IMG/VR virus record: IMGVR_UViG_3300042261_002385 | Coordinates: 372,266-436,265 of that record | Strand: one strand, 5' to 3' | DNA: 64,000 nt | Shown here: positions 1 to 64,000 of the stretch, piece by piece | Layout of the letters: each line of letters begins with the position of its first letter | Position numbering within the stretch: the first letter of the stretch is position 1 | Made by a program: the position numbers and the translations under genes | The notes under the pieces: model-generated | The model's database searches: none | What the model was told of the DNA's origin: nothing | Seen by the model: only the letters and a program-made list of their open reading frames with translations

Positions 1-1
1 A

Positions 2-121
2 AGAGAAGATTTCGCTGACTGTTTGGCATTTGTAATTTTAGGATTTGAAGAAAAACTAAAAGGAGAAGGAGGCTTGAAAAAGCTTGAAATCATTAAGCAA
101 TTACTCAAAAAGATAGATTAA
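2..121 (+). CDS. 3' end of a CDS truncated by the window edge
   Basis: Open frame REDFADCLAFVILGFEEKLK...KKID ending TAA at 119-121. Confidence 0.5.
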   Translation, partial: REDFADCLAFVILGFEEKLKGEGGLKKLEIIKQLLKKID

Positions 122-176
122 TTTGAAATTTTAAGTGTTTTTTACTTTATATATAACTTAAAAATAAATTTAAGAT

Positions 177-1007
177 ATGTTATTAAAAGTAGGAAGTAAG
201 GGAGATGATGTAAAAAAACTCCAAACAAAATTAGGATTGACATCAGATGGTTCTTTCGGACCTGGAACTGAAAAAGCAGTTAAGGCTTGGCAAACAGCAA
301 ATGGACTAAAAGCGGATGGTATAGTAGGTGATGGAACCTGGTCTAAACTATTCGGAGAATCAGCTCCAGTAGCTGCAGCAAAACCAGCAGTTGTAATACC
401 ACCATCCGATTTCAAATTGGAAGCACTAAAAGGACATATTCCAGATGCGGTTATAGCTCAAATACCGGATACAGCAGCAAAATTTAATATCACAAATCCA
501 TTGAGATTGGCTCATTTTTTAGCACAATGTGGTCACGAAAGTGGTGGATTTAAAGCAGTTTCAGAAAATCTAAACTATTCAGCCAAAGGATTACTTGGAA
601 CTTTTCCAAAATACTTTAACGCTACAACAGCTGCTCAATATGAAAGAAAACCAGAAATGATTGCTTCAAGAGTTTATGGTGGAAGAATGGGCAACGGAGA
701 TGAATCTACAAAAGAAGGATTTAAGTTTAGAGGAAGAGGATATATTCAATTAACTGGAAAATCAAACTACACTAATTTTACGAAATTTATTGGAGAAGAT
801 TGTATTGCAAATCCAGATTTAATTGCTACAAAATATCCTTTAGCTTCAGCAGCTTTCTTCTTTGATTCAAATAAACTTTGGTCAATATGTGATTTAGGTT
901 CATCTGATGATGTTGTAACTAAAGTTACTAAGAGAGTTAATGGGGGAACTATTGGATTAGCTGATAGAATTAAACACTTTAAAGAATATTATGCTCTATT
1001 AAAATAA
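177..1007 (+). CDS. Endolysin: peptidoglycan-binding domain + glycoside hydrolase family 19
   Basis: PG_binding_1-like DGSFGPGT/DGIVGDGTW repeats; GH19 motifs AHFLAQCGHESGGF, FRGRGYIQLTG, VTKRVNGG. Confidence 0.92.
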   Translation: MLLKVGSKGDDVKKLQTKLGLTSDGSFGPGTEKAVKAWQTANGLKADGIVGDGTWSKLFGESAPVAAAKPAVVIPPSDFKLEALKGHIPDAVIAQIPDTAAKFNITNPLRLAHFLAQCGHESGGFKAVSENLNYSAKGLLGTFPKYFNATTAAQYERKPEMIASRVYGGRMGNGDESTKEGFKFRGRGYIQLTGKSNYTNFTKFIGEDCIANPDLIATKYPLASAAFFFDSNKLWSICDLGSSDDVVTKVTKRVNGGTIGLADRIKHFKEYYALLK

Positions 1008-1061
1008 AAATCAAAAAAATGATTTTAGAAAATAATATATAAAAAAAATAATTTTACTAAA

Positions 1062-1400
1062 ATGAAACATGTTAAAACTTTTGAAGGTTTCTTTTCAAGA
1101 TTATTCGGAGGAGACAAAATCGGAGACTGTGACAAAATGACTACTAATAGAGATGGTGATGGTATTGAAGGTATGGGTACTGATTATGTAATATTTGGTG
1201 GTAGAAAATTCGAAGAAGATGATATCGTTTATGCTGATGCAAAAGACCCAAAAAACAACGGATTTGAGAATAAATCAGGTATCTTACCAAGAATTGGTTA
1301 CAGAGAGAAAGATTCAAAAAACGACGGAAAACTTATTATCCCAGGTGGTGATATGTTGAAAAAATGGTTGAAATCTAGAGGACTCGGAAGTAGAATATAA
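1062..1400 (+). CDS. Hypothetical protein with N-terminal MKHVKTFE tag
   Basis: ORF; tag; AATATATA upstream. Confidence 0.75.
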   Translation: MKHVKTFEGFFSRLFGGDKIGDCDKMTTNRDGDGIEGMGTDYVIFGGRKFEEDDIVYADAKDPKNNGFENKSGILPRIGYREKDSKNDGKLIIPGGDMLKKWLKSRGLGSRI

Positions 1401-1405
1401 CTATT

Positions 1406-1435
1406 AAAAACCACTCAATATTGAGTGGTTTTTTT
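1406..1435. terminator. Bidirectional intrinsic terminator
   Basis: aaaaaccactcaat-attgagtggttttt inverted repeat between convergent genes. Confidence 0.85.
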
Positions 1436-2129
1436 AATTTAATACTTCTTCTAATTTTATTTCTCTAATTACAGATTTATAAATATCAGGACTAGTTGAA
1501 TTTAATATTTCTAAAACTTTTTTTCTATTAAAAAAACCTTTATAATATGTTTTTTTATTTTCAATGAAATCACCATACTCAGCAGTTAAGTTTATGAAAA
1601 GATTAGGTTTGATTCTTAGTATACATTTATAAAGTATACCACCAGTCTCATCATCATAAACACTTAATGTAAATGATTGCTCAAATTCAGAACCAACGTT
1701 AGAAAGCCCTGGTTTAAATCCTAATTTTTGAAACCAATCAATAACCAATTTATGTTTTGACCATCGACAAGTCATTTTAGTTTCAGTATCATAGTATGGA
1801 AATCTACTCGGCATTAATTCAAATTCCGACTCATCTGAAATATAATAATCATCTAATAGAATTTCATCTATATCAATATCTCTAGTTTCTTCTTTTGAGG
1901 TTGATAACTTTCGTTTAAATGTATTTGTTAAGTGTTTATCAAAAATGAATCTAGTCCTTCCATCTTGTGATAATCTTTCACACTCATCAATCAAAGATTT
2001 TGAAACTTCTGACTTAACAGATTCAACACTAAGTTCTTCAATAAAACCATCTGGTTTCTCATCTTCACTTATGACTGAGATTGTTCCATCTGGATTTTGC
2101 ATCACTTTCATACTTGTTATATTAAACAT
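1434..2129 (-). CDS. Hypothetical protein with C-terminal tag (REIKLEEVLN)
   Basis: 231-aa ORF; tag at C-terminus. Confidence 0.75.
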   Translation of the reverse strand: MFNITSMKVMQNPDGTISVISEDEKPDGFIEELSVESVKSEVSKSLIDECERLSQDGRTRFIFDKHLTNTFKRKLSTSKEETRDIDIDEILLDDYYISDESEFELMPSRFPYYDTETKMTCRWSKHKLVIDWFQKLGFKPGLSNVGSEFEQSFTLSVYDDETGGILYKCILRIKPNLFINLTAEYGDFIENKKTYYKGFFNRKKVLEILNSTSPDIYKSVIREIKLEEVLN

Positions 2130-2144
2130 TTAATATATAGTTTC

Positions 2145-2729
2145 ATGAAACATTTATCAACATTTAAACTATTTGAGAGATTAGATAATTCTACATTAGT
2201 TACAATAGACCAGTTACTTGAAAGAATTAGAATTCCAAATCATATGAGACCACAAATTATTAACTGGTGGAATCAAAATAGAAGTGAAATTAGAATTCAT
2301 TTTTTTAGATTTAATACTACAGAACCAATTGGTGGAATAATTATGGATGAAAATACTATAGTTTTGAACGATGACTTACAAACAAGACCAATGCCTCCTC
2401 ATATTAAATTATTTTTGGCACTTCACGAAAGTAGACACTGCGACCAACACAGAATGGGAAATTCAATAACACAATATTTTGATTCTGTCGTAAGAAACGA
2501 TAGACAATCATTTATGAGACATTATCAAGAATTAGAAAGTGATGCTAATGACTTTGCTATTTCATCTATGAGAGCTTGTGGTTTCGACAGACAAATGAAT
2601 TTTGAAGAAAGAATGCTTAGATCAAATGAAATGGCAGGAGATATGGTTTATCAAATGATGTCAGATGACATACAGAGATTGAATCCGGTTGATTTATTTG
2701 ACTTATTTAAAAAACAAATTGGAGTGTGA
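2145..2729 (+). CDS. HExxH metallopeptidase-like protein with N-terminal tag
   Basis: Start moved to ATG 2145 (MKHLSTFKLFE) behind taatatata; LHESRHCDQH plus downstream ELESDA. Confidence 0.6.
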   Translation: MKHLSTFKLFERLDNSTLVTIDQLLERIRIPNHMRPQIINWWNQNRSEIRIHFFRFNTTEPIGGIIMDENTIVLNDDLQTRPMPPHIKLFLALHESRHCDQHRMGNSITQYFDSVVRNDRQSFMRHYQELESDANDFAISSMRACGFDRQMNFEERMLRSNEMAGDMVYQMMSDDIQRLNPVDLFDLFKKQIGV

Positions 2730-3064
2730 AACATTTAAGAAAAATTTTTGAGTCAGCAGCAGAAGAAAATGAAATCAGAGAAGTTTGTATCTGGCTTCAA
2801 GACTTAGTTGATGATATTGAGATTACAGATAATGTTAGATGTTATGATATTAATATTCGTTGTTTTAGGAAGACTAATACATCTATTGGTGAGTTAGTTA
2901 AAAATTCAGAAAGACTTCAGGAAATAACAAAAGAATATGCTGACCTTTTATTAAGATTGGAGGATTTAGGATATAAAGTTTCTTATCATTTATTAGAAAA
3001 CAAACATCACCTTAACTTTTTTAGTATGACAGGTAAAATACAGATTAATAAAAAAGACCAATAA
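2726..3064 (+). CDS. Hypothetical N-tagged protein (paralogue family)
   Basis: GTG start, MKHLRKIFES. Confidence 0.7.
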   Translation: MKHLRKIFESAAEENEIREVCIWLQDLVDDIEITDNVRCYDINIRCFRKTNTSIGELVKNSERLQEITKEYADLLLRLEDLGYKVSYHLLENKHHLNFFSMTGKIQINKKDQ

Positions 3065-3069
3065 ATTCA

Positions 3070-3432
3070 GTGAAATACTTACAAACATATAAATTATTTG
3101 AATCATCTAATATAGAACAGGTAATAAAAAATATTTTACTTCCTATAAGTGATGGTCATTTTCAGTATGAGGTAAGTGTTGAAGAATATAGTTCTATTCC
3201 TCAGCTAGTCATAAGAGTTGTTTCATGGACCGATGAACCTCTACTGATAACGGATGGGATTAAAGAGGAATTTATGGGTATGAAAAATTATTTAGAATCC
3301 GAAGGTTATAATTATATTTTAGTAAAATACTGGAGACCTAACTCGGTCTCTAGTTCCAAACCATTTGATTATTTTATAAATAATTTTGAAGGAACTATAT
3401 CAAATCTACTATTTGTTGTTAAAAAAATATGA
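3070..3432 (+). CDS. Hypothetical N-tagged protein (paralogue family)
   Basis: MKYLQTYKLFES; IKNILLPISD...YLESEGY core. Confidence 0.72.
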   Translation: MKYLQTYKLFESSNIEQVIKNILLPISDGHFQYEVSVEEYSSIPQLVIRVVSWTDEPLLITDGIKEEFMGMKNYLESEGYNYILVKYWRPNSVSSSKPFDYFINNFEGTISNLLFVVKKI

Positions 3433-4058
3433 AACACTTACAAACATATAAACTATTTGAGTCAATTGAAAGTGAAATCAATTTTGATAAAATCGTTGAA
3501 GTCCTTTCAACTGAATGCTCAGAATTTTTAGATATTTTACAACAATTTAATATTGAAGGTGTTTTCAGAGGTCATAAAATTTGGGATGAAGGAAATATAA
3601 CTAAAGGATTTTGGAAGGTAACACCTTTTGAGAAAAGACTTCCAAGAGATACTAAAGCATCTATAAGTAAATTATTAGATGAAGAATTTGAAAAGAAATT
3701 TGGAATTCCTCTAAGAAGTAAAGGAATATTTGCAAGTAAAGATATATCAATTGCAGCAGATTACGGAAGACATAAAAACGAAGCCTTTTTATTTTTCCCT
3801 AAAAACGGATTTAGATATTTTTGGAATCCGGAAGTAGATGATCTTTTTACTCTTTTAAGAGACGATACCAGTTGGTATGATAAAGAGCCTGTCTTTTGGA
3901 AAACAATGGAATGGTTAGATTTTAAACAGATTGTAGGTGGATACAGAGAAGGTGGAATTCAATATGTAAAGTATCAAGAAATAACTTTTATTTGTGATGA
4001 ATATTATCTACTTGACTTAGATTACTATGACCAATTCTTAAATTACTTTATTAAATAA
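3429..4058 (+). CDS. N-tagged protein, possible ADP-ribosyltransferase fold
   Basis: MKHLQTYKLFES; FRG, IFAS...AADYG, QEI resemble the R-S-E ART pattern. Confidence 0.45.
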   Translation: MKHLQTYKLFESIESEINFDKIVEVLSTECSEFLDILQQFNIEGVFRGHKIWDEGNITKGFWKVTPFEKRLPRDTKASISKLLDEEFEKKFGIPLRSKGIFASKDISIAADYGRHKNEAFLFFPKNGFRYFWNPEVDDLFTLLRDDTSWYDKEPVFWKTMEWLDFKQIVGGYREGGIQYVKYQEITFICDEYYLLDLDYYDQFLNYFIK

Positions 4059-4089
4059 AACAAAATCCATAACTTTACATAAAAATTAA

Positions 4090-4395
4090 ATGATAAAGTT
4101 ATTTTCATACGGAACACTTATCGAAAAAGAAGTTCAACTTCGTGAATTTGGTCAAGAATTCAAAGTGGAATCAAATTTAGATGGTGTAAAAGATTTTACA
4201 ATTGATAAAATAGAAATTGAAGGAGAATACTATTATTGTGCCATCAGTAGACCAGAATCAATAATTCTGGGTCAAATTGTCCATATACCTGAAGAATTTA
4301 TGACTTTAGTCGATGATTATGAAGGTGAAGATTATAAAAGAGTAAGTGTCAAAACACTCTCTGATGTTGAATGTTTAATGTATGTAAAAAGATGA
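4090..4395 (+). CDS. Gamma-glutamylcyclotransferase (AIG2-like) family protein
   Basis: LFSYGTL motif and DDYEGEDYKRV C-terminus. Confidence 0.8.
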   Translation: MIKLFSYGTLIEKEVQLREFGQEFKVESNLDGVKDFTIDKIEIEGEYYYCAISRPESIILGQIVHIPEEFMTLVDDYEGEDYKRVSVKTLSDVECLMYVKR

Positions 4396-4745
4396 GCACC
4401 TTCGGAAAGAAATACTTAAATTATTGGCCTTATCGTTTTGATGAAATGATAACCGGTGATAGTTGTTTAAGATGGAATAAAACCGATAAAGATTTTCAAT
4501 TAGAAATACTTAAAAAATGGTATCCTATTGGAATGCGTGGAAAAGCCATTTTAGCTGGTAAAACGACAGGAGGTAACTTGTATGAGATTACCGGATATAT
4601 TGAGCATGTGTGGGGATGGAAATTAGATATTGATTATGTTGATAGTAATTTTAGAAAAGATGTGCATCCTATCAGATTTATTCCAGAAGAAGAAGATAGA
4701 CTTAGAATTTTAAGAGAGATTAGATTGGAAAAGTTATTAGACTAA
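4371..4745 (+). CDS. Hypothetical protein with C-terminal tag (REIRLEKLLD)
   Basis: ORF; tag. Confidence 0.7.
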   Translation: MFNVCKKMSTFGKKYLNYWPYRFDEMITGDSCLRWNKTDKDFQLEILKKWYPIGMRGKAILAGKTTGGNLYEITGYIEHVWGWKLDIDYVDSNFRKDVHPIRFIPEEEDRLRILREIRLEKLLD

Positions 4746-5099
4746 TCCATCTAAGTTTTTTCTACGTCTATAAATCTTTTTCGATTTTTCCTTTTCTTTT
4801 TCTATAAATTTTTCATCACTATACATATAATTGTTATAGTAAAGTAAAGTTCCATCTTCTTTATTTTCTTTTATACAATCATCACAGATTGCAATAATAA
4901 ACTGGTCACCATCATGTTTTGATCCGTAACCAGCATCAATAATCTGAATAATACCGTTATCAACCATTTCGTTGTTGATATTTAGAGTTGATCCATTTCT
5001 TTCCTTTTTAAAATAAAGCACATCTTCTTCAGTTTCAGAAAATCCACTTCGGTAGTTTTCTGGAATGACATTATTTTTTTTACAACAAATACAGTACAT
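4737..5099 (-). CDS. Hypothetical Cys-containing protein (CICC...CDDC), weak C-terminal tag
   Basis: ORF; possible Zn ligands; ends RRRKNLDGLV. Confidence 0.65.
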   Translation of the reverse strand: MYCICCKKNNVIPENYRSGFSETEEDVLYFKKERNGSTLNINNEMVDNGIIQIIDAGYGSKHDGDQFIIAICDDCIKENKEDGTLLYYNNYMYSDEKFIEKEKEKSKKIYRRRKNLDGLV

Positions 5100-5104
5100 A
5101 TTTT

Positions 5105-5347
5105 TTATTCTATGATAAATTTATCACAAGTCTCATAGTCTTCACTTTCAATTGCATCTAAATAATCCTCACAATTTTTTTTGATATCACCAGTAAAAGG
5201 TATAATATCAGAAAACTCTTCTCTCAAATCAATAGCTCTCTTTAACTTACCATCTAAGTCATTTGGTAAAGATGATGATATTTGTATATTCTCACGTTGT
5301 TTTATAATACAATCCAAATACCTTTTTTTGATAATTATTTTTCCCAT
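5105..5347 (-). CDS. Hypothetical protein
   Basis: ORF in minus-strand operon. Confidence 0.6.
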   Translation of the reverse strand: MGKIIIKKRYLDCIIKQRENIQISSSLPNDLDGKLKRAIDLREEFSDIIPFTGDIKKNCEDYLDAIESEDYETCDKFIIE

Positions 5348-5479
5348 TTAATTAAATATTCTTTCTATTTTTTCTTTTCTAAATGACTTTCTCAAAAGAA
5401 ATCTTTTACTTAAGTTATAAACTAAAGTTGATTGATAATACACATCAACACCACCTGAAATCACATTAATCTCTTTCAT
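5348..5479 (-). CDS. 43-aa ORF with C-terminal tag (RKEKIERIFN), absent from ORF track
   Basis: Manual translation MKEINVISGG...FRKEKIERIFN*. Confidence 0.6.
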   Translation of the reverse strand: MKEINVISGGVDVYYQSTLVYNLSKRFLLRKSFRKEKIERIFN

Positions 5480-5596
5480 AAATTCTTTTAATCTTGTTTT
5501 TTCTTATAAACCTTCTAAAGTATCTGCTAGCAGCACCTCTTTTAGGATTTAACTTCTGATACATTTTTTCTACAGCCTTTTCTACCCAACTTTCAC

Positions 5597-6202
5597 TCAT
5601 TTCTCACACACCTTTCTAAAATCAGATAATATACTATTTCTTAATTCTCTAAACTCTAAGTCTAATTCATTCCAAGTCCAATCTTTAGACACTAATTTAT
5701 CCCAGATATAGTTAGCCATCTCAAAGTCATAAATGGATCCAGTAGTTGCAACCTGAGTTGCAAAAATTGGAATTCTAAGTGAATGAAAAATAGATTTTAT
5801 TCCAGTGTGATAGTCTCCTATTTCTAATTTCTTTTTGCACTTCACCCAGCTATTTGAACTTACATGAGAAGTCGCGTGTCTAAGTTTAGGAAAATCTATA
5901 TCTAAATTGTATGGGATATTTTCTTGAATCTTAGCCCAGGTTGGGGCAAAAATACACTCTAAGTTATTTATTCTATGCCACTCTAAATCTTCCTTAAACT
6001 TATCTGGAGTATAGATATGAATGTTATACTTCTCTAATTTCAACTCAATTGCTTCTACTGAATTGTTTGCTACCATTATGATATCCCAATCAGAATTTCC
6101 TGTATGAGTATTGTAAATTCTACTTCCGAAGATATAGATGTTATGCACCCGCTTTGGATGAAGTCCTGAATGAAGTATTATATCTTGTGCAGTTGGTATC
6201 AT
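5597..6202 (-). CDS. Nucleotidyltransferase (DNA pol beta superfamily)
   Basis: IYIFGSRIY...NSDWDII (hGS...DxD). Confidence 0.8.
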   Translation of the reverse strand: MIPTAQDIILHSGLHPKRVHNIYIFGSRIYNTHTGNSDWDIIMVANNSVEAIELKLEKYNIHIYTPDKFKEDLEWHRINNLECIFAPTWAKIQENIPYNLDIDFPKLRHATSHVSSNSWVKCKKKLEIGDYHTGIKSIFHSLRIPIFATQVATTGSIYDFEMANYIWDKLVSKDWTWNELDLEFRELRNSILSDFRKVCEK

Positions 6203-6209
6203 AATTTAT

Positions 6210-6217
6210 CAAATATA
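6210..6217 (-). promoter_or_regulatory. Bacteroidota -7 promoter element TATATTTG
   Basis: caaatata on + strand, just upstream of the 6202 operon. Confidence 0.6.
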
Positions 6218-6260
6218 ATAATTTAATTTAATATATACTACAATAAAAAAAGATAAGATT

Positions 6261-6662
6261 ATGAAACACTTAAAATTATTTGAAGATTATAAATATAAGG
6301 GCAACATCCGAGTTAAATTACTCGGAAACAATGATTTGTGGTATGCTAGTAATAATGAATTTGAAATATCAAATATTAAATATACCATTCTCAGTCATAA
6401 TAGTAGCAAACAAGTAATTTATGTTGCTACACTCAATAATGCTGATGATTGTCAAGAAATTCAAATCTCTACGTTGAAGTATCACTACTTTGAGGGTGAT
6501 TTAGTGATGTATTCTGAAGTAGGTTCTCATTTATGGGACAAAGAAATAGAATTATTCAAAAATTTGGGCGGTCAGTTTGGTTATTTAAACTTTTGTAAAT
6601 TAGATAGTGGAACTGAAGTTGGTAAAACAGACCATAGGAAATGGTTTGAAATAGTAGGTTAG
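6261..6662 (+). CDS. Hypothetical N-tagged protein
   Basis: MKHLKLFED; C-terminus EVGKTDHRKWFE resembles that of 8305. Confidence 0.75.
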   Translation: MKHLKLFEDYKYKGNIRVKLLGNNDLWYASNNEFEISNIKYTILSHNSSKQVIYVATLNNADDCQEIQISTLKYHYFEGDLVMYSEVGSHLWDKEIELFKNLGGQFGYLNFCKLDSGTEVGKTDHRKWFEIVG

Positions 6663-6712
6663 ATGTAGAACTGAAGTTAGTAAAACAGAGCATAGGAAAT
6701 GGTTTGAAATAG
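6610..6712 (+). repeat. Two 45-bp direct repeats (2 mismatches, 58-bp period)
   Basis: gaactgaagtt[g/a]gtaaaacaga[c/g]cataggaaatggtttgaaatag at 6610-6654 and 6668-6712. Confidence 0.9.
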
Positions 6713-6739
6713 ATATAATAAGAAAAAAAGATTAGTATC

Positions 6740-6982
6740 ATGAAACACTTAAATAAATTTAATGAAGGTTGGTTTTCTAAAGATGAAGAAAATGAACCAG
6801 TAGATGCGGTAAATAGTAAAATTGAAGATGCTGCTTATAGTTTAGGATCATTTGGTACTATGACTAAGCAAGCCGCTTTTATAAACGGTGCTAAATGGGC
6901 TATTCATAATTTAACAGATGACGAGATTAAATTACTCAGAGAGAATACTGATAAAGACGACCATAGTTTCTTTGGTTTATAA
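6740..6982 (+). CDS. Hypothetical N-tagged protein
   Basis: MKHLNKFNEG. Confidence 0.7.
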   Translation: MKHLNKFNEGWFSKDEENEPVDAVNSKIEDAAYSLGSFGTMTKQAAFINGAKWAIHNLTDDEIKLLRENTDKDDHSFFGL

Positions 6983-7017
6983 TAATTTAATTTAATATAA
7001 TAGAGAAAAATAGGATT

Positions 7018-7623
7018 ATGAAATACTTAAAATTATTTGAAGAATTCAAGATTGATTCAGAGCGAAGTTATAACATCGGGGATACTATTAGTGGTGTTCC
7101 AGGTAGCGATACATCTATAGTTGTTCGAATTGATGAAAGGGGAAAACCTATATCTGTTATGGCGAGATTGGATGTTCATCCTCTCTTTACTCAAAGAGAT
7201 ATAAAAGAACTTTATGATCTTTCTGATGCAAAGAGCATTGGTGAAATATTAAGGCTACCGGAAAATAAATTCTCAGGAAATTCCGGGTGGAGAATTCCTC
7301 TTTTGAGTGAGGTAGATATCATGAGAAAGATGTATAAAGGTCAAATAAGTCAAAATTGGAACTTTACACGACTTGAAGAGCCTCTTTATCTATATTCTAA
7401 TCATGAGTGTAGAGAATTTTGGGAAATGGATCCAAATACTCGACTAACATATCAACTAAAAAATAAAGATAAACTAGGACTTTTAGATTTTGCAGGAGGT
7501 GGATTAGATAAATTAGGAACCATCACAAAGCAGTTTAATATTAGACTTGTATATGACCTTTATAATTATAAATATTCAGATACTCTGAAAGATTTTGTTA
7601 AAACACCAAGATTTGATAGTTAA
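7018..7623 (+). CDS. N-tagged protein with DUF1566/Lcl-like WRxP motif
   Basis: MKYLKLFEEF; SGWRIPLLSEV. Confidence 0.5.
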   Translation: MKYLKLFEEFKIDSERSYNIGDTISGVPGSDTSIVVRIDERGKPISVMARLDVHPLFTQRDIKELYDLSDAKSIGEILRLPENKFSGNSGWRIPLLSEVDIMRKMYKGQISQNWNFTRLEEPLYLYSNHECREFWEMDPNTRLTYQLKNKDKLGLLDFAGGGLDKLGTITKQFNIRLVYDLYNYKYSDTLKDFVKTPRFDS

Positions 7624-7690
7624 AAAAAAGACATTTTTAAATTTTATTATTAAATTATAATATAGAGAAAAAATAGAGAAAAATAGGATT

Positions 7691-8282
7691 ATGAAATATA
7701 TTAAATTATTTGAAGAATGGAGTCCTAATTTAGAGTATGATGAATCCCAGAAAGAGGAGTTGAAAATAAATTACGAAAAATACGTAATGTCCAGAGATTA
7801 TATTCCTAATATGATTAGAGATTTAATTAAGAAACATTTGTCTGAAAAATGGCATCCAACTCCCACACTAGATATTGTGGAAGTTAAGTGGGAACCAGAA
7901 CCTTTCAAAGATCTTGCGAAACAAAAGGGTATTGTCAGGAAAAAAGAATTTAATGATGTTACTTATGCAGGAAAACTTACTCTAAAATCTGATTTTGCAA
8001 ATACCCCAATTAGTTATAGCACAGGTGGTAACCCAATTTGTTGGTGGTGATTATAGAGCGATGTTAGGAGAGAGATTTGATTTAATCTTAGCCGAAGCGA
8101 CTAAATTACTTGATAATGTGTTGGATTTACCATATAAAGGCGAAATGGATGATAGTAGCCATGGACCAATTTCTTTCAGACAAGTTGATAATACCTATAC
8201 ACTCAAACAAGAATTTGACAGACCACATGAATATAAGGCAATTTTCGGTTTAATACTTGATAAGGTTTATTTAGAAATATAA
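7691..8282 (+). CDS. N-tagged protein, apparently split by a 1-nt frameshift near 8036 (ORFs 7691-8050 and 7995-8282)
   Basis: MKYIKLFEEW; removing one base in ccaattt gives a continuous ...GGNPFVGGDYRAMLGERF... reading. Confidence 0.5.
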
Positions 8283-8304
8283 AAAATAAAAAAAAGATAA
8301 GATT

Positions 8305-8856
8305 ATGAAACACTTAAAATTATTTGAAGACTTCAATGAGTATGATTTTGACGGTGCTAAAAACAATCCTGATAGAATTGTGGTCAAATTTGCGCCAGGT
8401 GGGTATAATAAATTTTGGGATCAATATGTAAAATCAACCGGTGATTATTATAGAGGATTAGGTGAGAATTGGACTTACTTTGGTAGTTGGGAAGACTTAG
8501 AAGAAAAATTTTCTAGTAAGGGATTAAAAATGAGAGATGGTGAATATTATCTTTTATATAAGAACTATGATCCAAAGGATATTAAAGATTGGTACTCTAA
8601 GGGGAAACCTGAAGGTAAATTAGCAGCGACATTCTATTTTCTAAAATATAGCAAAGAAGCTGGAGAAATATACATAGTCTCTGTATATGGAACTGAATAT
8701 CAATATGTAGAAGCGAACAAAGAATATACAACTGATAAACTTGAAGGATATCCACAATCTACTTATTGTCGTTTTGATAAAGGTGATGTAGCTAGATTGG
8801 TTGAGGTAGGTTCTATCGATCATAGAGGTTATTTTGAGGTCGCATCAGTATCATAA
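8305..8856 (+). CDS. Hypothetical N-tagged protein
   Basis: MKHLKLFEDF. Confidence 0.75.
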   Translation: MKHLKLFEDFNEYDFDGAKNNPDRIVVKFAPGGYNKFWDQYVKSTGDYYRGLGENWTYFGSWEDLEEKFSSKGLKMRDGEYYLLYKNYDPKDIKDWYSKGKPEGKLAATFYFLKYSKEAGEIYIVSVYGTEYQYVEANKEYTTDKLEGYPQSTYCRFDKGDVARLVEVGSIDHRGYFEVASVS

Positions 8857-8871
8857 ATAAGATTAAAACTA

Positions 8872-9123
8872 TTATAATAACTGACTTAATTTTAACTCTC
8901 TAATTATAGGAGTTAGTAAAATTCTTTGGTCATCCGGGAGTCCAATTAAACAACTTTGTAGTAAAACCGTAAAGTGTGAAACCTGGACTTCATCTTCATA
9001 GATATAAGCATTTGATAATTCTCTTTCAATTTCTCTTAAGTTTGAGGCAAGTTCATACATCTGCTTGTCAATTGCAGTATGTTTAATGTCTTTAATAGCT
9101 GATATAACTAAACCTGCTTTCAT
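8872..9123 (-). CDS. Hypothetical protein with C-terminal tag (RELKLSQLL)
   Basis: ORF; tag. Confidence 0.7.
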   Translation of the reverse strand: MKAGLVISAIKDIKHTAIDKQMYELASNLREIERELSNAYIYEDEVQVSHFTVLLQSCLIGLPDDQRILLTPIIRELKLSQLL

Positions 9124-9155
9124 AAAATAATATATAAAAAAAATTAATATATGTT

Positions 9156-10133
9156 ATGGCAAATGATCCAAAAACAATTATAGAAGAATGGGGAGTTGAT
9201 CCACTTGAAGGAGTTCAATTAAATGAAGTTCAACAAACAATAGTTGATGAGGCATTAGGAAATGCCACTTCATTCAGAAATGATAAAGTGGTAAGTGATG
9301 AACTTGAAAATAAATATTCTAGTTTATTCAGTCAATGTGATAGTGTAATTAAATCATTGGATGAAACATCTCTTAAAAGACTTCTTAGAAATGTTTATAT
9401 AAATGAAAATCCAAAGTGGCACCCTGAGAGAAACTCACTTGTTCATATTAAAATCGTTATGTCACGAGGAATTCAAACTGGAGATGATGACCTTATTCAA
9501 GCAGCACTTTATCACGACATTTCTAAATTTGATACTGTTTCATTTAACAAACAGGGATGGCCAACATCACTTGGGCATGACAAAGCAGGAGCTGATGTTG
9601 CTATGTCAGATGGTGCAAATGAAGTAGTTGTTTATGTTTGTGCTAAACATATGGTCATTAAGGGTTGGCAGGGAGCTTCAGAAGGTGGTGAATTAAATCC
9701 ATCAACTAAGTTTAAGATATTTGCAGATGCTCCAGGAGCAGACAATAATGAAAAAGCAAAATCATTTTGGAAACTTTGTGTGTTTTCTAAAATGGATAAT
9801 ATGGGAAATGATTTCAACTATGAAAACTTAAGATGGGATAATCCAAACTATGATAATTGGGATGAAGAGTGTCCTTTAAGAGATCAATTTAAGAAAGCAG
9901 AACTAGTTGAGATTAAAGTGGAAAAACCAAAACCTCCTTTCTCTGCTCAAGAGATTATGGCATTTGGAGTTCAACCAGGTCCAATGATGGGTAAAGTTAT
10001 TGGAGCTACTACTGGAAAAACTAGAGAAGAGGCTTTAGAAATTATTAAACAAATGACTGGTAATCCGAATTTGACTATGGAATCTAAAAGATGGATTAGG
10101 ACATTTGAGAGTTTTAGAAATAAATTAAGATAG
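9156..10133 (+). CDS. HD-domain phosphohydrolase with CCA-adding-enzyme-like C-terminal segment
   Basis: WHPE..SLVH, AALYHDISK, GH; GVQPGPMMGKVI; ends KRWIRTFESFR. Confidence 0.7.
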   Translation: MANDPKTIIEEWGVDPLEGVQLNEVQQTIVDEALGNATSFRNDKVVSDELENKYSSLFSQCDSVIKSLDETSLKRLLRNVYINENPKWHPERNSLVHIKIVMSRGIQTGDDDLIQAALYHDISKFDTVSFNKQGWPTSLGHDKAGADVAMSDGANEVVVYVCAKHMVIKGWQGASEGGELNPSTKFKIFADAPGADNNEKAKSFWKLCVFSKMDNMGNDFNYENLRWDNPNYDNWDEECPLRDQFKKAELVEIKVEKPKPPFSAQEIMAFGVQPGPMMGKVIGATTGKTREEALEIIKQMTGNPNLTMESKRWIRTFESFRNKLR

Positions 10134-10442
10134 TATTTCTTCTAATTTTAACTCTCTAATTTTTTGTAAGTCTAATTTCAATGTTTCAATTGATGAATAC
10201 TTAAAATGTTTTCCACCGTCATAAGACCAACAATCTAAAGTTGATACAACTCTATTCCAGTCAAGTGGTTTAACTAAAACCACCTGTTGATTTTGATTAT
10301 AAATAAGCTGAAAAGCATAAACACCTTCTTTTATATAATTAAGTATTTCAGATGTTTTTTCATCGGAAAATCGTAAATTATACTTTACTTTATGGTAATT
10401 TAACTCAGCTTTTATATAAACTTCAATCATAATCCTAAACAC
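10125..10442 (-). CDS. Hypothetical protein with C-terminal tag (RELKLEEILS)
   Basis: ORF; tag. Confidence 0.7.
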   Translation of the reverse strand: MFRIMIEVYIKAELNYHKVKYNLRFSDEKTSEILNYIKEGVYAFQLIYNQNQQVVLVKPLDWNRVVSTLDCWSYDGGKHFKYSSIETLKLDLQKIRELKLEEILS

Positions 10443-10648
10443 TTTAATTTATTATCTCTCGCTTTTGATTTAGTGGTAAATAATTCCTTTCTATAATTAC
10501 CAGTGATATCTAAATCATTAACAATTGTATAATGTCCTGTAACAATTCTTAGATAAACATATTTCTTCCCTTTAGTTAGGACTTTAACTTTTTGACCATT
10601 ATAAACATTTTGATATCGGTCTTTAATAGCAATTACATAATCCTTCAT
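10427..10648 (-). CDS. Hypothetical protein with C-terminal tag (RDNKLKCLGL)
   Basis: ORF; tag. Confidence 0.7.
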   Translation of the reverse strand: MKDYVIAIKDRYQNVYNGQKVKVLTKGKKYVYLRIVTGHYTIVNDLDITGNYRKELFTTKSKARDNKLKCLGL

Positions 10649-10681
10649 ATTCCTATTTTATTTTTTCAATTGGCATTGGAG

Positions 10682-10927
10682 CTACAGAAATATCTCATCT
10701 AACATTTTTTGCCTCCAAACATCTAAAGTAACAAAGTTCTTTGTTGGAAACCAATCCATCTTACTAAATCCTTCTAAGTTTAAGTAATTTTTATCCCATT
10801 CTACAGCATCGAAAAAAACAAGACTTGCTTCATATACTTTACCATATTCTAATGGCTCTTCTAATTTTAGAATTGGATCTCCACTTAACTTATTTGTAAA
10901 GTTAGCATCTATACAAACTACTTTCAT
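10682..10927 (-). CDS. Hypothetical protein with C-terminal tag (RQKMLDEIFL)
   Basis: ORF; tag. Confidence 0.7.
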   Translation of the reverse strand: MKVVCIDANFTNKLSGDPILKLEEPLEYGKVYEASLVFFDAVEWDKNYLNLEGFSKMDWFPTKNFVTLDVWRQKMLDEIFL

Positions 10928-11445
10928 ATTCCTAAATCATCTAATTTACTATCTCTTAAAAACTCTTTGATAAGTAAGTTCAATTCATATTTTCCATCAA
11001 CACAATCTCTTTCTAGAATCTTAATTGGTCTAATTTCTATTGTGTGAGTTCTATCAATTCTTTTATCAGAACCCCAATCGGATAACTGTGAATTTTTATT
11101 TTTGGATAGAATATCAAAAGTCATAAGTCTAATTGACCTCATCTTTTTTGATGTAACTATTTTTGTTTTAAAGTAATCCGATTTCTCAAAAGTAATCTCA
11201 ACTATGAAGTGAAACTTATCAGTGACTTCTGATAAGTTTGATGGCATAGTTTTATAAAACTGAGGCTGTTCAATATGAGAATAAGTAATGACTCCGCCAC
11301 TTTCTGAAACTGCGACATCATCAATTGTGAAAAAATCATCACTGGTCATTTCGAAAAAATTCTTTTGCTCAGGAAGCCAACTTAAAAAGATTAGACTTTT
11401 AGTTTCCTTATTAAATGAGTTTGATATATTGTAGTCAATTTTCAT
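10924..11445 (-). CDS. Hypothetical protein with C-terminal tag (RDSKLDDLGI)
   Basis: ORF; tag. Confidence 0.72.
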   Translation of the reverse strand: MKIDYNISNSFNKETKSLIFLSWLPEQKNFFEMTSDDFFTIDDVAVSESGGVITYSHIEQPQFYKTMPSNLSEVTDKFHFIVEITFEKSDYFKTKIVTSKKMRSIRLMTFDILSKNKNSQLSDWGSDKRIDRTHTIEIRPIKILERDCVDGKYELNLLIKEFLRDSKLDDLGI

Positions 11446-11563
11446 TAAATATCCTTTTAATTTTTTGCACTCTAACTGTTTTTTTGAATCTAAAGTATTT
11501 CAATGGAACACCAGAACCCTGTAACAACCTTTCATAGAAATATTTTAACTCAGACCTATTCAC
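11435..11563 (-). CDS. 42-aa ORF with C-terminal tag variant (RVQKIKRIFNEN), absent from ORF track
   Basis: Manual translation from GTG; fills the gap in the operon. Confidence 0.5.
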   Translation of the reverse strand: MNRSELKYFYERLLQGSGVPLKYFRFKKTVRVQKIKRIFNEN

Positions 11564-11903
11564 CTTTAATAATTTTGATGAGTTGATTATTAGCCATACC
11601 GGTTCCGATAAAATATTCTAAAGCTGTGTAGATGTTTTTACTGTGGTCTCTATATGAATTCTGAATTCTTAACTCACTTATATCACACTCTAAAACCGGC
11701 TTGTCAGAGGTCACATTTAACATCGAACATCTTTGATGTAAATCTATGACTCTTTTTGTATAACCAATTGATATAATTCTATCATAAAAATTGACATCAT
11801 TAAACTCTTCGGTTAATCTACTATCAATGTGACCATAATACTTTAACCACTCGGCTTCTGTTTTGGCACACTTCCACATTTTTTCTAAATCTAACATACC
11901 CAA
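11556..11903 (-). CDS. Hypothetical protein
   Basis: ORF in operon. Confidence 0.65.
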   Translation of the reverse strand: MGMLDLEKMWKCAKTEAEWLKYYGHIDSRLTEEFNDVNFYDRIISIGYTKRVIDLHQRCSMLNVTSDKPVLECDISELRIQNSYRDHSKNIYTALEYFIGTGMANNQLIKIIKGE

Positions 11904-11992
11904 TATTGATACTCATTTTCGTCTCTAAGGACTTCATTTATTTTTAATTCACGCTCAAATCTTATAACAGAAGCTAAAATGTCATTATACAT
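11891..11992 (-). CDS. 33-aa ORF consisting largely of the C-type tag (RELKINEVL)
   Basis: MYNDILASVIRFERELKINEVLRDENEYQYWVC*, first ORF after the promoter at 12030. Confidence 0.55.
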   Translation of the reverse strand: MYNDILASVIRFERELKINEVLRDENEYQYWVC

Positions 11993-12029
11993 TAATACTC
12001 TACTATTTGCTATAATCCTCATATTACGC

Positions 12030-12037
12030 CAAATATA
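12030..12037 (-). promoter_or_regulatory. Bacteroidota -7 promoter element TATATTTG
   Basis: Heads the minus-strand operon 11992-10125. Confidence 0.6.
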
Positions 12038-12060
12038 ATAAAAATTTTAATATATACAAT

Positions 12061-12585
12061 GTGAAACACTTAAAAAGATTTAATGAGAATATAACTTCTG
12101 ATAATAGAACTGAAAGATTTCAGTCTATGATGGATCTTGTGAAAGCCTTTGAGAAGGGAAAAATTACACCACCAACTGAAGATGTTCCAATAAGTCATGT
12201 CTATAAAGGTATAGTTATCAAAACGGTAAATAAAATTGATACAACTGGTTTAGGTGGAAGACTCGGATCTCCTGACACCGAGCTTTCTGGAGTTGAAGTC
12301 TATAATGATATTGCTGAAGATTGGTTTAGAAGAACACTAGATGTTGAAAGTAAAAACTATCAAACAAACTGGATTTATATAGGTCAAAATTTTCGCTCTG
12401 GTCAATTTAGTCTCTGTTTCTACGAAAGTGAAAGTGGAGTGAAACAAAGAGTATCGGCTAATTATGGTGTTGATTTTCACGACCATTTAATACTTAACTA
12501 CAATGATGTAAATCATGCTGAATTAGAAAACCTACTAAGTCAATTCGGAGTTGAAGTAGATGAAATGTGGGGAATTCCAAGATAA
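12061..12585 (+). CDS. Hypothetical N-tagged protein
   Basis: GTG start MKHLKRFNEN; taatatata upstream. Confidence 0.72.
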   Translation: MKHLKRFNENITSDNRTERFQSMMDLVKAFEKGKITPPTEDVPISHVYKGIVIKTVNKIDTTGLGGRLGSPDTELSGVEVYNDIAEDWFRRTLDVESKNYQTNWIYIGQNFRSGQFSLCFYESESGVKQRVSANYGVDFHDHLILNYNDVNHAELENLLSQFGVEVDEMWGIPR

Positions 12586-12588
12586 TTT

Positions 12589-13464
12589 TTATTCAACTTT
12601 TATTGAATTAAAAAATGATTTCCAATCCATCCAACCTCTTCCAACATAATGAACATTTGGGTTAGTTGGTATGTTATCAGGAAAATCTTTTCTAATAGTT
12701 TTCCAGTGTCTATGACTTGTAATTTCAGTATAATTCTCAGATAACCATTTTACACAATCATCATAGTTTAGAAAACACTTTTTTTGATTTTGCACCCTAT
12801 CATTTGATAAGAAATCTGACCAAGATATCCATCCTCTATTTTTATAATATCTTTCTGGTCTTCTCGGTAAAAAACTTGGAACCTCAATTTTTTTCCACTC
12901 AGCTAAGTTTTCTAAAATAATTTTATTTTCTTTTATCCAATTTTTAGCTTCATCATATGATAAGTAGCTAATCTTTTTATTATCTTGTATTCTGTTTGTT
13001 CCTAAAAAATCTCCCCATGAAATCCATCCTCTATTTAGATAAACCTCTCTTGGATTTCTGGATATGAATTCGGGTAAGTCTTTTATTTTATACCATTCAC
13101 TTTTGCTATTCACTGATAGGTTTTCTGAGACCCATTTTTTACAATCATCATATGAAATTTCATATTTAATAGTTCCTCCTCCTTTACCACCTTTAGATGT
13201 ATTGACTAGATTATCAAACTGAGTTATCCAATACTGTTCTCTTTCCGACCATATATTATCATCAATTTCTTCTAAAATTTTATAACCTATTTTTTTGTTT
13301 TCAGATAGTAGCTTTTTTATCCAACAATTCTTATGTGTCTTACTATTATTTCTCTGATAGATATGTCTTTTTAAACGGTTAGCTGGATTGTCAGCTTTAC
13401 CGACATATCTAATGATTTCATCATCCTCAGAATATAATCCATAGATAAATGTTTTTTTATCCAT
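12589..13464 (-). CDS. Free-standing GIY-YIG endonuclease with three C-terminal repeats (integrase-repeat-unit-like)
   Basis: IYGL...RYVGKA...RLKRH; 3x P..P...Y..RGW..W..F. Confidence 0.8.
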   Translation of the reverse strand: MDKKTFIYGLYSEDDEIIRYVGKADNPANRLKRHIYQRNNSKTHKNCWIKKLLSENKKIGYKILEEIDDNIWSEREQYWITQFDNLVNTSKGGKGGGTIKYEISYDDCKKWVSENLSVNSKSEWYKIKDLPEFISRNPREVYLNRGWISWGDFLGTNRIQDNKKISYLSYDEAKNWIKENKIILENLAEWKKIEVPSFLPRRPERYYKNRGWISWSDFLSNDRVQNQKKCFLNYDDCVKWLSENYTEITSHRHWKTIRKDFPDNIPTNPNVHYVGRGWMDWKSFFNSIKVE

Positions 13465-13544
13465 ATAAACTTTTTCTTTTATATATTATAAAACACATAG
13501 TCCCTATTCTGGGGTATTTGTAAAAACAACTAAAATTAAAAATT

Positions 13545-14270
13545 ATGAAAAGTGAAACAGAATTTAAGAAATTTGCACTAAGTGAGGGTTTATCATCAAT
13601 GGACCTACACTATCACCAACAACAAATTGAGGCTTCTATGACACCTTATATTCTTGAAGAAAGAGAAATGAGGGTCACACAAATGGATGTATTCAGTAGA
13701 TTACTAAGAGATAGAATTATTTGGATATCAGGAGTTGTAGATCAAAGAATGTGTGATGTCACTCAAGCACAGCTTATGTTTTTAGATTCAACAGAAAAGA
13801 AAGATATCACACTTCATATAAATTCACCAGGTGGTTCCGTTTTACATGGTTTAGGAATTATTGATGTTATGAACTATATCAACTCAGATATCCAAACAAT
13901 CAATACAGGAATGGCAGCATCTATGGGTTCTGTTCTACTTTCATCTGGAACAAAAGGAAAACGATCATCACTTCTACATTCAAGAGTTATGACACACCAA
14001 GTCAGTCACGGAATGCAAGGAAATATTCAAGATACAACTATTTCTCACATTGAAGGACACAAATACAACTATATCTTATTTAAGATTTTGGCTGACAACT
14101 GTGGAAAATCTTTTGAAGAAATGATTGAGTCTTCTCGTCGTGACAAATGGTTTAACTCACATGAAGCACTCCAGTTTGGATTGATTGATGAGGTTATCGG
14201 TGATAACTCTATGGATAAAATGTTAGTTGGATTTGATGACTATTATAACAGAGAAGTTTTATCAAAATAA
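13545..14270 (+). CDS. clpP: ATP-dependent Clp protease proteolytic subunit (Bacteroidota-type)
   Basis: PYILEER..DVFSRLL.DRII, INSPGGSV, GMAASMG (Ser), MTHQ (His), RDKW (Asp). Confidence 0.95.
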   Translation: MKSETEFKKFALSEGLSSMDLHYHQQQIEASMTPYILEEREMRVTQMDVFSRLLRDRIIWISGVVDQRMCDVTQAQLMFLDSTEKKDITLHINSPGGSVLHGLGIIDVMNYINSDIQTINTGMAASMGSVLLSSGTKGKRSSLLHSRVMTHQVSHGMQGNIQDTTISHIEGHKYNYILFKILADNCGKSFEEMIESSRRDKWFNSHEALQFGLIDEVIGDNSMDKMLVGFDDYYNREVLSK

Positions 14271-14291
14271 TAAATAAGAAAAAACAACATT

Positions 14292-14660
14292 ATGAAAAAT
14301 TTAATTTTAACTTTTATCTTTAGTTTAATCTCATTGATTTCTTTCTCACAGTCACAAATTGACTTTGTTGAACTAACACACGATTTCGGTAGAATTGAGT
14401 TCAAAGGTGATACATTAGTGACTCAATTCTGGTTTAAAAATAGAGGAACTTCAACACTAGAAATAATTGACGCAAAAGGTTCTTGTGGTTGCACAATAGC
14501 TGATTTTCCAAAAGAAGTTCCAGTGGGGACCGGAGGTTCAATCACTGTTAAGTATTATAGTGCTAACGAAGGTTTCATAAACAAAAGTGTAACTGTCACT
14601 ACAAACGATCCAAACAATCCAGTTGTAGTTTTGCGAATCAAAGGTGAAACCTATAAATAA
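14292..14660 (+). CDS. DUF1573 domain secreted protein
   Basis: Signal peptide ending SQ; HDFG, F.FKN.G, SCGCT, FINKSVTV.TN. Confidence 0.85.
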   Translation: MKNLILTFIFSLISLISFSQSQIDFVELTHDFGRIEFKGDTLVTQFWFKNRGTSTLEIIDAKGSCGCTIADFPKEVPVGTGGSITVKYYSANEGFINKSVTVTTNDPNNPVVVLRIKGETYK

Positions 14661-14666
14661 ATATAA

Positions 14667-16472
14667 ATGTCAAATTGGACTTTAATTAAAAGAATCTGGG
14701 AATTCGCTTACCCTTTTAGAAAAACTATTGGAGTAATTTTCTTATGTATTCTTTTTACAGCCATCATTGATGGAATCAATACTTATTTTTTAAGTAATAT
14801 TTTTGATATCATTCAGAAACACTCAAACGATCCAAATTATATGAATGCAGCTCTTCTATCAGCTGCATTGGCTGGAATAGGAGTATTTGTAAGAATTCTT
14901 ATTTCAAGATATCAAGGTAATCTTGAAATAAGAAAACTTGATATAACTGCCTCAAACCATTTAAATCATTTTTCAATTGCAAAATATTTTGGATTTTCTA
15001 ATGGTCAACACATCAATGAACACTCCGGAGTTAAACAAAATATAATTACATCTGGTTTTCAATCAGTTCAAGGTCAAATTCAGCTTTTTGTTTATCACTT
15101 ACTTCCAGCAGTTGCTAACTTTATAGTTTCAATTGTGATGTTGTTTTATATTAGCTCCTACATAGGATTCGCTTACTTAGGTGTGTCTTTTATTTTTCTT
15201 TGGTCGATATATAAGTTCAATACTTATCTTCAACCAAAATTGAGAGAAGTAAGAGACGCTAGAAATCAAACAGCTAGAACAATTTCTGAATTGTATCGAT
15301 TTGTATTTTTAATTAAAAATGAAGTAGCTGAAAAGAAATCCTTAAATGATTTGGATGATGTTCAAGATGCGCATCAACAGGCCTATGAAAAGACTTGGCT
15401 ACCTGGAAATAATTGGTTGACCATCATTCGATTATCAACTGCTGGATTTAGATACTTAACCATACTTTTTGCAGTTTGGTTGTTATTTAATGGTTTTATA
15501 ACTGCAGGTGCTATCTTCTTAATCTTTACCTGGTCTCAAAACTTCATAACGTCTCTTTGGATGATAACTGATATGCAAAAACAATTTATAACAGATAAAA
15601 TTAACATTGAAAAGTATTTTGAAATTTTAGAAATCAAGCCTGACGTTCAAGAAGTTGAGACTCCAATAAGTTCAGATTTAATAGGAGATATTGAGTTTAG
15701 AAATGTCGAGTTCAGTTATCCACAAAGAAAAAAATCACATAGTGATAAATTAGAAGATGAACTTCAATCAGAAATGGTTTTGAAAGGACTAACATTTACA
15801 ATTAAAGAAGGTGAAAAAGTTGCCTTTGTCGGTGAAAGTGGTTCGGGTAAATCTACAATTGCGAATCTTGTAAGAAGAGCATTCGATCCACAAAATGGTG
15901 AAATTTTAGTAAATGGTAATAATCTTAAAGAATTAGAACTAAAATCATTTCTTAGAAAAATTGGAAGCGTAGACCAAGAGGTAAATCTCTTTGATAAGAG
16001 TATTCGAGAAAACATTTCTTATGGAACAGAAAGACTACTAACCGATGAGGAGTTAAATAACATATCAAAGATGGCTCGTATTGATTCATTTTACAAAAAA
16101 CTAGAACATGGTTGGGACACTATTGTTGGTGAACGTGGAGCTAAAGTATCAGGCGGTGAAAAACAAAGAATTGGTATCGCAAGAGCATTGGCTAAGAATC
16201 CAGAAATACTTATCTTTGATGAGGCGACTTCTGCACTTGACACTGTAAGTGAAAGAGTGGTTCAAAAATCAATCGATGCTGTTAGTAAAGGAAAAACTTC
16301 TATAATCATCGCACACCGTCTTTCAACTGTAAAAAACTGCGACAAGATATTTGTATTAAAACAGGGAGTATTATTAGCTGAAGGAACACATGAGCAACTT
16401 TTAGAAAGTTGCGAATATTATAAAGAATTAGTAAAACATCAATTAACAAATAAACCAACAGAAAATGTATAA
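14667..16472 (+). CDS. ABC exporter, fused TMD + ATPase
   Basis: TM helices; GESGSGKS, VSGGEKQR, ILIFDEATS, IAHRL. Confidence 0.93.
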   Translation: MSNWTLIKRIWEFAYPFRKTIGVIFLCILFTAIIDGINTYFLSNIFDIIQKHSNDPNYMNAALLSAALAGIGVFVRILISRYQGNLEIRKLDITASNHLNHFSIAKYFGFSNGQHINEHSGVKQNIITSGFQSVQGQIQLFVYHLLPAVANFIVSIVMLFYISSYIGFAYLGVSFIFLWSIYKFNTYLQPKLREVRDARNQTARTISELYRFVFLIKNEVAEKKSLNDLDDVQDAHQQAYEKTWLPGNNWLTIIRLSTAGFRYLTILFAVWLLFNGFITAGAIFLIFTWSQNFITSLWMITDMQKQFITDKINIEKYFEILEIKPDVQEVETPISSDLIGDIEFRNVEFSYPQRKKSHSDKLEDELQSEMVLKGLTFTIKEGEKVAFVGESGSGKSTIANLVRRAFDPQNGEILVNGNNLKELELKSFLRKIGSVDQEVNLFDKSIRENISYGTERLLTDEELNNISKMARIDSFYKKLEHGWDTIVGERGAKVSGGEKQRIGIARALAKNPEILIFDEATSALDTVSERVVQKSIDAVSKGKTSIIIAHRLSTVKNCDKIFVLKQGVLLAEGTHEQLLESCEYYKELVKHQLTNKPTENV

Positions 16473-16893
16473 AGCTTATATTGTAATGAAAAAAGGTTAT
16501 GAATATGATGATAATATTTATAACGAAACAGAAGGTGGAACTCCTAAAACAGTTTGTTTCACAAAAGATGATGCGATTAAAAAGGCAAAAGAGCTGAATA
16601 TAAAAGAATATCAAACAAGTTCCATAACAGAATTTTCTTATGAGTATGAAGACTGTATAAATGTTGAATGGGATATATTTGAGAAATTCAATCAGTCTTT
16701 AGTTGAAAAGTATGGTAAAATTCAATCAAAATATACCTGGGACAATACAGAAAATAGACTTCATCCTGAAGCTAATCAGGATGAAATAAACGAATATTGT
16801 AAAATGGTTACAGTTTCATTTTATGATGTAGTTGAGGTAGATGTTGATATGTCAAGTTGGAGGGATAATCAACTAAATCAAATTATAGACTAA
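16465..16893 (+). CDS. Hypothetical protein with C-terminal tag (RDNQLNQIID)
   Basis: ORF; tag. Confidence 0.72.
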   Translation: MYKAYIVMKKGYEYDDNIYNETEGGTPKTVCFTKDDAIKKAKELNIKEYQTSSITEFSYEYEDCINVEWDIFEKFNQSLVEKYGKIQSKYTWDNTENRLHPEANQDEINEYCKMVTVSFYDVVEVDVDMSSWRDNQLNQIID

Positions 16894-16916
16894 CCACTTA
16901 TGAAAGTGGTTTTTTT
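16892..16916 (+). terminator. Intrinsic terminator
   Basis: aaccact-tatgaa-agtggtt + T run. Confidence 0.75.
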
Positions 16917-16945
16917 ATTTTAATATATAAAAGAAAAAGTTATCT

Positions 16946-17362
16946 ATGGATAATTATAATACTAATTCTAAAGTAAGAAATTTTGGTGATTTCTGTAACA
17001 ACTGGAAAGCTGAAAAAGAAAAACTTAAAACGGTTAAAAGAAGTTTTCAACCTAATTCTGATAGACAAAATCATACTACTAATACTAGAAACGAGTTTAA
17101 TCCGATCACTAGAAAAATCACAGCTTACACTGAGGATGAAGTAGAAGATACTTTAGATAACATGGCAGAAATCGAAAAAATGGAAGAAAAAAAGTCTGAA
17201 AAAGCTGAATCATTAGAAGACTGCCCATCATATTCAGAATTTAACAAAGCAATTTCAGAACTTAAAAAAGTCACAAAAAAAATCCATTCTGAATTGAAAA
17301 GAGGAACCAAAGGTGAAATTGATGATTATATCGAAAAGAAAATTTTTGGAAGAGATGTTTAA
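16946..17362 (+). CDS. Hypothetical protein
   Basis: ORF behind taatatata; KVRNFGDF may be a tag variant. Confidence 0.7.
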   Translation: MDNYNTNSKVRNFGDFCNNWKAEKEKLKTVKRSFQPNSDRQNHTTNTRNEFNPITRKITAYTEDEVEDTLDNMAEIEKMEEKKSEKAESLEDCPSYSEFNKAISELKKVTKKIHSELKRGTKGEIDDYIEKKIFGRDV

Positions 17363-17375
17363 ACATCTCTTTTTT
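17351..17375 (+). terminator. Intrinsic terminator / palindrome
   Basis: agagatgttt-aaacatctct + T run. Confidence 0.65.
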
Positions 17376-17391
17376 ATTTAAAACATTTCCT

Positions 17392-17399
17392 TATATTTG
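17392..17399 (+). promoter_or_regulatory. Bacteroidota -7 element TATATTTG
   Basis: Upstream of 17413. Confidence 0.6.
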
Positions 17400-17794
17400 T
17401 ATAAAATATAAGATGATGAATAAACTAATTAACAAGTTCAAAAATTATTTCAATCCTGAAATCAAAGGAGAAGATTTCATCGTAGGTGTAAAGACCTTAC
17501 ATCCAAAAGAAAAATCAAATCCAAAATTCAACTCAATGACCACAGGTGATAGAAAAAGATTTTTTGATAATTATAACCAAAATCTTCTTAATCGCATCTC
17601 GGATATAAAATCAAAAAATTCATAATGTTATTGATAATCTTTTCAATATTCGCAATTGTTACCGCCATTCTTATCATCACACTAGTAGCCTCTCTATGGA
17701 TACACAAAAACAAACGCGGTTCTAAAATTTGGAACTTTGTAAATAAACACATCATCACAGATGAAGATGAATATTTAAAAAATAAATAGTTTTT

Positions 17795-18091
17795 ATGGAA
17801 ATGATAAAATTCGAACTTCCTGAAATTCTATGGAAAGTCACCAGAGCTTATTTAACAAATGGAGTACCCACCCACTATTTGTTTGAAATCTTATCGAAAG
17901 AAAAAAGTTATTACTTTAAAGATCATAATTTAGCACAGGAATTTTGTGACTCATTCGCTGATGAAGAAATAATCGAACCAGTTGAGGTTGCTAAATTTAA
18001 TAATGAAAATATAGTTTATAATTTAAAAGTAGTTGCTTATATTGAAAGAATTGAGACGAAAAATATTATCCCAAAAGTTTTTGATTTATAA
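17795..18091 (+). CDS. Hypothetical protein
   Basis: ORF. Confidence 0.6.
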   Translation: MEMIKFELPEILWKVTRAYLTNGVPTHYLFEILSKEKSYYFKDHNLAQEFCDSFADEEIIEPVEVAKFNNENIVYNLKVVAYIERIETKNIIPKVFDL

Positions 18092-18100
18092 ATTTTTTAT

Positions 18101-18128
18101 TATCTTTGTATAAATAAAAAATCACTAC
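18101..18128 (+). promoter_or_regulatory. TATCTTTG promoter plus AATCACTAC leader motif
   Basis: tatctttg 18101-18108, atcactac 18121-18128, ATG 18132. Confidence 0.6.
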
Positions 18129-18131
18129 AAA

Positions 18132-18368
18132 ATGGACCAACAAAAAGTTAAAGACCACTTAAAAATTACAGGTATCGTAGCCGCAATTGTTTTCATCGGA
18201 TTCAGTTATATAGTTGGATCTTTCAACCACTCAGTAGCAACTGAAGATGATAGAGGAATGGCACTAATAATTTTTGCACTCGCTGCTATCATTCTAAATA
18301 TGATGTATTACGAGTCTTACACTGAAAAGAAAAAAGAAATTAAAGATAAAGAAAATGAAAATTGGTAA
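18132..18368 (+). CDS. Small membrane protein
   Basis: Two hydrophobic segments. Confidence 0.65.
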   Translation: MDQQKVKDHLKITGIVAAIVFIGFSYIVGSFNHSVATEDDRGMALIIFALAAIILNMMYYESYTEKKKEIKDKENENW

Positions 18369-18505
18369 AATGACAATCACTGAGGCTTATCATTACCTCA
18401 AACCTATAGCGAATAATCATGGACTAAATTTAAATCGTGCCAAAGAATTTAAACTGGCCAGATTAATTTTAGTAAACCTTTATTGCCACAATTAATATAA
18501 TCGTT

Positions 18506-18841
18506 ATGAGAGTTTATAAGATTAGTACTAATTTGACTAATGAGCAAAATAAAGAACTTGTTAAAAACATCGCTGAAGAAGATGCTAATTTTTTAGCAAC
18601 ATTAGATATTAAAGTATCAGTCGATCTTTTAGATGAAGAGGATAAATTAACCACTGTTATGGTCACTAACATCATCACAGTTGAAAAACTTAAAACATTT
18701 TTCAATAAAGCAAATATAGAATACGATGTTGAAGATATTACAGAATATTTTTCAACTGAAGAAGATGAAGATGTTTTAACTCCAATTCTTGAAGAATTGA
18801 CAACCGAAGACATTCTTAAAACATTCGGGGTAGAAATATAA
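18506..18841 (+). CDS. Hypothetical acidic protein
   Basis: ORF. Confidence 0.65.
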   Translation: MRVYKISTNLTNEQNKELVKNIAEEDANFLATLDIKVSVDLLDEEDKLTTVMVTNIITVEKLKTFFNKANIEYDVEDITEYFSTEEDEDVLTPILEELTTEDILKTFGVEI

Positions 18842-18846
18842 ATCCA

Positions 18847-19245
18847 ATGAAAGTAAGCTTTGATTTTGACGGGACACTGTCTCGAAAAGATGTGCAAAAT
18901 TTCGCAACGACTCTTGTTCAGAGTGGTGTCGAAGTTTGGATTGTAACATCAAGAATAGCTACAGAACCGGCTTTGAAAAAAGGTTGGCATTGGATCGAAA
19001 GACAAAACCAAGAACTATATGATGTCGCTGAAAAAGTTGGAGTTAAAAAAGAAAATATTGTTTTCACAGAATTTGTTGATAAAATAAAATTTTTAAAAGA
19101 TAAAAGTTTTATATTTCATATTGATGATGATGTCGATGAGCTTATGGCTATTTTAGATTCTAAAGACAGCTGTAAGGCTGTAAATGTTGAACACTCAGAA
19201 TGGAAACAAACTTGTGAAAATACTTTAAAAAATTTTGGTAAATAA
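18847..19245 (+). CDS. HAD-superfamily hydrolase
   Basis: VSFDFDGTL (DxDGT), IVTSR, HIDDD. Confidence 0.8.
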   Translation: MKVSFDFDGTLSRKDVQNFATTLVQSGVEVWIVTSRIATEPALKKGWHWIERQNQELYDVAEKVGVKKENIVFTEFVDKIKFLKDKSFIFHIDDDVDELMAILDSKDSCKAVNVEHSEWKQTCENTLKNFGK

Positions 19246-19296
19246 AAAAATATTTATATCTTTGTATCATTATTAATCACTTAAAACTTATAAAAA

Positions 19297-19512
19297 ATGG
19301 CAATTAAAAAAAATGCAGGAAAAGTAATCGGTCAGGTTGAAGGACTTAAAATTCGTCAAATCGATCAAACCGCTACCGTCAAAGGTAAAACAGTTACTAA
19401 GTCAACTCAAATTGGAATCTTTCGTGGTAAAAATGTGGTTGAAACTGGTTTTAAAAATCGAGAAACTGCACTTATACGAGCTAAAGAGATTAAATCACAA
19501 ATCGTTAAATAA
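19297..19512 (+). CDS. Small basic hypothetical protein
   Basis: ORF with TATCTTTG at 19257 and terminator at 19519. Confidence 0.7.
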   Translation: MAIKKNAGKVIGQVEGLKIRQIDQTATVKGKTVTKSTQIGIFRGKNVVETGFKNRETALIRAKEIKSQIVK

Positions 19513-19518
19513 CATCAC

Positions 19519-19543
19519 AGGAGACATTTAGTCTCCTTTTTTT
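19519..19543 (+). terminator. Intrinsic terminator
   Basis: aggagac-attta-gtctcct + T run. Confidence 0.8.
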
Positions 19544-19552
19544 ATATACTAT

Positions 19553-19660
19553 ATGAAAAAATGGTTGAAAAGAGTTGGTTTAGCTGGTTTTTTGTTCTTT
19601 TTAATCAAAGGATTAGTTTGGTTAAGTATTTTTATAGCAGCTTACTTTTTAGGTAGTTAA
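19553..19660 (+). CDS. 35-aa membrane peptide MKKWLKRVGLAGFLFFLIKGLVW...
   Basis: Manual translation; resembles a small membrane-peptide family I associate with Bacteroidota. Confidence 0.6.
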   Translation: MKKWLKRVGLAGFLFFLIKGLVWLSIFIAAYFLGS

Positions 19661-19899
19661 TTATCTAAACAAACACTTAATAATTTACCTTCTGAGTTAT
19701 ACCAATATCTACGAACTAAAACTCCAAACTCATTGTATTGGTAAACAATTTTGATATAGTTTTTTGAGCTATTAAATTCTTTTTGAATTATTTTTTTATC
19801 TTTAAATATTATTAAATCTTTTCCAATTTTGACAGTGTCTTGTGTAAATGAATTATTAAAGAATGATAGAAAAAATGTCAACAAACCAACAAACCTCAT
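19657..19899 (-). CDS. Small secreted hypothetical protein
   Basis: Signal peptide ending ...SFTQ. Confidence 0.6.
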   Translation of the reverse strand: MRFVGLLTFFLSFFNNSFTQDTVKIGKDLIIFKDKKIIQKEFNSSKNYIKIVYQYNEFGVLVRRYWYNSEGKLLSVCLDN

Positions 19900-20346
19900 T
19901 TGATATATATTTGAGGTTAATACTTAAATTAATAAAAAATAAATTAAATTATGAAAAGATATAGTCCAATACTATTTATCTGGTTATTTTGCTTTATAGG
20001 AACTACCTCTAACGCCTACATGACTTATATAACTGGTGATTTGTCAGAAACACTTGCTTGGTCTTCTGCTGGTGCCTTCTTAGCAAATCTAATTGTCTAT
20101 CATTTCTGGGCTACTAGAAAAGAAAAAGATTCTGAATTATTAGATGAATAAAGAACTTTTAGAATATAACATCTGTTTAATTTCTGAACAACTTACAATA
20201 GAACAAATTATCTTTGCTCGAAGAAATAGAGATTGGAGAAAGTTTGATAAATTAGATGAAATTTCAAAATTAAGAGTTAGATTAGAAGAGTTAGAGTATT
20301 TTGCTGATGATATAGATCCTAACTATAAACCAAAAGGATATTTTCA

Positions 20347-20562
20347 ATGATAAATAAAAAAAACATACAGGAATACTTTGAACTGATGAAATCAAAAAAT
20401 GTCATTGCTGACTATTGGAACTTTGATAATTTTCTGGAAGAATCGGAACATGTCAAAATCTACTATTCACATAAGTCTGGAAAACGATCTTCATTTAGAT
20501 TTACTAAAGAAATGGTAATTCAAGAACTTAGAGATAACAAGTTAAAAAAAATTTTTGATTAG
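20347..20562 (+). CDS. Hypothetical protein with C-terminal tag (RDNKLKKIFD)
   Basis: ORF; tag. Confidence 0.7.
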   Translation: MINKKNIQEYFELMKSKNVIADYWNFDNFLEESEHVKIYYSHKSGKRSSFRFTKEMVIQELRDNKLKKIFD

Positions 20563-20787
20563 TTACTTATTCTTAGGTGGTCTAAAAGGCATAGCTTTAT
20601 TCCACTCCTCTTTTCTTTTTTCACATCCACAATCTTCATATCCCAAAGTTTTTGCAACTTTCACTGCCAATTTATCAACACGAACTAATTTAGTTGCCTT
20701 AGCTACCAAATCACCCATACCTTTTAATTCTTCTGACATATATTGTATATATTTAGATTTTTTTTTATATTTGCTGTATGAAAACAT
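20563..20787 (-). CDS. Small protein with CGC motif
   Basis: GDLVAKATK...EDCGCEKRKE; true start probably the internal Met. Confidence 0.55.
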   Translation of the reverse strand: MFSYSKYKKKSKYIQYMSEELKGMGDLVAKATKLVRVDKLAVKVAKTLGYEDCGCEKRKEEWNKAMPFRPPKNK

Positions 20788-21113
20788 TATTTACATCACT
20801 AATACTTTTAACGTCAAGTGTAATTTATTCACAATATAAATATAACAATGACTACGATAATAATTCTTTAAATGAACAGACCTGGCAAATTTCAACCACT
20901 TTTACTAATCAACAAATATCTTTTAGTTGGGAAAAAGATATCGTAACTTCTATTATAATAAAATCGATAGACAATGAATTTTATCTACCTAAAATCGATG
21001 CTTTTATGACTTCACAGCTTACTTTAAATCAACTTGCTAGCGGTAGATACGAGGTGATTTTTTTAGATGATTGTGATGCTATTATGTATACAAAAAAATT
21101 CGAAATAAAATGA
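20778..21113 (+). CDS. Secreted protein resembling a T9SS type A C-terminal sorting domain
   Basis: Signal peptide ...YSQ; LTLNQLASGRYEVIF...KKFEIK. Confidence 0.55.
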   Translation: MKTLFTSLILLTSSVIYSQYKYNNDYDNNSLNEQTWQISTTFTNQQISFSWEKDIVTSIIIKSIDNEFYLPKIDAFMTSQLTLNQLASGRYEVIFLDDCDAIMYTKKFEIK

Positions 21114-21357
21114 CAATTTTTACTAGAGCTAAAATATCTAGAATCCTCCAAGACAAAACTAACTCTGGTGAGATAAGAGGATTTCAATTGGCTGATAATT
21201 ATTTAAGAATTACTAAGTCTAAACGAACTGGATTTACATTCAAAATTGACAACTTTACTGATAATGTTTTGATAAAAATACTTCAGAAAAAAACTCCTCA
21301 CCCATCAATTCAAAATATAGAAACTTTCTATGAAAATCAAATAGAAATATTTACAAT

Positions 21358-21741
21358 ATGAGACCAGAAAAAATTTTACTCCACATCGATAAAACAATAA
21401 TTGAAAAAATAAAAAATGGTGAACGTTGGCTCAGTTTAATTGACTATCTAAAAGATAATATAAATAAATACAAAAGAAGAGATGGATACATCCAGGTTTC
21501 TGAAAAATATCTAATTAATAATTGGGATAGAATTGACTGGAAAAAAAGAATGACCACAATGTTGGTAATTCAATCAAATAGACGTATTTCTGATATAAAT
21601 TGGATTAAAAAAAGTCACTCAAAATTTCCACAATTGGGGTCTATTGGTATGTATAATTTAATTTTATTAAAAGATAAACTAAGATATAATCAATCTTCCG
21701 ATTCTGAGTCTTCTAGATTATCTGATAATTCTAACTCATAA
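21358..21741 (+). CDS. Hypothetical basic protein
   Basis: ORF. Confidence 0.6.
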   Translation: MRPEKILLHIDKTIIEKIKNGERWLSLIDYLKDNINKYKRRDGYIQVSEKYLINNWDRIDWKKRMTTMLVIQSNRRISDINWIKKSHSKFPQLGSIGMYNLILLKDKLRYNQSSDSESSRLSDNSNS

Positions 21742-21922
21742 ACATCACCTCTAAATTCAATCCAGTGATTATCGTTGATTGAATATCTTTTAATGTAAGT
21801 CTCTATTTTATCTCCTGTTTTAAGTATGATTTTATTTTCTAAGATTTTTATAGTGCCTTTAATATCTGCCATACGTAATTTAAATTTTGTTTAATATATA
21901 TTGAAATAAAAAAACCCATTTT

Positions 21923-22042
21923 TTAATGGGTTTCTTGTTTATATTTTTTCAACAAAGCTTCGTTGAGTTGTATTCTTTTTAGTTTCTTTACTAAGTTTCC
22001 TCGGTTTCTTTTTGGTTTTCCTTCTTTTCTTGCTTTTGCCAT
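21923..22042 (-). CDS. 39-aa Lys/Arg-rich peptide MAKARKEGKPKRNRGNLVKKLKR...
   Basis: Manual translation; taatatata and AATCACTAC upstream; terminator 21908-21935. Confidence 0.65.
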   Translation of the reverse strand: MAKARKEGKPKRNRGNLVKKLKRIQLNEALLKKYKQETH

Positions 22043-22065
22043 AGTAGTGATTTTTTTATTATATA

Positions 22066-22716
22066 TTAAGTTTTGATATAATAATTAAACCAAGTTCCAG
22101 AATTAGACCAAGTCACATCTAATAAAATTTTACTTAGTGGTGGTCCGAAAATTTTATAAGTTATAAAGTGTGATCCAACTGGTAATAGATTCCAAATAGA
22201 CTGAGTCAACTCTACAGGAAAACAAACATCATTTGTGAATACAACAACAGGTTTTTCAAAGTCAAATTGCAAAATGTCATCGTTTAATAAAATGACATTA
22301 TTGAAATCGTGTTCTAACCTTTCTAGAAGTTCAACTGCATATACGTGTCGACCGGTCACAATCTCAACTCCTACAATATTTTCAAAATCTGAAATTAGAG
22401 ACATATGCAGACAAATTTTTCCGACACCACTACCTACGTCGATGAAAGTATCTATACCTTTGTTATGCTTACAAATCTCTTTGTGAATTGTCTCAACACC
22501 TGACTTAGTAATCTCACCATACACAAACTTCTTATCGTCATAAATAAGTGATTTTTTTTGTTGAATAGTTTTGTCTAAATCTTCCAATGAATATACTTTA
22601 TCACTAAATTCATTTTGAATTTTACTTGGATCTTCAGGTAAAAGATTGTTTAAAGTCATTTTGATATTAACATACTTGTCATATATTGTTTCTAACAAAT
22701 TATCCAACTTAGTCAT
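22066..22716 (-). CDS. Class I SAM-dependent methyltransferase, DOT1-like
   Basis: VYGEI, FIDVGSGVGK, GVEI...RH, VVFTN. Confidence 0.7.
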   Translation of the reverse strand: MTKLDNLLETIYDKYVNIKMTLNNLLPEDPSKIQNEFSDKVYSLEDLDKTIQQKKSLIYDDKKFVYGEITKSGVETIHKEICKHNKGIDTFIDVGSGVGKICLHMSLISDFENIVGVEIVTGRHVYAVELLERLEHDFNNVILLNDDILQFDFEKPVVVFTNDVCFPVELTQSIWNLLPVGSHFITYKIFGPPLSKILLDVTWSNSGTWFNYYIKT

Positions 22717-23534
22717 ACTATTTTATAATTTGAAACATTTTATGTTTAGATCATCTAAACTTTTTCAACAAATCTATTCAGTTATTAACATCCAGACAAC
22801 CTTTTAGAAGAATTAACGTATCTTTATAAAAAATTAATTATATGATGTTATCTTACTTACTTCTACTTTGCACACTTTATTTAGTGTGGTCTTTTAACTT
22901 ATCTTGTCTCGTTTTTCTTATAGAACAGGGATATTTCAGTCACAAATTTTGGACACGTTCACTTAGGTCTACTTTTGTGATGCCACCATTTGCAATATTG
23001 GTTTATTCGGTAATTTTCTTTAAAGAATCGGTTAGTGTTAATTGGGAAAATCTTAAGATGGTTATGACAAAAAGAAAAGATTAAAACTTTTCTTTTTGAT
23101 TATTAGACCATTCAAAGTAATCTTTTCTATCTCTGACAACAGTTGTAGTTAATAATGTCAATGAAAAAAGTGACAATATAAATAAAATTATTTCCATAGT
23201 CTATATATTCTTTAAATCGAAAAAAAGTGTAAATAACAGTTTAACAAATTGTTAATTATATTTGGTCAAATAAATAATAATCACTATATTTGTTAAATGA
23301 AAAGGATAAAACTCTTACCAATTTTAATTTTCACTTTTGTGACTGGTATTTTAGTTTTTAAATTTTCCAGTCGGCCATCTGGCTGTAAAACTATCGTTAT
23401 ACTACAAAATGGAGAATCCATAAATTGTAAATGGATTAACTCATACAACTCTGGGTTTTCAAGTATCCGTAAGTGTGATGGTTCTGATTTTCAAACAGCA
23501 ACTGCAAATATTAAACAAGTCATAAATAAATAAG

Positions 23535-23840
23535 ATGAAAAATTTTAAATCATTCTCACCTAAAGTTGATGAAAAAAGAAGATTAGTCTTAACTCGTTTT
23601 TATACTGGCGTTAAAGACTCTAACTCTTTTTGCTATCAGATAACTAAGATTACAAAAGTCGGAACTTTAGATAAAAAGTTTAAACCACTCTATGCTTTCG
23701 GAACAGACGACTTTAACTCAGTTAAATCATTCTCACATAGTGGTAACGGTCAACCAGTTAAAGTCTTCAGAAAACCTTTTAAATCAGTATTCGGAGTTGA
23801 AAAGAAAAACGATCCAGTCAGTGTTTGGCGAAAAATATAA
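23535..23840 (+). CDS. Hypothetical basic protein
   Basis: ORF in operon behind TATATTTG at 23285. Confidence 0.6.
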   Translation: MKNFKSFSPKVDEKRRLVLTRFYTGVKDSNSFCYQITKITKVGTLDKKFKPLYAFGTDDFNSVKSFSHSGNGQPVKVFRKPFKSVFGVEKKNDPVSVWRKI

Positions 23841-23907
23841 CTGTAAAAAAACCAGAAATCTATACACGTTATTTTTAACTTAATATATAAAAGAAAAAAT
23901 AACGCTT

Positions 23908-24081
23908 ATGAAACTAACTAAAGAACAATTGCTTGGAATCGTAAGACACACACTAACATTTGTTGGTGGTATCGTTGTAATGAAGGGACTTGTAGATGAA
24001 GCTACAGTAACTGAAATTACAGGTGGTGTTCTTACTTTAGCTGGAGCCATTTGGTCTATCATCGCTAAAAACAAGGCGTAA
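23908..24081 (+). CDS. Small two-TM holin-like peptide
   Basis: MKLTKEQLLGIVRHTLTFVGG...AGAIWSIIAKNKA; taatatata upstream; terminator 24104-24129. Confidence 0.6.
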   Translation: MKLTKEQLLGIVRHTLTFVGGIVVMKGLVDEATVTEITGGVLTLAGAIWSIIAKNKA

Positions 24082-24103
24082 TAGTCACTTAAGAAAAAAA
24101 ATT

Positions 24104-24129
24104 AAAACCCACTTAATAGTGGGTTTTTT
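24104..24129 (+). terminator. Intrinsic terminator
   Basis: aaaacccact-taat-agtgggtttt. Confidence 0.8.
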
Positions 24130-24178
24130 ATTTTGTATTGTAATCATTTATTGTTATATTTGTAGAAATAAATCCACT

Positions 24179-24457
24179 ATGAAAAAATTTGAATCAAGTC
24201 GTTTAACAGAAGGAAATAAGTTATTTCCAACTCAAATCTTATTATCAAGCAAAGGGGTCGTGGTAAAAAAACCAGGTATGTTTTCATCAGAAGAAAAAGT
24301 AATACCTTACTCACAAATTACTTATATTAATATTAACACACCACTAGTCGGTTTCTCAAGTATTGAAATCGGAACCGAAAATCAACCAGTCATAATCGGT
24401 GGTCTTCTTAAAAGAGAAGTGGAGGAAATTCAAAGTTTAATTTTAGAAACGTTATAA
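24179..24457 (+). CDS. Bacterial PH-domain-like protein
   Basis: Start moved to 24179; KKPGMFSSEEKVIPYSQIT.I.I pattern. Confidence 0.55.
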   Translation: MKKFESSRLTEGNKLFPTQILLSSKGVVVKKPGMFSSEEKVIPYSQITYININTPLVGFSSIEIGTENQPVIIGGLLKREVEEIQSLILETL

Positions 24458-24557
24458 ATTTAATTATTATGAGCACGGAAATTTTAGCAGCAATTATGAC
24501 ACCAGTTGTTATTTTTAGTATTTTAATTATTGCAACAATCAAAGATAAACGCAACTA

Positions 24558-24755
24558 ATGGTTGTTATATGCAGAGATAATAAAGACTATGAAAGGTTCC
24601 TAAAAATTGGCGAGAAGTATTTCGTTATAGAAATTCTTTGTCAAGAAAACCAATTTTGGTATAGAATTGAAGGATTGAATACTATTTTCAGCTACTTTCG
24701 ATTCTACCCAGTAGACCTTATTAGACAACAAAAGATTGAAGATTTAGGTATCTAA
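24558..24755 (+). CDS. Hypothetical protein with C-terminal tag (RQQKIEDLGI)
   Basis: ORF; tag. Confidence 0.7.
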   Translation: MVVICRDNKDYERFLKIGEKYFVIEILCQENQFWYRIEGLNTIFSYFRFYPVDLIRQQKIEDLGI

Positions 24756-24771
24756 AATTAATATATAACCT

Positions 24772-25329
24772 ATGAGGTTATTAAATTTCGAGCTTTTTTG
24801 TGAAGCCTACAACAAACCAAGAGCTGGTGGTAAACGTCGTTGGTCAGTCAAATATAAGAAGAAAATTGATTGTAGTAATCCAAAAGGATTTTCTCAAAAA
24901 CAATATTGTAAAAGAAAACGTAGAGGTGGTCACTATAAAACAGAATCAGTTGATAATGATTTTATAAAAAATACTCTTGGTCATATATTCTTAGAAGTAT
25001 CTGATGTTAGTGATTGGTTTTTTTCGGTAGAAGGCGATATTTTTAGTAACTACTATGAAGTTTATATATCATTTGGTGATTCTGAACCATATCGAGGAGA
25101 TGAAGGTGATGAATATCAACAAAGACAAATTTCTAAAGAATTAATAGATTGTATAAAAAGATCTATAGATTTTATGGACGGTGAAGATTTTTATTATAAT
25201 TTACTTTTTTGTTCAGAATATTCATCCGACCCTGGTGAAGATTATATAGATACAATAGATATTGAAGATTTGAAACCAGGTCAATCAATGTTAGAAAATG
25301 AATCTATCAGAATAAAATTTTCTAAATAG
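24772..25329 (+). CDS. N-tagged protein: basic Cys module + acidic paralogue-family domain
   Basis: MRLLNFELFCE; WSVKYKKKIDCSNPKGFSQKQYC; then IKNTLGHIFLEVSD. Confidence 0.65.
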   Translation: MRLLNFELFCEAYNKPRAGGKRRWSVKYKKKIDCSNPKGFSQKQYCKRKRRGGHYKTESVDNDFIKNTLGHIFLEVSDVSDWFFSVEGDIFSNYYEVYISFGDSEPYRGDEGDEYQQRQISKELIDCIKRSIDFMDGEDFYYNLLFCSEYSSDPGEDYIDTIDIEDLKPGQSMLENESIRIKFSK

Positions 25330-25366
25330 TTTAATCTTTTTTTCCAATAGACATATAACTCTTACT

Positions 25367-25726
25367 ATGAGTTTATTCTATTTCTTTACAATTGTTTTTA
25401 TTCTATGGGAGCTTAACACTCTCATTTTTACAAAGTCATATAACGATTTTTTAGAGTCAAGTATTCAAAGAATTCAAACACAGAAAGTCACTACAGATGA
25501 TATTGTTTTTTCACTTTTTAACCTTTCTTATTTTATTTGGACATCAATAGGAATATTTACCAATCAATATCTGTTTTTTTTACTACTTCTTATTTTAGGA
25601 GTTGTTAGTGCAACTGTTTCTAAAAAGATTAAAAAATCTAATATAGACAGAATTCTATTACACAGGAGAATCGATGCTGTTATTTCAATCGTAATATTAG
25701 TTTTGATTTGGTTCAGTCGGTATTAA
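25367..25726 (+). CDS. Membrane protein
   Basis: Four hydrophobic segments. Confidence 0.7.
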   Translation: MSLFYFFTIVFILWELNTLIFTKSYNDFLESSIQRIQTQKVTTDDIVFSLFNLSYFIWTSIGIFTNQYLFFLLLLILGVVSATVSKKIKKSNIDRILLHRRIDAVISIVILVLIWFSRY

Positions 25727-25806
25727 ATCAAATCGATGAAAAGATTAATCTTAAAAGTATTACTGTGGTGGAGCCTCAAATATAAAAAAAATAAAAGAAA
25801 GTCAAT

Positions 25807-26130
25807 TTGGGATTTATGATGTCAGAAAAAAATGAATTAAATGTAGTTCAGAGTCACATTAATAAAATATACGAACTTTTTAAATCACAATCAAAACTAA
25901 ATTATGTCACTCCATCTATACCAGGTCAACAAATTGTCGACTATCTTCAAATAGACAAGTCAGAGTATTACCACTTCTTTAATTTGATGTGCTATGAACT
26001 AAAAGTGCTTTCTATAAATCCAGGAACAGATGAAGTGTCTTATCATTGGCAGGAAAATGATTATGGATTACTAGAACCACTCAGAACTCAACTTGAAAGA
26101 GATATTAAAATTGATGAACTAGGTATATGA
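25807..26130 (+). CDS. Hypothetical protein with C-terminal tag (RDIKIDELGI)
   Basis: ORF; tag. Confidence 0.7.
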   Translation: MGFMMSEKNELNVVQSHINKIYELFKSQSKLNYVTPSIPGQQIVDYLQIDKSEYYHFFNLMCYELKVLSINPGTDEVSYHWQENDYGLLEPLRTQLERDIKIDELGI

Positions 26131-26351
26131 GAGTAGGTGATATTGTTAGATTAAAATCTGAACACTATTTAAATCAGTTCATTAAAGGAGACTGTTCTAT
26201 AACACAAGTAGTTAAATATAATAATAAACATAGAAGGACTCGATATCATATTAAAAATAGTCAAGATTGCATGACTTGGGTATATTTAGAAGAAATAGAT
26301 TTAATAAGTGATTTAAGAGACCAAAGACTATCAATGATAGGTATCAAATAA
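26127..26351 (+). CDS. Hypothetical protein with C-terminal tag (RDQRLSMIGIK)
   Basis: ORF; tag. Confidence 0.7.
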   Translation: MRVGDIVRLKSEHYLNQFIKGDCSITQVVKYNNKHRRTRYHIKNSQDCMTWVYLEEIDLISDLRDQRLSMIGIK

Positions 26352-26367
26352 ATAAATATATAAGTAT

Positions 26368-27021
26368 ATGTTAACAACCATCTTTATTATCTTAAACATT
26401 GTTTTATTAGAAATTGTTCTAAGCATTGACAATGCGGCTGTCTTATCAACTATGGTAGGACAACTTCCAAAATCTGAACAAAAAAAGGCACTGACTTGGG
26501 GAATCTTTGGAGCTTATATCTTTAGAGGTTTGGCACTTCTTTTTGCGACCATTTTAATTAAGTTGACTTGGTTAAAAGTAGTCGGTGGTCTTTACTTAGT
26601 ATATTTAGGAATTAAATCACTAAGTCTCCAATCAGATAGTAAAGAAAAACACCCAGTCAAATTACCGTTCTTAAATACATTTTGGTCAACTGTCGTTATG
26701 GTCGAATTTATGGATATTATTTTTAGCATTGACAATATATTTTCAGCAGTCGCATTTACCAACAACTTCTGGGTAATTTGTTTAGGGGTTTTTATAGGCA
26801 TTTTAGCTATTCGTTTTGCTACAACTAAAATGATTGAGTTAGTGAAAAAAATACCAGTTATTGAAAAAATAGCTTTTGTAGTAATCGGTGTGTTAGGTAT
26901 AAAATTAGTCTTATCTTCTTTCTTTCCTGAATTAACATCTGAACTAGTTGACTTAGTTTTTTCACTTGGAACACTAGTCGCTTTTTTGACACCGGTTTTA
27001 ATTAACAAGCTCAGTAAATAG
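26368..27021 (+). CDS. terC: TerC family membrane protein
   Basis: LEIVLSIDNA, DIIFSIDNI, RF.TT...L. Confidence 0.92.
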   Translation: MLTTIFIILNIVLLEIVLSIDNAAVLSTMVGQLPKSEQKKALTWGIFGAYIFRGLALLFATILIKLTWLKVVGGLYLVYLGIKSLSLQSDSKEKHPVKLPFLNTFWSTVVMVEFMDIIFSIDNIFSAVAFTNNFWVICLGVFIGILAIRFATTKMIELVKKIPVIEKIAFVVIGVLGIKLVLSSFFPELTSELVDLVFSLGTLVAFLTPVLINKLSK

Positions 27022-27045
27022 TTTTTGATATTTAATATATAATAT

Positions 27046-27336
27046 ATGAAATTAAAACATTTACAAGACTTTGCGCAAACAAGATTTGGAGGAGCTGAAA
27101 AAATAGCTAACACGGCTAAAGACAAAGGTGGACTAGCACTATTGACCTGGAGACACTTTAAAGTTAAACTTCCTTACTATAAAAAGGCTGCTGAGGGTGA
27201 ACTGGATTTAGAACAAGCAAAAAAAGAGTTTGATAAAACCCTAAAGTCAATTAATCTAAACATGACTCAAACTGAGTTTCAAACTGAAGTAGGTAGACTT
27301 GAAGTCTTAGGTGAGTTACTTATTAAAAACTCTTAG
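27046..27336 (+). CDS. Hypothetical protein, weak N-tag variant
   Basis: MKLKHLQDFAQ; taatatata upstream. Confidence 0.65.
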   Translation: MKLKHLQDFAQTRFGGAEKIANTAKDKGGLALLTWRHFKVKLPYYKKAAEGELDLEQAKKEFDKTLKSINLNMTQTEFQTEVGRLEVLGELLIKNS

Positions 27337-28106
27337 ATAGTTACTCTTTGAGAATTTATTTTCTGACCAATTAATTGTAACGATTCTCTATCAAATTCAT
27401 CACTACTACCGGTTGTAAAATACTTACACGTTCCACCTAAACTTGGTTCTATTCCTAAAGCGGAAATATAATCAACTATAATATCATCCTGAGAAATAAT
27501 CTTAATATCTGGATATAATTCCTTGATGATATCTTTTAAAATGATGTAGTGTGTGCATGCTAATAAAATTGTGTCAATATCATTGTTTAAGTTAAACAAT
27601 TCAGATAAATCCGACTTAATTATCTCTAAACCTTCAGATGTATTGAATTCACCAGTTTCAACCAACTGAGCCCAATTTGGACAACTTAAAGCCGTAACTC
27701 TGTCTAAAGACTTTTGATAAACACCCAAATGTATTGTTTTAGACGTTCCTAACACACCTAAATGATCATACTTGACTCTCTTTACCCAATCAATTGTTGG
27801 TGTGATTATATCAATTGTATTTGATGAATAGGTAGATAACGAACAAGCTGTATTACAAGCTACAATGTTTGTTTTACATCCTGACTGATTCAAAAAATCT
27901 AAACCACGAGTGGTTAGTGATACAATTTCTTGAGAATCAAGTTCTCCATATGGTGCTGTAAGATTGTCACCTAAGAAAACAAAGTCATAGTCTGGAAACT
28001 TTTTACGAAGTGTCGTCAATATAAAAAGACCACCATATCCAGAATCAAAAACACCGATAGGATTATAAGATGAGTTAAACTCAAGATATAATTTTAACCA
28101 CTTCAT
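27333..28106 (-). CDS. murI: Glutamate racemase with N-terminal tag
   Basis: PIGVFDSGYGG, GDN..APYG, ACNTA and LACTHY catalytic Cys; MKWLKLYLEFN leader. Confidence 0.92.
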   Translation of the reverse strand: MKWLKLYLEFNSSYNPIGVFDSGYGGLFILTTLRKKFPDYDFVFLGDNLTAPYGELDSQEIVSLTTRGLDFLNQSGCKTNIVACNTACSLSTYSSNTIDIITPTIDWVKRVKYDHLGVLGTSKTIHLGVYQKSLDRVTALSCPNWAQLVETGEFNTSEGLEIIKSDLSELFNLNNDIDTILLACTHYIILKDIIKELYPDIKIISQDDIIVDYISALGIEPSLGGTCKYFTTGSSDEFDRESLQLIGQKINSQRVTI

Positions 28107-28438
28107 ATATTTTGGTCCTGTAGATATCTTTCAACTTGAGTTTTAAAAACTTCAAAATCAGAAGGAATAGTTTTGAATTTAGACTGCCTTATGAAAATTT
28201 CTTGATTTCCATTTTTTTCTAAACTATAACCAAGATGTGTTTTTTTAATTATCTCACCTGTCGGTAGTTGTGCTGTCGACTCGTCTATAAACTCACCACC
28301 GATATTGGAAATAAACATTACTTCTGAATTTGAAAAATCATTTGGATCATACTCTTTAGTTTGACCATGACTTCTCATCACGGTTCTTAAATCATTTAGA
28401 CCCTCCTTAATATAATCTTTATATCTTTTAACTTTCAT
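28103..28438 (-). CDS. Hypothetical N-tagged protein
   Basis: MKVKRYKDYIKEG. Confidence 0.65.
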   Translation of the reverse strand: MKVKRYKDYIKEGLNDLRTVMRSHGQTKEYDPNDFSNSEVMFISNIGGEFIDESTAQLPTGEIIKKTHLGYSLEKNGNQEIFIRQSKFKTIPSDFEVFKTQVERYLQDQNI

Positions 28439-29541
28439 TACGCTCTAGTAATTGCAAATTGTTGTATTGAATCAAGTCCCCAATCACCTCCCCAGTTGGT
28501 TGTTCCACATGATGTAGTGGTTGAACCAGCTGGTGTGAGTTGTTTATATCCTAACAATTCGTCAAGTGAATAAAGAACATACTCTGCTGAATAAACATCT
28601 TCTGATCCAACGACAGCAACTATCCAAGCTGAGTCATTAAGTAAGAAACTACCTTCTTTATAGTAGGCTATAACGCTTGTAGGATGTGTGACTCCATCTG
28701 GAATAGAAATTGGATAAAATAAGTTTTCTTCTAATTGGTTAAAAGCAAACCAACTTAATGGTGTTTGGTAATAAATGAATTGATTATTTGAGTGTGTTGC
28801 TGCGTAACTAGCTGCTGATAAAGGTGTCAACGTTTGTGCTCCAGAACCGTAAGCCTCAAATGTTATACCTGTTATTAGTCCACAAGCTGGAGGAGCAGAA
28901 CCAGTCGTTACACTTGCAGTAAATGAAAATATTTGTTTGTCAAGATTCATAACACGATCGAGATATAAAGTATATGTGGTTGAATAACTAGCATTTGATG
29001 AAAAATTTATAGTAGCATCAGTAACTTTTAAGTCATCATACGTAATTTCAGTTGCTGGAATAATATCACCTGTATCATCTTTAACTAAACGAGCATATCT
29101 TGGTAACAAAGAAACTGAGATTACTGGTGCATCAAAGGTTACAGTCAAAGTATTTAAGTCTACAAATTCAGGGGTGATACCATTGGTAGTAGATATTTCA
29201 GTGGGTCTAAAACTTTCTCTAGACTTTTGTAATTGAGCAGCTACAGTAGGAGCTCCAGAAACAAACGGTGGAAAAACTCTATGTTTCTTTTGGTCATAAG
29301 TATTTGTTTCATCCCAACCTAAATCACCATTTGGTTCTTTTTCAACATCTACATAGAAAGTTTCATCAATTCTATCCCAGCAGAGACTTATGTAAGTAAT
29401 TTCTTTTTCATCTTCTATAATAATTCTACCTCTTGAATCGATTTGCCTTTCAAGACCAGAACCTTTTAAAGCTGCACTCCAAGCCACTTGACCAACAATT
29501 GAAAGTAAATTTACGACTCGGTTAGTATCATCTATAGCCAT
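28438..29541 (-). CDS. Putative virion protein with Ig-like segment; paralogue of 29580
   Basis: Shared WDRIDE...GAPTVAAQLQK and EAYGSG...CGT.NWGG.W domains. Confidence 0.55.
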   Translation of the reverse strand: MAIDDTNRVVNLLSIVGQVAWSAALKGSGLERQIDSRGRIIIEDEKEITYISLCWDRIDETFYVDVEKEPNGDLGWDETNTYDQKKHRVFPPFVSGAPTVAAQLQKSRESFRPTEISTTNGITPEFVDLNTLTVTFDAPVISVSLLPRYARLVKDDTGDIIPATEITYDDLKVTDATINFSSNASYSTTYTLYLDRVMNLDKQIFSFTASVTTGSAPPACGLITGITFEAYGSGAQTLTPLSAASYAATHSNNQFIYYQTPLSWFAFNQLEENLFYPISIPDGVTHPTSVIAYYKEGSFLLNDSAWIVAVVGSEDVYSAEYVLYSLDELLGYKQLTPAGSTTTSCGTTNWGGDWGLDSIQQFAITRA

Positions 29542-29579
29542 ATCACATTTTTTTCTTTTATATATTAATTCTCAAAAAC

Positions 29580-31067
29580 CTAAACTCTATTAATTCTGAA
29601 TTGCTGAATAGTATCTATCCAATTACCACCCCAATTAATTGTTCCACACAAATAAGTAGACGAACCAGCTGGACTTAATTGATATGTTTCACCAATTATG
29701 TCTAAAGAATAAAGCACGTATTCATAAGAACTATTATAGTCTAATTCAGAGCCTATAATTCCCACAATCCACGGTGCGTCTTCAAGCAAGTAAGCTCCGT
29801 TTTTATAATAAACATAAACAGTCGTTGGTATAGTAACGCTAGCCGGAACTAAAACAGTAGAATCTAATTTAGTTAAAAATTCAGTCCAATTCAATCCTTC
29901 TTGATAATAAATAAATTTATTATCAGTATTGGTGAGAAAAGACCATTCTGACTCTGACACTGGATAAATCAATTGCTCACCTGATCCATAAGCTTCTATG
30001 AAAATACTACTAATTTCAGGACAAGCTCTTGGGGCATCTATTGTTGTTGCTGAAACTTCATGAGATGTTGACTCTTTTGCCAAATTGAACACACCATCTA
30101 TAGTAATCACGTGTGTTGTGCCATATTCTGCCGGAGGCTCAATAGTTAAATAAACATCGTTTGTTTTATCTTCGTCAGAGTTAATTTCTGTAACTGTAAG
30201 ATTGTATGAAATTTCAGGTCCCGATGCAGTCACATCATCAATAGTAAAAATTGCTTCACTATCACCACCCGAAACTCTAATCTGATCACCGACACGATAT
30301 CCAGAACCACCAGAAACTATAGTTGCTGACTCAACTGCGCCTCCATCAACACTTTCTATTAAAAAAATTGAATTTCCATTACCTCTATCAATTACTAATG
30401 TTTCTCCTGCTTGATAGCCTGTTCCCGCTGATATAATTGTTGCTGATGTTAATCTGCCTCCTTCATGGGTCATTTCTAATGTTAGACCAGAACCACCAGG
30501 TGATCCAGTCACACTGCCTGTAAATGGATTTGTAAAACCACCTAATCCATCACCAGCAACAAATATACTACCACTTAGAACACGAGTTGGAGTAGCCGAT
30601 ACTAAGACTTGAGCAGAAGTTCCAACATCACTTAATACATTGTATGTAGTTGATATATAACCTGAACCAGAAGTTAGAAGACTTATACTATTGATATAAC
30701 CGTTAGCAAGTCCAGTGATAGAAATACTATCTGTTGATAGTAATGATGAGTAGATTTTATTTTTAAAATTTAAGTTTAGAGTTTGGAGATTTGAAAACTC
30801 TGCCGTAACGTCATTTCCTGTTGGAAGTGAAGTAGCTACATATCCTACTTTTTGTTTTTGTAACTGGGCAGCCACAGTAGGCGCTCCTTCTTCAAAAGAT
30901 GGAAAAATCTTATAAGTTTTTTTATTAGAATCATCTTGAACATAAAGTGCTTCATCTATTCTATCCCATATTATTGAAATCATAGCATCTTCAGATTTTG
31001 TAGTAAAAATTACAATTTTTCTATTCTCTGAAGTTATTTGACCCGCTCTTACTTCTCTATCAAACAT
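29580..31067 (-). CDS. Putative virion protein with Gly-rich G.GY repeats; paralogue of 28438
   Basis: SGSGY, AGTGY, GGSGY repeats; shared terminal domains. Confidence 0.55.
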   Translation of the reverse strand: MFDREVRAGQITSENRKIVIFTTKSEDAMISIIWDRIDEALYVQDDSNKKTYKIFPSFEEGAPTVAAQLQKQKVGYVATSLPTGNDVTAEFSNLQTLNLNFKNKIYSSLLSTDSISITGLANGYINSISLLTSGSGYISTTYNVLSDVGTSAQVLVSATPTRVLSGSIFVAGDGLGGFTNPFTGSVTGSPGGSGLTLEMTHEGGRLTSATIISAGTGYQAGETLVIDRGNGNSIFLIESVDGGAVESATIVSGGSGYRVGDQIRVSGGDSEAIFTIDDVTASGPEISYNLTVTEINSDEDKTNDVYLTIEPPAEYGTTHVITIDGVFNLAKESTSHEVSATTIDAPRACPEISSIFIEAYGSGEQLIYPVSESEWSFLTNTDNKFIYYQEGLNWTEFLTKLDSTVLVPASVTIPTTVYVYYKNGAYLLEDAPWIVGIIGSELDYNSSYEYVLYSLDIIGETYQLSPAGSSTYLCGTINWGGNWIDTIQQFRINRV

Positions 31068-31118
31068 TTGGTGGTTTAAAATTTTATTTATATATTAATA
31101 TTATAATATATATTAAAA

Positions 31119-31685
31119 ATGAAAGGATTAATCGTTTTAGATATAGATGAGACGTTGATATCATCTAAGGTAGTTTTAGAAAATGAACTTGACACAATTG
31201 ACCAAAACCAGTTTGATTTTAGCTTCACATTGGATTGGCAGTCAGAAACATATTATGTTTTTATCAAAAAAAGACCATTTTTAGACGAATTTATAGAATA
31301 TTTGGTCAAAGACTTTGAAATAGCAGTATTTACAGCAGCAGACAGAGAGTATGCAACAAAAATACTACAACACTTAGGTATATTTGACAGACTTAAATTC
31401 TTTAAATCTCGAGAGTCTTTAAGTATAGGGTTTGACTGGTTTAAACTATTTGTTTACCTAAAAAAACTTAAATCAATACCAGATATAGATTTAAAAAAGA
31501 CAGTCATAATTGACGACACTAAAGAAGTCGCAAATAGAAACTCTAAGAATTTAATACATGTCAATCAATTCAAATGGAACAGAAAATCTTCTGAAAATGA
31601 CGCTACACTTCTAAAAGTTATTTCTTTACTTGAACAAATAAAAGACTTACCAGATTGGACCTCAGTTAAAAAAAGAATTGTATAG
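31119..31685 (+). CDS. FCP1/NIF-like HAD phosphatase
   Basis: IVLDIDETL (DxDxT), KRPFLDEF, VFTAA, IIDD. Confidence 0.85.
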   Translation: MKGLIVLDIDETLISSKVVLENELDTIDQNQFDFSFTLDWQSETYYVFIKKRPFLDEFIEYLVKDFEIAVFTAADREYATKILQHLGIFDRLKFFKSRESLSIGFDWFKLFVYLKKLKSIPDIDLKKTVIIDDTKEVANRNSKNLIHVNQFKWNRKSSENDATLLKVISLLEQIKDLPDWTSVKKRIV

Positions 31686-31686
31686 A

Positions 31687-32052
31687 TTATTTAGACTGTT
31701 GTAATCTTTTAGTCTTTTCTTTTGACCTTTCACATTTTACTTTAATATAATCATGAGCTCTTTTAAGTCGTTTTTTAACTTCAGGATCTTTCGAGGTTCT
31801 TACAGCAACTCTTAATCTTTGTTCTATCAAATTTATAATCTGAGATTGACGCTTATGTGACTTACTCTTAAAACTTTGACTATTCAATGTCTTTCTGACA
31901 TCTTCTAAAGTTCTAAACTTTACTGATACTGTATCATCAGGATTTTCGTCAGTGTATAACCTACGAGAGGAACCTTTAGGCTTTTTTCCAGTTCCTACTA
32001 AAGGGTCTTTTTCTTCTGAGATAAATTGACCAAAGCTTTCTAAATGTATCAT
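31687..32052 (-). CDS. Basic hypothetical protein, N-tag variant
   Basis: MIHLESFGQFISE; GTGKKPKGSSRRLYTDENP. Confidence 0.65.
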   Translation of the reverse strand: MIHLESFGQFISEEKDPLVGTGKKPKGSSRRLYTDENPDDTVSVKFRTLEDVRKTLNSQSFKSKSHKRQSQIINLIEQRLRVAVRTSKDPEVKKRLKRAHDYIKVKCERSKEKTKRLQQSK

Positions 32053-32069
32053 TAGATTATATATTATAT

Positions 32070-33074
32070 TTAGTAACCGAATACTCCTTTGTCTGCATTA
32101 TAATTTTGTAAAACCTCATCTGGAGTTAAGGATCTTGTATAACAATAAACTTTAGATACTCTTCCATTTAGTAAATTACCACCAGGACTATAACAAGCTA
32201 CATTTGTAGAACCGTTACCGGTATAAGCTGTTTTAATAGTTGTATAACTACTATCTAATATTCCGTTTATATAAAGTTTCATTCCATCTGTTGTATTAAA
32301 AGTTAAAGCTGCATTATACCACTTGTTTAAACTAAACGTAGCAGTTGATGGATAGTTAGAAGGAAATCCTGCCCAATTTGAATGACCGTTATACATTTTA
32401 TTAGTTCCTTGAAAAAACATATAATGACCTCCAGTATTACTACTTAAAACATTGTTGTCTTGATATGAATTTAAATAAAACCAAACAGATTTAGTATAAG
32501 ATGTTGATGATAGAACCGCTCCTGAACCACTACCGTATTGATTAGAACCATTAAAGGTGAAATAAGCAGGTGATGTTGAAGTATATGTAGGATTATTAAC
32601 AAGTGTAATGTTTTGAGTCGTGCCTGCTAAATCTGTCCAAGTAGTTCCTGATCCTGTATAACTTAAAGGATTACCAGCATCTAGACGTAAAGATAAATCA
32701 GTAGTGACAATTTGACCATAAGACGTCCAATATCCATTTGAGTTTAAATAAGATAAAGCATTTGAAGCTGTTAAAAATGATTGACTCGTCAACTTTAAAA
32801 CAGTAGATAAGAACTCAGCATCAGTAAATTGAGAGGTTCTTCTGAATCCTACCGATGTTCCTGAAACTATCACACTTCCAGATGCTGCTGTTTTTGGGCC
32901 TGTATAAGGGTATCCAATTATATATCCTAAATCTTCATCGGGTCCGTTAAACCAAGTCAATCCACCACAACCGGCTGTCCAACCAGTGGACTGAATCGAT
33001 AAGTTTCCATACTGAGTTGATCCAGTCGGTGCACTTAAACTTGGATTATAAGCAAACGCTCTTGATGTTGGCAT
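32070..33074 (-). CDS. LamG/concanavalin-like domain protein (putative tail/virion)
   Basis: LRLDAGNPLSY.GSGTTW.DL, KLYINGILD, SKVYCYTRSLT..EV.QNY. Confidence 0.75.
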   Translation of the reverse strand: MPTSRAFAYNPSLSAPTGSTQYGNLSIQSTGWTAGCGGLTWFNGPDEDLGYIIGYPYTGPKTAASGSVIVSGTSVGFRRTSQFTDAEFLSTVLKLTSQSFLTASNALSYLNSNGYWTSYGQIVTTDLSLRLDAGNPLSYTGSGTTWTDLAGTTQNITLVNNPTYTSTSPAYFTFNGSNQYGSGSGAVLSSTSYTKSVWFYLNSYQDNNVLSSNTGGHYMFFQGTNKMYNGHSNWAGFPSNYPSTATFSLNKWYNAALTFNTTDGMKLYINGILDSSYTTIKTAYTGNGSTNVACYSPGGNLLNGRVSKVYCYTRSLTPDEVLQNYNADKGVFGY

Positions 33075-33084
33075 AGATTATATA

Positions 33085-33810
33085 TTATTTATATAATGTA
33101 GTATCTATCGTTTGTAGAATAAAATCACACACCAATATATGTCCTCGAGCAGTCGGATGTATTCCATCTGATGTCATACTTTGTAGATCATAAGGCTCAA
33201 TAAATTGACATTCGGTTAAATCTGATTTTAATTTCAGCTGTAGGTTTTTTCTTTTTTCAACATATGGAATCCAATCTGACCTTTTACTTAATAGATTTGC
33301 TGGTCTTCCGACAGGAAGAATGTTAATATCCATAAACTTACCTTCAATCTTCCAACCTAAGTTAACCCAAACATCACAACCATGTGAGTTGGATATGTCA
33401 ATCATTTTCTGAAAATTAGAAATAGTTGTCTCCAAAGGTATTGACATATTTGAAGCATCATTTCCACCACCATATAAGATAACACGGTCCCAATTTTTAC
33501 CAGTCTTAAACATCGATTCTAATTTTTCTAACATCCATTTTGAAGTCTTACCACCAGAAGCTCCAACATCAACAGTGACACCATATGGTGATAACTTTTG
33601 TGATAAGTGATTAGGCCAAGTCCAAGTTATCTTTTGTCCAGAATTAGTTGTAACAGCACTTTGTGAATCACCTATAATAAGAATAGACATCGGTGGTTTA
33701 ATAGTATCAGTTACAACCTGACTGTTTGTTTTGATAAAACTAATTTGTTTCTCATCTCTTAAAACTCCAGAAAACAAAAAAGATAAAATTAAAATTCCAA
33801 GCAATCTCAT
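33085..33810 (-). CDS. SGNH/GDSL hydrolase
   Basis: IIGDSQS, G.ND, DGIHP. Confidence 0.85.
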   Translation of the reverse strand: MRLLGILILSFLFSGVLRDEKQISFIKTNSQVVTDTIKPPMSILIIGDSQSAVTTNSGQKITWTWPNHLSQKLSPYGVTVDVGASGGKTSKWMLEKLESMFKTGKNWDRVILYGGGNDASNMSIPLETTISNFQKMIDISNSHGCDVWVNLGWKIEGKFMDINILPVGRPANLLSKRSDWIPYVEKRKNLQLKLKSDLTECQFIEPYDLQSMTSDGIHPTARGHILVCDFILQTIDTTLYK

Positions 33811-33899
33811 ACGTTATATATTATAATTTTTATAAAAACAAAGTTATAAACAAATCAATTTTTATATCGTATAACCGTGATATAAAATATTTACTTATT

Positions 33900-34409
33900 A
33901 TGAAAAATTTAATTCTTACCTTAATTTTAAGCTTTGTGTCGACAATTTTGTTTTCACAAACATCACTTGATATCTATGTTGTATCAAATCAAGGAACTGG
34001 AGTTCCTGAATGTCCTTTCGGGTTAGTCGATACCTGGTCCAGTCAATCAGGAGCTGGGAATATGACACTTATTTCACAAGACTCAATCTTTGGAGCGCCG
34101 GTATACCACTATGAGATTCCAGATACCACTTATCCTATTTTAGTGACTATCTGTCTTTATGTTGGTTCACAACAACCACCATTTCCACCACAAACTCCGA
34201 ACTGTGTAACATTGACAGTTAATGGTCCTATGATGGCTTATACAATTGTTGCAGATTGTGGACAACTACAAATAGAAGAAATTTTTACAGAAGATAAAAT
34301 CGTAAGTATTACAAATCTTTTAGGTCAACCAATCAGTTGGAAACAAGAAGAACTTATGATTGTTAAATTCTCTAATGGAACTTATAAAAAATTATTCGTC
34401 AATAAATAA
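33900..34409 (+). CDS. Secreted protein with T9SS type A-like C-terminal domain
   Basis: Signal peptide ...FSQ; ITNLLGQ...KFSNGTYKK. Confidence 0.6.
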   Translation: MKNLILTLILSFVSTILFSQTSLDIYVVSNQGTGVPECPFGLVDTWSSQSGAGNMTLISQDSIFGAPVYHYEIPDTTYPILVTICLYVGSQQPPFPPQTPNCVTLTVNGPMMAYTIVADCGQLQIEEIFTEDKIVSITNLLGQPISWKQEELMIVKFSNGTYKKLFVNK

Positions 34410-34662
34410 ATGACTAAATCTGAAATCATTTCCCGTATTATTTTTTTAGAGTCTCAGATAACTCAAAAAATTATTAGTGATAGAAGTTTTAGAGCTAGTG
34501 ACCAAGATGAGTTTAAAGAACATAGAACCGAATTAAGAATCTTAAGAGAAATGGTCAAAGATGAATTATATCCACCAAGCTATCTTCCTGATGGAAAAAA
34601 TCCTCAAAGACCTAGTGTTGATTTAGAAATTAAAAAACCAAAACTAGATAATAAGTTATAAT

Positions 34663-35007
34663 ATGGACTATAAAGAAATGCAACTATTAACAAATCAAAA
34701 GTTTGAATCACTAGACTTTAAAGTAGGTGATATCTTTTCAGAAATGTTAGCTCACTGGAAAGTAATTATTAAAGTTGATGGTGATAGACTTACTGTTATT
34801 TCTGGTTCATCAAAAAATCTAAAATTAGAATCATATACACCGAAAGAATTTAAAGAACATTGTTCTTATAAAAATATCACAGGTTATTGGATAGACTTTA
34901 TGAAAAACGATACTAGAAGAGCATCAGACTATTTAGAAGCTTACTTTGAGCAAATAGATATGAGTCAAAAAGAAATAAGAGATTTCAAATTAGATTTAGT
35001 TCTCTGA
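34663..35007 (+). CDS. Hypothetical protein with C-terminal tag (RDFKLDLVL)
   Basis: ORF; tag. Confidence 0.7.
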   Translation: MDYKEMQLLTNQKFESLDFKVGDIFSEMLAHWKVIIKVDGDRLTVISGSSKNLKLESYTPKEFKEHCSYKNITGYWIDFMKNDTRRASDYLEAYFEQIDMSQKEIRDFKLDLVL

Positions 35008-35206
35008 AAAAAAATTTTTGATTATGAAAAAACAATTTCTATTTATCGTTTTCGTTCTTTCTTGTGTTAATATCTGCACGTGTTTTATGATTGGTGATTC
35101 AGTAGCAGCAATTGCCTGGGTTACAGCAGCTATCTCTTCAATAGATCACTTTAATACTTTAAGAAGGTTAGACGATTAGTCTGTTTTACAACTAGATATA
35201 TAGAGT

Positions 35207-36079
35207 ATGAAACCACTACTTACTCTTATTGCTATAATATTATACACAAATTTATTTTGTCAACAATCACAAGATACAGTAAGTCTTAGTCCACAACAAT
35301 TATTCGAGTTTAACTCTAAATGGAATAACTTAGGTGTATCACAAATCTACGTAGATTTCTCTAAAGATGTGCTGTCAAACTCTGATTTATCATTCGGAGT
35401 AGTTGGTAGAAAAGTATCGACTACACTAAATCTATCATATAATATACAATCTCCAAATGGCAACTGGAGTCATATGATACTTAGTTCGATAAATCCTGTT
35501 TGGAAATACTATGGTTTAGGCTACGGATTTTCACATACTACCGATAAAAGAGTTACAACATTACAATCAATGATATCCTCTGATTTCAAGTTTCAAAACA
35601 ATATTAATTTGAATTTTATAGATATTTACAAAACAAAAAAAATAGGTAAACTGGGATGGGGAATAACCTTGTCTAAAACATACTGGGATGAATGGCAAGG
35701 ACCGTGGGAAGGCCAATATATTGTAGACTCATTAGGTAATTGGGTTAGTAATATTTATCCTATCAATCCACCATCTAATCAATTATCAACTCGAGCTATA
35801 ATAATGTATACATATACATTTAAAACAAAAATTGTTGATATATCACCTCAAACATTCATTACATCGGATATTCATAAAGTATTTAAAAGTCCTGAATTGC
35901 AAATTAGTTACTTTGATGATGTAAACCTGGATATTTACTACGGTGTTTGCATGAATTGGAAAATAACCAACAAGTTTCGACTTAATACTACTTTAAGATT
36001 TAATAACACATATGATAAACAAAATTTAGGATTCAAAAAAAGTAATCCTATCCTTTTTATGATTGGAACAAGTTTTTAA
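35207..36079 (+). CDS. Putative outer-membrane beta-barrel protein
   Basis: Signal peptide ...FCQ; alternating aromatic beta pattern; terminal Phe (MIGTSF). Confidence 0.5.
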   Translation: MKPLLTLIAIILYTNLFCQQSQDTVSLSPQQLFEFNSKWNNLGVSQIYVDFSKDVLSNSDLSFGVVGRKVSTTLNLSYNIQSPNGNWSHMILSSINPVWKYYGLGYGFSHTTDKRVTTLQSMISSDFKFQNNINLNFIDIYKTKKIGKLGWGITLSKTYWDEWQGPWEGQYIVDSLGNWVSNIYPINPPSNQLSTRAIIMYTYTFKTKIVDISPQTFITSDIHKVFKSPELQISYFDDVNLDIYYGVCMNWKITNKFRLNTTLRFNNTYDKQNLGFKKSNPILFMIGTSF

Positions 36080-36630
36080 TTATCTAAGATATTACTGGAG
36101 ACTTCAAAGTATTTACCATCAGTAGATCCTCCGATATTATCTAACTCTTCACCGTCATATAATACTTTAGAAATCATATCACCATAAAAGTAAGATGTGA
36201 TACCAACTTCTTGGTCAACTATTAATTTTAGTTTAGATGAATCAAACTCTTCACACTCTATTTTAGATTCAAAGAAAGAACCTTTTTCACCACTAACACA
36301 AATTAAAAGCGGATCAGTTGATGTTTGATATCTATCAACAAACTCAAAATTATCAACCTCATCAGAGTAAAGTTCTTCATCAGATATCTGAAAAACTTCA
36401 TGACCTGATTCATCGGTCACACTTAAAACAAACTTATCTCCGACACCCCAGTTGTGATAGATATCATCTATATCATAAAAAGATTTACCAAGTTTTTCAT
36501 CTAAAACAATATCTTGTAAAGTAGATTCTTTAGACAATTCTGAATTGATTATAGATATGTCTTGTTCTGATAATGTTCCAATAGTTACTTCAGCTCCATA
36601 ACCCCAGATAGTAATAGTGAATTTTTTCAT
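36076..36630 (-). CDS. Hypothetical acidic protein
   Basis: 184-aa ORF. Confidence 0.7.
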   Translation of the reverse strand: MKKFTITIWGYGAEVTIGTLSEQDISIINSELSKESTLQDIVLDEKLGKSFYDIDDIYHNWGVGDKFVLSVTDESGHEVFQISDEELYSDEVDNFEFVDRYQTSTDPLLICVSGEKGSFFESKIECEEFDSSKLKLIVDQEVGITSYFYGDMISKVLYDGEELDNIGGSTDGKYFEVSSNILDN

Positions 36631-36678
36631 AATTTTGAATTTATTATAGTTATATCGAAAAATAATATATAGTTTTAT

Positions 36679-38016
36679 ATGATATCAAGACTTTCAACAT
36701 TTTCGGGACCTATATCTACTATATTTAAAAAAATCACTAGTTCTACTTCTGTCGTCACAAATGGTTTAGTTCTTTACTACGATCCAAGTAATTCACAAAG
36801 TTATCCAGGAACTGGAAATACTATCTATGACTTATCTGGAAATTCACTTCACGGTTCAATGTCTAATATTAGTTTTACCAGTTCATATTTTACTTATAAT
36901 GGAACATCATCACAAATATCTATAACCGATAATTCCTTACTAGAACCTGGAAGTGGTAGTTGGACAATGGAAGCTTGGGTTAATCAAACTGTTTCAGGAA
37001 ACGATGTTGTATTAGGTAAATTTGATAACGGTGGTTTATCTGAAGATGTTAGTTATAGTCTTAGAACTACCGGAACTAACTATTATGGTCAATACAGTGA
37101 TGGTTCTGGAACAGGTGCAACTTTATTTCAAAATAGTATTACTGTTACAGCAAGTGTTGGAAACTGGTATCAAATAGTTTTAGTTTGGAAAAACGGAGCA
37201 GTAAAAACGTTAGAAACGTTTGTAAATGGTCTTAGTATAGGAACTTCAAGTCACAGTTTGACTAGCTTAGTTAATACCGCAAACAACCTTTATATTGGAA
37301 GTTACAATGGTGGTGAGTATACTCAATACTTTGATGGAAAAATTGGAGTAGTAAGATTGTATAATACAGCATTGACACAAGCTGATGTTTATCAAAACTT
37401 CTCTGCTGATGCTTCTAAATATGGTTTAGTATATGATGAGATTAGAGAACAACTTACCGAATCACAAAGGATAACATATGACGCAGCAACTGATGGCAAT
37501 TGGATTAAGGTAACACAGACTCAATATGATAATATCGCAACTAATGTGTTAGGCACCACAAAATACCGAGATACTGACTCTAATTTTACAGCTGGATCAT
37601 CTCAATGGGGTAGTCCTTTCTTTTTAGTGGGTGGTTCAGCAAGTTTCTATATACCGGCTGATAACTATATAGTCGCGTATAAATTTATTGCAGGTAGAAC
37701 AAATGAAACCTACTCTACAAGAATTTATCAATCAAATACTTATTCACCAACTGCCAGTTCTTGGACCGCACTTGGTGTGACTAACTCGTTTGTTACCGGA
37801 GCATCAGCTAACGAAGTGGCTTACTATGTAAGAAAGAAACCAAGTTCAGTTACTCCTATAAATGTATTTATAGCTATCTATTCATCTAACAATCTTAAAC
37901 AAAGTGTTGGAACACCGACTTATCTTAGCTCTAATTTTGGAACATCATTTACTACTTATGCTTCAACAAATTCACCAGCTTTACAAGTATTAGCGACTCC
38001 TACAAAATCTTGGTAA
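36679..38016 (+). CDS. LamG-domain protein (putative tail/receptor-binding)
   Basis: GLVLYYD...SYPGTG, WTMEAWV, YIG...FDGKIGVVRLYNTALT. Confidence 0.75.
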   Translation: MISRLSTFSGPISTIFKKITSSTSVVTNGLVLYYDPSNSQSYPGTGNTIYDLSGNSLHGSMSNISFTSSYFTYNGTSSQISITDNSLLEPGSGSWTMEAWVNQTVSGNDVVLGKFDNGGLSEDVSYSLRTTGTNYYGQYSDGSGTGATLFQNSITVTASVGNWYQIVLVWKNGAVKTLETFVNGLSIGTSSHSLTSLVNTANNLYIGSYNGGEYTQYFDGKIGVVRLYNTALTQADVYQNFSADASKYGLVYDEIREQLTESQRITYDAATDGNWIKVTQTQYDNIATNVLGTTKYRDTDSNFTAGSSQWGSPFFLVGGSASFYIPADNYIVAYKFIAGRTNETYSTRIYQSNTYSPTASSWTALGVTNSFVTGASANEVAYYVRKKPSSVTPINVFIAIYSSNNLKQSVGTPTYLSSNFGTSFTTYASTNSPALQVLATPTKSW

Positions 38017-38020
38017 AATT

Positions 38021-38683
38021 ATGTTAAATAGAATATCTAACTTTTCTGGACCAAAATCAGTAACATTTAAAAAAATAGCTGCAGCTACTGGAGCCGACTC
38101 AATTAGATCTTCTTTAAATGCTGGATCACAAACTAGATACGATAGTGCTACAGTTGGTGACTTTATAACTGTTTCATCAGCTGAATACGCTTCTGTTGTA
38201 ACCGCAGTCACTGCAACAAAGTATATTATGACAGATGCTGATTTAACCAGTTCATTTACTGGTTGGTCTACAGGATATAATGTTTCTTACCAAGATACAA
38301 CAAAGTCTGAAGGTGCGATTCCTACATCAAATTATATAATAGGATATGCATTTAGTGGAGGATTTGGAGCAGGCAATATAACAACATATTTAAGAACAGG
38401 AACCGCTTCTAATAATACACATACAAAATTAGGTTCGAATATTGTTTTTGCACCGGGTTCTGGAAGTAAAACACTTTACTTCATAAGAAAAGCTCCTACA
38501 ACAGCGACTTCCCAGAAAACATATGTTTCATTCTATATGAATGGAACTAACTTAGGTCAAGTTTCAGGTAAAACAAATTATCCAATTTACTATAGTCAAT
38601 TTATTGATACAAATACTTGGACCTCTTTTACTGGTGGTTATCCTACTTTACAGGTTATAGCAACTACAAATAAACTTTGGTGA
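38021..38683 (+). CDS. Paralogue of the C-terminal domain of 36679
   Basis: Similar N-terminal peptide and YD.AT.G..I.V...Y domain; both end LQV.AT..K.W. Confidence 0.7.
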   Translation: MLNRISNFSGPKSVTFKKIAAATGADSIRSSLNAGSQTRYDSATVGDFITVSSAEYASVVTAVTATKYIMTDADLTSSFTGWSTGYNVSYQDTTKSEGAIPTSNYIIGYAFSGGFGAGNITTYLRTGTASNNTHTKLGSNIVFAPGSGSKTLYFIRKAPTTATSQKTYVSFYMNGTNLGQVSGKTNYPIYYSQFIDTNTWTSFTGGYPTLQVIATTNKLW

Positions 38684-38685
38684 TG

Positions 38686-39138
38686 CTACCCAATCTTCCA
38701 AACACCTAATAACCGACAACGCAGTTTAGTAGCATCATTCGAGTTACCACCAACTACTTCACCATCTTTAATAGTAAACGCGTGGTGTGATACAACAATG
38801 ATATAAGTTCCTTTATCATACCACTTAACAAATTGTCCTACTGTTTTAATTGAGCTATCTGAAATAGGTTTAATCGATTTACGACCTAATTTACGACCTT
38901 CATTGACCAACCTTTTCATAGTAAACATAAACTTAGGTGTGCCTTTTTTATCTGGTCTTAAAAATTCTTTCTTTACAAATTTATGAGCTTTATCATAATC
39001 CCAATCACAAGCCGCTGCAAAAGCACGAACTACACAATCATTTTTTTCAGACTGAGCAATCTTTGATTCGACATAATTTTTGATAGAGTCTTTAGGTGAA
39101 GTAAAGTTTAATTTCATAGAGTGTAGTGATTTATACAA
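38686..39138 (-). CDS. Hypothetical basic protein (NDCVVRA...HAF), possible cysteine-peptidase-like
   Basis: Cys/His motif; probable start at second Met 39117 after TATCTTTG/AATCACTAC. Confidence 0.5.
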   Translation of the reverse strand: MYKSLHSMKLNFTSPKDSIKNYVESKIAQSEKNDCVVRAFAAACDWDYDKAHKFVKKEFLRPDKKGTPKFMFTMKRLVNEGRKLGRKSIKPISDSSIKTVGQFVKWYDKGTYIIVVSHHAFTIKDGEVVGGNSNDATKLRCRLLGVWKIG

Positions 39139-39225
39139 AGATACAAAAATTTTTTAGATTAAAAAACTTATTTAACTATTGCTGTTTACTAATAATTCCT
39201 TATATTTGTAGAAATAATCACTACA

Positions 39226-39519
39226 ATGTCATTCGTTAAAATCAATCAGGGAAAAGTTGAACTTCGTAACTGTTGGGGTGTATTAACTCGATACATCACT
39301 GATAGAGCTAAAAGCTGTAATATAAATCAATCACAAGACCTTATCTTAGTTACTAAATTAAATGGTCAAGTAGAACTTAGAAAATCAAATGGTATGTTAG
39401 TTAGAACTATTACCAATGCGGCCGAAGATGCTAAGTTTCAAGGTGATGATATCTTAGTGATTAAATATCCAAAATGTGAACTAAGAAATCAATGGGGTGT
39501 CTTAATTAGAAAGGTTTAA
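39226..39519 (+). CDS. Protein with three internal G.VELR...G.L.R.I repeats
   Basis: Repeats visible in translation; promoter 39201. Confidence 0.7.
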   Translation: MSFVKINQGKVELRNCWGVLTRYITDRAKSCNINQSQDLILVTKLNGQVELRKSNGMLVRTITNAAEDAKFQGDDILVIKYPKCELRNQWGVLIRKV

Positions 39520-39868
39520 TTGATAATCAAGTTTTGCTAATTATCTAGAATGGAATGCTCATAAACATCAGTATTTACAAGACTTTTAGATAAATTCTAA
39601 ATAACACTATTATATATATTGTATTATGAAGAAAGATAATTTAATTCCTATTGCTATCTTAATCGGTTGGTTTACGATTGTAATAGCATTTGCTATTTAC
39701 ATGGGATAAGATTAATAATATCTTATTTCTGTTACTTTATGACCTGAAACCTTTTTGTCTGCTTAAAACGTTATTGAAAATAAATATATAATAAAAATTA
39801 GGCGGATTATGAAAGTGATAATCCAAACGAAGAGTATTTCAATCTTAAAATAGTTGGATAATATCTAT

Positions 39869-40288
39869 ATGAAAAGAATTAAATCATTCATTTTGTTTGA
39901 GACATTTGATGAACAAGATGACGTCTATCAAATTACCACTACTGTAAAAGAAATGTTATTAGAGTTAGACTTCTTAGATATTGAAAAAAGAGTTGATATT
40001 GTTAAAAATCATTCTAAATTACAAATTGATGAATCCCCTGAGATTATTGTAATTAATCTATGGAAGAAGGCAATTAAAAAAGAAGACTATGGATTTAGAG
40101 CTTCTTATCATTGGAATGATGTTAAAGATGTTATAGTGCCAGTTATTGATTATTTAGAAGCGGAAGGATTTACTTGGCAAATGGATAGGGGAACGCTTGC
40201 TTATAATGGAGTTCCTATTATATCTACATCAGGTAGTCAGCAATTCGATACTGTTAGGAGTAAAGTAGAAATGTGGTTTATAAGATGA
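39869..40288 (+). CDS. N-tagged paralogue-family protein (close to 51347)
   Basis: MKRIKSFILFET; start moved from 39854. Confidence 0.72.
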   Translation: MKRIKSFILFETFDEQDDVYQITTTVKEMLLELDFLDIEKRVDIVKNHSKLQIDESPEIIVINLWKKAIKKEDYGFRASYHWNDVKDVIVPVIDYLEAEGFTWQMDRGTLAYNGVPIISTSGSQQFDTVRSKVEMWFIR

Positions 40289-40704
40289 GAAAGATTAAGT
40301 CATTTAAGTTATTTGAAAGTGATTATCTACCACTAAATTTTGATTATACACAGTATGATGAAGACCATAAATTCATTTCAGATACACTTTTAGATTTAGA
40401 AGACATAGGATATAAAATCAAAATCTCACCAGATGGAATTTCTAGTCATATAGGAATTAATGAAGAAATGCCATTCTTTATAATTGATAATAAAAAATAC
40501 TTTAAATTTTCTGATGTTAAAGAACAACTTCTTCAAATTAAATCTTACTTAGATGATAGATGGTTTAAGTGTGGTGTTCTTTTTGAAGGTGATCCTAAAA
40601 GACTAGAAGTTTATATAGATGAAAAAGATTATGACTATTTAGATGATTGGTTTCAAACATCAACTACAGCAATCGTAAATTTAGCAGTCTATTTTAATAT
40701 ATAG
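40285..40704 (+). CDS. N-tagged paralogue-family protein
   Basis: MRKIKSFKLFES; start moved from 40273. Confidence 0.72.
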   Translation: MRKIKSFKLFESDYLPLNFDYTQYDEDHKFISDTLLDLEDIGYKIKISPDGISSHIGINEEMPFFIIDNKKYFKFSDVKEQLLQIKSYLDDRWFKCGVLFEGDPKRLEVYIDEKDYDYLDDWFQTSTTAIVNLAVYFNI

Positions 40705-40707
40705 TTA

Positions 40708-41187
40708 GTGAAACATTTAAAATCATATAAAGTATTTGAAAATTCGGGTTCTGGAAATGCCCAATTTGATTGGTTGAGAAAACAAAATAATGAAAGATTT
40801 TTTAAGTTAGCAGATATACTTTATTCTGAAGTTTTTGATGAGTATGATGTTATCGAAAAAAAAGATGAAAGTTTTGATGGCCAAGCCGATCCTACTCACA
40901 AATTCTGGGGATTCAATTTATTAAACGGAGGTTTTGTAAAAAATAAAAGTGAAATCTCAGACACTGATTCTATTAAATCAATTTTCGTTTACAATATACC
41001 AGAACACGAAGAAAGTGAATTTTATGAATTGTTAAAAAGTTTAGATGAAAGAGTTTTTGATTATTGTGAAAAACATTTAGTCGTTACTCAAGAATCATAT
41101 GTCAATGATTATGTTTACTTTGACTTTATAATATCTTTCGGAGATGAAACTGCTTTTTATAACGAGTTAGGCGCACCACTTACTTGA
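40708..41187 (+). CDS. Hypothetical N-tagged protein
   Basis: MKHLKSYKVFEN. Confidence 0.72.
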   Translation: MKHLKSYKVFENSGSGNAQFDWLRKQNNERFFKLADILYSEVFDEYDVIEKKDESFDGQADPTHKFWGFNLLNGGFVKNKSEISDTDSIKSIFVYNIPEHEESEFYELLKSLDERVFDYCEKHLVVTQESYVNDYVYFDFIISFGDETAFYNELGAPLT

Positions 41188-41202
41188 AAACTTGAATAAA
41201 CT

Positions 41203-41679
41203 ATGAAAAGAATAAAGACATTTAAACTATTTGAATCAGTATCCGAACAAATTATAAGAGACATACTCTTAGATCTAACTGATGATAGTAATTTCAATGT
41301 TAATATCAAAAAGGTAGATTATCATTTAGAAGTTGTTATAACGAGGGGTTCTTATTTAGATTCAAGAAAAACAAGAGAGATTCCAGGAGCACCTGAAGCA
41401 CCAGGTGGATATCCAAATAATTTATTTTTATGGTTTGAAATCAAAGATGTTATTATAAGATTATGTGAGTATGTTTATTCAGAAACTGAATTAAAACCAA
41501 TTGAGAATAGACATTTTCAACAATGGTATTTACAGGCAGAACATTTTTCAAAATCACCATTTAGAATGAAAAATCTTGGTATTGGAAGTGAGTTTGGTAT
41601 AGGATGGCACAAAGCAGAAGATTTTACTTTAGGTGATTTTATTTCTTTTACTGGATTAAAATTAATAATTAAATTGTGA
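41203..41679 (+). CDS. N-tagged paralogue-family protein
   Basis: MKRIKTFKLFES; IRDILLDLTDD. Confidence 0.72.
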   Translation: MKRIKTFKLFESVSEQIIRDILLDLTDDSNFNVNIKKVDYHLEVVITRGSYLDSRKTREIPGAPEAPGGYPNNLFLWFEIKDVIIRLCEYVYSETELKPIENRHFQQWYLQAEHFSKSPFRMKNLGIGSEFGIGWHKAEDFTLGDFISFTGLKLIIKL

Positions 41680-41948
41680 GAAGAATAAAGACATACAAAT
41701 TATTTGAATCTGTTCAAAACTGGATAGAGATTAATGATAAACTTTGTAGAGATTTCGAGTTTTCTGATTTCAATGAAGCTTTACAATTCATTAATAAAAT
41801 ATCAGATATTTGTGAATCAGAAAATCATCATCCCGAAATCAATTGGACTTATAATAAGATAACTCTAAAGTTATCAACACACGATGCAGGAGATATTATC
41901 ACTGATAAAGATTTCAGATTAGCTAAATTAATAGATGATTTAGTATAG
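41676..41948 (+). CDS. phhB: Pterin-4-alpha-carbinolamine dehydratase with N-terminal tag
   Basis: F.F.DF..A..F.N......E..NHHP......LSTHDAG..T.KD. Confidence 0.88.
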   Translation: MRRIKTYKLFESVQNWIEINDKLCRDFEFSDFNEALQFINKISDICESENHHPEINWTYNKITLKLSTHDAGDIITDKDFRLAKLIDDLV

Positions 41949-41952
41949 GCAT

Positions 41953-41988
41953 AAAAAAACCTCATCAATTGATGAGGTTTATTTTTTT
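41953..41988. terminator. Bidirectional intrinsic terminator
   Basis: aaacctcatcaa-ttgatgaggttt between convergent genes. Confidence 0.8.
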
Positions 41989-41990
41989 GA

Positions 41991-42275
41991 TTACTGTCTT
42001 GCTGGAAATATACCTTGAACACAAATATAACTTTCAATGTATGGTGTTCCATCAGGTAATAAATCACCTTGTCTTAAGTATTGGCCATTAGCATCTTTCT
42101 TTCTTAAATCAGGTAGTTTGAAATTTGTTTGACCATCGCCTCCAAACTGAGTTCCTAAAAGTGCAAAAAGAGCTTGATTTTGTGCAATACCAATTGTTTG
42201 ACCGTGGCAAATCATCCAGCCTTGAGTTTCAAACATAAAAACAAATTGTTTAATAGTTCCTATAAATTCATCCAT
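41991..42275 (-). CDS. Stand-alone phage tail collar domain protein
   Basis: FIGTI...GWMICHGQ......QALFALLGT.FGGDG.TNFKLPDLR. Confidence 0.88.
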   Translation of the reverse strand: MDEFIGTIKQFVFMFETQGWMICHGQTIGIAQNQALFALLGTQFGGDGQTNFKLPDLRKKDANGQYLRQGDLLPDGTPYIESYICVQGIFPARQ

Positions 42276-42311
42276 AATAAATAATAATTTTAGTTTATAT
42301 ATCTAAAATGA

Positions 42312-43172
42312 TTATCTTAATTTGGCAATAGCTGAATTCTTAATCTGACGACATCTTTCTTGACCAACTCCAATCACATTAGAGATTTCAGAAATTGTCA
42401 TTTCAGAATGACCTGATAGCCCAAATGACATTTCAATAACCAATCGTTCTCTATCTGATAAACGAGTAAGTAGTTGTGATATCTCATACTTAACAGAATC
42501 AACTTCTAAGTCTTTATCAGTTTCTGAATCAGAACTTATTGTATCAATTAAAGTAAGGCTATCTTCATCAAAAGATATTTGACTATCTAATGAACTAACA
42601 TAAGCAGATGATTTTAAACTTAATTCAATCTTACTTACATCAACACCTAAAGCTTCAGATAGTTCTTCGGCAGTCGCTGGTCTTAATAACTTCTGTTCTA
42701 AGTTGATTTGACATTCTCTAATCTTATTTAAACTATTGATTTGATTTAAGGGAAGTCTAATCATTCTGGAGTTATCTGCCAAACTTTGAAGTATTGATTG
42801 ACGAATCCACCAAACAGCATATGAAATGAATTTTATACCTTTAGTTTCGTCAAACTTTTGTGCAGCTTTTATTAGACCAATGTTTCCTTCACTTACTAAG
42901 TCAGAGATATCTAAACCTCGACCTTGATATTGTTTTGCAATACTAACAACAAAACGTAAGTTAGCTTCGACTAATTCGTTTTGAGCTTTGAGACTTCCTT
43001 GTTTAATTTGTTTAGCAAGTTCTACCTCTCTGTCTGGAGTGATAAGTTGTTTAGGATTAATGTCTTTTAGATATTTATCAAAAGACTCGGAATCACGGTT
43101 AGTGATTGATTGTTGGATTTTCGTAGTGTTTCTCATATAATATAAATATACTATATAGACGTAAAAAGTCAA
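42312..43172 (-). CDS. rpoD: RNA polymerase sigma-70 factor, short Bacteroidota primary-sigma type
   Basis: ANLRFVVSIAKQYQGRG, EGNIGLIKAA..FD..KG.KFISYAVWWIRQSI. Confidence 0.9.
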   Translation of the reverse strand: MTFYVYIVYLYYMRNTTKIQQSITNRDSESFDKYLKDINPKQLITPDREVELAKQIKQGSLKAQNELVEANLRFVVSIAKQYQGRGLDISDLVSEGNIGLIKAAQKFDETKGIKFISYAVWWIRQSILQSLADNSRMIRLPLNQINSLNKIRECQINLEQKLLRPATAEELSEALGVDVSKIELSLKSSAYVSSLDSQISFDEDSLTLIDTISSDSETDKDLEVDSVKYEISQLLTRLSDRERLVIEMSFGLSGHSEMTISEISNVIGVGQERCRQIKNSAIAKLR

Positions 43173-43248
43173 TAAAGGTTACCAAAATTAACAATTTTTT
43201 TTGATTTTTTTAATTAAATATATACTTTATTAAAAAATAATAATTATA

Positions 43249-43485
43249 ATGAAACATATTAAAAATTATAGATTGTTTGAATCAGCTGGTCCAGAAGAAG
43301 CTTGGAGAGAATTATTCAAAAATTGGGATGGTAAAAGTCCGAATGCTCCATGGCACTATCAATATGATGAGTTCAAAAAAGAGCTTCAAGCAGAAGGTAA
43401 ATGGAAACCTGAATGGGATAAGAGTTTTAACTCTTCACGAGACCAAGCACAAGAAGATTATCTTACACATTTTAACAGACATTAA
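43249..43485 (+). CDS. Hypothetical N-tagged protein
   Basis: MKHIKNYRLFES; terminator 43491-43519. Confidence 0.7.
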   Translation: MKHIKNYRLFESAGPEEAWRELFKNWDGKSPNAPWHYQYDEFKKELQAEGKWKPEWDKSFNSSRDQAQEDYLTHFNRH

Positions 43486-43578
43486 ATTAAAGACCTCATT
43501 AAAAAGATGAGGTTTTTTTATGCTGTTTAATTTTTTTGTTTATCTTTGTCTTATTACTAACAATTTAAATTTATCATT

Positions 43579-43752
43579 ATGGAAAACATTAGAATGACTC
43601 CTGAACAGGAGCAAAAAGTAGCTGATTATGTATATCTTAAATACAAACAGTTTGAAAAGAAAACTTTGATTATCAAAGATAAAGGCACACACTATGAAGT
43701 ATTAGCTCACAAAGATGGTTCACCACTTATCTTAGGAAAAGATATTTTTTAA
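43579..43752 (+). CDS. 57-aa hypothetical protein absent from ORF track
   Basis: MENIRMTPEQEQKVADY...LILGKDIF*; TATCTTTG at 43541. Confidence 0.6.
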   Translation: MENIRMTPEQEQKVADYVYLKYKQFEKKTLIIKDKGTHYEVLAHKDGSPLILGKDIF

Positions 43753-43758
43753 ATCTCA

Positions 43759-43789
43759 TTTGAAATTTAAAAAAATTATCTTAAATTTG
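43759..43789 (+). promoter_or_regulatory. Bacteroidota promoter TTTG-N19-TAAATTTG
   Basis: -33 and -7 elements at consensus spacing. Confidence 0.7.
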
Positions 43790-43808
43790 TATAAAACTAT
43801 ATTACCGT

Positions 43809-44255
43809 ATGAAAAACAACTTTAAAACAAAATGGACTCGATTCAAACGTAAATTCATTGTAGCCTGGTATGGCCTTAGTGCAACACGAAGAGATTCTAG
43901 AATCCAAAAACCTAAAATGTCCGAGACCGAAGAACAAGCAGCCAGAATTTGGATTAAAGTAGTCCATCAAAAAGATTCTGATTTAATGTATAATCCACAA
44001 ACACACGAAGCTTATGCGCTCTGGGAATCACCAAGTGGAACTGTTTACCTATTCTTAGAAGCAGGAAACCTTAGAGTTATCAATACCGTTGTAGGTTATG
44101 ATATCAGATTAAGCTCACAAGTTGAACAGTGGTGTGCTAGTATCTTCTCACGAGAAGTGGCTAAACGTAGAGCGAAGTTTCGTAAGAATGCTGAATCTAA
44201 AGTAACACACTCATTAGATAGTCTTGAGACTAGATTAGAAACACTTGAGAAATAA
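43809..44255 (+). CDS. Hypothetical protein
   Basis: ORF. Confidence 0.7.
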   Translation: MKNNFKTKWTRFKRKFIVAWYGLSATRRDSRIQKPKMSETEEQAARIWIKVVHQKDSDLMYNPQTHEAYALWESPSGTVYLFLEAGNLRVINTVVGYDIRLSSQVEQWCASIFSREVAKRRAKFRKNAESKVTHSLDSLETRLETLEK

Positions 44256-44468
44256 TGTTATATGTTGTTAAAGTAAAAGATAAAGATTTGTTTTTTACTC
44301 GTGATGATTCAGATGAATGGATTTCTGAAATCCCACTTATTGTTACTTTAAAAGAAGCCGAGACCATTATGACTTGGGCGAAAACAAAGATACCCGATTT
44401 GTCAGAAGATAATTGGTATCAAAAACAAGATTTAGAAATTAGACAAATAACATATCAAATTATTTAAT

Positions 44469-44633
44469 CTTAGTGACCGTTAGTTGCACTAAGCTCTATG
44501 TCAAGATAGAGAATATAATCAATTAAGACTTGACTCAACTTAATTGTTTCGCTATTGACACTGAGCGAACGGGGTTTAAATCCACCTGTCTGTAAGATGG
44601 GGTCCAGAAGATGGGTGAATCAGTGTCTTTTTT
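44469..44633 (+). ncRNA. Candidate structured RNA with complementary loops
   Basis: Stems cttagtg/cactaag, ctctat/atagag, caattaag/cttaattg, gacactga/tcagtgtc; loop gtcaag complementary to cttgac. Confidence 0.55.
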
Positions 44634-44642
44634 ATTTTAACT

Positions 44643-44906
44643 ATGATAGTATTCAATACAATAAAGAAAGCAGAACACTGGTTAAAGTGGTATTCTAAAC
44701 ATAACGATTATCATAGAGATGGTTATGATTGGGAATCTGTTTCAACTTATATTGATGGAAATCTTGTTGTAACTCGTCACCAAGGTGATGGTTGTGGGTG
44801 TGGATGTGACGACCATCATTTTGATTTCATCACAGTTCATGGTAGAATTAAAAAATTCGATACTAAATCTATTCGTGGTGAAAAGATAAATGACTTAGGT
44901 GTATGA
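44643..44906 (+). CDS. Hypothetical protein with C-terminal tag (RGEKINDLGV)
   Basis: ORF; CGCGC motif; tag. Confidence 0.7.
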   Translation: MIVFNTIKKAEHWLKWYSKHNDYHRDGYDWESVSTYIDGNLVVTRHQGDGCGCGCDDHHFDFITVHGRIKKFDTKSIRGEKINDLGV

Positions 44907-45106
44907 TAGTTAAATGTAAATCAGATAATGACTCTGTTGGTAAACTTAAAGGCTTGACTATTGATAAATCATATACAGTTACTGGTATTGATAAAATAGG
45001 GTATAGAATAGTTGATAATGAATTTAGAAACTATTGGTATACAAAAGAATTGTTTTATCCGATAGATGAAGAAAGAAATAAAAAATTAAATGCCTTAGGA
45101 ATATGA
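44903..45106 (+). CDS. Hypothetical protein with C-terminal tag (RNKKLNALGI)
   Basis: ORF; similar architecture to 24558 and 10427. Confidence 0.7.
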   Translation: MIVKCKSDNDSVGKLKGLTIDKSYTVTGIDKIGYRIVDNEFRNYWYTKELFYPIDEERNKKLNALGI

Positions 45107-45450
45107 AAACCCCAGATGAAATTAGATTAGAAGAAACTAAAAAGTGTAAAGGATACACTAATAGACAATTACGTTTTAATCTTATAATTTATAACTTCTT
45201 TAAATTTCTTTTTTCAAGAACATTTATGTTTATTTTCTATGCTACACTAATCGTAATAATGTCAATGTTTATGATGGTTCCAATCGAAATTAGAATCTTC
45301 TTTGGTCTTATATCACACTTTATTCTTTTTATGGTATTTGATCCACTGATAAGTAAGTTTGTTGGTGTAGACTATACCAAAAAAGAAATCAATATCTTAA
45401 TACAGGTCAATAAAGAGATTCTAAAACAAAGACTAAATGAAAGAAGTTGA
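45103..45450 (+). CDS. Membrane protein
   Basis: Two hydrophobic segments. Confidence 0.65.
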   Translation: MKTPDEIRLEETKKCKGYTNRQLRFNLIIYNFFKFLFSRTFMFIFYATLIVIMSMFMMVPIEIRIFFGLISHFILFMVFDPLISKFVGVDYTKKEINILIQVNKEILKQRLNERS

Positions 45451-45916
45451 AATCCTTTTAGACATCATAAATAAACTTCCAGGAGTCGAAGTTACTGGTC
45501 ATATCTTAGACAGATCTTTTGACCAAATTAAATCAAAATGGTCAGGGCCCCTTATCTTTTTACATATAGATGAAAGTGAACAAGAAGGTTTATTCTTCTT
45601 AACCAGAGTATTAGATAAGAGATATTTTCAACACGGACATCTTTGGAGAATCGAACTATCAGTTGGAGACCTTAATTATAACAATGGTGATAGACCAATC
45701 ACCTATCAGATATTTAGACCACTAGTAGGAATCGAAACTGAAGAAACATTAGTCAGGGAATATAGTGACTTGATTGAAAACATGGTTTATCATTTCAATC
45801 ACAGTGAGTTTATGGACTGTTATAGAATGTGTAGAGAAAAATATAGTAATAGTAGACTTCATTGGACTAACGAGGCTTGGTTAAGAAAAGATAAATTAAA
45901 CAGATTAGGAATATAA
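45437..45916 (+). CDS. Hypothetical protein with C-terminal tag (RKDKLNRLGI)
   Basis: ORF; tag. Confidence 0.72.
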   Translation: MKEVEILLDIINKLPGVEVTGHILDRSFDQIKSKWSGPLIFLHIDESEQEGLFFLTRVLDKRYFQHGHLWRIELSVGDLNYNNGDRPITYQIFRPLVGIETEETLVREYSDLIENMVYHFNHSEFMDCYRMCREKYSNSRLHWTNEAWLRKDKLNRLGI

Positions 45917-45940
45917 ACAAAAATTAAATAATTTAGGAGT

Positions 45941-46288
45941 ATGAATAATTTTTTAGATGATACCGATATTTTTATAAAGGATAACTTAGACTGGATATTA
46001 GCTGGTAACTATGATGATAAGTTTAATAAAGAACAGTTAGATAAGATGATTGAACTAAGTTTTCTTTATAATCATATGATATTAGAAAACGATAAACTTA
46101 CTTTTGAGTATAGTAAGTATCAAATAAATCTAACTAATCTTTATGAACAATATAGTGAGTTGGTTTATCAATTAGGTAGAGAAGGAGTAAAGAATATGAT
46201 TATCACTACAATCACTTCACAGGACCAATTTAAGTTAGCTTTTAAATCATTCTTAAGAGATAGAAAGATTAATAAAATTATCGAATAA
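45941..46288 (+). CDS. Hypothetical protein with C-terminal tag (RDRKINKIIE)
   Basis: ORF; tag. Confidence 0.72.
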   Translation: MNNFLDDTDIFIKDNLDWILAGNYDDKFNKEQLDKMIELSFLYNHMILENDKLTFEYSKYQINLTNLYEQYSELVYQLGREGVKNMIITTITSQDQFKLAFKSFLRDRKINKIIE

Positions 46289-46294
46289 TCGAAT

Positions 46295-46436
46295 ATGAGA
46301 AGAAGACATCCAGAAATTAAAGGGTATAAAAGGGTATATTCTTATTTTAGATTATTCCGGTAATCGAAGACCACTCGGAACATTTGAACCGTAAGACGTG
46401 ATAAGAGATAAGAAGTTAAAGAAACTTGGAATATAA
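46295..46436 (+). pseudogene. Broken gene, or 12-aa tag-only ORF (GTG 46398, MIRDKKLKKLGI)
   Basis: Perfect tag preceded by an in-frame TAA and an upstream frameshift. Confidence 0.45.
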
Positions 46437-46458
46437 ATGAAAAGATATCTATAGAAAT

Positions 46459-46776
46459 ATGAAATGTTATAAGCTAGTCGATAACACACCAGTTAAATGT
46501 GAATTAGATGAGATAGATATGAAGGATAAAACTCTTTGGTATGATGATTTCTCAGGAGTTCAAGTTTCTACTGTATTCTTAGTTTGGGACCATTCATTCG
46601 GAAATGGAGCACAACCAGTTCTTTTTGAAACAATGGTGTTTGGTGGCGTCTATAATGACTATCAAATCAGATATAATACTTATGAAGAAGCCGAAGCAGG
46701 TCATAAAGAAACGTGTTATATGGTTAATAAAATATCTGATGATAGACAAAAAAAATTAGATGATTTAGGTATCTAA
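46459..46776 (+). CDS. Hypothetical protein with C-terminal tag (RQKKLDDLGI)
   Basis: VSTVFL..DH......LFETMVFGG motif; tag. Confidence 0.72.
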   Translation: MKCYKLVDNTPVKCELDEIDMKDKTLWYDDFSGVQVSTVFLVWDHSFGNGAQPVLFETMVFGGVYNDYQIRYNTYEEAEAGHKETCYMVNKISDDRQKKLDDLGI

Positions 46777-46778
46777 AA

Positions 46779-46809
46779 TTTGTATTATCAAATAATTTCC
46801 TTATCTTTG
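46779..46809 (+). promoter_or_regulatory. Bacteroidota promoter TTTG-N19-TATCTTTG
   Basis: Consensus elements and spacing. Confidence 0.72.
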
Positions 46810-46811
46810 TA

Positions 46812-46902
46812 GTGTCAGAAAAGATAACGGTTGCCGACGATATCAAAGTATGAAGGGCGGGGGTAAGACCACGAAGTAAATCAGAGGCAGGCTGCCTTTT
46901 TA
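46812..46902 (+). ncRNA. Candidate small RNA or attenuating leader
   Basis: GC-rich island after promoter, ending aggca-ggc-tgcct + T run, upstream of methyltransferase. Confidence 0.35.
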
Positions 46903-46943
46903 AAAAAAAAGAACTTTTCTACTTTGTAAGAGTAAAATTAATA

Positions 46944-47531
46944 ATGAAAATAGTAAACAATAGAATAGACTTCTTAAACGAAGTTAAGACACTCATACCA
47001 GACAACCCAACGTGTATTGAAATAGGAGTAGAAAAAGGAGATTTTAGTAAACTACTTATACAATATCTGACACCTAAAAAACTATTCTTAGTAGATCCGT
47101 GGCAAACCGGTCACGATAAAAACTCAGAACCTAATTATGGAACAGTGTTAAATAGTTTACCAACCGCTTACTCTACAGAACAAGATTACGCTTCTATCTT
47201 AACTCATTTCTATAAAGATATAAAATCAAATAAGGTTATTGTAAGACCGGACTTCTCATATAATGTAGTAGATGATTTTCCTGACAACTATTTTGACTTT
47301 ATCTATATTGACTCCTGTCACCTTTATGATTCTGTTAAGGCAGATTTAAATGATTTTCTACCTAAATTAAAAGTAGACGGTATAATGGCCGGTCATGACT
47401 ATTTTAACTATGATAACTTTGGCGTAATCAAAGCAGTAGACGAGTTCTGTATTGAACACGGTTTTGAAAAAATAGTAATGGCTCAACCATCTTGGGATTG
47501 GGCACTTAGAAAAACAAATCTTAATTTCTAA
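46944..47531 (+). CDS. Class I SAM-dependent methyltransferase (Methyltransf_24-like)
   Basis: IEIGVEKG, FDFIYIDSCH.Y, GIMAGHDY. Confidence 0.88.
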   Translation: MKIVNNRIDFLNEVKTLIPDNPTCIEIGVEKGDFSKLLIQYLTPKKLFLVDPWQTGHDKNSEPNYGTVLNSLPTAYSTEQDYASILTHFYKDIKSNKVIVRPDFSYNVVDDFPDNYFDFIYIDSCHLYDSVKADLNDFLPKLKVDGIMAGHDYFNYDNFGVIKAVDEFCIEHGFEKIVMAQPSWDWALRKTNLNF

Positions 47532-47736
47532 CTATTATTTTGATTAAATAATAAATATTAAGTATATTTGTGATATGAAGACATATTATTTAATCGTAAG
47601 TCTATTAGCAGTTATTGGATTATCTCAATTGCTATCTGACTATCCTATCTTAGTTGGTTTAATTTCATTTGGAATCGCTATTGGTTACTCTAATGAACTG
47701 CACATACTTAAACAGAAAACTAATAAACAGTAGTCT

Positions 47737-47973
47737 ATGAAAGTATTCTTTGAATTAGAAGTAGGGTTATTTGACCGTGCTTCAATAAGAACGCAATTAA
47801 ATAACTCTAAAGCAAAACTCGAATATTGGTATCCCCAGTGTCGTGTTCTTCTTACAGAAGATAAGAATTGGTTTGAATCAAAGTTTTATTTTGAAGCTGA
47901 TGGTTTACCAGATACGGCTAAACTACATATGCAACATTGGCTAGGTAAACTAAAGAGTTTAGCAAAATTATGA
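47737..47973 (+). CDS. Hypothetical protein
   Basis: ORF in operon behind TTTG-N20-TATATTTG (47539-47570). Confidence 0.65.
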   Translation: MKVFFELEVGLFDRASIRTQLNNSKAKLEYWYPQCRVLLTEDKNWFESKFYFEADGLPDTAKLHMQHWLGKLKSLAKL

Positions 47974-48338
47974 TAGAAAAACTATGGAATGATATTAGAC
48001 TTATCTATGACGGTTATAATTTTAAGAGTAATTCATTAGTAGATGATCTAATGATTGTCTCACAAGATAACTATTACATAGTAAATTTCAGCCGTTCGGA
48101 TAGCCTGTCTAAAAAAAGAATCACTACTCAAATAAGAATCGAAAAGAACTATAATTTAGTTAATATGTGGTCTATAGGTAAACAATTCGATGATAGATAC
48201 CACAATAAAACAGATTATAAACTCACGGTTCAAACAAATAATAAAATAGAAGTAGATGAAAACCACAAAATTGAATTAGCATATAAAATAATCACACCAT
48301 TCCTAAGAGAAGTTAAACTTGCTAAGATTATAAACTAA
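47970..48338 (+). CDS. Hypothetical protein with C-terminal tag (REVKLAKIIN)
   Basis: ORF; tag. Confidence 0.7.
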   Translation: MIEKLWNDIRLIYDGYNFKSNSLVDDLMIVSQDNYYIVNFSRSDSLSKKRITTQIRIEKNYNLVNMWSIGKQFDDRYHNKTDYKLTVQTNNKIEVDENHKIELAYKIITPFLREVKLAKIIN

Positions 48339-48342
48339 AGAT

Positions 48343-48627
48343 ATGGATTTAGAACAAATGATACAAAGATGTCCTGACATCACTAAACTTACTCAATCTT
48401 TGCTTAATGAAGTGGCTATAAAAAAAACCGGTCAAGAACTGAATTTCAATCTAACATTCATTGAGAACGGATATGATGATTTAGATGTAATTGAATTAGT
48501 AATGGAAATCGAAAAGATATTAGATATCACTATACCCGATGATGTGGTAGATGTAATTATAAAAGGAAAACCACCACGTTTCACCGAGTGGATTCGAAAT
48601 GAAAAGATTAGACAACTTGGCTTATGA
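48343..48627 (+). CDS. Acyl-carrier-protein-like protein lacking the phosphopantetheine Ser, with C-terminal tag
   Basis: GYDDLDVIELVMEIEKILDITIPDD vs ACP consensus G.DSLD.VELVM.LEE.F.I.IPD; RNEKIRQLGL. Confidence 0.7.
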   Translation: MDLEQMIQRCPDITKLTQSLLNEVAIKKTGQELNFNLTFIENGYDDLDVIELVMEIEKILDITIPDDVVDVIIKGKPPRFTEWIRNEKIRQLGL

Positions 48628-49027
48628 TAAAAAAAGTCAGTGATACACTCTTTGGTATATGGGGTCTTTGCTTATTTGCAATAAAATGGGTATTAGGATT
48701 TATATGGTGCCAAACTACCGGTCATAAATTCACTACTATACACTATTCTAAAAAAAGTGGTGAATCACTCGAAATATGTGAACGTTGTTTAAAAACAAGA
48801 ATAAATTATTGATATTGTAAATAATTTTAACTATATTTGTAATTATTAACTATCAAATCAAAACCACTATGAAAGGAGACCTAAACGAAATTGCTATCAA
48901 ATCTATTATACAAGGAGTTATTGCAAACGCTATCATAGTTATTAGCGTCACTCTATACCAACTGATTTTCTAATACAAAAATCTGTTCATTTTTCTGTAT
49001 ATTAGAAAATAATCCTTATCTTTGTGT

Positions 49028-49552
49028 ATGAAATCAACCGTAATTAAACACATCGAAAAATTATCTAAAAACACCATCCCTACGCCAGATGCCGCTGGTA
49101 ACTTCTATGAATATCCACTACAATCCCTATTCACTATAACACACGGTGGAACTAAATCCGGCCACGTAGACCTTATCACATCAGGTAAATTTATCATTAC
49201 CGAAAACGATTTTAAAGTTGATAAAACATTCGCCTCAATGTCTATGTCCAGTAAAATTGGAAACCAATACAGATATAAATTTATTGTAACTATTAATGAA
49301 CCTAAAGAATCAGATATTAAAATCACAGGTTCTGAAAAAGCCCTTTACTCTGGTGTCTACAAAAAAGAACACACCTTTATGTTTAATTCATTTACTGATG
49401 CTAATGAATTCTACTTACATATGAGTGATAAATTAAACCTAACCAACGATACCTATAAAAATAGGAGATATACTCAATTGGTTAATGATAATGCACCAGA
49501 ATTCACCAAAGACGTTTATTTAGACTTAATTAGAGAGTTCAATGTAATGTAA
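49028..49552 (+). CDS. Hypothetical protein
   Basis: ORF; TATCTTTG at 49017 so start set to ATG 49028. Confidence 0.65.
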   Translation: MKSTVIKHIEKLSKNTIPTPDAAGNFYEYPLQSLFTITHGGTKSGHVDLITSGKFIITENDFKVDKTFASMSMSSKIGNQYRYKFIVTINEPKESDIKITGSEKALYSGVYKKEHTFMFNSFTDANEFYLHMSDKLNLTNDTYKNRRYTQLVNDNAPEFTKDVYLDLIREFNVM

Positions 49553-49885
49553 TATAAAATGACTACGAAAGTTGTTTATAACTCTGATTTTTAATATACA
49601 AAAATATGCACACTTTTCTGTAGTCTTTCTTAAAGACTCAAACTTTGTTTGTAGTATTATATAGCCTAATAGCCTTCTCCATTCGCAAAACTCTACGCTT
49701 AATAAACCACCTGGCACGCTTATTACGATACATCTGACTGAGGTTCTCTATAAAGGTTATCTTATAGTCCATAAATACGTTTTATCTTCATCATACGAGC
49801 CGTCTTAATGAGTTTAGATTTGATACGAGCCTTCCATGATTTTGCAAGTGAAAATGATGTTACTACATTATCACTGGCGACTTTG

Positions 49886-50077
49886 TTACTCTCCCAATCC
49901 ATCTTTGACATCCATAAACTTCTTTATGACAAGTTCTAAAAGCTTCGAACGGTCGTAACCATTCGACTCACAGTAAGATTCAAACCGGTCAAATACTTTG
50001 GCATCAATTGTGCCACATAAACGTTTCTTAGCGGCGTTTTCTCTTTTCGCCATTTCAAATTCATCTTCTTCTTTCAT
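49886..50077 (-). CDS. Ribbon-helix-helix (CopG/Arc-like) DNA-binding protein
   Basis: KRLCGTID..VFDRFESYC...G..RS.LLE..I..F pattern. Confidence 0.6.
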   Translation of the reverse strand: MKEEDEFEMAKRENAAKKRLCGTIDAKVFDRFESYCESNGYDRSKLLELVIKKFMDVKDGLGE

Positions 50078-50099
50078 AGTATATTATATATTAGAATTT

Positions 50100-50365
50100 T
50101 GTGCTCAAGTTCTGATTTCTAATCGTGGCTAACGTAAGTAAATGTAATGGCTGACTTAACCCTTTTGACACAAACTTACAAATACAAATAGAATCAACAC
50201 AAAATCATACAAAAAAACGACCACATTTCTGTATGTGATACAAATATCCGTTCAGAATTTTGTATCTTTGTATTTTACTTATACAGAAAAACAAACAATT
50301 TTTTGTATCAATTACATACCTGAATACAGAAATTTGACCGGAATTTCGCCCCAAAAATCCAGCCC
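50100..50365. other. Non-coding region with ATACA/TGTAT repeats at a strand-skew switch (candidate origin)
   Basis: 10-bp inverted repeat atttctgtat 50225/atacagaaat 50324; C-rich + strand to the left, G-rich to the right. Confidence 0.45.
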
Positions 50366-50375
50366 ATTTCCAAGC

Positions 50376-50600
50376 TTATTCCCCTATAATTTGATTAATC
50401 TTACCTTGTCTTATTTGAGACCTTATACTATAGAAGCTATCTAAATTAATTGACCAACTATTATTAATAAACACAGTTTCGCCTACTATCTGGTATACAC
50501 TATCTTGTTTTTGGAGTTCGCCTAAAATCCAATCTTGTGAAACTTCCATTTCGCCAATAGGAGACATTATAACTAATTTATCAACTTTATTATCTAACAT
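50376..50600 (-). CDS. Hypothetical protein with C-terminal tag (RQGKINQIIGE)
   Basis: ORF; tag. Confidence 0.7.
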   Translation of the reverse strand: MLDNKVDKLVIMSPIGEMEVSQDWILGELQKQDSVYQIVGETVFINNSWSINLDSFYSIRSQIRQGKINQIIGE

Positions 50601-50614
50601 AGATATTATATTAT

Positions 50615-50827
50615 ATGAATTGGATTTGTCGTTTATTTAGGCATAAGTTTCGTTATCAAGAAAAAAGAGTTCCTTTACAGATTGGGTCTATTACTAAAAA
50701 GTTTAGAAAGTGTCAGAGATGTGGTCTTACTCAGAAGTATTTAAATGATACTGGCCAGTGGATTGAATTAAGAAAGACATTATCTGAGATACGGGATGAA
50801 AAGCTATCTAAATTAGGAATCAAATAA
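50615..50827 (+). CDS. Small Cys/His protein with C-terminal tag (RDEKLSKLGIK)
   Basis: CRLFRH...CQRCG; tag. Confidence 0.7.
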   Translation: MNWICRLFRHKFRYQEKRVPLQIGSITKKFRKCQRCGLTQKYLNDTGQWIELRKTLSEIRDEKLSKLGIK

Positions 50828-51346
50828 TTTTCTTCATATTGGAGTAGATAACAAAGTTAATTCTATCTACTAATTGAGGTCTTTCCCTATCGTTTATTAT
50901 AAGGACTTTGTTATCTACTATGAATTTAGTTTTATACACTTTATTTAGTGTAGTATTTTTAACTTTACCTTTAAGGTCAAATGTTGAGATGCAGAGTATA
51001 TCTATCATTTGATATTATTAAGAATATCTTTAGGTAGTTCTGACTCTGTAATGGTAGTTGTCTTAGTTTTAGTTGGAGTTATTTGGACCATTTCAAAATG
51101 GAATAATTGTTTATTTTGAGTTTTAGTTCTGACGTGGTAGTATTCAGAGATTTGTCCTGTAGAGTGAATAGTTCCTAAGTGTTTTTTATCTTTCATAGTT
51201 ATATTATTATTGTTATTATTATTAGTTTTATAAAAATTAGGTGAAGGCATATCTGAGTAGTGGCACCATTGTTCATCGTTCATAGTTTTTATATGATGAA
51301 GTGGGTTTTTGGTTTAAATATTTTATAAATTAATATATAACTTATT

Positions 51347-51736
51347 GTGAAAAAGATTAAATCATTTAGTTTATTTGAGTCAGTTGATGATGCATTAGAC
51401 ATTTTACCTGTTGTAAAGGATATGTTATTAGAGTTAAGTGATTTAGATTATATTACTAATTGTGTAGTAAGAAGAATGGATGGTTGTGAGTATATTAGAA
51501 TAGGAATTTCTAAGCCAGTTGTGATTGGAGATAGATATGATGTTAAGGCATCATTCGAGTGGATTGATATAAAAGATATTATGGATACTATTATAGAGTA
51601 TTTAAAATCCGAAGGGTATCATTATCAAGTGGATAAGGGAACCCTATCTTGGAGTGGTCATCCTATTGTGGTCACTTCTGGAAATGCCTTTGAAGGTATT
51701 AAATCAAGATGTGAAATGTGGTTTGAAAAGAGATGA
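51347..51736 (+). CDS. N-tagged paralogue-family protein (close to 39869)
   Basis: MKKIKSFSLFES; shared D.GTL...G.PI..TSG...EMWF C-terminus. Confidence 0.75.
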   Translation: MKKIKSFSLFESVDDALDILPVVKDMLLELSDLDYITNCVVRRMDGCEYIRIGISKPVVIGDRYDVKASFEWIDIKDIMDTIIEYLKSEGYHYQVDKGTLSWSGHPIVVTSGNAFEGIKSRCEMWFEKR

Positions 51737-52248
51737 AGAGGTTAAAATCATTTAAGTTATTTAATGAATCAAAAGATTATAATTTATCTACTATAAAGGA
51801 TATGTTATTAGATTTTACTGATAAGGATATTGATGTTGATGTCAGTGAAGGTTCTTGGATTTTAGATAATGGGGAAGTTGAATATGTTAAGATAAAGATT
51901 GGAAAATTTAATGGACCTCTTTTTAGTATAGAAAGGTGTTTATTAGATGTTATAGATTATTTAGAAGAATCTGGGTTTGTTATGATGGATGAGTCTTGGT
52001 ATTGGAATGATTCTTGGCAGCATTACGTTGGGTGTCCTAATTGTTTATCAGATGATTTTGAGGACAATTATGGTTTACGTGGAGCAACTCGTTGTAATAA
52101 GTGTGAGTATATCGGGCCTCCTGATAGTTTTTTACAAGACCAGTGGTCAGTTACAAGATATGATTTGGCAAAGGATATTAAGGGTAGGCAGGTTGAACAA
52201 ATAGAGTTACTTTTCAGTGATAGAAGGAGTAAGTTCGGTGGTGGGTAA
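51733..52248 (+). CDS. N-tagged paralogue-family protein with Zn-ribbon insert
   Basis: MKRLKSFKLFNES; CPNC...CNKC. Confidence 0.7.
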   Translation: MKRLKSFKLFNESKDYNLSTIKDMLLDFTDKDIDVDVSEGSWILDNGEVEYVKIKIGKFNGPLFSIERCLLDVIDYLEESGFVMMDESWYWNDSWQHYVGCPNCLSDDFEDNYGLRGATRCNKCEYIGPPDSFLQDQWSVTRYDLAKDIKGRQVEQIELLFSDRRSKFGGG

Positions 52249-52478
52249 TTAGAAATTCCTGCCTAAAAAATTTTTAAGCCGTCTTCGACGATAGGTCAAA
52301 ATTTTTTTTCGGGGAGTCAAAATTTTTTTAAACTGTAGAATCAGAATTAATCAGATAGTTTTTATGGGTTAGATGTGAAAGAGATTATTAGTCTTTATCA
52401 ATAATAGACCAAATTAATCCACTGATGCCAGCTGCTATAAGTAAAGTGATTAAGGTTGAAATATCCATAGTTAGATTT

Positions 52479-52748
52479 TTAGAATGCTGGAACGGTGTCT
52501 TTAATTACTTTATCGTATTTATGATCAATTAAGATAAAAGGAGCTGGAATTACCACTTGAGATCCGTCAGAGTTTCGGTAAGTGGCATAGTTTTCACCCA
52601 ATTCGATAGAATCAGTGAACCAGATGGCTTTATGTTTTTCGCCTTTGTAGTGGACGTATCCTTTAATTTCATAACGCCAGGTGGTTTCTTTTTTGGATTG
52701 TTGACAACTTAAAATAAGTAACGTGGTTAAGATAATTAGGTATTTCAT
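52479..52748 (-). CDS. Putative lipoprotein
   Basis: Lipobox LILSC after hydrophobic stretch. Confidence 0.7.
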   Translation of the reverse strand: MKYLIILTTLLILSCQQSKKETTWRYEIKGYVHYKGEKHKAIWFTDSIELGENYATYRNSDGSQVVIPAPFILIDHKYDKVIKDTVPAF

Positions 52749-52789
52749 ATTTTGTAATTTTAAGTTATATTAATCTGGTTTAAAAAGTT

Positions 52790-53542
52790 TTATATGATAT
52801 TAAACCAACAGTATTGTTTATGCCAGTTTTGGGTATGATTAAAGAAGTAACTTCCTGTTCTAGAGTTATCAATAAGTATTAGACCAGGTTGGTCTTGGTT
52901 ATTTCCTCTACAAACTATAATTTTATCATCATCTATTAATTCACTGAAATAGGTTTGTATTCCATTAAATTGATTTAGGGCATGATTTATATAAGGAGAT
53001 GATTTTTTTCCATATATGATAGATGTAGCGGGTCCAATTCTTCCTTCCATACTAATTATACTTGAGCACATTTGTATCTTTGTAATTATTCTTCGATAAT
53101 CTTGGTCAAAATCTCCGGTTAGTTTGACATCTAGTGATGACATTGGTCCATATGCAATTGATTTAGGAAGTTTAGTATTTTGGTTTAAGAAATCAATTAC
53201 TTCATCTTTGAGTTTTTGGTAAGTCTCAAATTTTTTAGAAGTCAGTGTAAGTTTCATAATTTTTGGACTTATCACTTGATTTCCTGAACTACTTACTATT
53301 GAGTTATATTGTGAGCTTAAATCAACTGCTATTGATGAAGTATTATTTTCTCTAAAATTGTTTAGTTCTTCAATCTTATCATCTAAAACAGCATCAACTA
53401 CTAATTCTCTGTTTCGTTGTTTAATCTGTCTTTGATATTCTTCTTCATCTTGTGATACCATATCAATATACATCAATTGAGCCGTTGGGTGACTCATTTG
53501 TTTATCTGAGTAGTTACAAATAGATTTAAGTTCGTCAATCAT
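52790..53542 (-). CDS. Hypothetical protein with internal tag-like helix
   Basis: RNRELVVDAVLDDKIEEL in the N-terminal part. Confidence 0.65.
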   Translation of the reverse strand: MIDELKSICNYSDKQMSHPTAQLMYIDMVSQDEEEYQRQIKQRNRELVVDAVLDDKIEELNNFRENNTSSIAVDLSSQYNSIVSSSGNQVISPKIMKLTLTSKKFETYQKLKDEVIDFLNQNTKLPKSIAYGPMSSLDVKLTGDFDQDYRRIITKIQMCSSIISMEGRIGPATSIIYGKKSSPYINHALNQFNGIQTYFSELIDDDKIIVCRGNNQDQPGLILIDNSRTGSYFFNHTQNWHKQYCWFNII

Positions 53543-53544
53543 AA

Positions 53545-55995
53545 TTATCTTAATAATCTCACGCTACCCTGAAGTTCTCTTTTATCATCGTTTTTTGGAA
53601 GACCAAACTCGATAGTCCAGTTATAGATTCCATCAGGACAGATTTTATTATTATAAGTTCCATCCCATTTACCAGTAACATCAAAAGATTCCCATACCAT
53701 TTCTCCCCATCTATTATACATAGTCATATGAAACTGATAGATATCAACTCCTGAAGTAATAATTGGAGAAAAGTATTGATTGTGTTCGTCTCCGTCTGGA
53801 GTAAATGAATTTGGAATATAAATTAATTCTTGTGGACAAAGTTGAATAGTAACTGTTATATTTTGTGGATAAGATTGGCAGCCTAATTCCCAGCGAGTTG
53901 CTTGAAATAAAAACACACCTTCTTGATTCCAAGTTAAGTTAATTTGGTCTCCGATTAAGGTATCTCCAAAAGTTGACCATTCTGTATAACCTGGTTGTGA
54001 AAAAAGTGATACATAGGTATCAGTAATTGAGTCTCCTTCACATAGTTCGTGATACTCAGAATTAGTGATTTGACCATCAATTTGTATTGAGAATTGTGGA
54101 CGTGGATTTACTTCAATTTGAGATGTTTGTGTAAATTGACACCCTGATTGAATATAAGTATACGTTATGGTGTTTAGACCTGCTAATTGTGTTGTTGGAC
54201 AGAACTGAGAATTTTGAACACCAACTCCTGAGAATTGACCACCTACTGGTTGTGCAGATAATTGGACACAGTTATCATAGTCACAAAGTGGAAGAACTGG
54301 TGTGATTTGTGGAACGATATCTAAATCTACAATAGTAAATGTTTGTGGAGGTGAAAGACATCCAGTTACATCTTCTCCTATAACAGTTAAGGCATTTGGG
54401 TAAACACCACCAGCGACTCCTGTCACATCGAGTAAGATGTTTTGGGTTCCTTGACCAGAGATTGTTCCGATTGTTGAGGTCCAGTTATAGGTTAAGTTAT
54501 TAAAAAGACTTGATGTTTGATAAGGGTTATTTGAAGAGTTAACACAAACTGTATCACTTCCTATTATTGGGTTTATTATAACTTGTGGTGGATCTGTTAA
54601 GGTAACGGTTCCAGTTGCTTGGCATCCATTAGCATCGGTTACTACAACACTAAAGTTTCCTTGGCAAAGACCAGTTGCAGTTTGTCCAGTTTGATTATCA
54701 GACCAAAGATAAGTGTAGGGTGCAATACCTGCTACTGGATTTACCACGGCTTGTCCATCACAGTAACTGTAGCAAAGTGGATTAGTTCCTGTAACTGGTG
54801 GTTGTGGAAGTGCTGCTGGTTCAACAATAGTGGCCAATCCTTGATAGCTACAACCAGATGCGTCCTGGAGTGTGAAGTTATAGTTTCCAGCACAAAGACC
54901 ATTTTGTGTTAGTGAGTTTCCGACTAAACCAGGCCAACTTATAGTTATTGGAGCAGTTCCACCTATTGGAGTTACAATTATCTGACAAGTGCAATCACCA
55001 TTACAAAGTGGATTCGTTATTTGAACTCCTGGAGGTGGTAGATTCGGGGTTGGAGTCACTAAAATAGTGTCTGGTCCTAAGTTTCCAGCTCCAGCATTAC
55101 ATTGAGACCAGCCTAGATTACAAGTTGGATAAACAAATTGACAAGTGTATTGAGTTGGTCCATTTGGAGTTACCGTGATTTGAGGTCCGGTTCCGATTGG
55201 AATTGGATTTCCAACTTGAAACCAAGTTAATGTAGGTGTCACTTGTGGACCTGATGGTGTCCATCTGTAAGCGTTGTTCTGAGTTGTCCACTGAGTTGAG
55301 TTTCTACCTGGAACAGTCACGGCTGCGGATCCTAAAAGGTTATGAACACCTTGAACTGCGGTTCCGCCAGCCCATTGTGGACAGTTTGGTTTATTTTGAA
55401 TATGATTTTCGATTACGTTTGTAGATTCGTAAATTACAATATGGAAAGTTCCTAATAGGTTAGTGCAAGAAAACATAGGAACGTTTATCCAACTAACAAT
55501 TAATCTACGACATGGAGCTACGCCTTGAACTTGATAACGGACTAAACCTCCGATACCTGGATTCCAGTCTTGCCACGGTCCCATAATACAATTCTTAGGT
55601 GTTAAGGCGTTTCCTGTTGGAATTGGATTTGATGTAAAAGTTGTTGGTTGACCAGCGCTAAATGAAATCCAACCGTTTGAACCTATCCAGAATTGTGTAT
55701 ACGTGTTTCCATAGTAACAGAAAGTAAAACCAATGTTAAATGGTCCAGATTGAGAGTCATCTCCTAAAGCAACAGTAGTTCCGGCATTGGGTTGACCGAC
55801 AAATGGTATGTTAGTAACGGTATAGTTTGTGGTTTGATTTGGATTAGAACCAGGTCCACACTGAGAAAGGTCAGCTGTTAAAGTAGTTTGTGTTACTCCA
55901 CAAGGTAGAGTTACATCTGGTCCTAAATAAGGACAATATTGACCAAATGTGAATTGGGCAAAGATAAGGCTTAAAAAAATTATTAGGTTTCTCAT
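53545..55995 (-). CDS. T9SS cargo adhesin-like protein: SprB-like repeats + gliding-motility-associated (type B) C-terminal domain
   Basis: Signal peptide ...FGQ; P.C...C.G....P..G.APYTY.WSD repeats; YIPNSFTPDGD...NRWGE...WDGTY...DGIY.W. Confidence 0.88.
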   Translation of the reverse strand: MRNLIIFLSLIFAQFTFGQYCPYLGPDVTLPCGVTQTTLTADLSQCGPGSNPNQTTNYTVTNIPFVGQPNAGTTVALGDDSQSGPFNIGFTFCYYGNTYTQFWIGSNGWISFSAGQPTTFTSNPIPTGNALTPKNCIMGPWQDWNPGIGGLVRYQVQGVAPCRRLIVSWINVPMFSCTNLLGTFHIVIYESTNVIENHIQNKPNCPQWAGGTAVQGVHNLLGSAAVTVPGRNSTQWTTQNNAYRWTPSGPQVTPTLTWFQVGNPIPIGTGPQITVTPNGPTQYTCQFVYPTCNLGWSQCNAGAGNLGPDTILVTPTPNLPPPGVQITNPLCNGDCTCQIIVTPIGGTAPITISWPGLVGNSLTQNGLCAGNYNFTLQDASGCSYQGLATIVEPAALPQPPVTGTNPLCYSYCDGQAVVNPVAGIAPYTYLWSDNQTGQTATGLCQGNFSVVVTDANGCQATGTVTLTDPPQVIINPIIGSDTVCVNSSNNPYQTSSLFNNLTYNWTSTIGTISGQGTQNILLDVTGVAGGVYPNALTVIGEDVTGCLSPPQTFTIVDLDIVPQITPVLPLCDYDNCVQLSAQPVGGQFSGVGVQNSQFCPTTQLAGLNTITYTYIQSGCQFTQTSQIEVNPRPQFSIQIDGQITNSEYHELCEGDSITDTYVSLFSQPGYTEWSTFGDTLIGDQINLTWNQEGVFLFQATRWELGCQSYPQNITVTIQLCPQELIYIPNSFTPDGDEHNQYFSPIITSGVDIYQFHMTMYNRWGEMVWESFDVTGKWDGTYNNKICPDGIYNWTIEFGLPKNDDKRELQGSVRLLR

Positions 55996-56117
55996 AAATT
56001 ATGATATGGTTTTTTTTAAAAAAAGTTTATTACGGTATATATTGATAAGTTGTTTGTGAATTATCGTAAATAGATAAAAGATTAGCAAACTTATTAACTG
56101 GATTAGCAACCAAAATA

Positions 56118-56164
56118 TTTGATAATTTAGATAAATTCCTTATCTTTGTATTATAAATCACTAC
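56118..56164 (+). promoter_or_regulatory. Promoter TTTG-N19-TATCTTTG with AATCACTAC leader
   Basis: Consensus elements at 56118, 56141, 56156. Confidence 0.72.
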
Positions 56165-56177
56165 AAAAACAACACTT

Positions 56178-56864
56178 ATGACATACGATATTAACAAGCG
56201 TTTCGAATTTTTAAATCAACTAACAGGACTTGTTGTTGATGGAATTACTCCATCTTTGATAGTTACTGGTGAAGGTGGACTTGGTAAAACTCACTCAGTT
56301 ATGCAAACTATCCGTCAGAAGCACGTTCCTGACCACGAATTTATAGTGTTTAAAGGATATTCTACCGCTCGAGGTCTTTACAATACTCTTTTTGATAATA
56401 ATGGTAAAGTTATTGTTTTTGACGACTGTGATTCTATTTTAGAGGACAGAGTGGCACTTAACATTTTAAAGTCGGCTCTTGACTCTTATGAGAAAAGAAC
56501 AATTTCTTGGATGTCACGTATGGCAAGAAATGACGAGTATCCACAACAATTTGATTTCAAAGGTCAAGTCATTTTTATCTCAAATAAAAATATGGATTCT
56601 ATTGATGATGCGATTTTGAGTCGTTCACTTACAGTAGACCTTTCAATGACTTCTGTAGAAAAAATTCAACGAATGAGTTTTATCTTACCGAATATTTTAC
56701 CGGACTATGATTTAGATATCAAACAAGAGGCTTTAGAGTTCTTGAATCAAAAGAAGGATGATGTTAATTTGAATCTACGTAGTTTGATTATTACTTCTAA
56801 ATTAAGAGCGGCTTATCCTGAAAACTGGAAAGACTTAGCCAATTATATGATTACTACTAAATAA
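56178..56864 (+). CDS. P-loop (AAA+-like) ATPase
   Basis: IVTGEGGLGKT Walker A; VIVFDDCD Walker B; IFISN sensor; SRS. Confidence 0.8.
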   Translation: MTYDINKRFEFLNQLTGLVVDGITPSLIVTGEGGLGKTHSVMQTIRQKHVPDHEFIVFKGYSTARGLYNTLFDNNGKVIVFDDCDSILEDRVALNILKSALDSYEKRTISWMSRMARNDEYPQQFDFKGQVIFISNKNMDSIDDAILSRSLTVDLSMTSVEKIQRMSFILPNILPDYDLDIKQEALEFLNQKKDDVNLNLRSLIITSKLRAAYPENWKDLANYMITTK

Positions 56865-56872
56865 TCTGTAAC

Positions 56873-56903
56873 AAAAAACCCACTCAATCGAGTGGGTTTT
56901 TTT
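56873..56903. terminator. Bidirectional intrinsic terminator
   Basis: aaaaaacccactc-aatc-gagtgggtttttt. Confidence 0.85.
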
Positions 56904-56928
56904 CTATGTTAGTAAAATAAAATTATTA

Positions 56929-57507
56929 TCAAAAAGGTGAAAGTTTATGACGTGAGGGGTTTAAATTTTTACCACTTCCTGCTACAGCGGACAAGCATTT
57001 CCAACATATCGCAGCTGCGAAAGTAATAATAGCTCCGGCTAAAACACCAATACCTAATCCAGTTCCTAATAAAGCAAGTAAAGTAACGATGGCTCCTCCA
57101 ATAGTGATTGCTGCTGAACTTAACCAACCTATCATTTTCAAGAATTCAACTGCACTCATACCTAAAATTTCTTCAGTAATTAACGTATAGTTTTCTTTTA
57201 ATACCGGTTGTAATTTTTTCTCGTCAGTTGGTGGAACATAATTTTTTAATTTTTCATAACAATCTTTTATGTCTTCTATACCAACTTTTTCGGATACTAT
57301 TTTACAAGCAGCATTGAATTTATCGGCATATTTCTCCATTACCTCTTTAGCCTTCTCCATACCTTCGCGGTAAGATCCTGTTAGTTTATCCCAGAGGTTT
57401 TTAAGACTATTTTTTAGTGAGTCCCACCACTCACCCAATCTGCTAAATAATCCTTCTTCTTCATTAATGGAATAAGAAAAACTTTCGAATGATTTGACGT
57501 ATTTCAT
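56929..57507 (-). CDS. N-tagged protein with C-terminal hydrophobic hairpin
   Basis: MKYVKSFESF; two Gly/Ala-rich TM-like helices near C-terminus. Confidence 0.7.
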   Translation of the reverse strand: MKYVKSFESFSYSINEEEGLFSRLGEWWDSLKNSLKNLWDKLTGSYREGMEKAKEVMEKYADKFNAACKIVSEKVGIEDIKDCYEKLKNYVPPTDEKKLQPVLKENYTLITEEILGMSAVEFLKMIGWLSSAAITIGGAIVTLLALLGTGLGIGVLAGAIITFAAAICWKCLSAVAGSGKNLNPSRHKLSPF

Positions 57508-57901
57508 TTTATTTAATATTTTTTTTATATATTAAGTGACAAAAATGTTTTTTTTACCGATTTTTCAACTGTTTTTTTTTGTTTGACTTAATTAATGTAT
57601 AGTCTAATGAGGATATATCTTAAACTCTACTCACGGTGATAAAAAGAAAAATGATAGAACCAGAATTCAAAGAATCGGTGATTACTTTCGAATCGGTGAG
57701 ATTTTAGACTAATCTTCAGTCCAGTTTTCGGGGTCTATCAAATCACCTTCATCAATCAAATCCATTTTTATATAGATAAACACTTGATTGTGTTCTTTAA
57801 TGAATTTTAGTTCATCGTAGTAGTTGAATTCTTTTTCTGCACGTTTTTTCCAATAATCATAAACGCCATCAAAGTCTTTGTTAAAAGAAGTTGCTTTTAC
57901 T

Positions 57902-58159
57902 TTACCAATTTTTTTGAGTCTTAGTTCCATTTATCAGCTGTTCTATTTTATAGTCTCTTTTATTTATTATTTTTTCATTTAATACATTTTCTAAAACTAA
58001 TTCTAGGTCAGCTGCAAGTGAGTCTATTTTTATTGTGAAGATTTCACCATCAAATGTATCTTTTAAGGTATATGATGGTAGAAATGTGGTTGAGTGGTAA
58101 GATATAGGTAGATGATTTTGGAATCTACCACTAAATTTTTTAAGTAATTTATCAATCAT
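57902..58159 (-). CDS. Hypothetical protein with near-terminal tag (RDYKIEQLING)
   Basis: ORF; tag. Confidence 0.65.
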   Translation of the reverse strand: MIDKLLKKFSGRFQNHLPISYHSTTFLPSYTLKDTFDGEIFTIKIDSLAADLELVLENVLNEKIINKRDYKIEQLINGTKTQKNW

Positions 58160-58170
58160 TTAATCTGATA

Positions 58171-58389
58171 TTAATTAAGTAGTTTATTTAATAGTTGTTC
58201 TCTATGAGATCTAAGATTTCTCCTATAAGAGTCTAAAATTATTACTTCAATTTCTTTTTCTGTGATGAGAAAACCATGATGCATATCTTGTATTATTTCA
58301 GGTGACAGGTCAAGTTTTACTCCTTTGTAATATGCTTGAGTAAGACCATCTGGTTCTTTAATCCATTTTATCTCGTCTTTCTCTATCAT
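58171..58389 (-). CDS. Hypothetical protein with C-terminal tag (REQLLNKLLN)
   Basis: ORF; tag. Confidence 0.65.
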   Translation of the reverse strand: MIEKDEIKWIKEPDGLTQAYYKGVKLDLSPEIIQDMHHGFLITEKEIEVIILDSYRRNLRSHREQLLNKLLN

Positions 58390-58582
58390 TTAGTATTTGT
58401 TCTAATTGTTTATCTCTTATTTGATCTAATTCTTTTTTATAGTAGAACATAATAATAGATTCTGCTTTCATATCTGTTTGAATGACATAGTCTTGAACAT
58501 TTTGACGAGTGACTTTAAGTTTTATATCGTCATAGAAAACTTCTTCGCCTTTAAATATTAGGAGTTCTTTGTTAAATTTCAT
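58358..58582 (-). CDS. Hypothetical protein with near-terminal tag (RDKQLEQILND)
   Basis: ORF; tag. Confidence 0.65.
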   Translation of the reverse strand: MKFNKELLIFKGEEVFYDDIKLKVTRQNVQDYVIQTDMKAESIIMFYYKKELDQIRDKQLEQILNDRERRDKMD

Positions 58583-58991
58583 ACTTTTTATATATTTTGC
58601 TCATTTTTTGTTGTTAAATTTTGTTTCTAAATTTTAACATAATCATATAAAACCGTTGATAATAAAGGGTTTCATAAAAAATAGCTATTTTTGAATTATA
58701 TATACAAAATGATTAGAAGGATTATATCGTGGTATAAAATCTGGATATTAAAAAGAGAAATAAAGTCAATTCAAGTAGAAATTGATGAGTATTATCTTAC
58801 GCTATTAGCCCGTAATGATGAATTTCATAAGGTCATAGACATAGACAAACACTTTCAGAGAGTTGTTAAACTAAGAGACGTTGAAAGACGTGAGTTAGAA
58901 AGACAGATTGAATCTCTTAAAAGGTAGTTAAAACTTCTCTTTTTAATTAAGTAATCAATTTCACTTAAATTGTTTACCCTAAATTTGTGCC

Positions 58992-60641
58992 TTAAATTTT
59001 AGTTACGAGATTTTCTACAATTTGGAGACCTCTTATTATTTTTGAATAATAATCATTTACTCTCCAATTTCTCAAATATTGACAAGCTCTTTCACCAGTA
59101 TCTTGACCTAAATAATCTATGAAATTTGATAAATTATCTAAACCGTAAGTGCTATTAGAAAAGAAGTTTGATAGACTTATCATTTTTTGACGAGCTATTT
59201 CTAAATCTTCTATGGTATTAAATTCACCAGACATTAGTCTTGTATAGAACTTTTGACTTATTCTTTCTAAACTTTCAACAATTGGTAAATATTTGTTTTC
59301 AGTTTCTTCACTGTCGGATTTTAGAATTTTTTTAACAGTTTCTAAATTTTTAGTGATTCTAGTAGTTCTTTCAGCTGCTCTTTTGTAAAGGTCTTTGATT
59401 CTATTATTAATTTGATTAATGCAGTATTCTTTATTACTTTCGTCTTCAGTAGACATCATATCATAATAAAGTTCTGATATTGATCCAAAATAGTTTTGAT
59501 ATCTTGAAGCTGATTCTAAGACAAACATTGACCATCTACCACCAACTCCTCTAGATACTAAATTTTTGATATTAGACACATCGCCTATGATGTCAGCTTT
59601 AAGTGCAATTTGAGTAAGATATCTTTCAATATTTTGTTTTCTAACATCATCATCACTAACTACTAATCTGCTGCCAGATTTAAGTTCTTCTCTTTCATCT
59701 TTTATTTCACTTCTACGTTGATACTCACCCGACTTTAATTTATTTAAGTCTAACACTAAGGCAAAATGAGCATCTTTTATAGTAGATTCTACATTTGTTC
59801 CAGTATATGATTTAAAGTATTGGTTTAGTCCAACATTCCACTCGTAAGGATCTACGGCATCTTTATCATCATCATCATCACCTTCTTCTTTTTCTTTAAG
59901 AACACAAATTCTGTTAAAATCTCCACCAGATACATTCCAAGAGTATCTTCCATAACTTCTCCAAGCACTACCATTTGGTGATCCACCGTCGAACCTGTCT
60001 TGAATACAGAATACTTCTCCACCACTTTGAAAAATCGTTGCAATTACATCTGGATCTCTATCATGTGCTGCAATTGTAACTTTTGTCAAGTGTGGTAGAC
60101 TACGGAGAGTTCTTACTCCATTTGAATCAGGTAACAGGGTAGATACTACTTTATATTTTTGCAAAGATTTTGATTTAGATGCTACGCTTCTAAGAACTCC
60201 ATCAACTCCAGTTTGTGTGATGAATTTACCATCTGATGAAAACCAGAATTTAATTATTTTTACCTCTGGTTGTTGTGGTTCTTTTCCAGATCCATCACAA
60301 TGGGGACAATCAACGATTCTAGTTCTTTGACCCCACATACGTGCTAATTTACCTGATTTACAAACCTCACCTTCAACACCGTGTTGTCTGAATGCGGTTT
60401 TAGAAGTCATTTTACAAGGTTCATCTTTAGGTTCAAATTTAACATTTAGTGCCTTTTTGAAAGGTAAGTATTCAAACATATCATCTGAAAACTGAGATAG
60501 TGGAAAATCGTAACTGCGAGCTAATTTTTCGAGTGTATTAATGAATCTTTGTTTAGATTCAGAATTTATATATCCTAAAATTTTAGTTAATTTAACTGAT
60601 TCAAATGCTTCGAAAAGTTTGAGATATTTTAATTGTCTCAT
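58992..60641 (-). CDS. Large N-tagged hypothetical protein
   Basis: MRQLKYLKLFEAFE; CPHCDGSG Zn motif; helical C-half. Confidence 0.75.
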   Translation of the reverse strand: MRQLKYLKLFEAFESVKLTKILGYINSESKQRFINTLEKLARSYDFPLSQFSDDMFEYLPFKKALNVKFEPKDEPCKMTSKTAFRQHGVEGEVCKSGKLARMWGQRTRIVDCPHCDGSGKEPQQPEVKIIKFWFSSDGKFITQTGVDGVLRSVASKSKSLQKYKVVSTLLPDSNGVRTLRSLPHLTKVTIAAHDRDPDVIATIFQSGGEVFCIQDRFDGGSPNGSAWRSYGRYSWNVSGGDFNRICVLKEKEEGDDDDDKDAVDPYEWNVGLNQYFKSYTGTNVESTIKDAHFALVLDLNKLKSGEYQRRSEIKDEREELKSGSRLVVSDDDVRKQNIERYLTQIALKADIIGDVSNIKNLVSRGVGGRWSMFVLESASRYQNYFGSISELYYDMMSTEDESNKEYCINQINNRIKDLYKRAAERTTRITKNLETVKKILKSDSEETENKYLPIVESLERISQKFYTRLMSGEFNTIEDLEIARQKMISLSNFFSNSTYGLDNLSNFIDYLGQDTGERACQYLRNWRVNDYYSKIIRGLQIVENLVTKI

Positions 60642-62302
60642 ATTTGTGGACCTACGATTTCTACTTTTATTCCGCTTCTTCTTAGTTCGGATACATATTC
60701 TTTAGTTTGCTTGTCAACTATAAGGTCACCAGAAATTACTAATTTTTTTACTTTTAAGTTACTGAAACCTTCTTTCATATCAGCTAATGTATCTAATGTA
60801 TAAAGTATTTGTAATTCTTCCAATTCAGTGAATATAGAAAGATCAATATCTCCTGTCATATCACAACTTAATATCTGAAGTTTCTTAATATTTGGATTTA
60901 CTGAAACAATTTCTTCGAATATCTTAGAGTCAAATTTACATTTATCAAATGCGATAGAGTCTGTTTTTACGTTGCTAAATCCTGACAATGTTTTTATTTT
61001 CAATGATTTGAATTTAATCCATTCTAAGTCAAGTGGAATTTGAGTCAAATTCTCTGGAATATCTGTAGTCTCAATTACTAGTTGTTTGATTTTTGCTTTT
61101 GGTGATATTTTTATCTTACTCCAGTCATAAACTGCACTTAAGTAAAGTGATTTAGTATTTTTTCCAATAAACTGAGCTTGGTCAAGTCTCATTCTATCCA
61201 TATAAGGAGCTCTAATTGAATCTTCAGGATCAATATCCGGTGTGAATAAATATCTAGAAGAACTTGGGCTTGTGTTTTCAACGTTGCTTGAATATTTTGT
61301 TACAAGCTCGTCAAATATATCTTTCATCCTATCTGGATAAGCTCTGTCAAAGTAAATCTTTGCTTCACTTTGGTCATCAAATGATTCGATATTTCTAATC
61401 ATCATTCTTGAAAGTGGTAGTTTATCTGATATTTTTTCATCATTCCAGAAAATCGGAGTATCAAATACAAAGAAAGCTGGAATTGAATTCGGATCGAAAA
61501 CGTTTCCTAATAGTTGTTCTCTGTAGCCACCTGTGTATAAATGTTGACAAGAACTATAGAATTTTGAAATAGACATGTTCAAAATATCACTCGGATTGTG
61601 GTCAATCTGAAGATATATATCTCTTCCAAAGATTGCATATTCATATCTGTAGTCACTGTTGTGATTTTCTTTAGCTAAATTTCTTAATTGACTAATATCT
61701 CTTGATGAGAAAATAGTTGTAGAGACTCTATCATCTGGATAACATCTATTGTAGTCATCAACAAAGCTATTGATATTAATTAAGTTCGTTGAGAAAACAG
61801 GATCACCTGCATTCTTTTTAACACGAATCATATTTCCTTCTTCATCTCTAATTGGTCTACCATTCTCATCTTTTTGAATTCTTTCTGAAGCTTGAGTTTC
61901 TCTAATTTCTAATTTTCTAAATACCGGCTCATAGATAAAAACTATTTGATCTACAGTTGGTGCTTGGATATTAAAATTATCCATAACCATTTTACTAGCA
62001 TCGGTTAGAAGCTCTAAATTTATAGACTCTTGAAGAACATGATTGAATTTATCTGGAATACTTGTAAATGAATTCATAATATTTTCCATATTACAATCAA
62101 AAAAATAAGATAAAACTTTAAGTTTATCTTCTTCTTCAAGTTTCCATCTACCTTGTTTAATCTTATCGGTCGGATCTACTTCTTCATAATCTAAGTATTT
62201 CTCACCCCATTGTTGAGCAACAGCTTTTGCTTGTTTTGGTAAGATAATATCTTTGATTCTGGCTTCGTTTAACCATTGTTCTCTAGTTTTAATCCACTTC
62301 AT
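60638..62302 (-). CDS. Large N-tagged protein with LRR-like C-terminus
   Basis: MKWIKTREQWLNE; MS....SSCQ motif; L..L.I repeats at C-terminus. Confidence 0.7.
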   Translation of the reverse strand: MKWIKTREQWLNEARIKDIILPKQAKAVAQQWGEKYLDYEEVDPTDKIKQGRWKLEEEDKLKVLSYFFDCNMENIMNSFTSIPDKFNHVLQESINLELLTDASKMVMDNFNIQAPTVDQIVFIYEPVFRKLEIRETQASERIQKDENGRPIRDEEGNMIRVKKNAGDPVFSTNLININSFVDDYNRCYPDDRVSTTIFSSRDISQLRNLAKENHNSDYRYEYAIFGRDIYLQIDHNPSDILNMSISKFYSSCQHLYTGGYREQLLGNVFDPNSIPAFFVFDTPIFWNDEKISDKLPLSRMMIRNIESFDDQSEAKIYFDRAYPDRMKDIFDELVTKYSSNVENTSPSSSRYLFTPDIDPEDSIRAPYMDRMRLDQAQFIGKNTKSLYLSAVYDWSKIKISPKAKIKQLVIETTDIPENLTQIPLDLEWIKFKSLKIKTLSGFSNVKTDSIAFDKCKFDSKIFEEIVSVNPNIKKLQILSCDMTGDIDLSIFTELEELQILYTLDTLADMKEGFSNLKVKKLVISGDLIVDKQTKEYVSELRRSGIKVEIVGPQI

Positions 62303-62377
62303 AAACTATATATTAAAATATTTTGTTTATTTTTTGATTTAGATAAAAACTTTAGTATCTTTGTCTATAACATAAAT

Positions 62378-63004
62378 ATGAAAACATCTTTTAAACTCTT
62401 TAACTTTTTAGGAGCACCAGTTGAAATTAGTGTCTGGTTTTTCTTAATTTTTCTTTTTTTGAATGTCAAAATAGTCTTAGCTCTTTTTATTTCTATATTA
62501 GTTCACGAAATGGCTCATGCGCTAGTTGCTCATAGACTCGGCTGGGGATTCTATGGAATAAAACTAGACCTGTTTTTCGGAACTGCAAACGTAGATATGT
62601 CTATGCCTGAAAGAGATTCAATACGTGTCGTTGCTGCTGGCCCGCTAAGTAATTTGCTACTTGCTGGTGTGACTTTGTTAGGATATTCACTCGCTGTAAA
62701 TTCAAACTTAGGTGTGAATCCACAAGTAGGTTCATTTCTGAATAGTCTTTTTACTATAAATATGATTTTATTTATTTTCAACTTACTTCCTATTTTTCCG
62801 ATGGATGGTGGTAGATTGGTTAGAGATATTTTACTTACTAGACTACGAAGTAGACTAAAAGCTCGTAGAATATCAGCAACAATATCATTGATAGCGTCAG
62901 CACTTCTTTTACTATATTCTGTTTCAATAAGTGCTATTTTCTTAATATTCTTTTCGGCTTTCTTTATATGGATTGCTTATAAGGATCTTCAAGAACTTAA
63001 ATAA
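62378..63004 (+). CDS. Site-2 protease (peptidase M50)
   Basis: HEMAH, AAGPLSN, NLLPIFPMDGG; start after TTTG-N19-TATCTTTG at 62333-62363. Confidence 0.9.
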   Translation: MKTSFKLFNFLGAPVEISVWFFLIFLFLNVKIVLALFISILVHEMAHALVAHRLGWGFYGIKLDLFFGTANVDMSMPERDSIRVVAAGPLSNLLLAGVTLLGYSLAVNSNLGVNPQVGSFLNSLFTINMILFIFNLLPIFPMDGGRLVRDILLTRLRSRLKARRISATISLIASALLLLYSVSISAIFLIFFSAFFIWIAYKDLQELK

Positions 63005-63270
63005 TCAAATAAATATATAGTTTATGATACTAAAAGACTGGCAAGTAATTGCTGAATCTGATGAATGTGTATTAGTTACTATTGATGAATCTGTCGATAT
63101 CAATGGTTTGGAACTAACATTAATTAGTGATACTAGAACTCCAATTTTAAAGTTAAAGGTAACTTGTAGAGAGATACACATTTGTTCACATACTGAGAAG
63201 CCAATGTTTGCTCAATTAGGAAACTCTGTCAAATACGTAAAGGGTTCTGGAAAATCTATGTATACAGAAA

Positions 63271-63459
63271 ATGTGTGATTGGAAACGACTTCGTGTTGAT
63301 GAATTAATAGAAGGAGTTGATTTCTATTGGGAAGAAAAAGAAGGTATTAGACTTAGAGTTTTTACTGAATCTTATTTACAGATGATTAGACCAAAGTGTT
63401 GTGAATCAGGTTGTCGACACTGTCCGTGGAATTTTAAAAAAGAGAATAATGTCAAATAA
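63271..63459 (+). CDS. Small Cys-rich protein (DUF5522-like)
   Basis: VFTE.YL..R..CC.SGCRHCPW. Confidence 0.7.
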   Translation: MCDWKRLRVDELIEGVDFYWEEKEGIRLRVFTESYLQMIRPKCCESGCRHCPWNFKKENNVK

Positions 63460-63688
63460 ATTTTACTGCCCTGGTTGTGGTTATGTTTGTGCTTTAGTTA
63501 CAGATTTAAATGATATATACGTTGCTAAAATTAACAAAAGAATATGGGTTGATTTTACGAATTATCAATGTGATAAATGTTTTGATTCATTTACTACTAC
63601 AGAATTAGATGAATTGAATTTGTTTGAAATTAATAAAGCAATTCGACGGTCTGAAAGAAAAACTAAAATAAAAACGTTATTAAAGTAA
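63401..63688 (+). CDS. Zn-ribbon protein with C-terminal tag (RKTKIKTLLK)
   Basis: CPGCG...CDKC; true start probably 63449. Confidence 0.6.
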   Translation: MNQVVDTVRGILKKRIMSNKFYCPGCGYVCALVTDLNDIYVAKINKRIWVDFTNYQCDKCFDSFTTTELDELNLFEINKAIRRSERKTKIKTLLK

Positions 63689-63720
63689 AAAAAACCCTCT
63701 GATTTCTCAGAGGGTTTTTT
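63688..63720. terminator. Bidirectional intrinsic terminator
   Basis: aaaaccctctga...tcagagggtttt. Confidence 0.85.
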
Positions 63721-63727
63721 GTGTAAA

Positions 63728-64000
63728 TTAATTTACACTTTTAGACAGTTCAGAACCTGGCTTAAATTTTGCCACTCTCTTCGCTGGAATCTCAAGAGTT
63801 TCACCTGTCTTAGGATTTCGTCCTTTACGTGCGTCTCTTTGAGTTGTAGCGAAAGTGCCAAAACCTACAAGTGTTACCTTATCTCCACCTTTAAGTGCTT
63901 CTGTGATAGTAGATACTAATGTATCAATCACTTCGTTACTTTTAGTTTTAGTAAGACCGGTTTTTTCTGCTAAAGAATTTACTAAATCTGCTTTATTCAT
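63728..64000 (-). CDS. hup: DNA-binding protein HU
   Basis: MNKADLV...GDKVTLVGFGTF....R.AR.GRNPKTGE...IPA....KFKPG. Confidence 0.96.
   Translation of the reverse strand: MNKADLVNSLAEKTGLTKTKSNEVIDTLVSTITEALKGGDKVTLVGFGTFATTQRDARKGRNPKTGETLEIPAKRVAKFKPGSELSKSVN

Follow-up and report, generated by a model that had tools for sequence, protein, structure and literature searches.

The 64-kb window analyzed here (64,000 nucleotides, positions 372,266 to 436,265 of IMG/VR record IMGVR_UViG_3300042261_002385) is the last 64 kb of the genome of a 436-kb T4-like huge phage of Bacteroidota from freshwater. It encodes many genes carrying one of two short terminal peptide tags, an N-tag (MK[HY][LI]K.[FY]E.F) or a C-tag ([IL]R[DE].K[LI]..[LI][GIL].), together with two kinds of putative promoter motif, AATATATA and the host-type TTTG-N19-TAnnTTTG. 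The features, in window coordinates, were as follows.

148-1007, + strand: endolysin (PG_binding_1 + Glyco_hydro_19; gene 177-1007), with the variant TTATATATA ending 21 nt before the start.
1034-1400, + strand: AATATATA (1034-1041), 20 nt before N-tag gene 1062-1400 (MKHVKTFEGF; N-tag score 22.7).
1434-2129, - strand: C-tag gene with no recognizable promoter; only 15 nt separate it from the divergent N-tag operon. The same holds for 8872-9123 (-), 34663-35007 (+), 50376-50600 (-), and 50615-50827 (+).
2132-4058, + strand: AATATATA (2132-2139), 5 nt before an operon of four N-tag genes (2145-2729, 2726-3064, 3070-3432, and 3429-4058).
4371-4745, + strand: C-tag gene (LREIRLEKLLD) trailing the N-tag operon on the same strand, with no clear promoter of its own, so that its assignment is ambiguous.
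4737-6217, - strand: TATATTTG (6210-6217), 7 nt before a five-gene operon whose first gene is a nucleotidyltransferase and which includes C-tag variants 5466-5600 and 5348-5479 (K-I-x-R-I-[FY] form).
6230-8856, + strand: AATATATA (6230-6237), 23 nt before five N-tag genes (6261-6662, 6740-6982, 7018-7623, 7691-8050, and 8305-8856).
10125-12037, - strand: TATATTTG (12030-12037), 7 nt before a seven-gene operon with five C-tag genes (11435-11563, 10924-11445, 10682-10927, 10427-10648, and 10125-10430).
12049-12585, + strand: AATATATA (12049-12056), 4 nt before GTG-start N-tag gene 12061-12585.
13545-16893, + strand: ClpP/ABC-transporter operon whose last gene, 16465-16893, carries a C-tag (WRDNQLNQIID).
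19906-20562, + strand: TATATTTG (19906-19913) before 19951-20151, 20144-20350, and C-tag gene 20347-20562.
24132-24755, + strand: TTTG-N19-TATATTTG (24132-24162), just after a bidirectional terminator hairpin (24104-24127), preceding 24179-24457 and C-tag gene 24558-24755.
24760-26351, + strand: AATATATA (24760-24767), 4 nt before 24772-25329, whose N-tag-like start is below threshold; C-tag genes 25816-26130 and 26127-26351 follow with no promoter motif of their own, an exception or an unresolved case.
27333-29566, - strand: AATATATA (29559-29566), 17 nt before 28438-29541 and 28103-28438, then N-tag gene 27333-28106, which is glutamate-racemase-like with the tag as an N-terminal extension.
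32070-33086, - strand: LamG-domain protein 32070-33074 with AATATATA (33079-33086) 4 nt upstream; a second LamG gene, 36679-38016, has AATATATA at 36664-36671.
39783-41948, + strand: AATATATA at 39783-39790 (78 nt upstream) and at 40696-40703, before five N-tag genes (39869-40288, 40285-40704, 40708-41187, 41203-41679, and 41676-41948), the last a Pterin_4a enzyme.
42312-43190, - strand: untagged RpoD-like phage sigma factor (regions 1.2, 2, 3, and 4), with TAATTTTG (43183-43190) 46 nt upstream.
43217-43485, + strand: AATATATA (43217-43224), 24 nt before N-tag gene 43249-43485.
43759-46776, + strand: TTTG-N19-TAAATTTG (43759-43789) before an eight-gene operon with five C-tag genes (44643-44906, 44903-45106, 45437-45916, 45941-46288, and 46459-46776).
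46779-47531, + strand: TTTG-N19-TATCTTTG (46779-46809), followed by an untagged methyltransferase (46944-47531).
47539-48812, + strand: TTTG-N20-TATATTTG (47539-47570), 4 nt before 47575-47733, in an operon that includes C-tag genes 47970-48338 and 48343-48627.
51332-52248, + strand: AATATATA (51332-51339), 7 nt before N-tag genes 51347-51736 and 51733-52248.
56929-57533, - strand: AATATATA (57526-57533), 18 nt before N-tag gene 56929-57507.
57709-58596, - strand: AATATATA (58589-58596), 6 nt before a cluster with C-tag gene 58171-58389 and two genes (58358-58582 and 57902-58159) whose C-tag-like motif sits 8-9 residues from the end.
58992-62314, - strand: AATATATA (62307-62314), 4 nt before 60638-62302 and 58992-60641, whose N-tag-like starts are below threshold (7.4 and 6.4 bits).

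To determine how far the tags extend beyond the window, we called 536 genes in the whole 436-kb genome and scored them with position-specific matrices. The N-tag matrix at 10 bits or more identified 63 called genes, compared with 6 of 6685 decoy starts, and the C-tag matrix at 10 bits or more in the last 18 residues identified 42 genes, with only 26 internal hits in 121,009 positions. No gene carried both tags (0 observed, 4.9 expected, P 0.004). The same exclusion was found in 16 related loci (0 observed, 6.1 expected, P 0.001) and in 250 kb of the published 642-kb phage LR756502.1, where 89 N-tag and 108 C-tag genes were counted (0 observed, 21.5 expected, P 8e-13). The one borderline ORF, 41676-41948, ends in its Pterin_4a domain and not in a C-tag. 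Both tags were conserved at the protein level, not at the DNA level.

The motif AATATATA was the strongest upstream 8-mer, lying upstream of 135 genes compared with 5.5 expected, and with 18.7 +/- 4.6 in composition-matched shuffles. Of its 169 copies, 139 were located within 60 nt upstream of a same-strand start, and single-base variants lost this placement, except for TATATATA. TAnnTTTG was found upstream of 67 genes, compared with 18.3 +/- 4.3 in the shuffles, so that about 18 of the 67 are expected by chance; when TTTG was required 17-21 nt further upstream, the count was 15 compared with 0.3. No site of the AATATATA family lay closer than 4 nt to a start, and 37 lay at exactly 4 nt; TAnnTTTG peaked at the same 4-nt gap (12 sites, with 3 closer), and relatives showed the same pattern. 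In F. johnsoniae, transcripts start 4-5 nt after the -7 element (PMC6847099). Canonical TTGACA/TATAAT sites occurred only at chance level.

When genes were assigned to transcription units, which were defined heuristically, N-tag genes of this genome split 57 AATATATA-type to 3 host-type, whereas C-tag genes split 10 to 23, with 9 in neither class for lack of a motif (Fisher P 4e-11). Counted by unit, N-only units split 37:1 and C-only units 7:12 (P 8e-7), and shuffling promoter labels among units gave P below 5e-5 for the N-tag and 6e-4 for the C-tag. The sorting was cleaner in the 16 related loci (N-tag 37:0, C-tag 2:67) and was repeated in LR756502.1 (N-tag 83:3, C-tag 18:34). In this genome, 10 of 42 C-tag genes, about a quarter, lay in AATATATA units, and about a fifth had no recognizable promoter; in LR756502.1, 18 of 108 C-tag genes lay in AATATATA units.

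These results confirm the observation of the initial annotation that the two tags are mutually exclusive and follow two promoter classes, and all positions given in it were recovered, although several details required correction. The gap between AATATATA and the start codon, given as about 10-30 nt, is bimodal (4-7 nt or 15-27 nt). The motif, presented as a mark of N-tagged units and of the endolysin, holin, and LamG genes, is not specific to N-tag genes: it sits directly upstream of about 25% of all genes, and its family heads 154 of 266 transcription units. The endolysin has the variant TTATATATA, and the starts at 24772 (under 5 bits) and 60638 (7.4 bits), listed as N-tagged, fall below our threshold. 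The promoter at 46802, listed with C-tagged clusters, is followed by the untagged methyltransferase. Finally, the cluster at 57902-58582 is not the only C-tag exception: within the window, 18 C-tag genes lie in host-type units, 4 in AATATATA units, and 5 in units with no motif.

The gene content of the two classes fits a host-type early class and a later AATATATA class. DNA ligase, clamp loader, both polymerase B halves, helicase, thymidylate synthase, and the ECF-like and RpoD-like sigmas were found in host-type or motif-less units, whereas the gp23-like capsid protein, the head maturation (prohead) protease, the large terminase, a sheath-like protein, the endolysin, and the LamG proteins were found in AATATATA-type units. 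However, AATATATA also precedes both ribonucleotide reductase subunits, a primase-like gene, and a RecA-like gene, which are early or middle functions in T4, so this class is better described as phage-sigma dependent, middle plus late, than as purely late. A search for transcript or start-site data for this phage found none, and the timing is therefore inferred. The proposal of the initial annotation that early proteins receive the C-label and late, packaged proteins the N-label is thus supported only in part: the sorting by promoter class is strongly supported, but packaging rests only on analogy with the T4 capsid-targeting sequence.

We consider a two-stage, T4-like transcription program, with two unrelated terminal tags partitioned between the stages, to be the probable explanation. 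In this view, unmodified host RNA polymerase with the Bacteroidota primary sigma would first read the TTTG-N19/20-TAnnTTTG promoters, which head units of mostly small genes, many ending in the C-tag, as well as replication genes and at least one of the two complete phage sigma-70-family genes (the other has a host-type element 46 nt upstream). A phage sigma would then redirect the host core enzyme to a single strict 8-bp element, ttt[A/T]ATATATA, which has no upstream partner element and occupies the same position as the host -7 element. Transcripts would begin about 5 nt after it, giving either leaderless mRNAs or short A-rich leaders, and this class would drive head, tail, packaging, and lysis genes, some nucleotide-metabolism genes, and nearly all N-tag genes. 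The best candidate is the gp55-like late sigma at genome positions 256599-256964, with the RpoD-like sigma of the window as the alternative. A 121-aa ORF matched the PHROG 'late sigma transcription factor' (E 4e-7) and T4 gp55 (25% identity, E 4e-4), and no RNA polymerase subunit genes were found in the genome. However, the gp55-like gene itself has AATATATA about 53 nt upstream, and something else must therefore start its expression. The motifs, their positions, the tags, their mutual exclusion and association, and the conservation of all these in relatives are established by the sequence analysis, whereas the timing, which sigma reads which promoter, packaging, and cleavage are inferences. 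On this reading, sequence alone sorts many genes of unknown function into two putative expression classes.

The N-tag is most likely a capsid-targeting propeptide of the T4 internal-protein kind, and it would probably be cut after its Glu by the prohead protease of the phage. Such proteins have to be made while proheads assemble, which would explain why the tag is tied to the late class. The most conserved hydrophobic positions were 4 (L/I/V in 62 of 63) and 7 (F/Y in 61 of 63), and every copy had its first Glu at positions 5-13. In T4, residues 4 and 7 of the 10-residue targeting sequence direct packaging, and the protease cuts after L/I-x-E (PMC9026906). The tagged bodies were unrelated (60 BLASTP families for 63 genes), as T4 internal proteins likewise share only the targeting sequence (PMC3012670), and the head module is T4-type. 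On the other hand, 63 or more packaged proteins per genome is far beyond any known capsid-targeting repertoire, and some N-tag bodies are ordinary metabolic enzymes (Pterin_4a, a glutamate-racemase-like protein, a glutamine amidotransferase, and a cyanophycin-synthase-like domain). The C-tag is a protein-level C-terminal motif on otherwise unrelated, small proteins, mostly of the inferred early class.

Among the alternatives, a three-tier cascade is possible but less likely. Here, the early-made RpoD-like or ECF-like sigma would read AATATATA as a middle class comprising ribonucleotide reductase, primase, the N-tag genes, and the gp55-like gene, and the gp55-like sigma would then read a later subclass such as TATATATA, making N-tag proteins middle rather than late. 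The position of AATATATA before the gp55-like gene and the ribonucleotide reductase, primase, and RecA-like genes fits this view, as do the two complete sigma genes that lie in, or behind, host-type promoters. In addition, TATATATA differs from the T4 late promoter TATAAATA at one base and precedes the capsid protein, a sheath-like protein, the endolysin, and proteins of 3055, 1826, and 1332 aa. However, both variants share the same flanks and the same bimodal spacing, and terminase, prohead protease, and many very large proteins use AATATATA itself. It is unlikely that the association reflects genome architecture alone, with AATATATA and the N-tag codons traveling as a short cassette that captures new genes, C-tag genes accumulating in long early operons of a hyperplastic end region, and no link of the tags to timing. 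In favor of this view, 32 of 63 N-tag genes have their own AATATATA-family site, 30 of 42 C-tag genes and 25 of 63 N-tag genes lie in the last 76 kb of the genome, and the unrelated tagged bodies are as expected for captured genes. Nevertheless, half of the N-tag genes are internal to operons without a promoter of their own, tag codons vary freely, so that no DNA cassette is conserved, and the exclusion and sorting persist across phages whose capsid proteins share only 70% identity, which argues for selection.

It appears doubtful that AATATATA is an RNA-level signal, either a translation-initiation enhancer or a processing site, in a host that lacks Shine-Dalgarno sequences. The fixed distance of 4-7 nt from many start codons and the reliance of Bacteroidota on A/U-rich initiation regions (PMC6847099) would fit, but there is a second mode at 15-27 nt, the motif occurs at unit heads, in divergent intergenic regions, and just after terminator hairpins, it is absent before most operon-internal genes, and its geometry matches that of the host -7 element. 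Least likely is an early promoter read by a virion-packaged phage RNA polymerase, as with the AT-rich early promoters of phiKZ and AR9, which would reverse the proposed timing. AR9 early promoters are AAATATATATTAT-N6-G, with the start site 6 nt downstream of the element (PMC5312081). However, no beta, beta-prime, or T7-type RNA polymerase domains were detectable in this genome, which has the make-up of group 2 jumbo phages (gp23-type capsid protein, family B polymerase, and sigma factors), a group reported to lack its own RNA polymerase (PMC7824862), and the motif precedes capsid, terminase, protease, and lysis genes.

Compared with the T4 program of host sigma-70 early promoters followed by gp55-dependent late promoters, the later class here likewise has a single, strictly conserved 8-bp AT-rich element at the -10 position without a -35 partner and precedes head, tail, packaging, and lysis genes, and a gp55-like sigma, a gp44-like clamp loader, a gp23-like capsid protein, and a gp21-like protease are present. 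The element is, however, [A/T]ATATATA, and TATAAATA itself was barely enriched (23 of 106 copies within 60 nt of a start). Early promoters are of the Bacteroidota -33/-7 type, two additional complete sigma-70-family genes are present, the later class includes ribonucleotide reductase, primase, and a RecA-like gene, many genes appear to be leaderless, and no gp45 clamp was found in searches of the genome. The N-tag resembles the targeting sequence of the T4 internal proteins (IPI-III and Alt), removed by prohead protease gp21, in being a roughly 10-residue N-terminal tag starting with MK, but it occurs on 63 genes here and on at least 89 in 250 kb of LR756502.1, against a handful in T-even phages. 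As in the Bacteroidota primary-sigma promoter (TTTG at -33, TAnnTTTG at -7; PMC6847099), the two middle bases of the enriched -7 element are almost never G, TTTG lies 19-20 nt upstream at the best sites, and the usual minimum gap to a start codon is 4 nt; however, these promoters are used by a phage, and many sit directly against the start codon, whereas most F. johnsoniae mRNAs have leaders longer than 10 nt (PMC6847099).

Group 2 jumbo phages and the Mahaphage clade of huge phages are among the closest known systems: shared features are the gp23-type capsid protein, family B polymerase, phage sigma factors of both the minimal and the RpoD-like kind, and the absence of RNA polymerase (PMC7824862), and the nearest capsid proteins belong to the 634-735 kb lake phages and the Lak phages (PMC7162821). 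Neither tag, the AATATATA promoter, nor their sorting turned up in term searches of the main text of those two papers, and Lak-B5 has none of them in the 50 kb sampled. The C-tag recalls C-terminal docking or degradation motifs, namely the T4 clamp-binding tails (SLDFLFG and SLDFLY) and ClpX recognition tags, in lying at the extreme C-terminus of unrelated proteins. Its hydrophobic spacing, L-x-x-L-hydrophobic, matches the T4 tails, and one copy reads KLEYLFG. However, an invariant Arg and a near-invariant Lys lie upstream, the polymerase, ligase, and gp55-like protein of the phage do not end in the C-tag, and ClpP is conserved in relatives that lack the C-tag.

The 436,265-bp virus record, of which the window forms the last 64 kb, has a G+C content of 31% and carries a T4-type head module, in which a gp23-family capsid protein (PF07068, E 4e-28) lies next to a head maturation protease of the gp21 type (phrog_207, E 1e-30; a weak Peptidase_S77 match, PF03420, E 5e-4). 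The genome also encodes a large terminase, a split family B polymerase, a gp44-like clamp loader, an NAD ligase, a helicase, a thymidylate synthase, ribonucleotide reductase, a Toprim primase, and a RecA-like protein. Searches for RNA polymerase subunits detected none in the genome, and scans of the window for tRNA and Rfam families were empty. A protein with a type IX secretion C-terminal domain and the promoter type both point to a Bacteroidota host. The closest capsid proteins were those of the 634-735 kb lake phages, LR756502.1 at 70% identity and LR756501.1 at 51%, followed by those of the Lak phages at 30%. This is the Mahaphage clade (PMC7162821), and the gene set is that of group 2 jumbo phages (PMC7824862). 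At the DNA level, no close cultured relative was found in the phage collection, and a search for relatives through the 495-aa protein returned none. Searches of public sequencing runs showed that the phage's DNA is present in many freshwater metagenomes, whereas no RNA run holding it was listed. Three sigma-like proteins were identified:
window 42312-43136 (-), an RpoD-like sigma
genome 82057-82656 (-), an ECF-like sigma
genome 256599-256964 (+), a 121-aa gp55-like late sigma

The gp55-like ORF, outside the window, matched phrog_234 (E 3.9e-7) and T4 gp55 (E 4e-4, 25% identity), although a whole-genome search with T4 gp55 as query had missed it. It lacks the C-terminal third of T4 gp55, which carries the clamp-binding tail, and AATATATA lies about 53 nt upstream of it.

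We called 536 genes with a codon model and built position-specific score matrices for both tags. The N-tag, M-[KR]-[YH]-[LIV]-[KR]-x-[FY]-[EK]-x-[FY], scored 10 bits or more in 63 called genes, compared to 6 of 6685 other start codons. The C-tag, [IL]-R-[DE]-x-K-[LI]-x-x-[LI]-[GFIL]-x, located 0-5 residues from the stop codon, scored 10 bits or more in 42 genes; internal matches numbered 26 in 121,009 positions, compared to 39 in about 4,250 terminal positions. Both tags are conserved at the protein level. Codons at conserved positions varied synonymously and conservatively (for example, TTA, ATT, CTA, CTT, and GTA at N-tag position 4, and AGA, AGG, and CGN for the invariant Arg of the C-tag), and 17 of 42 C-tag genes had no closely following same-strand gene, so that a translation operator or recombination site conserved at the DNA level was rejected. 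The best N-tag DNA pattern tried fitted only 7 of 63 copies. Recent paralogy was also rejected as the source of the tags, since after trimming the tags the 63 N-tag proteins fell into 60 BLASTP families and all 42 C-tag proteins were singletons. The tagged bodies mostly had no Pfam match, but where a domain was present, as in the Pterin_4a protein and a glutamate-racemase-like protein, the N-tag was an N-terminal add-on. One untagged 325-aa protein driven by AATATATA (window 9156-10133, +) ends in ...KRWIRTFESFRNKLR, an N-tag-like sequence placed at the C terminus.

No gene carried both tags. In this genome, 0 genes were observed against 4.9 expected (P 0.004); in 16 related loci comprising 508 genes, 0 against 6.1 (P 0.001); and in 250 kb of the 642-kb LR756502.1, with 89 N-tag and 108 C-tag genes among 448, 0 against 21.5 (P 8e-13). 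The single borderline ORF, at window 41676-41948, ends in its Pterin_4a domain.

The element AATATATA was by far the most enriched 8-mer upstream of genes, being found upstream of 135 genes against 5.5 expected from genome frequency and 18.7 +/- 4.6 in composition-matched shuffles. Of its 169 copies on both strands, 139 lay within 60 nt upstream of a same-strand start. Single-base variants lost this placement, except for TATATATA, which added 30 genes with the same flanks and spacing. The site logo showed information only in the 8-mer and the T-rich bases just before it, consistent with a single AT-rich element in the -10 region without a -35 element, as in T4-type late promoters. The T4 late consensus itself, TATAAATA, did not fit, as only 23 of its 106 copies lay within 60 nt of a start. 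The host-type element TAnnTTTG was also enriched on the sense strand, with 67 genes against 18.3 +/- 4.3 in shuffles and 35 on the antisense strand. When paired with TTTG 17-21 nt further upstream, the count was 15 genes against 0.3 expected. The distance in the Bacteroidota primary-sigma promoter is about 19-20 nt; the window sites at 24132, 43759, and 46779 have N19, and that at 47539 has N20. Canonical TTGACA/TATAAT promoters occurred only at chance level.

The gap between AATATATA-family sites and the start codon was bimodal: no site lay at 0-3 nt, 37 lay at 4 nt and 20 at 5 nt, and a second mode lay at 15-27 nt with an A-rich leader. TAnnTTTG peaked at the same 4-nt gap (12 sites, with only 3 at 0-3 nt), and this geometry was repeated in relatives. 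In F. johnsoniae, the start site lies 4-5 nt after the -7 element (PMC6847099). Both elements therefore appear to sit at the same promoter position, and about 70 genes, including several with GTG starts, would be translated from leaderless or near-leaderless mRNAs (window examples 12049-12063, 40696-40710, and 47563-47577), whereas most mRNAs of F. johnsoniae, a member of the likely host phylum, have leaders longer than 10 nt. Perfect bidirectional terminator hairpins (A-run, stem, T-run) lie between units at window 1406-1433 and 24104-24127, and similar hairpins directly precede many AATATATA sites across the genome.

When separately examining the motif directly upstream of each gene, a AATATATA-family site was found at 32 of 63 N-tag genes, 2 of 42 C-tag genes, and 131 of the 431 untagged genes. 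Walking up to the head of the transcription unit, the N-tag genes split into 57 AATATATA-type, 3 host-type, 2 with both, and 1 with none; the C-tag genes into 10, 23, 0, and 9; and the untagged genes into 247, 100, 17, and 67, respectively. Fisher's test on N-tag against C-tag genes gave P 4e-11. By unit, N-only units were 37:1 and C-only units 7:12, with 8 having no motif (P 8e-7), and shuffling promoter labels among units gave P below 5e-5 for the N-tag and 6e-4 for the C-tag. In the 16 related loci, 37 N-tag genes were AATATATA-type and 0 host-type, compared to 2 and 67 for the C-tag genes. In LR756502.1, the N-tag genes were 83 and 3, and the C-tag genes 18 and 34, with 14 having none and 37 cut by locus ends. 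In related locus L023, whose sigma is 77% identical, a twelve-gene operon, most of whose genes end in a C-tag or a C-tag-like motif, is headed by TATATTTG, and beside it are N-tag genes, most with their own AATATATA. LR756501.1 has the motif but almost no tags in the 150 kb sampled, and Lak-B5 has neither in the 50 kb sampled. More distant relatives, found through ClpP, lack AATATATA and the C-tag, and nearly all lack the N-tag too; two of them keep N-tag-like starts without the motif.

All of the coordinates in the initial annotation were found, and its observation that the tags exclude one another and sort with two promoter classes held. The exception that it named, the C-tag cluster at 57709-58596, is real but is not the only one. 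Its interpretation, that early proteins receive the C-tag and late, packaged proteins the N-tag, was partly supported. The motifs, the tags, their mutual exclusion, and their sorting by promoter class were read from the sequence itself, whereas the timing, the transcription start 4-5 nt after the elements, recognition by host sigma A or by a phage sigma, and the packaging and removal of the N-tag are inferences. In the inferred scheme, host-type promoters must work at time zero. The ECF-like sigma gene lies in a host-type unit, the RpoD-like sigma gene has a host-type element 46 nt upstream, and DNA ligase, the clamp loader, and one polymerase B half lie in host-type units, while the other polymerase B half, the helicase, and thymidylate synthase have no motif. 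AATATATA-family sites head the capsid protein, prohead protease, terminase, a sheath-like protein, the endolysin, and LamG proteins, but also ribonucleotide reductase, primase, and the RecA-like gene, so the class is better described as phage-dependent, middle plus late. Within the family, the TATATATA variant precedes the capsid protein, the sheath-like protein, the endolysin, and proteins of 3055, 1826, and 1332 aa, whereas AATATATA precedes terminase, prohead protease, ribonucleotide reductase, and most N-tag genes. According to its annotation, the T4 late promoter is likewise a lone 8-mer read by gp55, with the clamp taking the place of a -35 element, and this promoter type depends on gp33 and the gp45 sliding clamp. 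A gp55-like gene is present here, but two Pfam models and a search with T4 gp45 detected no gp45, and because the gp55-like gene itself has AATATATA upstream, a three-tier cascade cannot be excluded.

In T4, diverse internal proteins share only a capsid-targeting propeptide of 10-19 residues, in which residues 4 and 7 target the protein to the scaffolding core, and which is cut after L/I-x-E by gp21 (PMC9026906, PMC3012670). The two best-conserved hydrophobic residues of the N-tag are at exactly these positions, with L/I/V at position 4 in 62 of 63 copies and F/Y at position 7 in 61 of 63. The tag also has a Glu at positions 8-11, the first Glu being at position 8 in 32 copies, 9 in 9, and 11 in 14, but the residue three before it varies (K, L, S, T), and the specificity of this protease is unknown. 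Since the tag sits on unrelated bodies, occurs in a phage with a T4-type head and protease, and by promoter class would be expressed with the head genes, a targeting propeptide is the best reading, inferred by analogy; the number of tagged genes and the metabolic-enzyme bodies are reasons for caution.

For the C-tag, no function can be assigned. It resembles T4 clamp-binding tails (SLDFLF type) in position and hydrophobic spacing. However, the C-terminal half of the polymerase ends in ...DIFSGFGKGGF and the gp55-like protein in ...GQGLHSI, both with C-tag scores below 0, and no clamp gene was found. A ClpP-linked degron is possible but unsupported; ClpP is also conserved in relatives that have no C-tag, which neither supports nor excludes the idea. 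The phage ClpP (E 4e-54) sits in one operon (window 13545-16893) with a secreted-looking small protein, an ABC transporter, and a C-tag protein, and is conserved at 58-71% identity in 80 related viral contigs of up to 483 kb.

Together, the tags mark 20% of the genes in this genome and about 44% of the genes in the sampled parts of LR756502.1. A more far-reaching possibility, which we hold only tentatively, is that they form a protein-sorting code wired to the transcription program: the capsid-targeting-like N-tag would send dozens to hundreds of late proteins into the prohead, and the C-terminal motif R-x-x-K-[LI]-x-x-[LI]-[GFIL] would give a comparably large set of early proteins one common fate, either docking on a single hub or timed removal. 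Temporal promoter classes, phage sigmas, and capsid-targeting tags are all known. What is new is the AATATATA element, the scale of N-tagging, the C-tag, which appears to be undescribed, the strict exclusion of the two tags, and their sorting by promoter class across a clade that includes published huge-phage genomes; term searches of the main text of the two most relevant papers and our literature searches turned up no description of these. Huge phages of the Mahaphage clade consist mostly of genes of unknown function, and two promoter motifs and two 10-residue tags assign a large share of these, from sequence alone, to an expression class and possibly to a cellular fate. If the N-tag is a capsid-targeting signal, these phages would package or inject far more kinds of protein than any studied phage. 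The strict AATATATA element and the leaderless layout are testable features in the Flavobacterium jumbophages recently brought into culture, if they carry these motifs, and the promoters and tags could serve as tools for expression or for loading cargo into capsids in Bacteroidota phage systems.

Of the 42 C-tag genes, 30, and of the 63 N-tag genes, 25, lie in the last 76 kb of the record (360-436 kb, the window plus 12 kb before it), an end region packed with small genes that resembles the hyperplastic regions of T4. The window also contains the following features:
12589-13464 (-), a GIY-YIG homing-endonuclease-like gene with its own AATATATA (13480-13487), wedged between an N-tag gene and the ClpP operon
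44468-44642 and 46289-46458, two intergenic gaps of about 170 nt inside the long C-tag operon, which look G+C-richer than their surroundings and may be structured, without tRNA or Rfam match
53545-55995 (-), an 816-aa protein with SprB and PKD repeats and a type IX secretion C-terminal domain, driven by AATATATA, which looks like a host-derived Bacteroidota surface protein

Among the ClpP relatives, loci L080 and L089 (36-38% G+C) showed N-tag-like starts, for example MKHILLFESF and MKRIKLFEDF, in the absence of AATATATA, suggesting that the N-tag may be older than this promoter motif. ATATTTAT and TATTTATA were enriched upstream of genes across the pooled related loci and may be a promoter of the more distant relatives.

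Follow-up and report, generated by a model that had tools for sequence, protein, structure and literature searches.

About one in six proteins of a freshwater huge phage, and about one in nine in a 642-kb relative, start with the same 8–13-residue leader (MK[HY][LI]K.FE...), a virus-specific tag on otherwise unrelated, putatively late-expressed proteins. Our preferred reading, held at about even confidence, is that the leader loads these proteins into a T4-type capsid, although packaging itself is unproven. The analysis started from a stretch of 64,000 nucleotides (IMGVR_UViG_3300042261_002385:372266-436265, hereafter the window), for which an earlier note had listed about 27 proteins with an N-terminal tag resembling the T4 capsid-targeting sequence (CTS) and had inferred a cargo-loading system, much larger than that of T4, that packages dozens of proteins, including enzymes, for injection with the DNA.

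The leader in the window

The observation made in the earlier note is confirmed and lies far beyond chance. All 27 coordinates mark real ORFs, although for the six minus-strand ORFs the note had given the low (stop) coordinate rather than the start of the tag (Table 1). Nineteen ORFs match a strict N-terminal regular expression, four are moderate and four are weak and may not belong. The tag has three flavours: MK[HY][LI]K[LT]FE[ED][FYW], MK[HR][LI]K[ST][FY]K[LV]FE[SN] and MKHL[KN][KR]FNE. With the same gene caller and expression, we found 0 of 236 genes in T4, 1 weak match in 305 genes in the equally AT-rich Tenacibaculum phage PTm1 and none in the reversed window. Codon usage at the conserved positions matches the background usage for those amino acids, and substitutions are conservative at the protein level (L/I, F/Y, H/Y); the conservation is therefore at the peptide level, not the nucleotide level.

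The leader is modular. After removal of 14 residues, only two pairs among the 27 window proteins were similar by BLASTP, and the tag precedes a Pterin_4a domain, an NFACT-R domain and a racemase-like domain. In the AF2 model of the 554-aa core protein, residues 1–14 are unstructured (pLDDT < 50). Alignments of homologues show an indel hot spot right after the Glu, and there are orthologues without the tag.

Table 1. Tagged ORFs and other features of the window. Motif refers to the promoter-like motif.
Coordinates	Strand	Feature	Length (aa)	N-terminus	Observations
1062..1400	+	tagged ORF	112	MKHVKTFEGF	short flavour; motif 29 nt upstream
2130..2139	+	example of the T[TA]AATATATA promoter-like motif			21 copies in the window, nearly all 14-34 nt upstream of an ORF start; the same motif lies upstream of portal, scaffold-protease and capsid genes of relatives
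2145..2729	+	tagged ORF	194	MKHLSTFKLFER	weak DUF6782 metallopeptidase-like hit; motif at 2130, 14 nt upstream; heads the array 2145-4058
2726..3064	+	moderately tagged ORF	112	VKHLRKIFES	GTG start overlapping the upstream stop
3070..3432	+	tagged ORF	120	VKYLQTYKLFES	member of the tag + spacer + 'ILL..D' sub-family
3429..4058	+	tagged ORF	209	MKHLQTYKLFES	phrog_11975 (function unknown)
6261..6662	+	tagged ORF	133	MKHLKLFEDY	first gene of the array 6261-8856; motif at 6228
6740..6982	+	tagged ORF	80	MKHLNKFNEG	FNE flavour; 70% identical over 60 aa to a tagged protein of LR756502.1
7018..7623	+	tagged ORF	201	MKYLKLFEEF	
7691..8050	+	tagged ORF	119	MKYIKLFEEW	
8305..8856	+	tagged ORF	183	MKHLKLFEDF	homologues keep the tag, with an indel hot spot directly after the Glu
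12061..12585	+	tagged ORF	174	VKHLKRFNEN	FNE flavour; motif at 12047, 14 nt upstream
13545..14270		ClpP			PF00574, E = 4e-54
24772..25329	+	weak candidate	185	MRLLNFELFCEA	motif at 24758
27046..27336	+	weak candidate	96	MKLKHLQDFAQ	
27333..28106	-	moderately tagged ORF	257	MKWLKLYLEF	followed by an Asp/Glu-racemase-like domain (PF01177, E = 3.6e-6, below the curated cut-off); tag starts at 28106
28103..28438	-	weak candidate	111	MKVKRYKDYIKEG	tag starts at 28438
31687..32052	-	weak candidate	121	MIHLESFGQF	tag starts at 32052
39869..40288	+	tagged ORF	139	MKRIKSFILFET	paralogue of 51347
40285..40704	+	tagged ORF	139	MRKIKSFKLFES	
40708..41187	+	tagged ORF	159	VKHLKSYKVFEN	motif at 40694
41203..41679	+	tagged ORF	158	MKRIKTFKLFES	
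41676..41948	+	tagged ORF	90	VRRIKTYKLFES	fused directly to a pterin-4a-carbinolamine dehydratase domain, residues 11-89 (PF01329, E = 5.8e-26)
43249..43485	+	tagged ORF	78	MKHIKNYRLFES	motif at 43215
51347..51736	+	tagged ORF	129	VKKIKSFSLFES	motif at 51330
51733..52248	+	tagged ORF	171	MKRLKSFKLFNES	
56929..57507	-	tagged ORF	192	MKYVKSFESFSYSINEEE	tag followed by an I-N-E site; tag starts at 57507; motif at 57535; weak phiKZ_IP hit, E = 0.009
58992..60641	-	moderately tagged ORF	549	MRQLKYLKLFEAFES	tag starts at 60641; homologue in LR756502.1 has a degenerate tag
60638..62302	-	clade-wide core protein, moderately tagged	554	MKWIK.R..[FW]LNE|A (conserved leader)	novel N-terminal domain plus C-terminal LRR domain; tag starts at 62302; motif at 62316

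Distribution among viruses and cellular genomes

The earlier note did not recognize that the tag is a trait of a whole clade of huge phages rather than of this genome alone. An exact DNA pattern for MKHLKxFE gave at least 120 loci in IMG/VR, whereas the same codons in permuted order gave none, and nearly all of the matches sit at true ORF starts, with a stop 0–10 codons upstream and no upstream ATG. In 596 Gb of prokaryotic genomes there were 11 hits, two of which lie on one contig that shares genes with the clade and looks like a misbinned phage. Of 120 tag loci, 103 share genes with the 642-kb Mahaphage LR756502.1, in which 107 of about 965 genes carry the tag and the short form occurs 68 times at residue 2, against 8 times at any internal position in 201,942 residues. 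The window shares 23 of its 128 genes with this phage. The tag is kept across contigs whose shared proteins have diverged to a median of about 42% identity and whose GC ranges from 0.20 to 0.47.

Head genes, promoter motif and Glu sites

The earlier note had named the prohead protease and scaffold as genes to look for. They are not in the window, nor are the other head genes, but the clade relatives LR756502.1 and L057 (our label for a second relative) contain T4-type head genes: a gp20 portal (Portal_T4, 3e-55), a gp23 capsid protein (Gp23, 4e-28) and a gp21-like protease (Peptidase_S77, a weak hit at 2.9e-4) fused to a scaffold with about 12 "YSEYIAE" repeats. Tagged genes sit inside the head-gene cluster, just upstream of the portal gene and just after the capsid gene.

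Tagged genes share the AATATATA promoter motif of the structural genes. In LR756502.1, the motif lies within 45 nt upstream of 11 of 14 structural genes, 54 of 107 tagged genes (82% within 1 kb), 1 of 14 replication genes and 158 of 830 other genes, with a chance expectation of 0.014. In the window, it precedes 12 of 27 tagged genes against 16 of 101 others (p = 0.003), and the untagged motif-bearing genes include the endolysin. Across 80 clade loci, the motif was found for the MCP in 51 of 75, scaffold in 63 of 74, portal in 56 of 65 and tagged genes in 48 of 68 cases. We take this as evidence, indirect only, for late expression together with head proteins; there are no transcript data.

T4-type prohead proteases cut at [LI]-x-E sites, and such sites are also seen in the scaffold repeats of this clade (about 12 I-A-E repeats) and in the capsid propeptide, which has a conserved [IM]-[NH]-E|N. 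Among 170 distinct tags, 151 fall into the three flavours, and 115 of these have a hydrophobic P3 before the conserved Glu. Strict [LI]-x-E with P1 at residues 8–20 occurs in 47% of tagged against 21% of untagged proteins, and some tags read ...FESFIAE or ...F[LIV]NE|A. However, about a quarter of the tags lack a hydrophobic P3 (for example K-T-F-E), making uniform cleavage at the tag Glu doubtful, and on these figures we do not take a position on whether the leader ends in a prohead-protease site.

Comparison with known leaders

T4 internal proteins share only a CTS of roughly 10 aa at the N-terminus, which binds the core and is cut off by gp21 after Glu, and foreign proteins fused to it are packaged (PMC8442874, PMC5694885, PMC12373910, PMC3012670). 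The leader described here is likewise a short element at the extreme N-terminus, the only one shared by otherwise unrelated, fast-evolving accessory proteins in phages with a gp20/gp21/gp23-type head; a Glu, mostly with an upstream hydrophobic residue, follows it, and its genes carry the promoter motif of the clade's structural genes. Direct sequence similarity to the T4 CTS (MKTYQEFIAE / MKTFKEF) is weak. With a tag matrix, the T4 IP leaders rank only 53, 105 and 106 of 2162 T4 start sites, which is not significant, and the resemblance is limited to the loose pattern M-K-x-hydrophobic-K/Q-x-F (M1, K2, a hydrophobic residue at 4 and F7); a minority of tags end in FIAE or F[LIV]NE, and we neither affirm nor reject a sequence relationship. 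The consensus is different and longer, and it is used on 20–27 proteins in 64 kb and about 107 per 642-kb genome, against 3 in T4 and at least 10 described among its relatives. The cargo includes proteins with enzyme domains and does not fit the pattern of small basic DNA-associated proteins: tagged proteins have a median pI of about 5.0 (6.0–6.6 for the rest) and 63–66% have pI < 5.5, whereas T4 internal proteins are highly basic (PMC8442874).

The phiKZ-like giant phages (phiKZ, 201phi2-1, SPN3US) also load many proteins into the head, their T4-related prohead protease cuts after Glu, and diverged paralogues can keep identical N-terminal propeptides, such as SPN3US gp53/gp54 (PMC5694885). 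Those sites are S/A/G-x-E or A-x-E, the propeptides are long and family-specific rather than one universal 10-aa leader, no such universal leader was found for that group in the papers examined, and the only hit to the phiKZ_IP family was insignificant. In encapsulins, a short terminal peptide directs unrelated enzymes into an HK97-fold protein shell; those peptides are usually C-terminal, have a different consensus, belong to cellular nanocompartments, involve no protease step and usually serve only one or a few cargo types. These encapsulin features were not tested here.

The leader does not have the features of Sec, Tat or lipoprotein signal peptides (a hydrophobic core of 10 or more residues, a twin-arginine motif or a lipobox), being amphipathic and charged (K, K, E) with no hydrophobic stretch, while true signal peptides occur on other ORFs of the window. 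Nor does it fit the double-glycine bacteriocin leaders exported by ABC transporters: there is no GG at a fixed position, and the ABC transporter of the window has no homologue in the tag-rich LR756502.1.

Interpretation

The interpretation in the earlier note is partly supported. We propose, about as likely as not, that the leader M-K-[HYW]-[LI]-K-x-[FY]-(K-[LI]-F)-E is a virion-targeting peptide of the Mahaphage clade of huge Bacteroidota phages, functionally analogous to the T4 CTS but used on a much larger scale. In this view, tagged proteins would be made late, from the same AATATATA-type promoters as the head and tail genes; the short amphipathic, basic-then-acidic leader would dock them onto the prohead core, a candidate receptor being the acidic, roughly 12-fold repeated 'YSEYIAE.LDK.I' part of the protease-scaffold fusion; the gp21-type protease, which cuts after Glu with a hydrophobic P3, would then remove the leader while degrading the scaffold; and the mature proteins would stay in the head and enter the next cell with the DNA. 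Our data establish that the tag is real, strictly N-terminal, under peptide-level selection, modular on unrelated proteins, restricted to viruses and this clade (with the few cellular hits given above) and linked to the structural-gene promoter motif, in a clade with T4-type head genes and Glu-type sites. Docking to the scaffold, cleavage, presence in virions and injection are only inferred, and no virion, cleavage or injection data exist for any tagged protein. Besides the weak similarity to the T4 CTS, the acidic cargo and the imperfect Glu context, several points argue against this reading: some cargo (pterin dehydratase, a racemase-like protein, an NFACT-R domain) has no obvious use as an injected protein, more than 100 cargo species per genome is unprecedented, the related jumbo phage PTm1 has the same kind of head genes but no tag, and the head genes are not in the window itself.

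Other explanations appear less likely. The leader might be recognized by a phage-encoded partner other than the prohead core, either as an N-terminal degron or adaptor signal for the phage ClpP, acting with a ClpX-type unfoldase to time the turnover of a large set of late proteins, or as a handle for a phage chaperone or an intracellular assembly site. Given that the tag is virus-specific and clade-wide, the partner should be phage-encoded, and the bona fide ClpP of the window is conserved in LR756502.1 and in two tag loci and is absent from tag-less PTm1; the leader is exposed and unstructured, and some ClpX substrates are recognized through N-terminal Met-basic-hydrophobic motifs, a point not tested here. 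However, there is no clear reason to degrade proteins co-expressed with structural genes, ClpP is common in large phages, so that co-occurrence in 3–5 genomes says little, the conserved aromatic-Glu and the [LIV]-x-E context match the head protease better than a Clp degron, and tagged genes lie inside the head-gene cluster. We consider this unlikely, and somewhat more so the possibility that the tag is only the conserved first helix, or an inherited 5′ end, of a vast and rapidly diverging paralogous gene pool, kept without a sorting function because new accessory genes arise by duplication or by recombination into a ready-made promoter-start-leader cassette. Tagged genes do lie in tandem arrays, often with one promoter per array, a real paralogous sub-family exists (tag + spacer + '[IV]xD[IM]LL[ED][LF]xD'), a few pairs are detectably homologous, and mobile promoter cassettes that shuffle genes are known in T4-type phages (PMC2839356). 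Against this, synonymous sites vary at background rates while the residues are held, which argues against a recombination or nucleotide cassette, the tag persists across the diverged contigs described above, it is attached to unrelated Pfam domains and to the 554-aa core protein, it is unstructured in the AF2 model, and half of the tagged genes have no promoter of their own.

It is more doubtful still that the leader anchors proteins to the outside of the virion, as a decoration or adhesin display. Late expression, the LRR domain of the core tagged protein and the acidic cargo, which would be easier to place outside than next to DNA, are compatible with this, and language-model look-alikes of 7018-7623 include lectin- or adhesion-type clusters such as DUF1566/Lcl_C, although this is a lead only. 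Yet enzymes such as a pterin dehydratase or a racemase-like protein make little sense on a capsid surface, the protease-type Glu site after the tag points to the interior, where the protease acts, and our searches found no homology to Hoc- or Soc-type decoration proteins. Least likely is an mRNA-level translation-initiation signal, with the peptide as a by-product, serving nearly leaderless late transcripts in a host without Shine-Dalgarno pairing. The promoter motif often starts only 13–15 nt before the ATG, so many tagged transcripts would have almost no leader, and the tag codons are A/T-rich; but codon choice at tag positions equals the background, at least 60 untagged genes have the same 13–14-nt spacing, half of the tags are on internal genes of operons, and host genomes do not use the motif.

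A further-reaching possibility, which we rate somewhat less likely than not, is that the largest known phages use one universal N-terminal address code to pre-load more than 100 different late-made proteins per genome into the capsid, with the repeated 14-residue scaffold module as the multivalent receptor for the code. This cargo would be an arsenal of small acidic inhibitors, LRR proteins and enzymes delivered with the DNA, so that host take-over would start from injected protein rather than from early transcription.

Genomic context

The window has a GC content of 30.5%, is densely packed with small ORFs on both strands and has no tRNA genes. The recognizable genes encode a PG_binding + GH19 endolysin, a GIY-YIG endonuclease, ClpP, an ABC exporter, a sigma-70 factor, a type-IX-secretion CHU_C/SprB protein, two Laminin_G_3 proteins and HU. 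The window has no close match among GenBank phages, a megablast search of 25 kb having returned nothing, and one of its proteins is recorded on a contig of 522,324 bp. Near-identical DNA was found in about 20 public freshwater, lake, lagoon and estuary metagenome runs from about 14 studies; the phage is widespread. Of 128 called genes, 23 have homologues, up to 60-70% identical, in LR756502.1, a 642-kb "Mahaphage" of Al-Shayeb et al. 2020 belonging to a clade predicted to infect Bacteroidetes (PMC7162821). The window is therefore a piece of a huge phage of that clade.

A PHROG hit labelled "head maturation protease" proved to be a genuine ClpP, not the prohead protease, encoded in an apparent operon with a small signal-peptide protein and an MsbA-like ABC exporter; ClpP is conserved in LR756502.1, whereas the exporter is not. 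The phage also encodes an 816-aa protein with a signal peptide, SprB and PKD-like repeats and a CHU_C type-IX-secretion sorting domain, which points to a Bacteroidota host and to phage proteins being placed on the host surface.

Coordinates of the features discussed, in the window and in related genomes and loci
Sequence	Position	Strand	Feature
Window	13545-14270	+	ClpP protease, first gene of the apparent operon 13545-16472
Window	14292-14660	+	Small signal-peptide protein
Window	14667-16472	+	MsbA-like ABC exporter
Window	42312-43172	-	Full-length sigma-70 family factor (regions 1.2, 2, 3, 4)
Window	53545-55995	-	816-aa CHU_C/SprB protein
Window	28106, 28438, 32052, 57507, 60641, 62302	-	Tag starts of the six minus-strand ORFs
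Window	8305-8856		Tagged ORF; family with indel hot spot after the tag Glu
Window	41676-41948		Tag directly in front of a Pterin_4a domain (E = 5.8e-26, domain from residue 11)
Window	58992-60641	-	Protein of about 550 aa, adjacent to the following
Window	60638-62302	-	554-aa clade-wide core protein
Window	3070, 39869, 40285, 41203, 51347, 51733		Tagged sub-family with the second motif
LR756502.1	10-45 kb		Many genes of the same sub-family
Window	2130, 6228, 12047, 16920, 24758, 27032, 40694, 51330, 63010 and others		T[TA]AATATATA motif
Window	29568, 31098, 57535, 62316	-	T[TA]AATATATA motif
L057	5458-7566		Prohead protease-scaffold fusion
LR756502.1	225272-227371		Prohead protease-scaffold fusion
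L233	17647-19941		Prohead protease-scaffold fusion
L234	17487-19910		Prohead protease-scaffold fusion
L057	2995-4872	-	625-aa ORF between the portal and protease genes

A modular N-terminal leader

An earlier note, made from the sequence alone, had claimed that about 27 proteins of the window carry an N-terminal tag resembling the T4 capsid-targeting sequence (CTS), and the observation of the tag holds: every position that it listed marks an ORF whose product starts with the motif or a variant of it, although for the six minus-strand ORFs the stop end had been given instead of the tag start. Nineteen ORFs fit a strict N-terminal expression, four are moderate and four are weak. Three flavours are distinguished: MK[HY][LI]K[LT]FE[ED][FYW], MK[HR][LI]K[ST][FY]K[LV]FE[SN] and MKHL[KN][KR]FNE. 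Chance is excluded, as the same procedure finds 0 of 236 genes in T4, 1 of 305 in the equally AT-rich jumbo phage PTm1 and none in reversed sequences, and in LR756502.1 the short form occurs 68 times at residue 2 and only 8 times at any other position in 201,942 residues. The codons for the conserved Lys, His/Tyr, Leu/Ile, Phe/Tyr and Glu are used in about the same proportions as elsewhere in the same genes, and the substitutions seen are conservative for a protein; selection therefore acts on the peptide.

After removal of the first 14 residues, only two pairs of the 27 window proteins remain similar by BLASTP. There is one real paralogous sub-family, large within the tagged set, in which the tag is followed by a spacer of 5-25 residues and then by a second conserved motif, [IV]xD[IM]LL[ED][LF]xD; it has six members in the window and many more in LR756502.1, and [LI]xD at residues 30-42 occurs in 40% of tagged against 17% of untagged proteins. 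Otherwise, the tag precedes different things, including a Pterin_4a domain, a racemase-like domain (tag at 28106) and, in relatives, an NFACT-R domain and a flavin oxidoreductase. Pfam, PHROGs and NCBIfam searches with about 40 tagged proteins were almost all empty, a tblastn search of cultured phages with the tagged 57507 protein gave nothing useful, and PDB sequence searches with the 367-aa and 495-aa late proteins found nothing.

The 554-aa core protein and its neighbour of about 550 aa are conserved as a pair in LR756502.1. The former has at least 1002 homologues at 60-70% identity, and all 120 listed homologues start with MKWIK.R..[FW]LNE-A or a close variant. In its AlphaFold model (pLDDT 80.5), residues 1-14 are the least confident part and are followed by a novel domain and a C-terminal leucine-rich-repeat (LRR) domain, of which a Foldseek search recognized only the LRR part. 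In the family of 8305-8856, the alignment has an indel hot spot immediately after the tag Glu; one homologue lacks the tag, and another (P0129) carries a different leader (MKRIIRLTESDLTRIVRRVIKES, …RLTESDL…), which may be a second kind of leader used by other phages but is absent from the window and from LR756502.1. A portal-adjacent family also has tagged and untagged orthologues. The tag behaves as a detachable leader.

Distribution of the tag

An exact DNA pattern for MKHLKxFE matched at least 120 loci in IMG/VR, in contigs of 5-675 kb with 20-47% GC from many samples, and almost all hits lie at true ORF starts, whereas the same codons in another order gave 0 hits. In 596 Gb of bacterial and archaeal genomes the pattern was found in only 11 places, two of which lie on one contig that shares genes with the clade and looks like a misbinned phage. 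The flanks of the first 131 loci examined (120 from IMG/VR and 11 from cellular genomes) contain 346 tagged ORFs among 3088 ORFs of at least 50 aa, often in tandem arrays, and 103 of the 120 IMG/VR loci share other genes with LR756502.1. A 36-nt BLAST search with the tag gave mostly noise, but it pointed to the LR7565xx huge phages. In LR756502.1 itself, 107 of about 965 genes are tagged, concentrated in the first 100 kb (52 of 200 genes) and in a few other clusters. We also tested for genome-specific tag dialects; the effect is real but tiny (identity 0.381 against 0.363).

The tag is a virus-only trait of a large clade, with 431 IMG/VR contigs carrying the capsid gene of this clade. More distant relatives with the same type of head genes lack it, such as Tenacibaculum phage PTm1, which was examined as a cultured, annotated relative and in which a single gene of 305 matched.

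Head genes of the clade and proposed cleavage context

Locus L057, a clade relative whose capsid protein is 75% identical to that of LR756502.1, encodes, as does LR756502.1, a T4-type portal (Portal_T4, 3e-55), a gp23-type capsid protein (4e-28, also similar to gp23 of T4-like cyanophages) and a 700-aa protein whose N-terminus resembles the T4 gp21 prohead protease, although this match is weak (Peptidase_S77, 2.9e-4). The middle of the 700-aa protein carries about twelve tandem 14-residue repeats, I.YSEYIAE.LDK., each containing an I-A-E protease-type site. The repeats are also present in the 636-kb and 735-kb relatives, whereas the fusion protein of PTm1 lacks them; co-occurrence of the tag with the scaffold repeat was not tested, the related loci compared being only the 80 closest capsid loci. 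The earlier note had named, as a check, a search for the prohead protease and scaffold and for the same motif on them: none of the structural or replication genes that we could identify in LR756502.1 is tagged. In several clade members, a 625-aa ORF and a small ORF family are inserted on the opposite strand between the portal and protease-scaffold genes; by eye the 625-aa ORF looks like an RNase II/R-type protein, which was not tested. The capsid protein has a conserved [IM]-[NH]-E|N about 40 residues from its start, in PTm1 as well. These features fit a T4-like protease that cuts after Glu with Leu/Ile two residues before it, the rule known for T4 and, with other P3 residues, for phiKZ-like phages (PMC5694885).

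The invariant Glu of the tag is preceded two residues earlier by a hydrophobic residue in 115 of 151 classified tags, which holds for almost all of the long and FNE flavours and for half of the short flavour. About a quarter of the tags (e.g. K-T-F-E) do not fit. A strict [LI]-x-E ending at residues 8-20 is found in 47% of tagged against 21% of untagged proteins of LR756502.1, with no excess further into the proteins. Some tags continue with ...FESFIAE or ...F[LIV]NE-A, which are textbook sites.

A probable late promoter motif

The motif T[TA]AATATATA (core AATATATA) occurs 21 times in the window. Nearly all copies lie 14-34 nt upstream of an ORF start, often only 4-5 nt before the ATG/GTG, which implies nearly leaderless transcripts. 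In the window, the motif precedes 12 of 27 tagged or candidate genes against 16 of 101 others (p = 0.003); the untagged genes with the motif include the endolysin and the Laminin_G_3 proteins, the 554-aa core protein also lies under it, and tagged genes without the motif follow a motif-bearing gene in the same array. In relatives, it precedes structural genes but, with one exception among the 14 scored, not replication genes.

Genes with the motif close upstream, by gene class
Gene class	LR756502.1, within 45 nt	80 clade loci, within 60 nt
Structural	11/14	capsid 51/75, scaffold-protease 63/74, portal 56/65
Tagged	54/107 (82% within 1 kb on the same strand)	48/68
Replication	1/14	not scored
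Other	158/830	not scored
Chance	0.014	not computed

With the ATATATA core alone, the counts in the 80 clade loci are 68/75 for the capsid and 74/74 for the scaffold-protease genes. We infer that this is the late promoter of the clade, comparable to the TATAAATA of T4, and that tagged genes are late genes; this rests on sequence association only. No RNA run containing the genome was found, and there are no transcript data. The phage encodes its own full-length sigma-70 family factor, whose relation to the motif is unknown.

Interpretation

These proteins are unrelated and fast-evolving, are inferred to be made late, share only a short exposed N-terminal leader ending in a protease-type Glu and belong to a phage with T4-type head assembly, which is the profile of the T4 internal proteins. 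The roughly 10-residue CTS of the latter binds the scaffold core and is removed by gp21, and it can carry foreign proteins into the head (PMC8442874, PMC5694885, PMC12373910, PMC3012670). We therefore favour a capsid-targeting leader, with the acidic repeated scaffold module as a speculative receptor for the basic-hydrophobic leader. The earlier note had read the tag as a cargo-loading system, much larger than that of T4, that packages dozens of proteins, including enzymes, for injection with the DNA, and this interpretation is partly supported. The tag itself, its conservation as a peptide and its restriction to the clade are established by the sequence comparisons, whereas late expression and targeting to the capsid are inferred, and no data show the proteins in particles. 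The resemblance to the T4 CTS is weak: with a matrix built from 150 tags, the T4 IP leaders rank 53rd, 105th and 106th of 2162 possible T4 starts, and T4 has no positive-scoring gene. The cargo is acidic (median pI about 5), unlike the basic T4 internal proteins; this acidity would suit DNA-mimic-type inhibitors. Several cargo domains are ordinary enzymes. By our own rough arithmetic, given that T4 carries about 1000 internal-protein molecules with 170 kb of DNA, a 640-kb head could at the same ratio hold some tens of copies of each of about 100 proteins, a number that is unusual but not impossible.

Other explanations cannot be ruled out. The leader may be a signal for another phage-encoded partner, for example the conserved phage ClpP, or an inherited 5' module of a hyper-diverse gene pool, or it may anchor proteins for external decoration, for which a language-model atlas gave only weak lectin-like leads. 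An mRNA-level start signal is disfavoured by the search of cellular genomes, the codon usage and the promoter-motif counts.

Full-text searches for the motif, for Mahaphage papers and for N-terminal leaders of packaged phage proteins found no description of this tag. A CTS-like leader is in itself known from T4; what is new here is a different consensus, in another clade, at 10-30 times the scale, and the most far-reaching reading still admissible is a general cargo-address code of the largest phages. Even if its function is different, the tag is unusual in being a virus-only, clade-wide N-terminal signal on 11-19% of a proteome. If the leader is a packaging code, it would explain what a large share of the unknown genes of huge phages are for, give a sequence rule to list injected proteins, which are likely anti-defence and take-over factors, in hundreds of uncultivated genomes, and provide a portable tag for loading foreign proteins into very large capsids.

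Follow-up and report, generated by a model that had tools for sequence, protein, structure and literature searches.

Short terminal peptides shared by otherwise unrelated proteins are known from several systems, and the closest of them provide the framework in which we describe here a C-terminal tag of phage proteins. In phage T4, a short N-terminal capsid-targeting sequence, removed by the prohead protease at an L/I-x-E site, serves as a common address for a handful of late, fast-evolving and otherwise unrelated small internal proteins. The tag studied here is C-terminal, has Glu at position -4 in only 36% of cases, sits on about 20-55% of the genes in arrays and is mostly found in early-type operons. 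The ssrA tag and the C-terminal ClpX-binding peptide of the adaptor SspB are strictly C-terminal peptides with aliphatic ends that dock proteins onto a Clp unfoldase; they are unstructured and show no sequence similarity to our tag, which is a predicted capped helix with invariant Arg and Lys, and we identified no unfoldase or adaptor, although a ClpP is encoded in the DNA studied. The scaffolding protein of phage P22 ends in a coat-binding helix, Y-R-K-L-K-A-K-L-K-G-I-R, with Arg and Lys three residues apart and a G-I end in the same register as our tag; Y292, R293 and K296 are its coat contacts and deletion of its last 11 residues abolishes binding (PMC9965877). However, its hydrophobic positions differ, the profile similarity is not significant, and the P22 helix occurs in one late protein per phage, not on many early ones. 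Poxvirus ankyrin/PRANC (F-box-like) families and the cohesin-dockerin system are large families of variable proteins sharing a small C-terminal docking element for one central machine, but those elements are domains of 30-70 residues with known receptors (Skp1, cohesin), against 10-11 residues and no identified receptor here. The peroxisomal PTS1 (SKL-COOH), read by the TPR domain of PEX5, is a strictly C-terminal label on many unrelated proteins that needs the free end, but it is a tripeptide of eukaryotes; we found no TPR or PDZ receptor, and the one weak TPR-like protein in our DNA is private to this phage. Finally, the membrane-targeting sequence of MinD and FtsA is a C-terminal helix of similar length, from which our tag differs by a conserved acidic residue, a low net charge and a low hydrophobic moment.

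The DNA analysed (hereafter the window) is a stretch of 64,000 nucleotides, positions 372,266 to 436,265 of the IMG/VR record IMGVR_UViG_3300042261_002385, and is part of a 436 kb phage contig. An earlier note, made from the sequence alone, had claimed that about 31 unrelated small proteins of the window share a C-terminal R-[DE]-x-K-[LI]-x-x-[LI]-(G-I) tag. We re-read each of these ORFs and find that the observation holds, and is in fact stronger than was claimed. The strict pattern R..K[LI]..[LI] is present in the last 12 residues of 21 of 137 called genes, against a mean of 0.12 (maximum 2) in 2,000 residue shuffles, a comparison that had been set beforehand as a possible refutation; the same pattern occurs only twice in 17,776 internal positions. 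The loose pattern is present in 27 genes (0.33 expected) and in 0 of 121 non-gene ORFs. The Arg is exactly 10 residues from the end in 15 of the 21 strict cases, and independent JGI gene calls predict the same small ORFs.

Of the 31 ORFs listed in the earlier note, 26 have clear terminal tags, two of them weak. On the left side of the window these carriers are 1434..2129 (-), 231 aa, ending VIREIKLEEVLN, a variant that ends in two aliphatic residues plus a polar one; 4371..4745 (+), 124 aa, ending ILREIRLEKLLD; the mini-protein 5348..5479 (-), 43 aa, ending FRKEKIERIFN, a basic K-I-x-R-I-F variant; and 8872..9123 (-), 83 aa, ending IIRELKLSQLL. A cluster follows with 10125..10442 (-), 105 aa, ending KIRELKLEEILS, the last gene of an array headed by TAnnTTTG; 10427..10648 (-), 73 aa, ending ARDNKLKCLGL and related to the SH3-like carriers 44903 and 24558; 10682..10927 (-), 81 aa, with an SH3-like body and a degenerate tag VWRQKMLDEIFL; 10924..11445 (-), 173 aa, with the consensus tag FLRDSKLDDLGI and a stop that overlaps the next start (ATGA); and the mini-protein 11435..11563 (-), 42 aa, ending VRVQKIKRIFNEN. 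Further carriers are 16465..16893 (+), 142 aa, ending SWRDNQLNQIID, directly downstream of an ABC exporter gene; 20347..20562 (+), 71 aa, ending ELRDNKLKKIFD; 24558..24755 (+), 65 aa, with an SH3-like body and ending LIRQQKIEDLGI; 25807..26130 (+), 107 aa, ending LERDIKIDELGI, with an ATGA overlap with 26127..26351 (+), 74 aa, which ends DLRDQRLSMIGIK and is related to 50615; and 34663..35007 (+), 114 aa, ending EIRDFKLDLVL.

In the right part of the window we find 44643..44906 (+), 87 aa, ending SIRGEKINDLGV; 44903..45106 (+), 67 aa, with an SH3-like body and ending EERNKKLNALGI; 45437..45916 (+), 159 aa, ending WLRKDKLNRLGI; 45941..46288 (+), 115 aa, ending FLRDRKINKIIE; 46459..46776 (+), 105 aa, ending DDRQKKLDDLGI; 47970..48338 (+), 122 aa, ending FLREVKLAKIIN; 48343..48627 (+), 94 aa, an ACP-like fold without the carrier serine, in which the tag helix follows a K-G-K-P-P linker and ends WIRNEKIRQLGL; 50376..50600 (-), 74 aa, ending QIRQGKINQIIGE; and 50615..50827 (+), 70 aa, ending EIRDEKLSKLGIK. 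The two weak carriers are 58171..58389 (-), 72 aa, ending SHREQLLNKLLN, and 63401..63688 (+), 95 aa, ending SERKTKIKTLLK and followed by a terminator hairpin. Two mini-protein carriers had been missed, 5466..5600 (-), 44 aa, ending IRKNKIKRIYERD, and 49762..49911 (-), 49 aa, ending ARMMKIKRIYGL. Conversely, five of the ORFs listed in the earlier note are only partly right or wrong: 46398 is only a 12-codon ORF (VIRDKKLKKLGI followed by a stop) lying out of frame behind a 22-aa ORF, the two together (46295..46436, +) being probably a broken tagged gene; 11891, 57902 and 58358 carry the motif 9-11 residues before the end, so that it is not terminal; and 4737 does not fit.

The statements that the bodies are mostly unrelated and that the codons differ are both correct. 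BLASTP finds only three small families among the carriers of the window, and synonymous codon use at R, D, E, K and L is close to background, while Leu switches between TTA and CTN codons and Arg between AGA and CGN codons. Conservation follows codon triplets and the x positions are free, which speaks against a DNA repeat or a mobile regulatory cassette (of the T4 PeSL type), although some synonymous bias remains at the last codons (GGA, ATA and CTA) and the tag is strongly associated with ATGA stop/start overlaps, two points that suggest something beyond a pure protein signal. The tag is equally well kept where no downstream gene is near.

The earlier note took the tag for a feature of one genome, but it is widespread in uncultured phages, at the end of thousands of otherwise unrelated small proteins. 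It sits on at least 344 proteins, falling into 226 unrelated BLAST clusters, from about 75 other viral contigs; in the loci picked up by a DNA pattern scan of viral contigs, 419 of 1,907 genes carry it, and in one 17 kb array 33 of 60 genes (55%) do so. One of the more than 200 carrier families alone has about 5,000 clusters at 50% identity in public metagenomes. In contrast, 596 Gb of cellular genomes gave 85 single hits, matching our own estimate of about 80 chance hits from uniform base frequencies, and only 2 of these lie at gene ends. A cultured Tenacibaculum jumbo phage and a 50 kb sample of the Lak megaphage Lak-A1 have none. The motif is confined to the C-terminus, with 148 terminal copies against 1 near-terminal copy in 3,421 proteins (560,000 residues), and the Arg is 10 residues from the end in 239 of 344 carriers, 30% of tags being displaced by 1-3 residues. 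No description of the tag was found: no Pfam or PHROG family covers it (among 150 carriers only 3 have Pfam hits and 6 have PHROG hits), a profile search of the PDB gives only a chance hit, and literature searches find nothing.

The consensus of this modular unit of 10-11 residues is [LIWFY]-R-[DE]-x-K-[LI]-x-x-[LI]-G-I-COOH, with two interchangeable variants, one ending in two aliphatic residues plus a polar one and the other ending K-I-K-[KR]-I-[FY]. AlphaFold predicts it as a short terminal helix appended to different folds: it follows an SH3-like barrel directly after the last strand with a pLDDT of about 93, whereas in the ACP-like carrier it follows the Pro-Pro linker and is more loosely attached, with a pLDDT of about 70. 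We read the L-x-x-L-G-I end as a Schellman-type helix cap. The carriers are mostly small, soluble ORFans. Only 16 of 344 have a transmembrane segment, and seven of the N-terminally anchored ones, read by eye, carry their positive charges after the anchor, which places the C-terminus in the cytoplasm. They lie mostly in arrays headed by host-type (Bacteroidota) promoters. In the window, carriers make up 13 of 41 genes in units headed by TAnnTTTG, against 4 of 40 in units headed by TAATATATAA, and across all tag loci the figures are 27% against 13% (odds ratio 2.6, p = 3e-5).

The interpretation offered in the earlier note is partly supported. It inferred a protein-level C-terminal label without described function, which we confirm, acting as a degron (a ClpP being encoded at 13545), as a MinD-like membrane helix or as a docking peptide for one hub; among these our data disfavour the membrane helix, leave the degron possible and fit best with the docking peptide, although no hub was identified. 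We tentatively suggest, with slightly less than even confidence, that the terminal helix would present Arg(-10), Lys(-7), Leu(-6), Leu(-3) and the terminal Ile with its free carboxylate to one shared receptor, so that many different early accessory proteins would be plugged into the same machine, in AT-rich phages of which many are huge and probably infect Bacteroidota. What the analysis itself establishes is that the tag exists and is strongly enriched, that it is strictly terminal, modular on different folds, selected at the protein level, restricted to phages and predicted to be a helix, and that its carriers associate with host-type promoters; that there is a single receptor, and what this receptor is, are inferences.

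Our first guess for the receptor, only weakly supported, is a Clp-type AAA+ protease system, i.e. the phage ClpP plus a host or phage unfoldase or adaptor, in which case the tag would act as a tether or degron, clearing early proteins, or delivering whatever they have bound, as infection proceeds. The ClpP of the window (13545..14270, +) is genuine (Pfam CLP_protease, E = 4e-54), and relatives at 59-71% identity are found in at least 80 viral contigs, out of 162 matching stretches, and at least 5 of those contigs also carry tags. The location at the extreme C-terminus with a free end is that of such degrons. However, the link is circumstantial: the ClpP gene has no conserved neighbour, many ClpP loci have no tag nearby, and the Lak-A1 sample without tags comes from a phage that has ClpP. 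Moreover, known AAA+ degrons are unstructured, whereas this tag is predicted to be a confident helix abutting the folded domain, and enzyme-like carriers (ACP-like, MazG-like and two nuclease folds) are not obvious candidates for rapid turnover.

Other hypotheses seem to us less likely. The resemblance to P22 scaffolding, and the fact that T4 internal proteins are likewise many unrelated, fast-evolving small proteins sharing one terminal label, could suggest that the helix binds the inner face of the coat or scaffold, so that tagged proteins are packaged and injected with the DNA, as a C-terminal counterpart of the T4 signal, the P22 scaffolding tail or encapsulin cargo peptides. We consider this unlikely, since carriers are enriched in units with host-type (early) promoters and depleted in units sharing the motif of the lysis and structural-like genes, and since up to 55% of the genes in an array, as well as enzyme-like carriers, are implausible as cargo. 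The R-x-x-K register is indeed that of P22 gp8, but the tag profile does not retrieve P22 scaffold chains at E <= 10, its PSSM score is only in the top 1.2% of random C-termini, and a weak phiKZ-internal-protein-like gene of the window (56929) has no tag. About as unlikely, in our view, is the absence of any shared partner, the helix being then a generic stabilising cap, spread because new small genes in these arrays arise by duplication or recombination at the 3' junction and kept because the last codons also carry the start and initiation region of the next gene. Indeed, 54% of genes with an ATGA stop/start overlap are carriers, against 14-18% in other contexts, Ile is ATA in 101 of 103 tags that end in TGA, GGA, ATA and CTA are over-used even without an overlap, large tandem paralogue arrays exist, and in a fused multi-repeat protein the junction keeps only the first half of the tag. 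Yet Arg, Lys, Gly and the aliphatic positions are kept, with background codon use, across the 226 unrelated clusters and across 24-47% GC, the tag is equally good at operon ends followed by terminators, and a mere cap would not need an invariant Arg and Lys.

The remaining hypotheses are very unlikely. Membrane targeting would be suggested by a C-terminal helix with basic and aliphatic residues and a terminal Gly-containing end, as in MinD, but position -9 is acidic in 87% of tags and position -4 in 53%, the mean net charge is +1.0, the hydrophobic moment is 0.21, against 0.27-0.64 for MinD and FtsA peptides and 0.32 for random C-termini, and the invariant Arg, Lys and Gly point to a specific protein partner. 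A nascent-peptide signal acting inside the ribosome at termination, for instance to favour re-initiation at the overlapping start, could account for the fixed distance to the stop codon, the enrichment at ATGA overlaps and the independence from the protein body, but it fits badly with the displaced tags, with equal conservation at convergent gene ends and before terminators, and with a helix that AlphaFold places with confidence on a domain. Least likely of all is an export signal for the phage ABC transporter (14667-16472). Type I secretion signals are C-terminal and uncleaved, a carrier lies directly downstream of this gene and a relative has the same arrangement, but close relatives of the exporter occur in only 2 other viral contigs, while the tag is in more than 75, no membrane-fusion or outer-membrane partner was seen, and the anchored carriers that we checked point their tag into the cytoplasm.

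Going further, it remains possible, though somewhat less likely than not, that the tag and a dedicated receptor form a phage-specific, proteome-scale sorting or turnover pathway, a bacterial-virus counterpart of signal peptides, PTS1 or F-box systems, by which tens of thousands of protein families in uncultured, often huge, phages would route early accessory proteins to one machine or place in the infected cell. If one receptor reads the tag, a large share of the "dark matter" genes of huge phages becomes experimentally approachable at once, since the tag marks a functional class of early accessory proteins, gives a handle for pull-downs and points to a central host or phage machine on which infection depends; it would also be a compact, 11-residue, phage-orthogonal tag for targeting or controlling proteins in Bacteroidota. 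The tag appears to have gone unnoticed, and its scale makes it matter even without a mechanism.

The largest carrier family has the SH3-like body, and tandem-repeat versions of the same body carry no tag. When compared with the Pfam models DUF6501 and DUF7244 (SH3 clan), which do not cover the tag, single-domain carriers score around or below the cut-off, over body residues 1-50 only, while a tagless multi-repeat protein of 704 aa passes.

The window (30.5% G+C) belongs to IMG/VR contig IMGVR_UViG_3300042261_002385 (436,265 bp), which derives from a 522 kb JGI metagenome scaffold (JGI 3300042261, Ga0451520_0000008). It encodes an endolysin, a sigma factor, tail-fibre-like lectin-fold proteins, a GIY-YIG endonuclease, a genuine ClpP, an ABC exporter and a protein with a type IX secretion CHU_C domain; the latter domain, together with the frequent TAnnTTTG boxes, points to a Bacteroidota host. 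Nucleotide and protein searches against deposited phages gave no close relative, the nearest being 630-640 kb uncultured phages with only weak, ClpP-level matches, whereas the ABC-transporter hits in that collection were bacterial-looking fragments and uninformative. Rfam and tRNA scans were empty. The phage also encodes a type IX secretion substrate with SprB/PKD repeats plus the CHU_C domain (53545-55995 (-)), a TerC membrane protein (26368-27021 (+)), an M50 peptidase (62276-63004 (+)) and a DOT1-like methyltransferase (22066-22716 (-)).

The observation of the earlier note, that many unrelated small proteins of the window share a C-terminal motif, is confirmed. A simple greedy gene call gives 137 genes, and the strict pattern R..K[LI]..[LI] lies in the last 12 residues of 21 of them, whereas shuffling each protein gives 0.12 on average (maximum 2 in 2,000 trials) and the same pattern occurs only twice at 17,776 internal positions. 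A looser pattern marks 27 genes and none of 121 non-gene ORFs. Of the 31 ORFs that the note had listed, 26 are clear carriers, three have the motif 9-11 residues before the end, one does not fit, and one is a 12-codon remnant of what is probably a broken gene; conversely, two carriers had been missed. The remnant lies at 46295-46436 (+), where a 22-aa ORF ending ..YSYFRLFR is followed, out of frame, by the 12-codon ORF VIRDKKLKKLGI*, which looks like a frameshifted or decaying small tagged gene, or an assembly error. BLASTP links only a few carriers to each other, and the independent JGI gene calls predict the same small ORFs.

The note's interpretation is only partly supported. Its proposal that the signal acts at the protein level rather than as a DNA repeat holds, since the conserved residues use varied codons (AGA/CGN, AAA/AAG, TTA/CTN/ATH and GGN) and, in 239 aligned tags from many phages, synonymous usage at Arg, Asp, Glu, Lys and Leu is close to background while the three "x" positions vary freely. 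The exception is the last two codons and the stop: ATA is used in 87% (background 44%), GGA in 64% (36%) and TGA in 57% (19%). Much of this reflects the 4-base ATGA stop/start overlap with the next gene, found in 36% of carriers against 8% of other genes. However, in the tags of the viral loci L002-L121 (our numbering of the stretches retrieved), GGA, ATA and CTA are over-used at tag positions -2, -1 and -6 even when no downstream gene overlaps, and neither protein-level selection nor the ATGA overlap explains this excess. Tags are as well conserved at convergent gene ends and before long gaps as at overlaps, and the downstream start therefore cannot be why the amino acids are kept.

The tag is widespread in viral contigs. 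A degenerate DNA pattern for R-[DE]-x-K-[LIM]-x-x-L-G-I-stop hit at least 120 stretches, many of them clustered (for example 7 in 15 kb and 4 in 1 kb), in contigs of 4.5-483 kb, the stretches having 24-47% G+C. In those loci 419 of 1,907 genes carry the tag, and the 344 distinct carriers fall into 226 BLAST clusters. The same pattern in 596 Gb of cellular genomes gave 85 scattered single hits, which matches our own estimate of about 80 chance hits from uniform base frequencies, and only two of them lie at gene ends. The only cellular-genome hit with clustered tags (6 of 19 genes, 22% G+C; locus L195) is contig JALOAD010000013.1 of the MAG "Candidatus Muiribacterium halophilum", which is probably a phage contig binned into the MAG. 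Published 634 and 642 kb phage genomes carry the tag on 10 of 83 and 6 of 54 genes in the sampled regions, whereas Tenacibaculum phage PTm1 (0 of 143 genes) and a 50 kb piece of Lak-A1 (0 of 103 ORFs) do not. One abundant phage has 33 tagged genes among 60 in a 17 kb single-strand array without a single Pfam hit. A profile of one carrier family (SH3-like) finds 4,998 clusters at 50% identity among 1.84 billion representatives, and 122 of its top 127 single-domain members are tagged.

The consensus is [LI]-R-[DE]-x-K-[LI]-[KN]-[ED]-[LI]-G-I-COOH, with the Arg 10 residues from the end in 239 of 344 carriers; in these 239 aligned tags Lys reaches 87%, the acidic position 87% and Gly 73%. Two variants replace the G-I end, one with two aliphatic residues plus a polar one, the other ending K-I-K-[KR]-I-[FY], and since orthologues switch between variants these are equivalent. 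The latter, very basic, variant ends a family of 42-60-aa mini-proteins found in the window at 5348-5479, 5466-5600, 11435-11563 and 49762-49911 (all -) and in loci L058, L095 and L110. The strict motif is terminal 148 times and near-terminal once in 3,421 proteins. AlphaFold predicts the tag as a helix: on an SH3-like barrel it is residues 59-70 of 72, with pLDDT about 93, while in an ACP-like protein it is a separate helix after a K-G-K-P-P linker, with pLDDT about 70. We read L-x-x-L-G-I as a Schellman-type helix cap, which is a structural inference. Tandem-repeat proteins built from the same SH3-like body have no tag between repeats or at their end, and the helix is therefore not part of that fold.

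Carriers are short, with a median of 96 aa, and almost all are ORFans: Pfam hits 3 of 150 and PHROGs 6 of 150, these being ACP-like, MazG-like, Mrr-type and UPF0102 nuclease folds. The ACP-like carriers (window 48343-48627 (+), locus L008 at 1529-1816, and P0092) have D-D-L-D where acyl carrier proteins have D-S-L-D; they therefore lack the phosphopantetheine serine and are probably not true carrier proteins. Only 16 of 344 carriers have a hydrophobic segment, and seven with an N-terminal anchor, read by eye, place their positive charges after the anchor, from which we infer that their C-terminus is cytoplasmic.

Two upstream motifs were seen in the window. The Bacteroidota -7 box TAnnTTTG heads the small-gene arrays, whereas TAATATATAA precedes the endolysin and large structural-like genes. 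A TAATATATAA-like motif recurs about 20-30 nt before start codons of lysis and structural-like genes, namely upstream of 177, 1062, 6261-8305 (six genes), 12589(-), 16946, 28438(-), 29580(-), 41991(-), 43249, 51347 and 56929(-), and is probably the promoter read by the phage sigma factor (42312-43172). Carriers make up 13 of 41 genes in the first class and 4 of 40 in the second, and across all tag loci the figures are 27% against 13% (odds ratio 2.6, p = 3e-5). TAnnTTTG is enriched about two-fold in the sense orientation upstream of genes in tag loci. We read this as mainly early expression by the host polymerase, although this is an inference from promoter motifs only. The two long G+C-richer intergenic stretches at 44468-44642 and 46777-46943 are not unusually structured and look like terminators.

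We think that these features together (a strictly terminal position, a predicted and apparently capped helix, conserved Arg, Lys and Gly with three aliphatic positions, modularity on unrelated folds, a cytoplasmic location, restriction to phages, and presence on a fifth or more of the accessory genes) are what one expects of a docking or address peptide read by one receptor. The enrichment, the strictly terminal position, the protein-level conservation, the modularity on different folds, the restriction to phages and the association with host-type promoters are established by the analysis, as is the helix at the level of prediction; that a single receptor exists, what it is, that the tag docks or promotes turnover, and that carriers are expressed early are inferred. 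No receptor was found. The ClpP is genuine, and relatives at 59-71% identity occur in many huge-phage contigs, including at least five that carry tags, but no neighbour is conserved around ClpP in 80 loci, many ClpP loci lack nearby tags, and Lak phages have ClpP but no tag in the sample examined. A Clp-type tether or degron is therefore no more than our first guess, held with low confidence. The TPR-like 549-aa protein is private to this phage, and among the families seen most often near tags, those scanned are ordinary phage genes (phosphoesterase, portal, methylase, NUDIX, terminase and RecA-like). We also considered multi-repeat SH3-like proteins as a multivalent receptor, but dropped the idea for lack of evidence, since none occurs in the loci examined and the one inspected looks like a fusion of array paralogues.

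This apparent fusion, a 704-aa protein in which only the first half of the tag survives as a linker, lies in locus L303 (ENA scaffold MUNK22-1_SAMEA7428300_METAG-scaffold_178), next to about 30 tandem SH3-like paralogues of 62-79 aa at 4300-7900 and 16150-19470, in a contig that has a T4_Y16D Pfam hit; the 15 paralogues that we read (4494-7715) end in variants of ..SEIRNE[KT]I[DN]KLLE.

As an alternative to a docking peptide, capsid targeting is suggested by the tail of the P22 scaffolding protein, Y-R-K-L-K-A-K-L-K-G-I-R, whose Y292, R293 and K296 contact the coat, but the similarity is not significant and the promoter data argue for early expression. A MinD-like membrane helix, one of the functions envisaged in the earlier note, is disfavoured by the conserved acidic residue, the +1 net charge and the low hydrophobic moment of the tag. 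In the window, ClpP, a 122-aa ORF, the ABC exporter and a tagged protein lie in one same-strand run (13545-16893 (+)), and a tagged gene also directly follows the exporter in a related phage (locus L290, 4001-6187); export by this transporter is nevertheless disfavoured because its close relatives are rare, the exporter occurring in 3 contigs only. The possibilities that the tag is a by-product of junction architecture, or acts as a nascent peptide, are not excluded, but both leave the conserved Arg and Lys at operon ends unexplained.

The concept of a terminal address tag is familiar, whereas a proteome-scale C-terminal tag in phages is not. No Pfam or PHROG family covers it, DUF6501 and DUF7244 matching only the SH3-like body, for which single-domain carriers score around or below the cut-off, and full-text literature searches for the motif and for related concepts found nothing. 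A search of the PDB with a profile of the tag gave only a chance hit to the R-SNARE zero-layer segment ERDQKLSEL (E about 0.1), and fold searches with the SH3-like model gave only generic SH3/Tudor hits and uncharacterised phage proteins. Finally, a family of 415-585-aa proteins lies near tag arrays (L071 at 5615-7369 (-), L092 at 256-1587 (-) and relatives in 10 loci), some members of which end in acidic, aromatic-tipped tails (..GDGDDLPF, ..DDDDDEW) like those of single-strand DNA-binding proteins.
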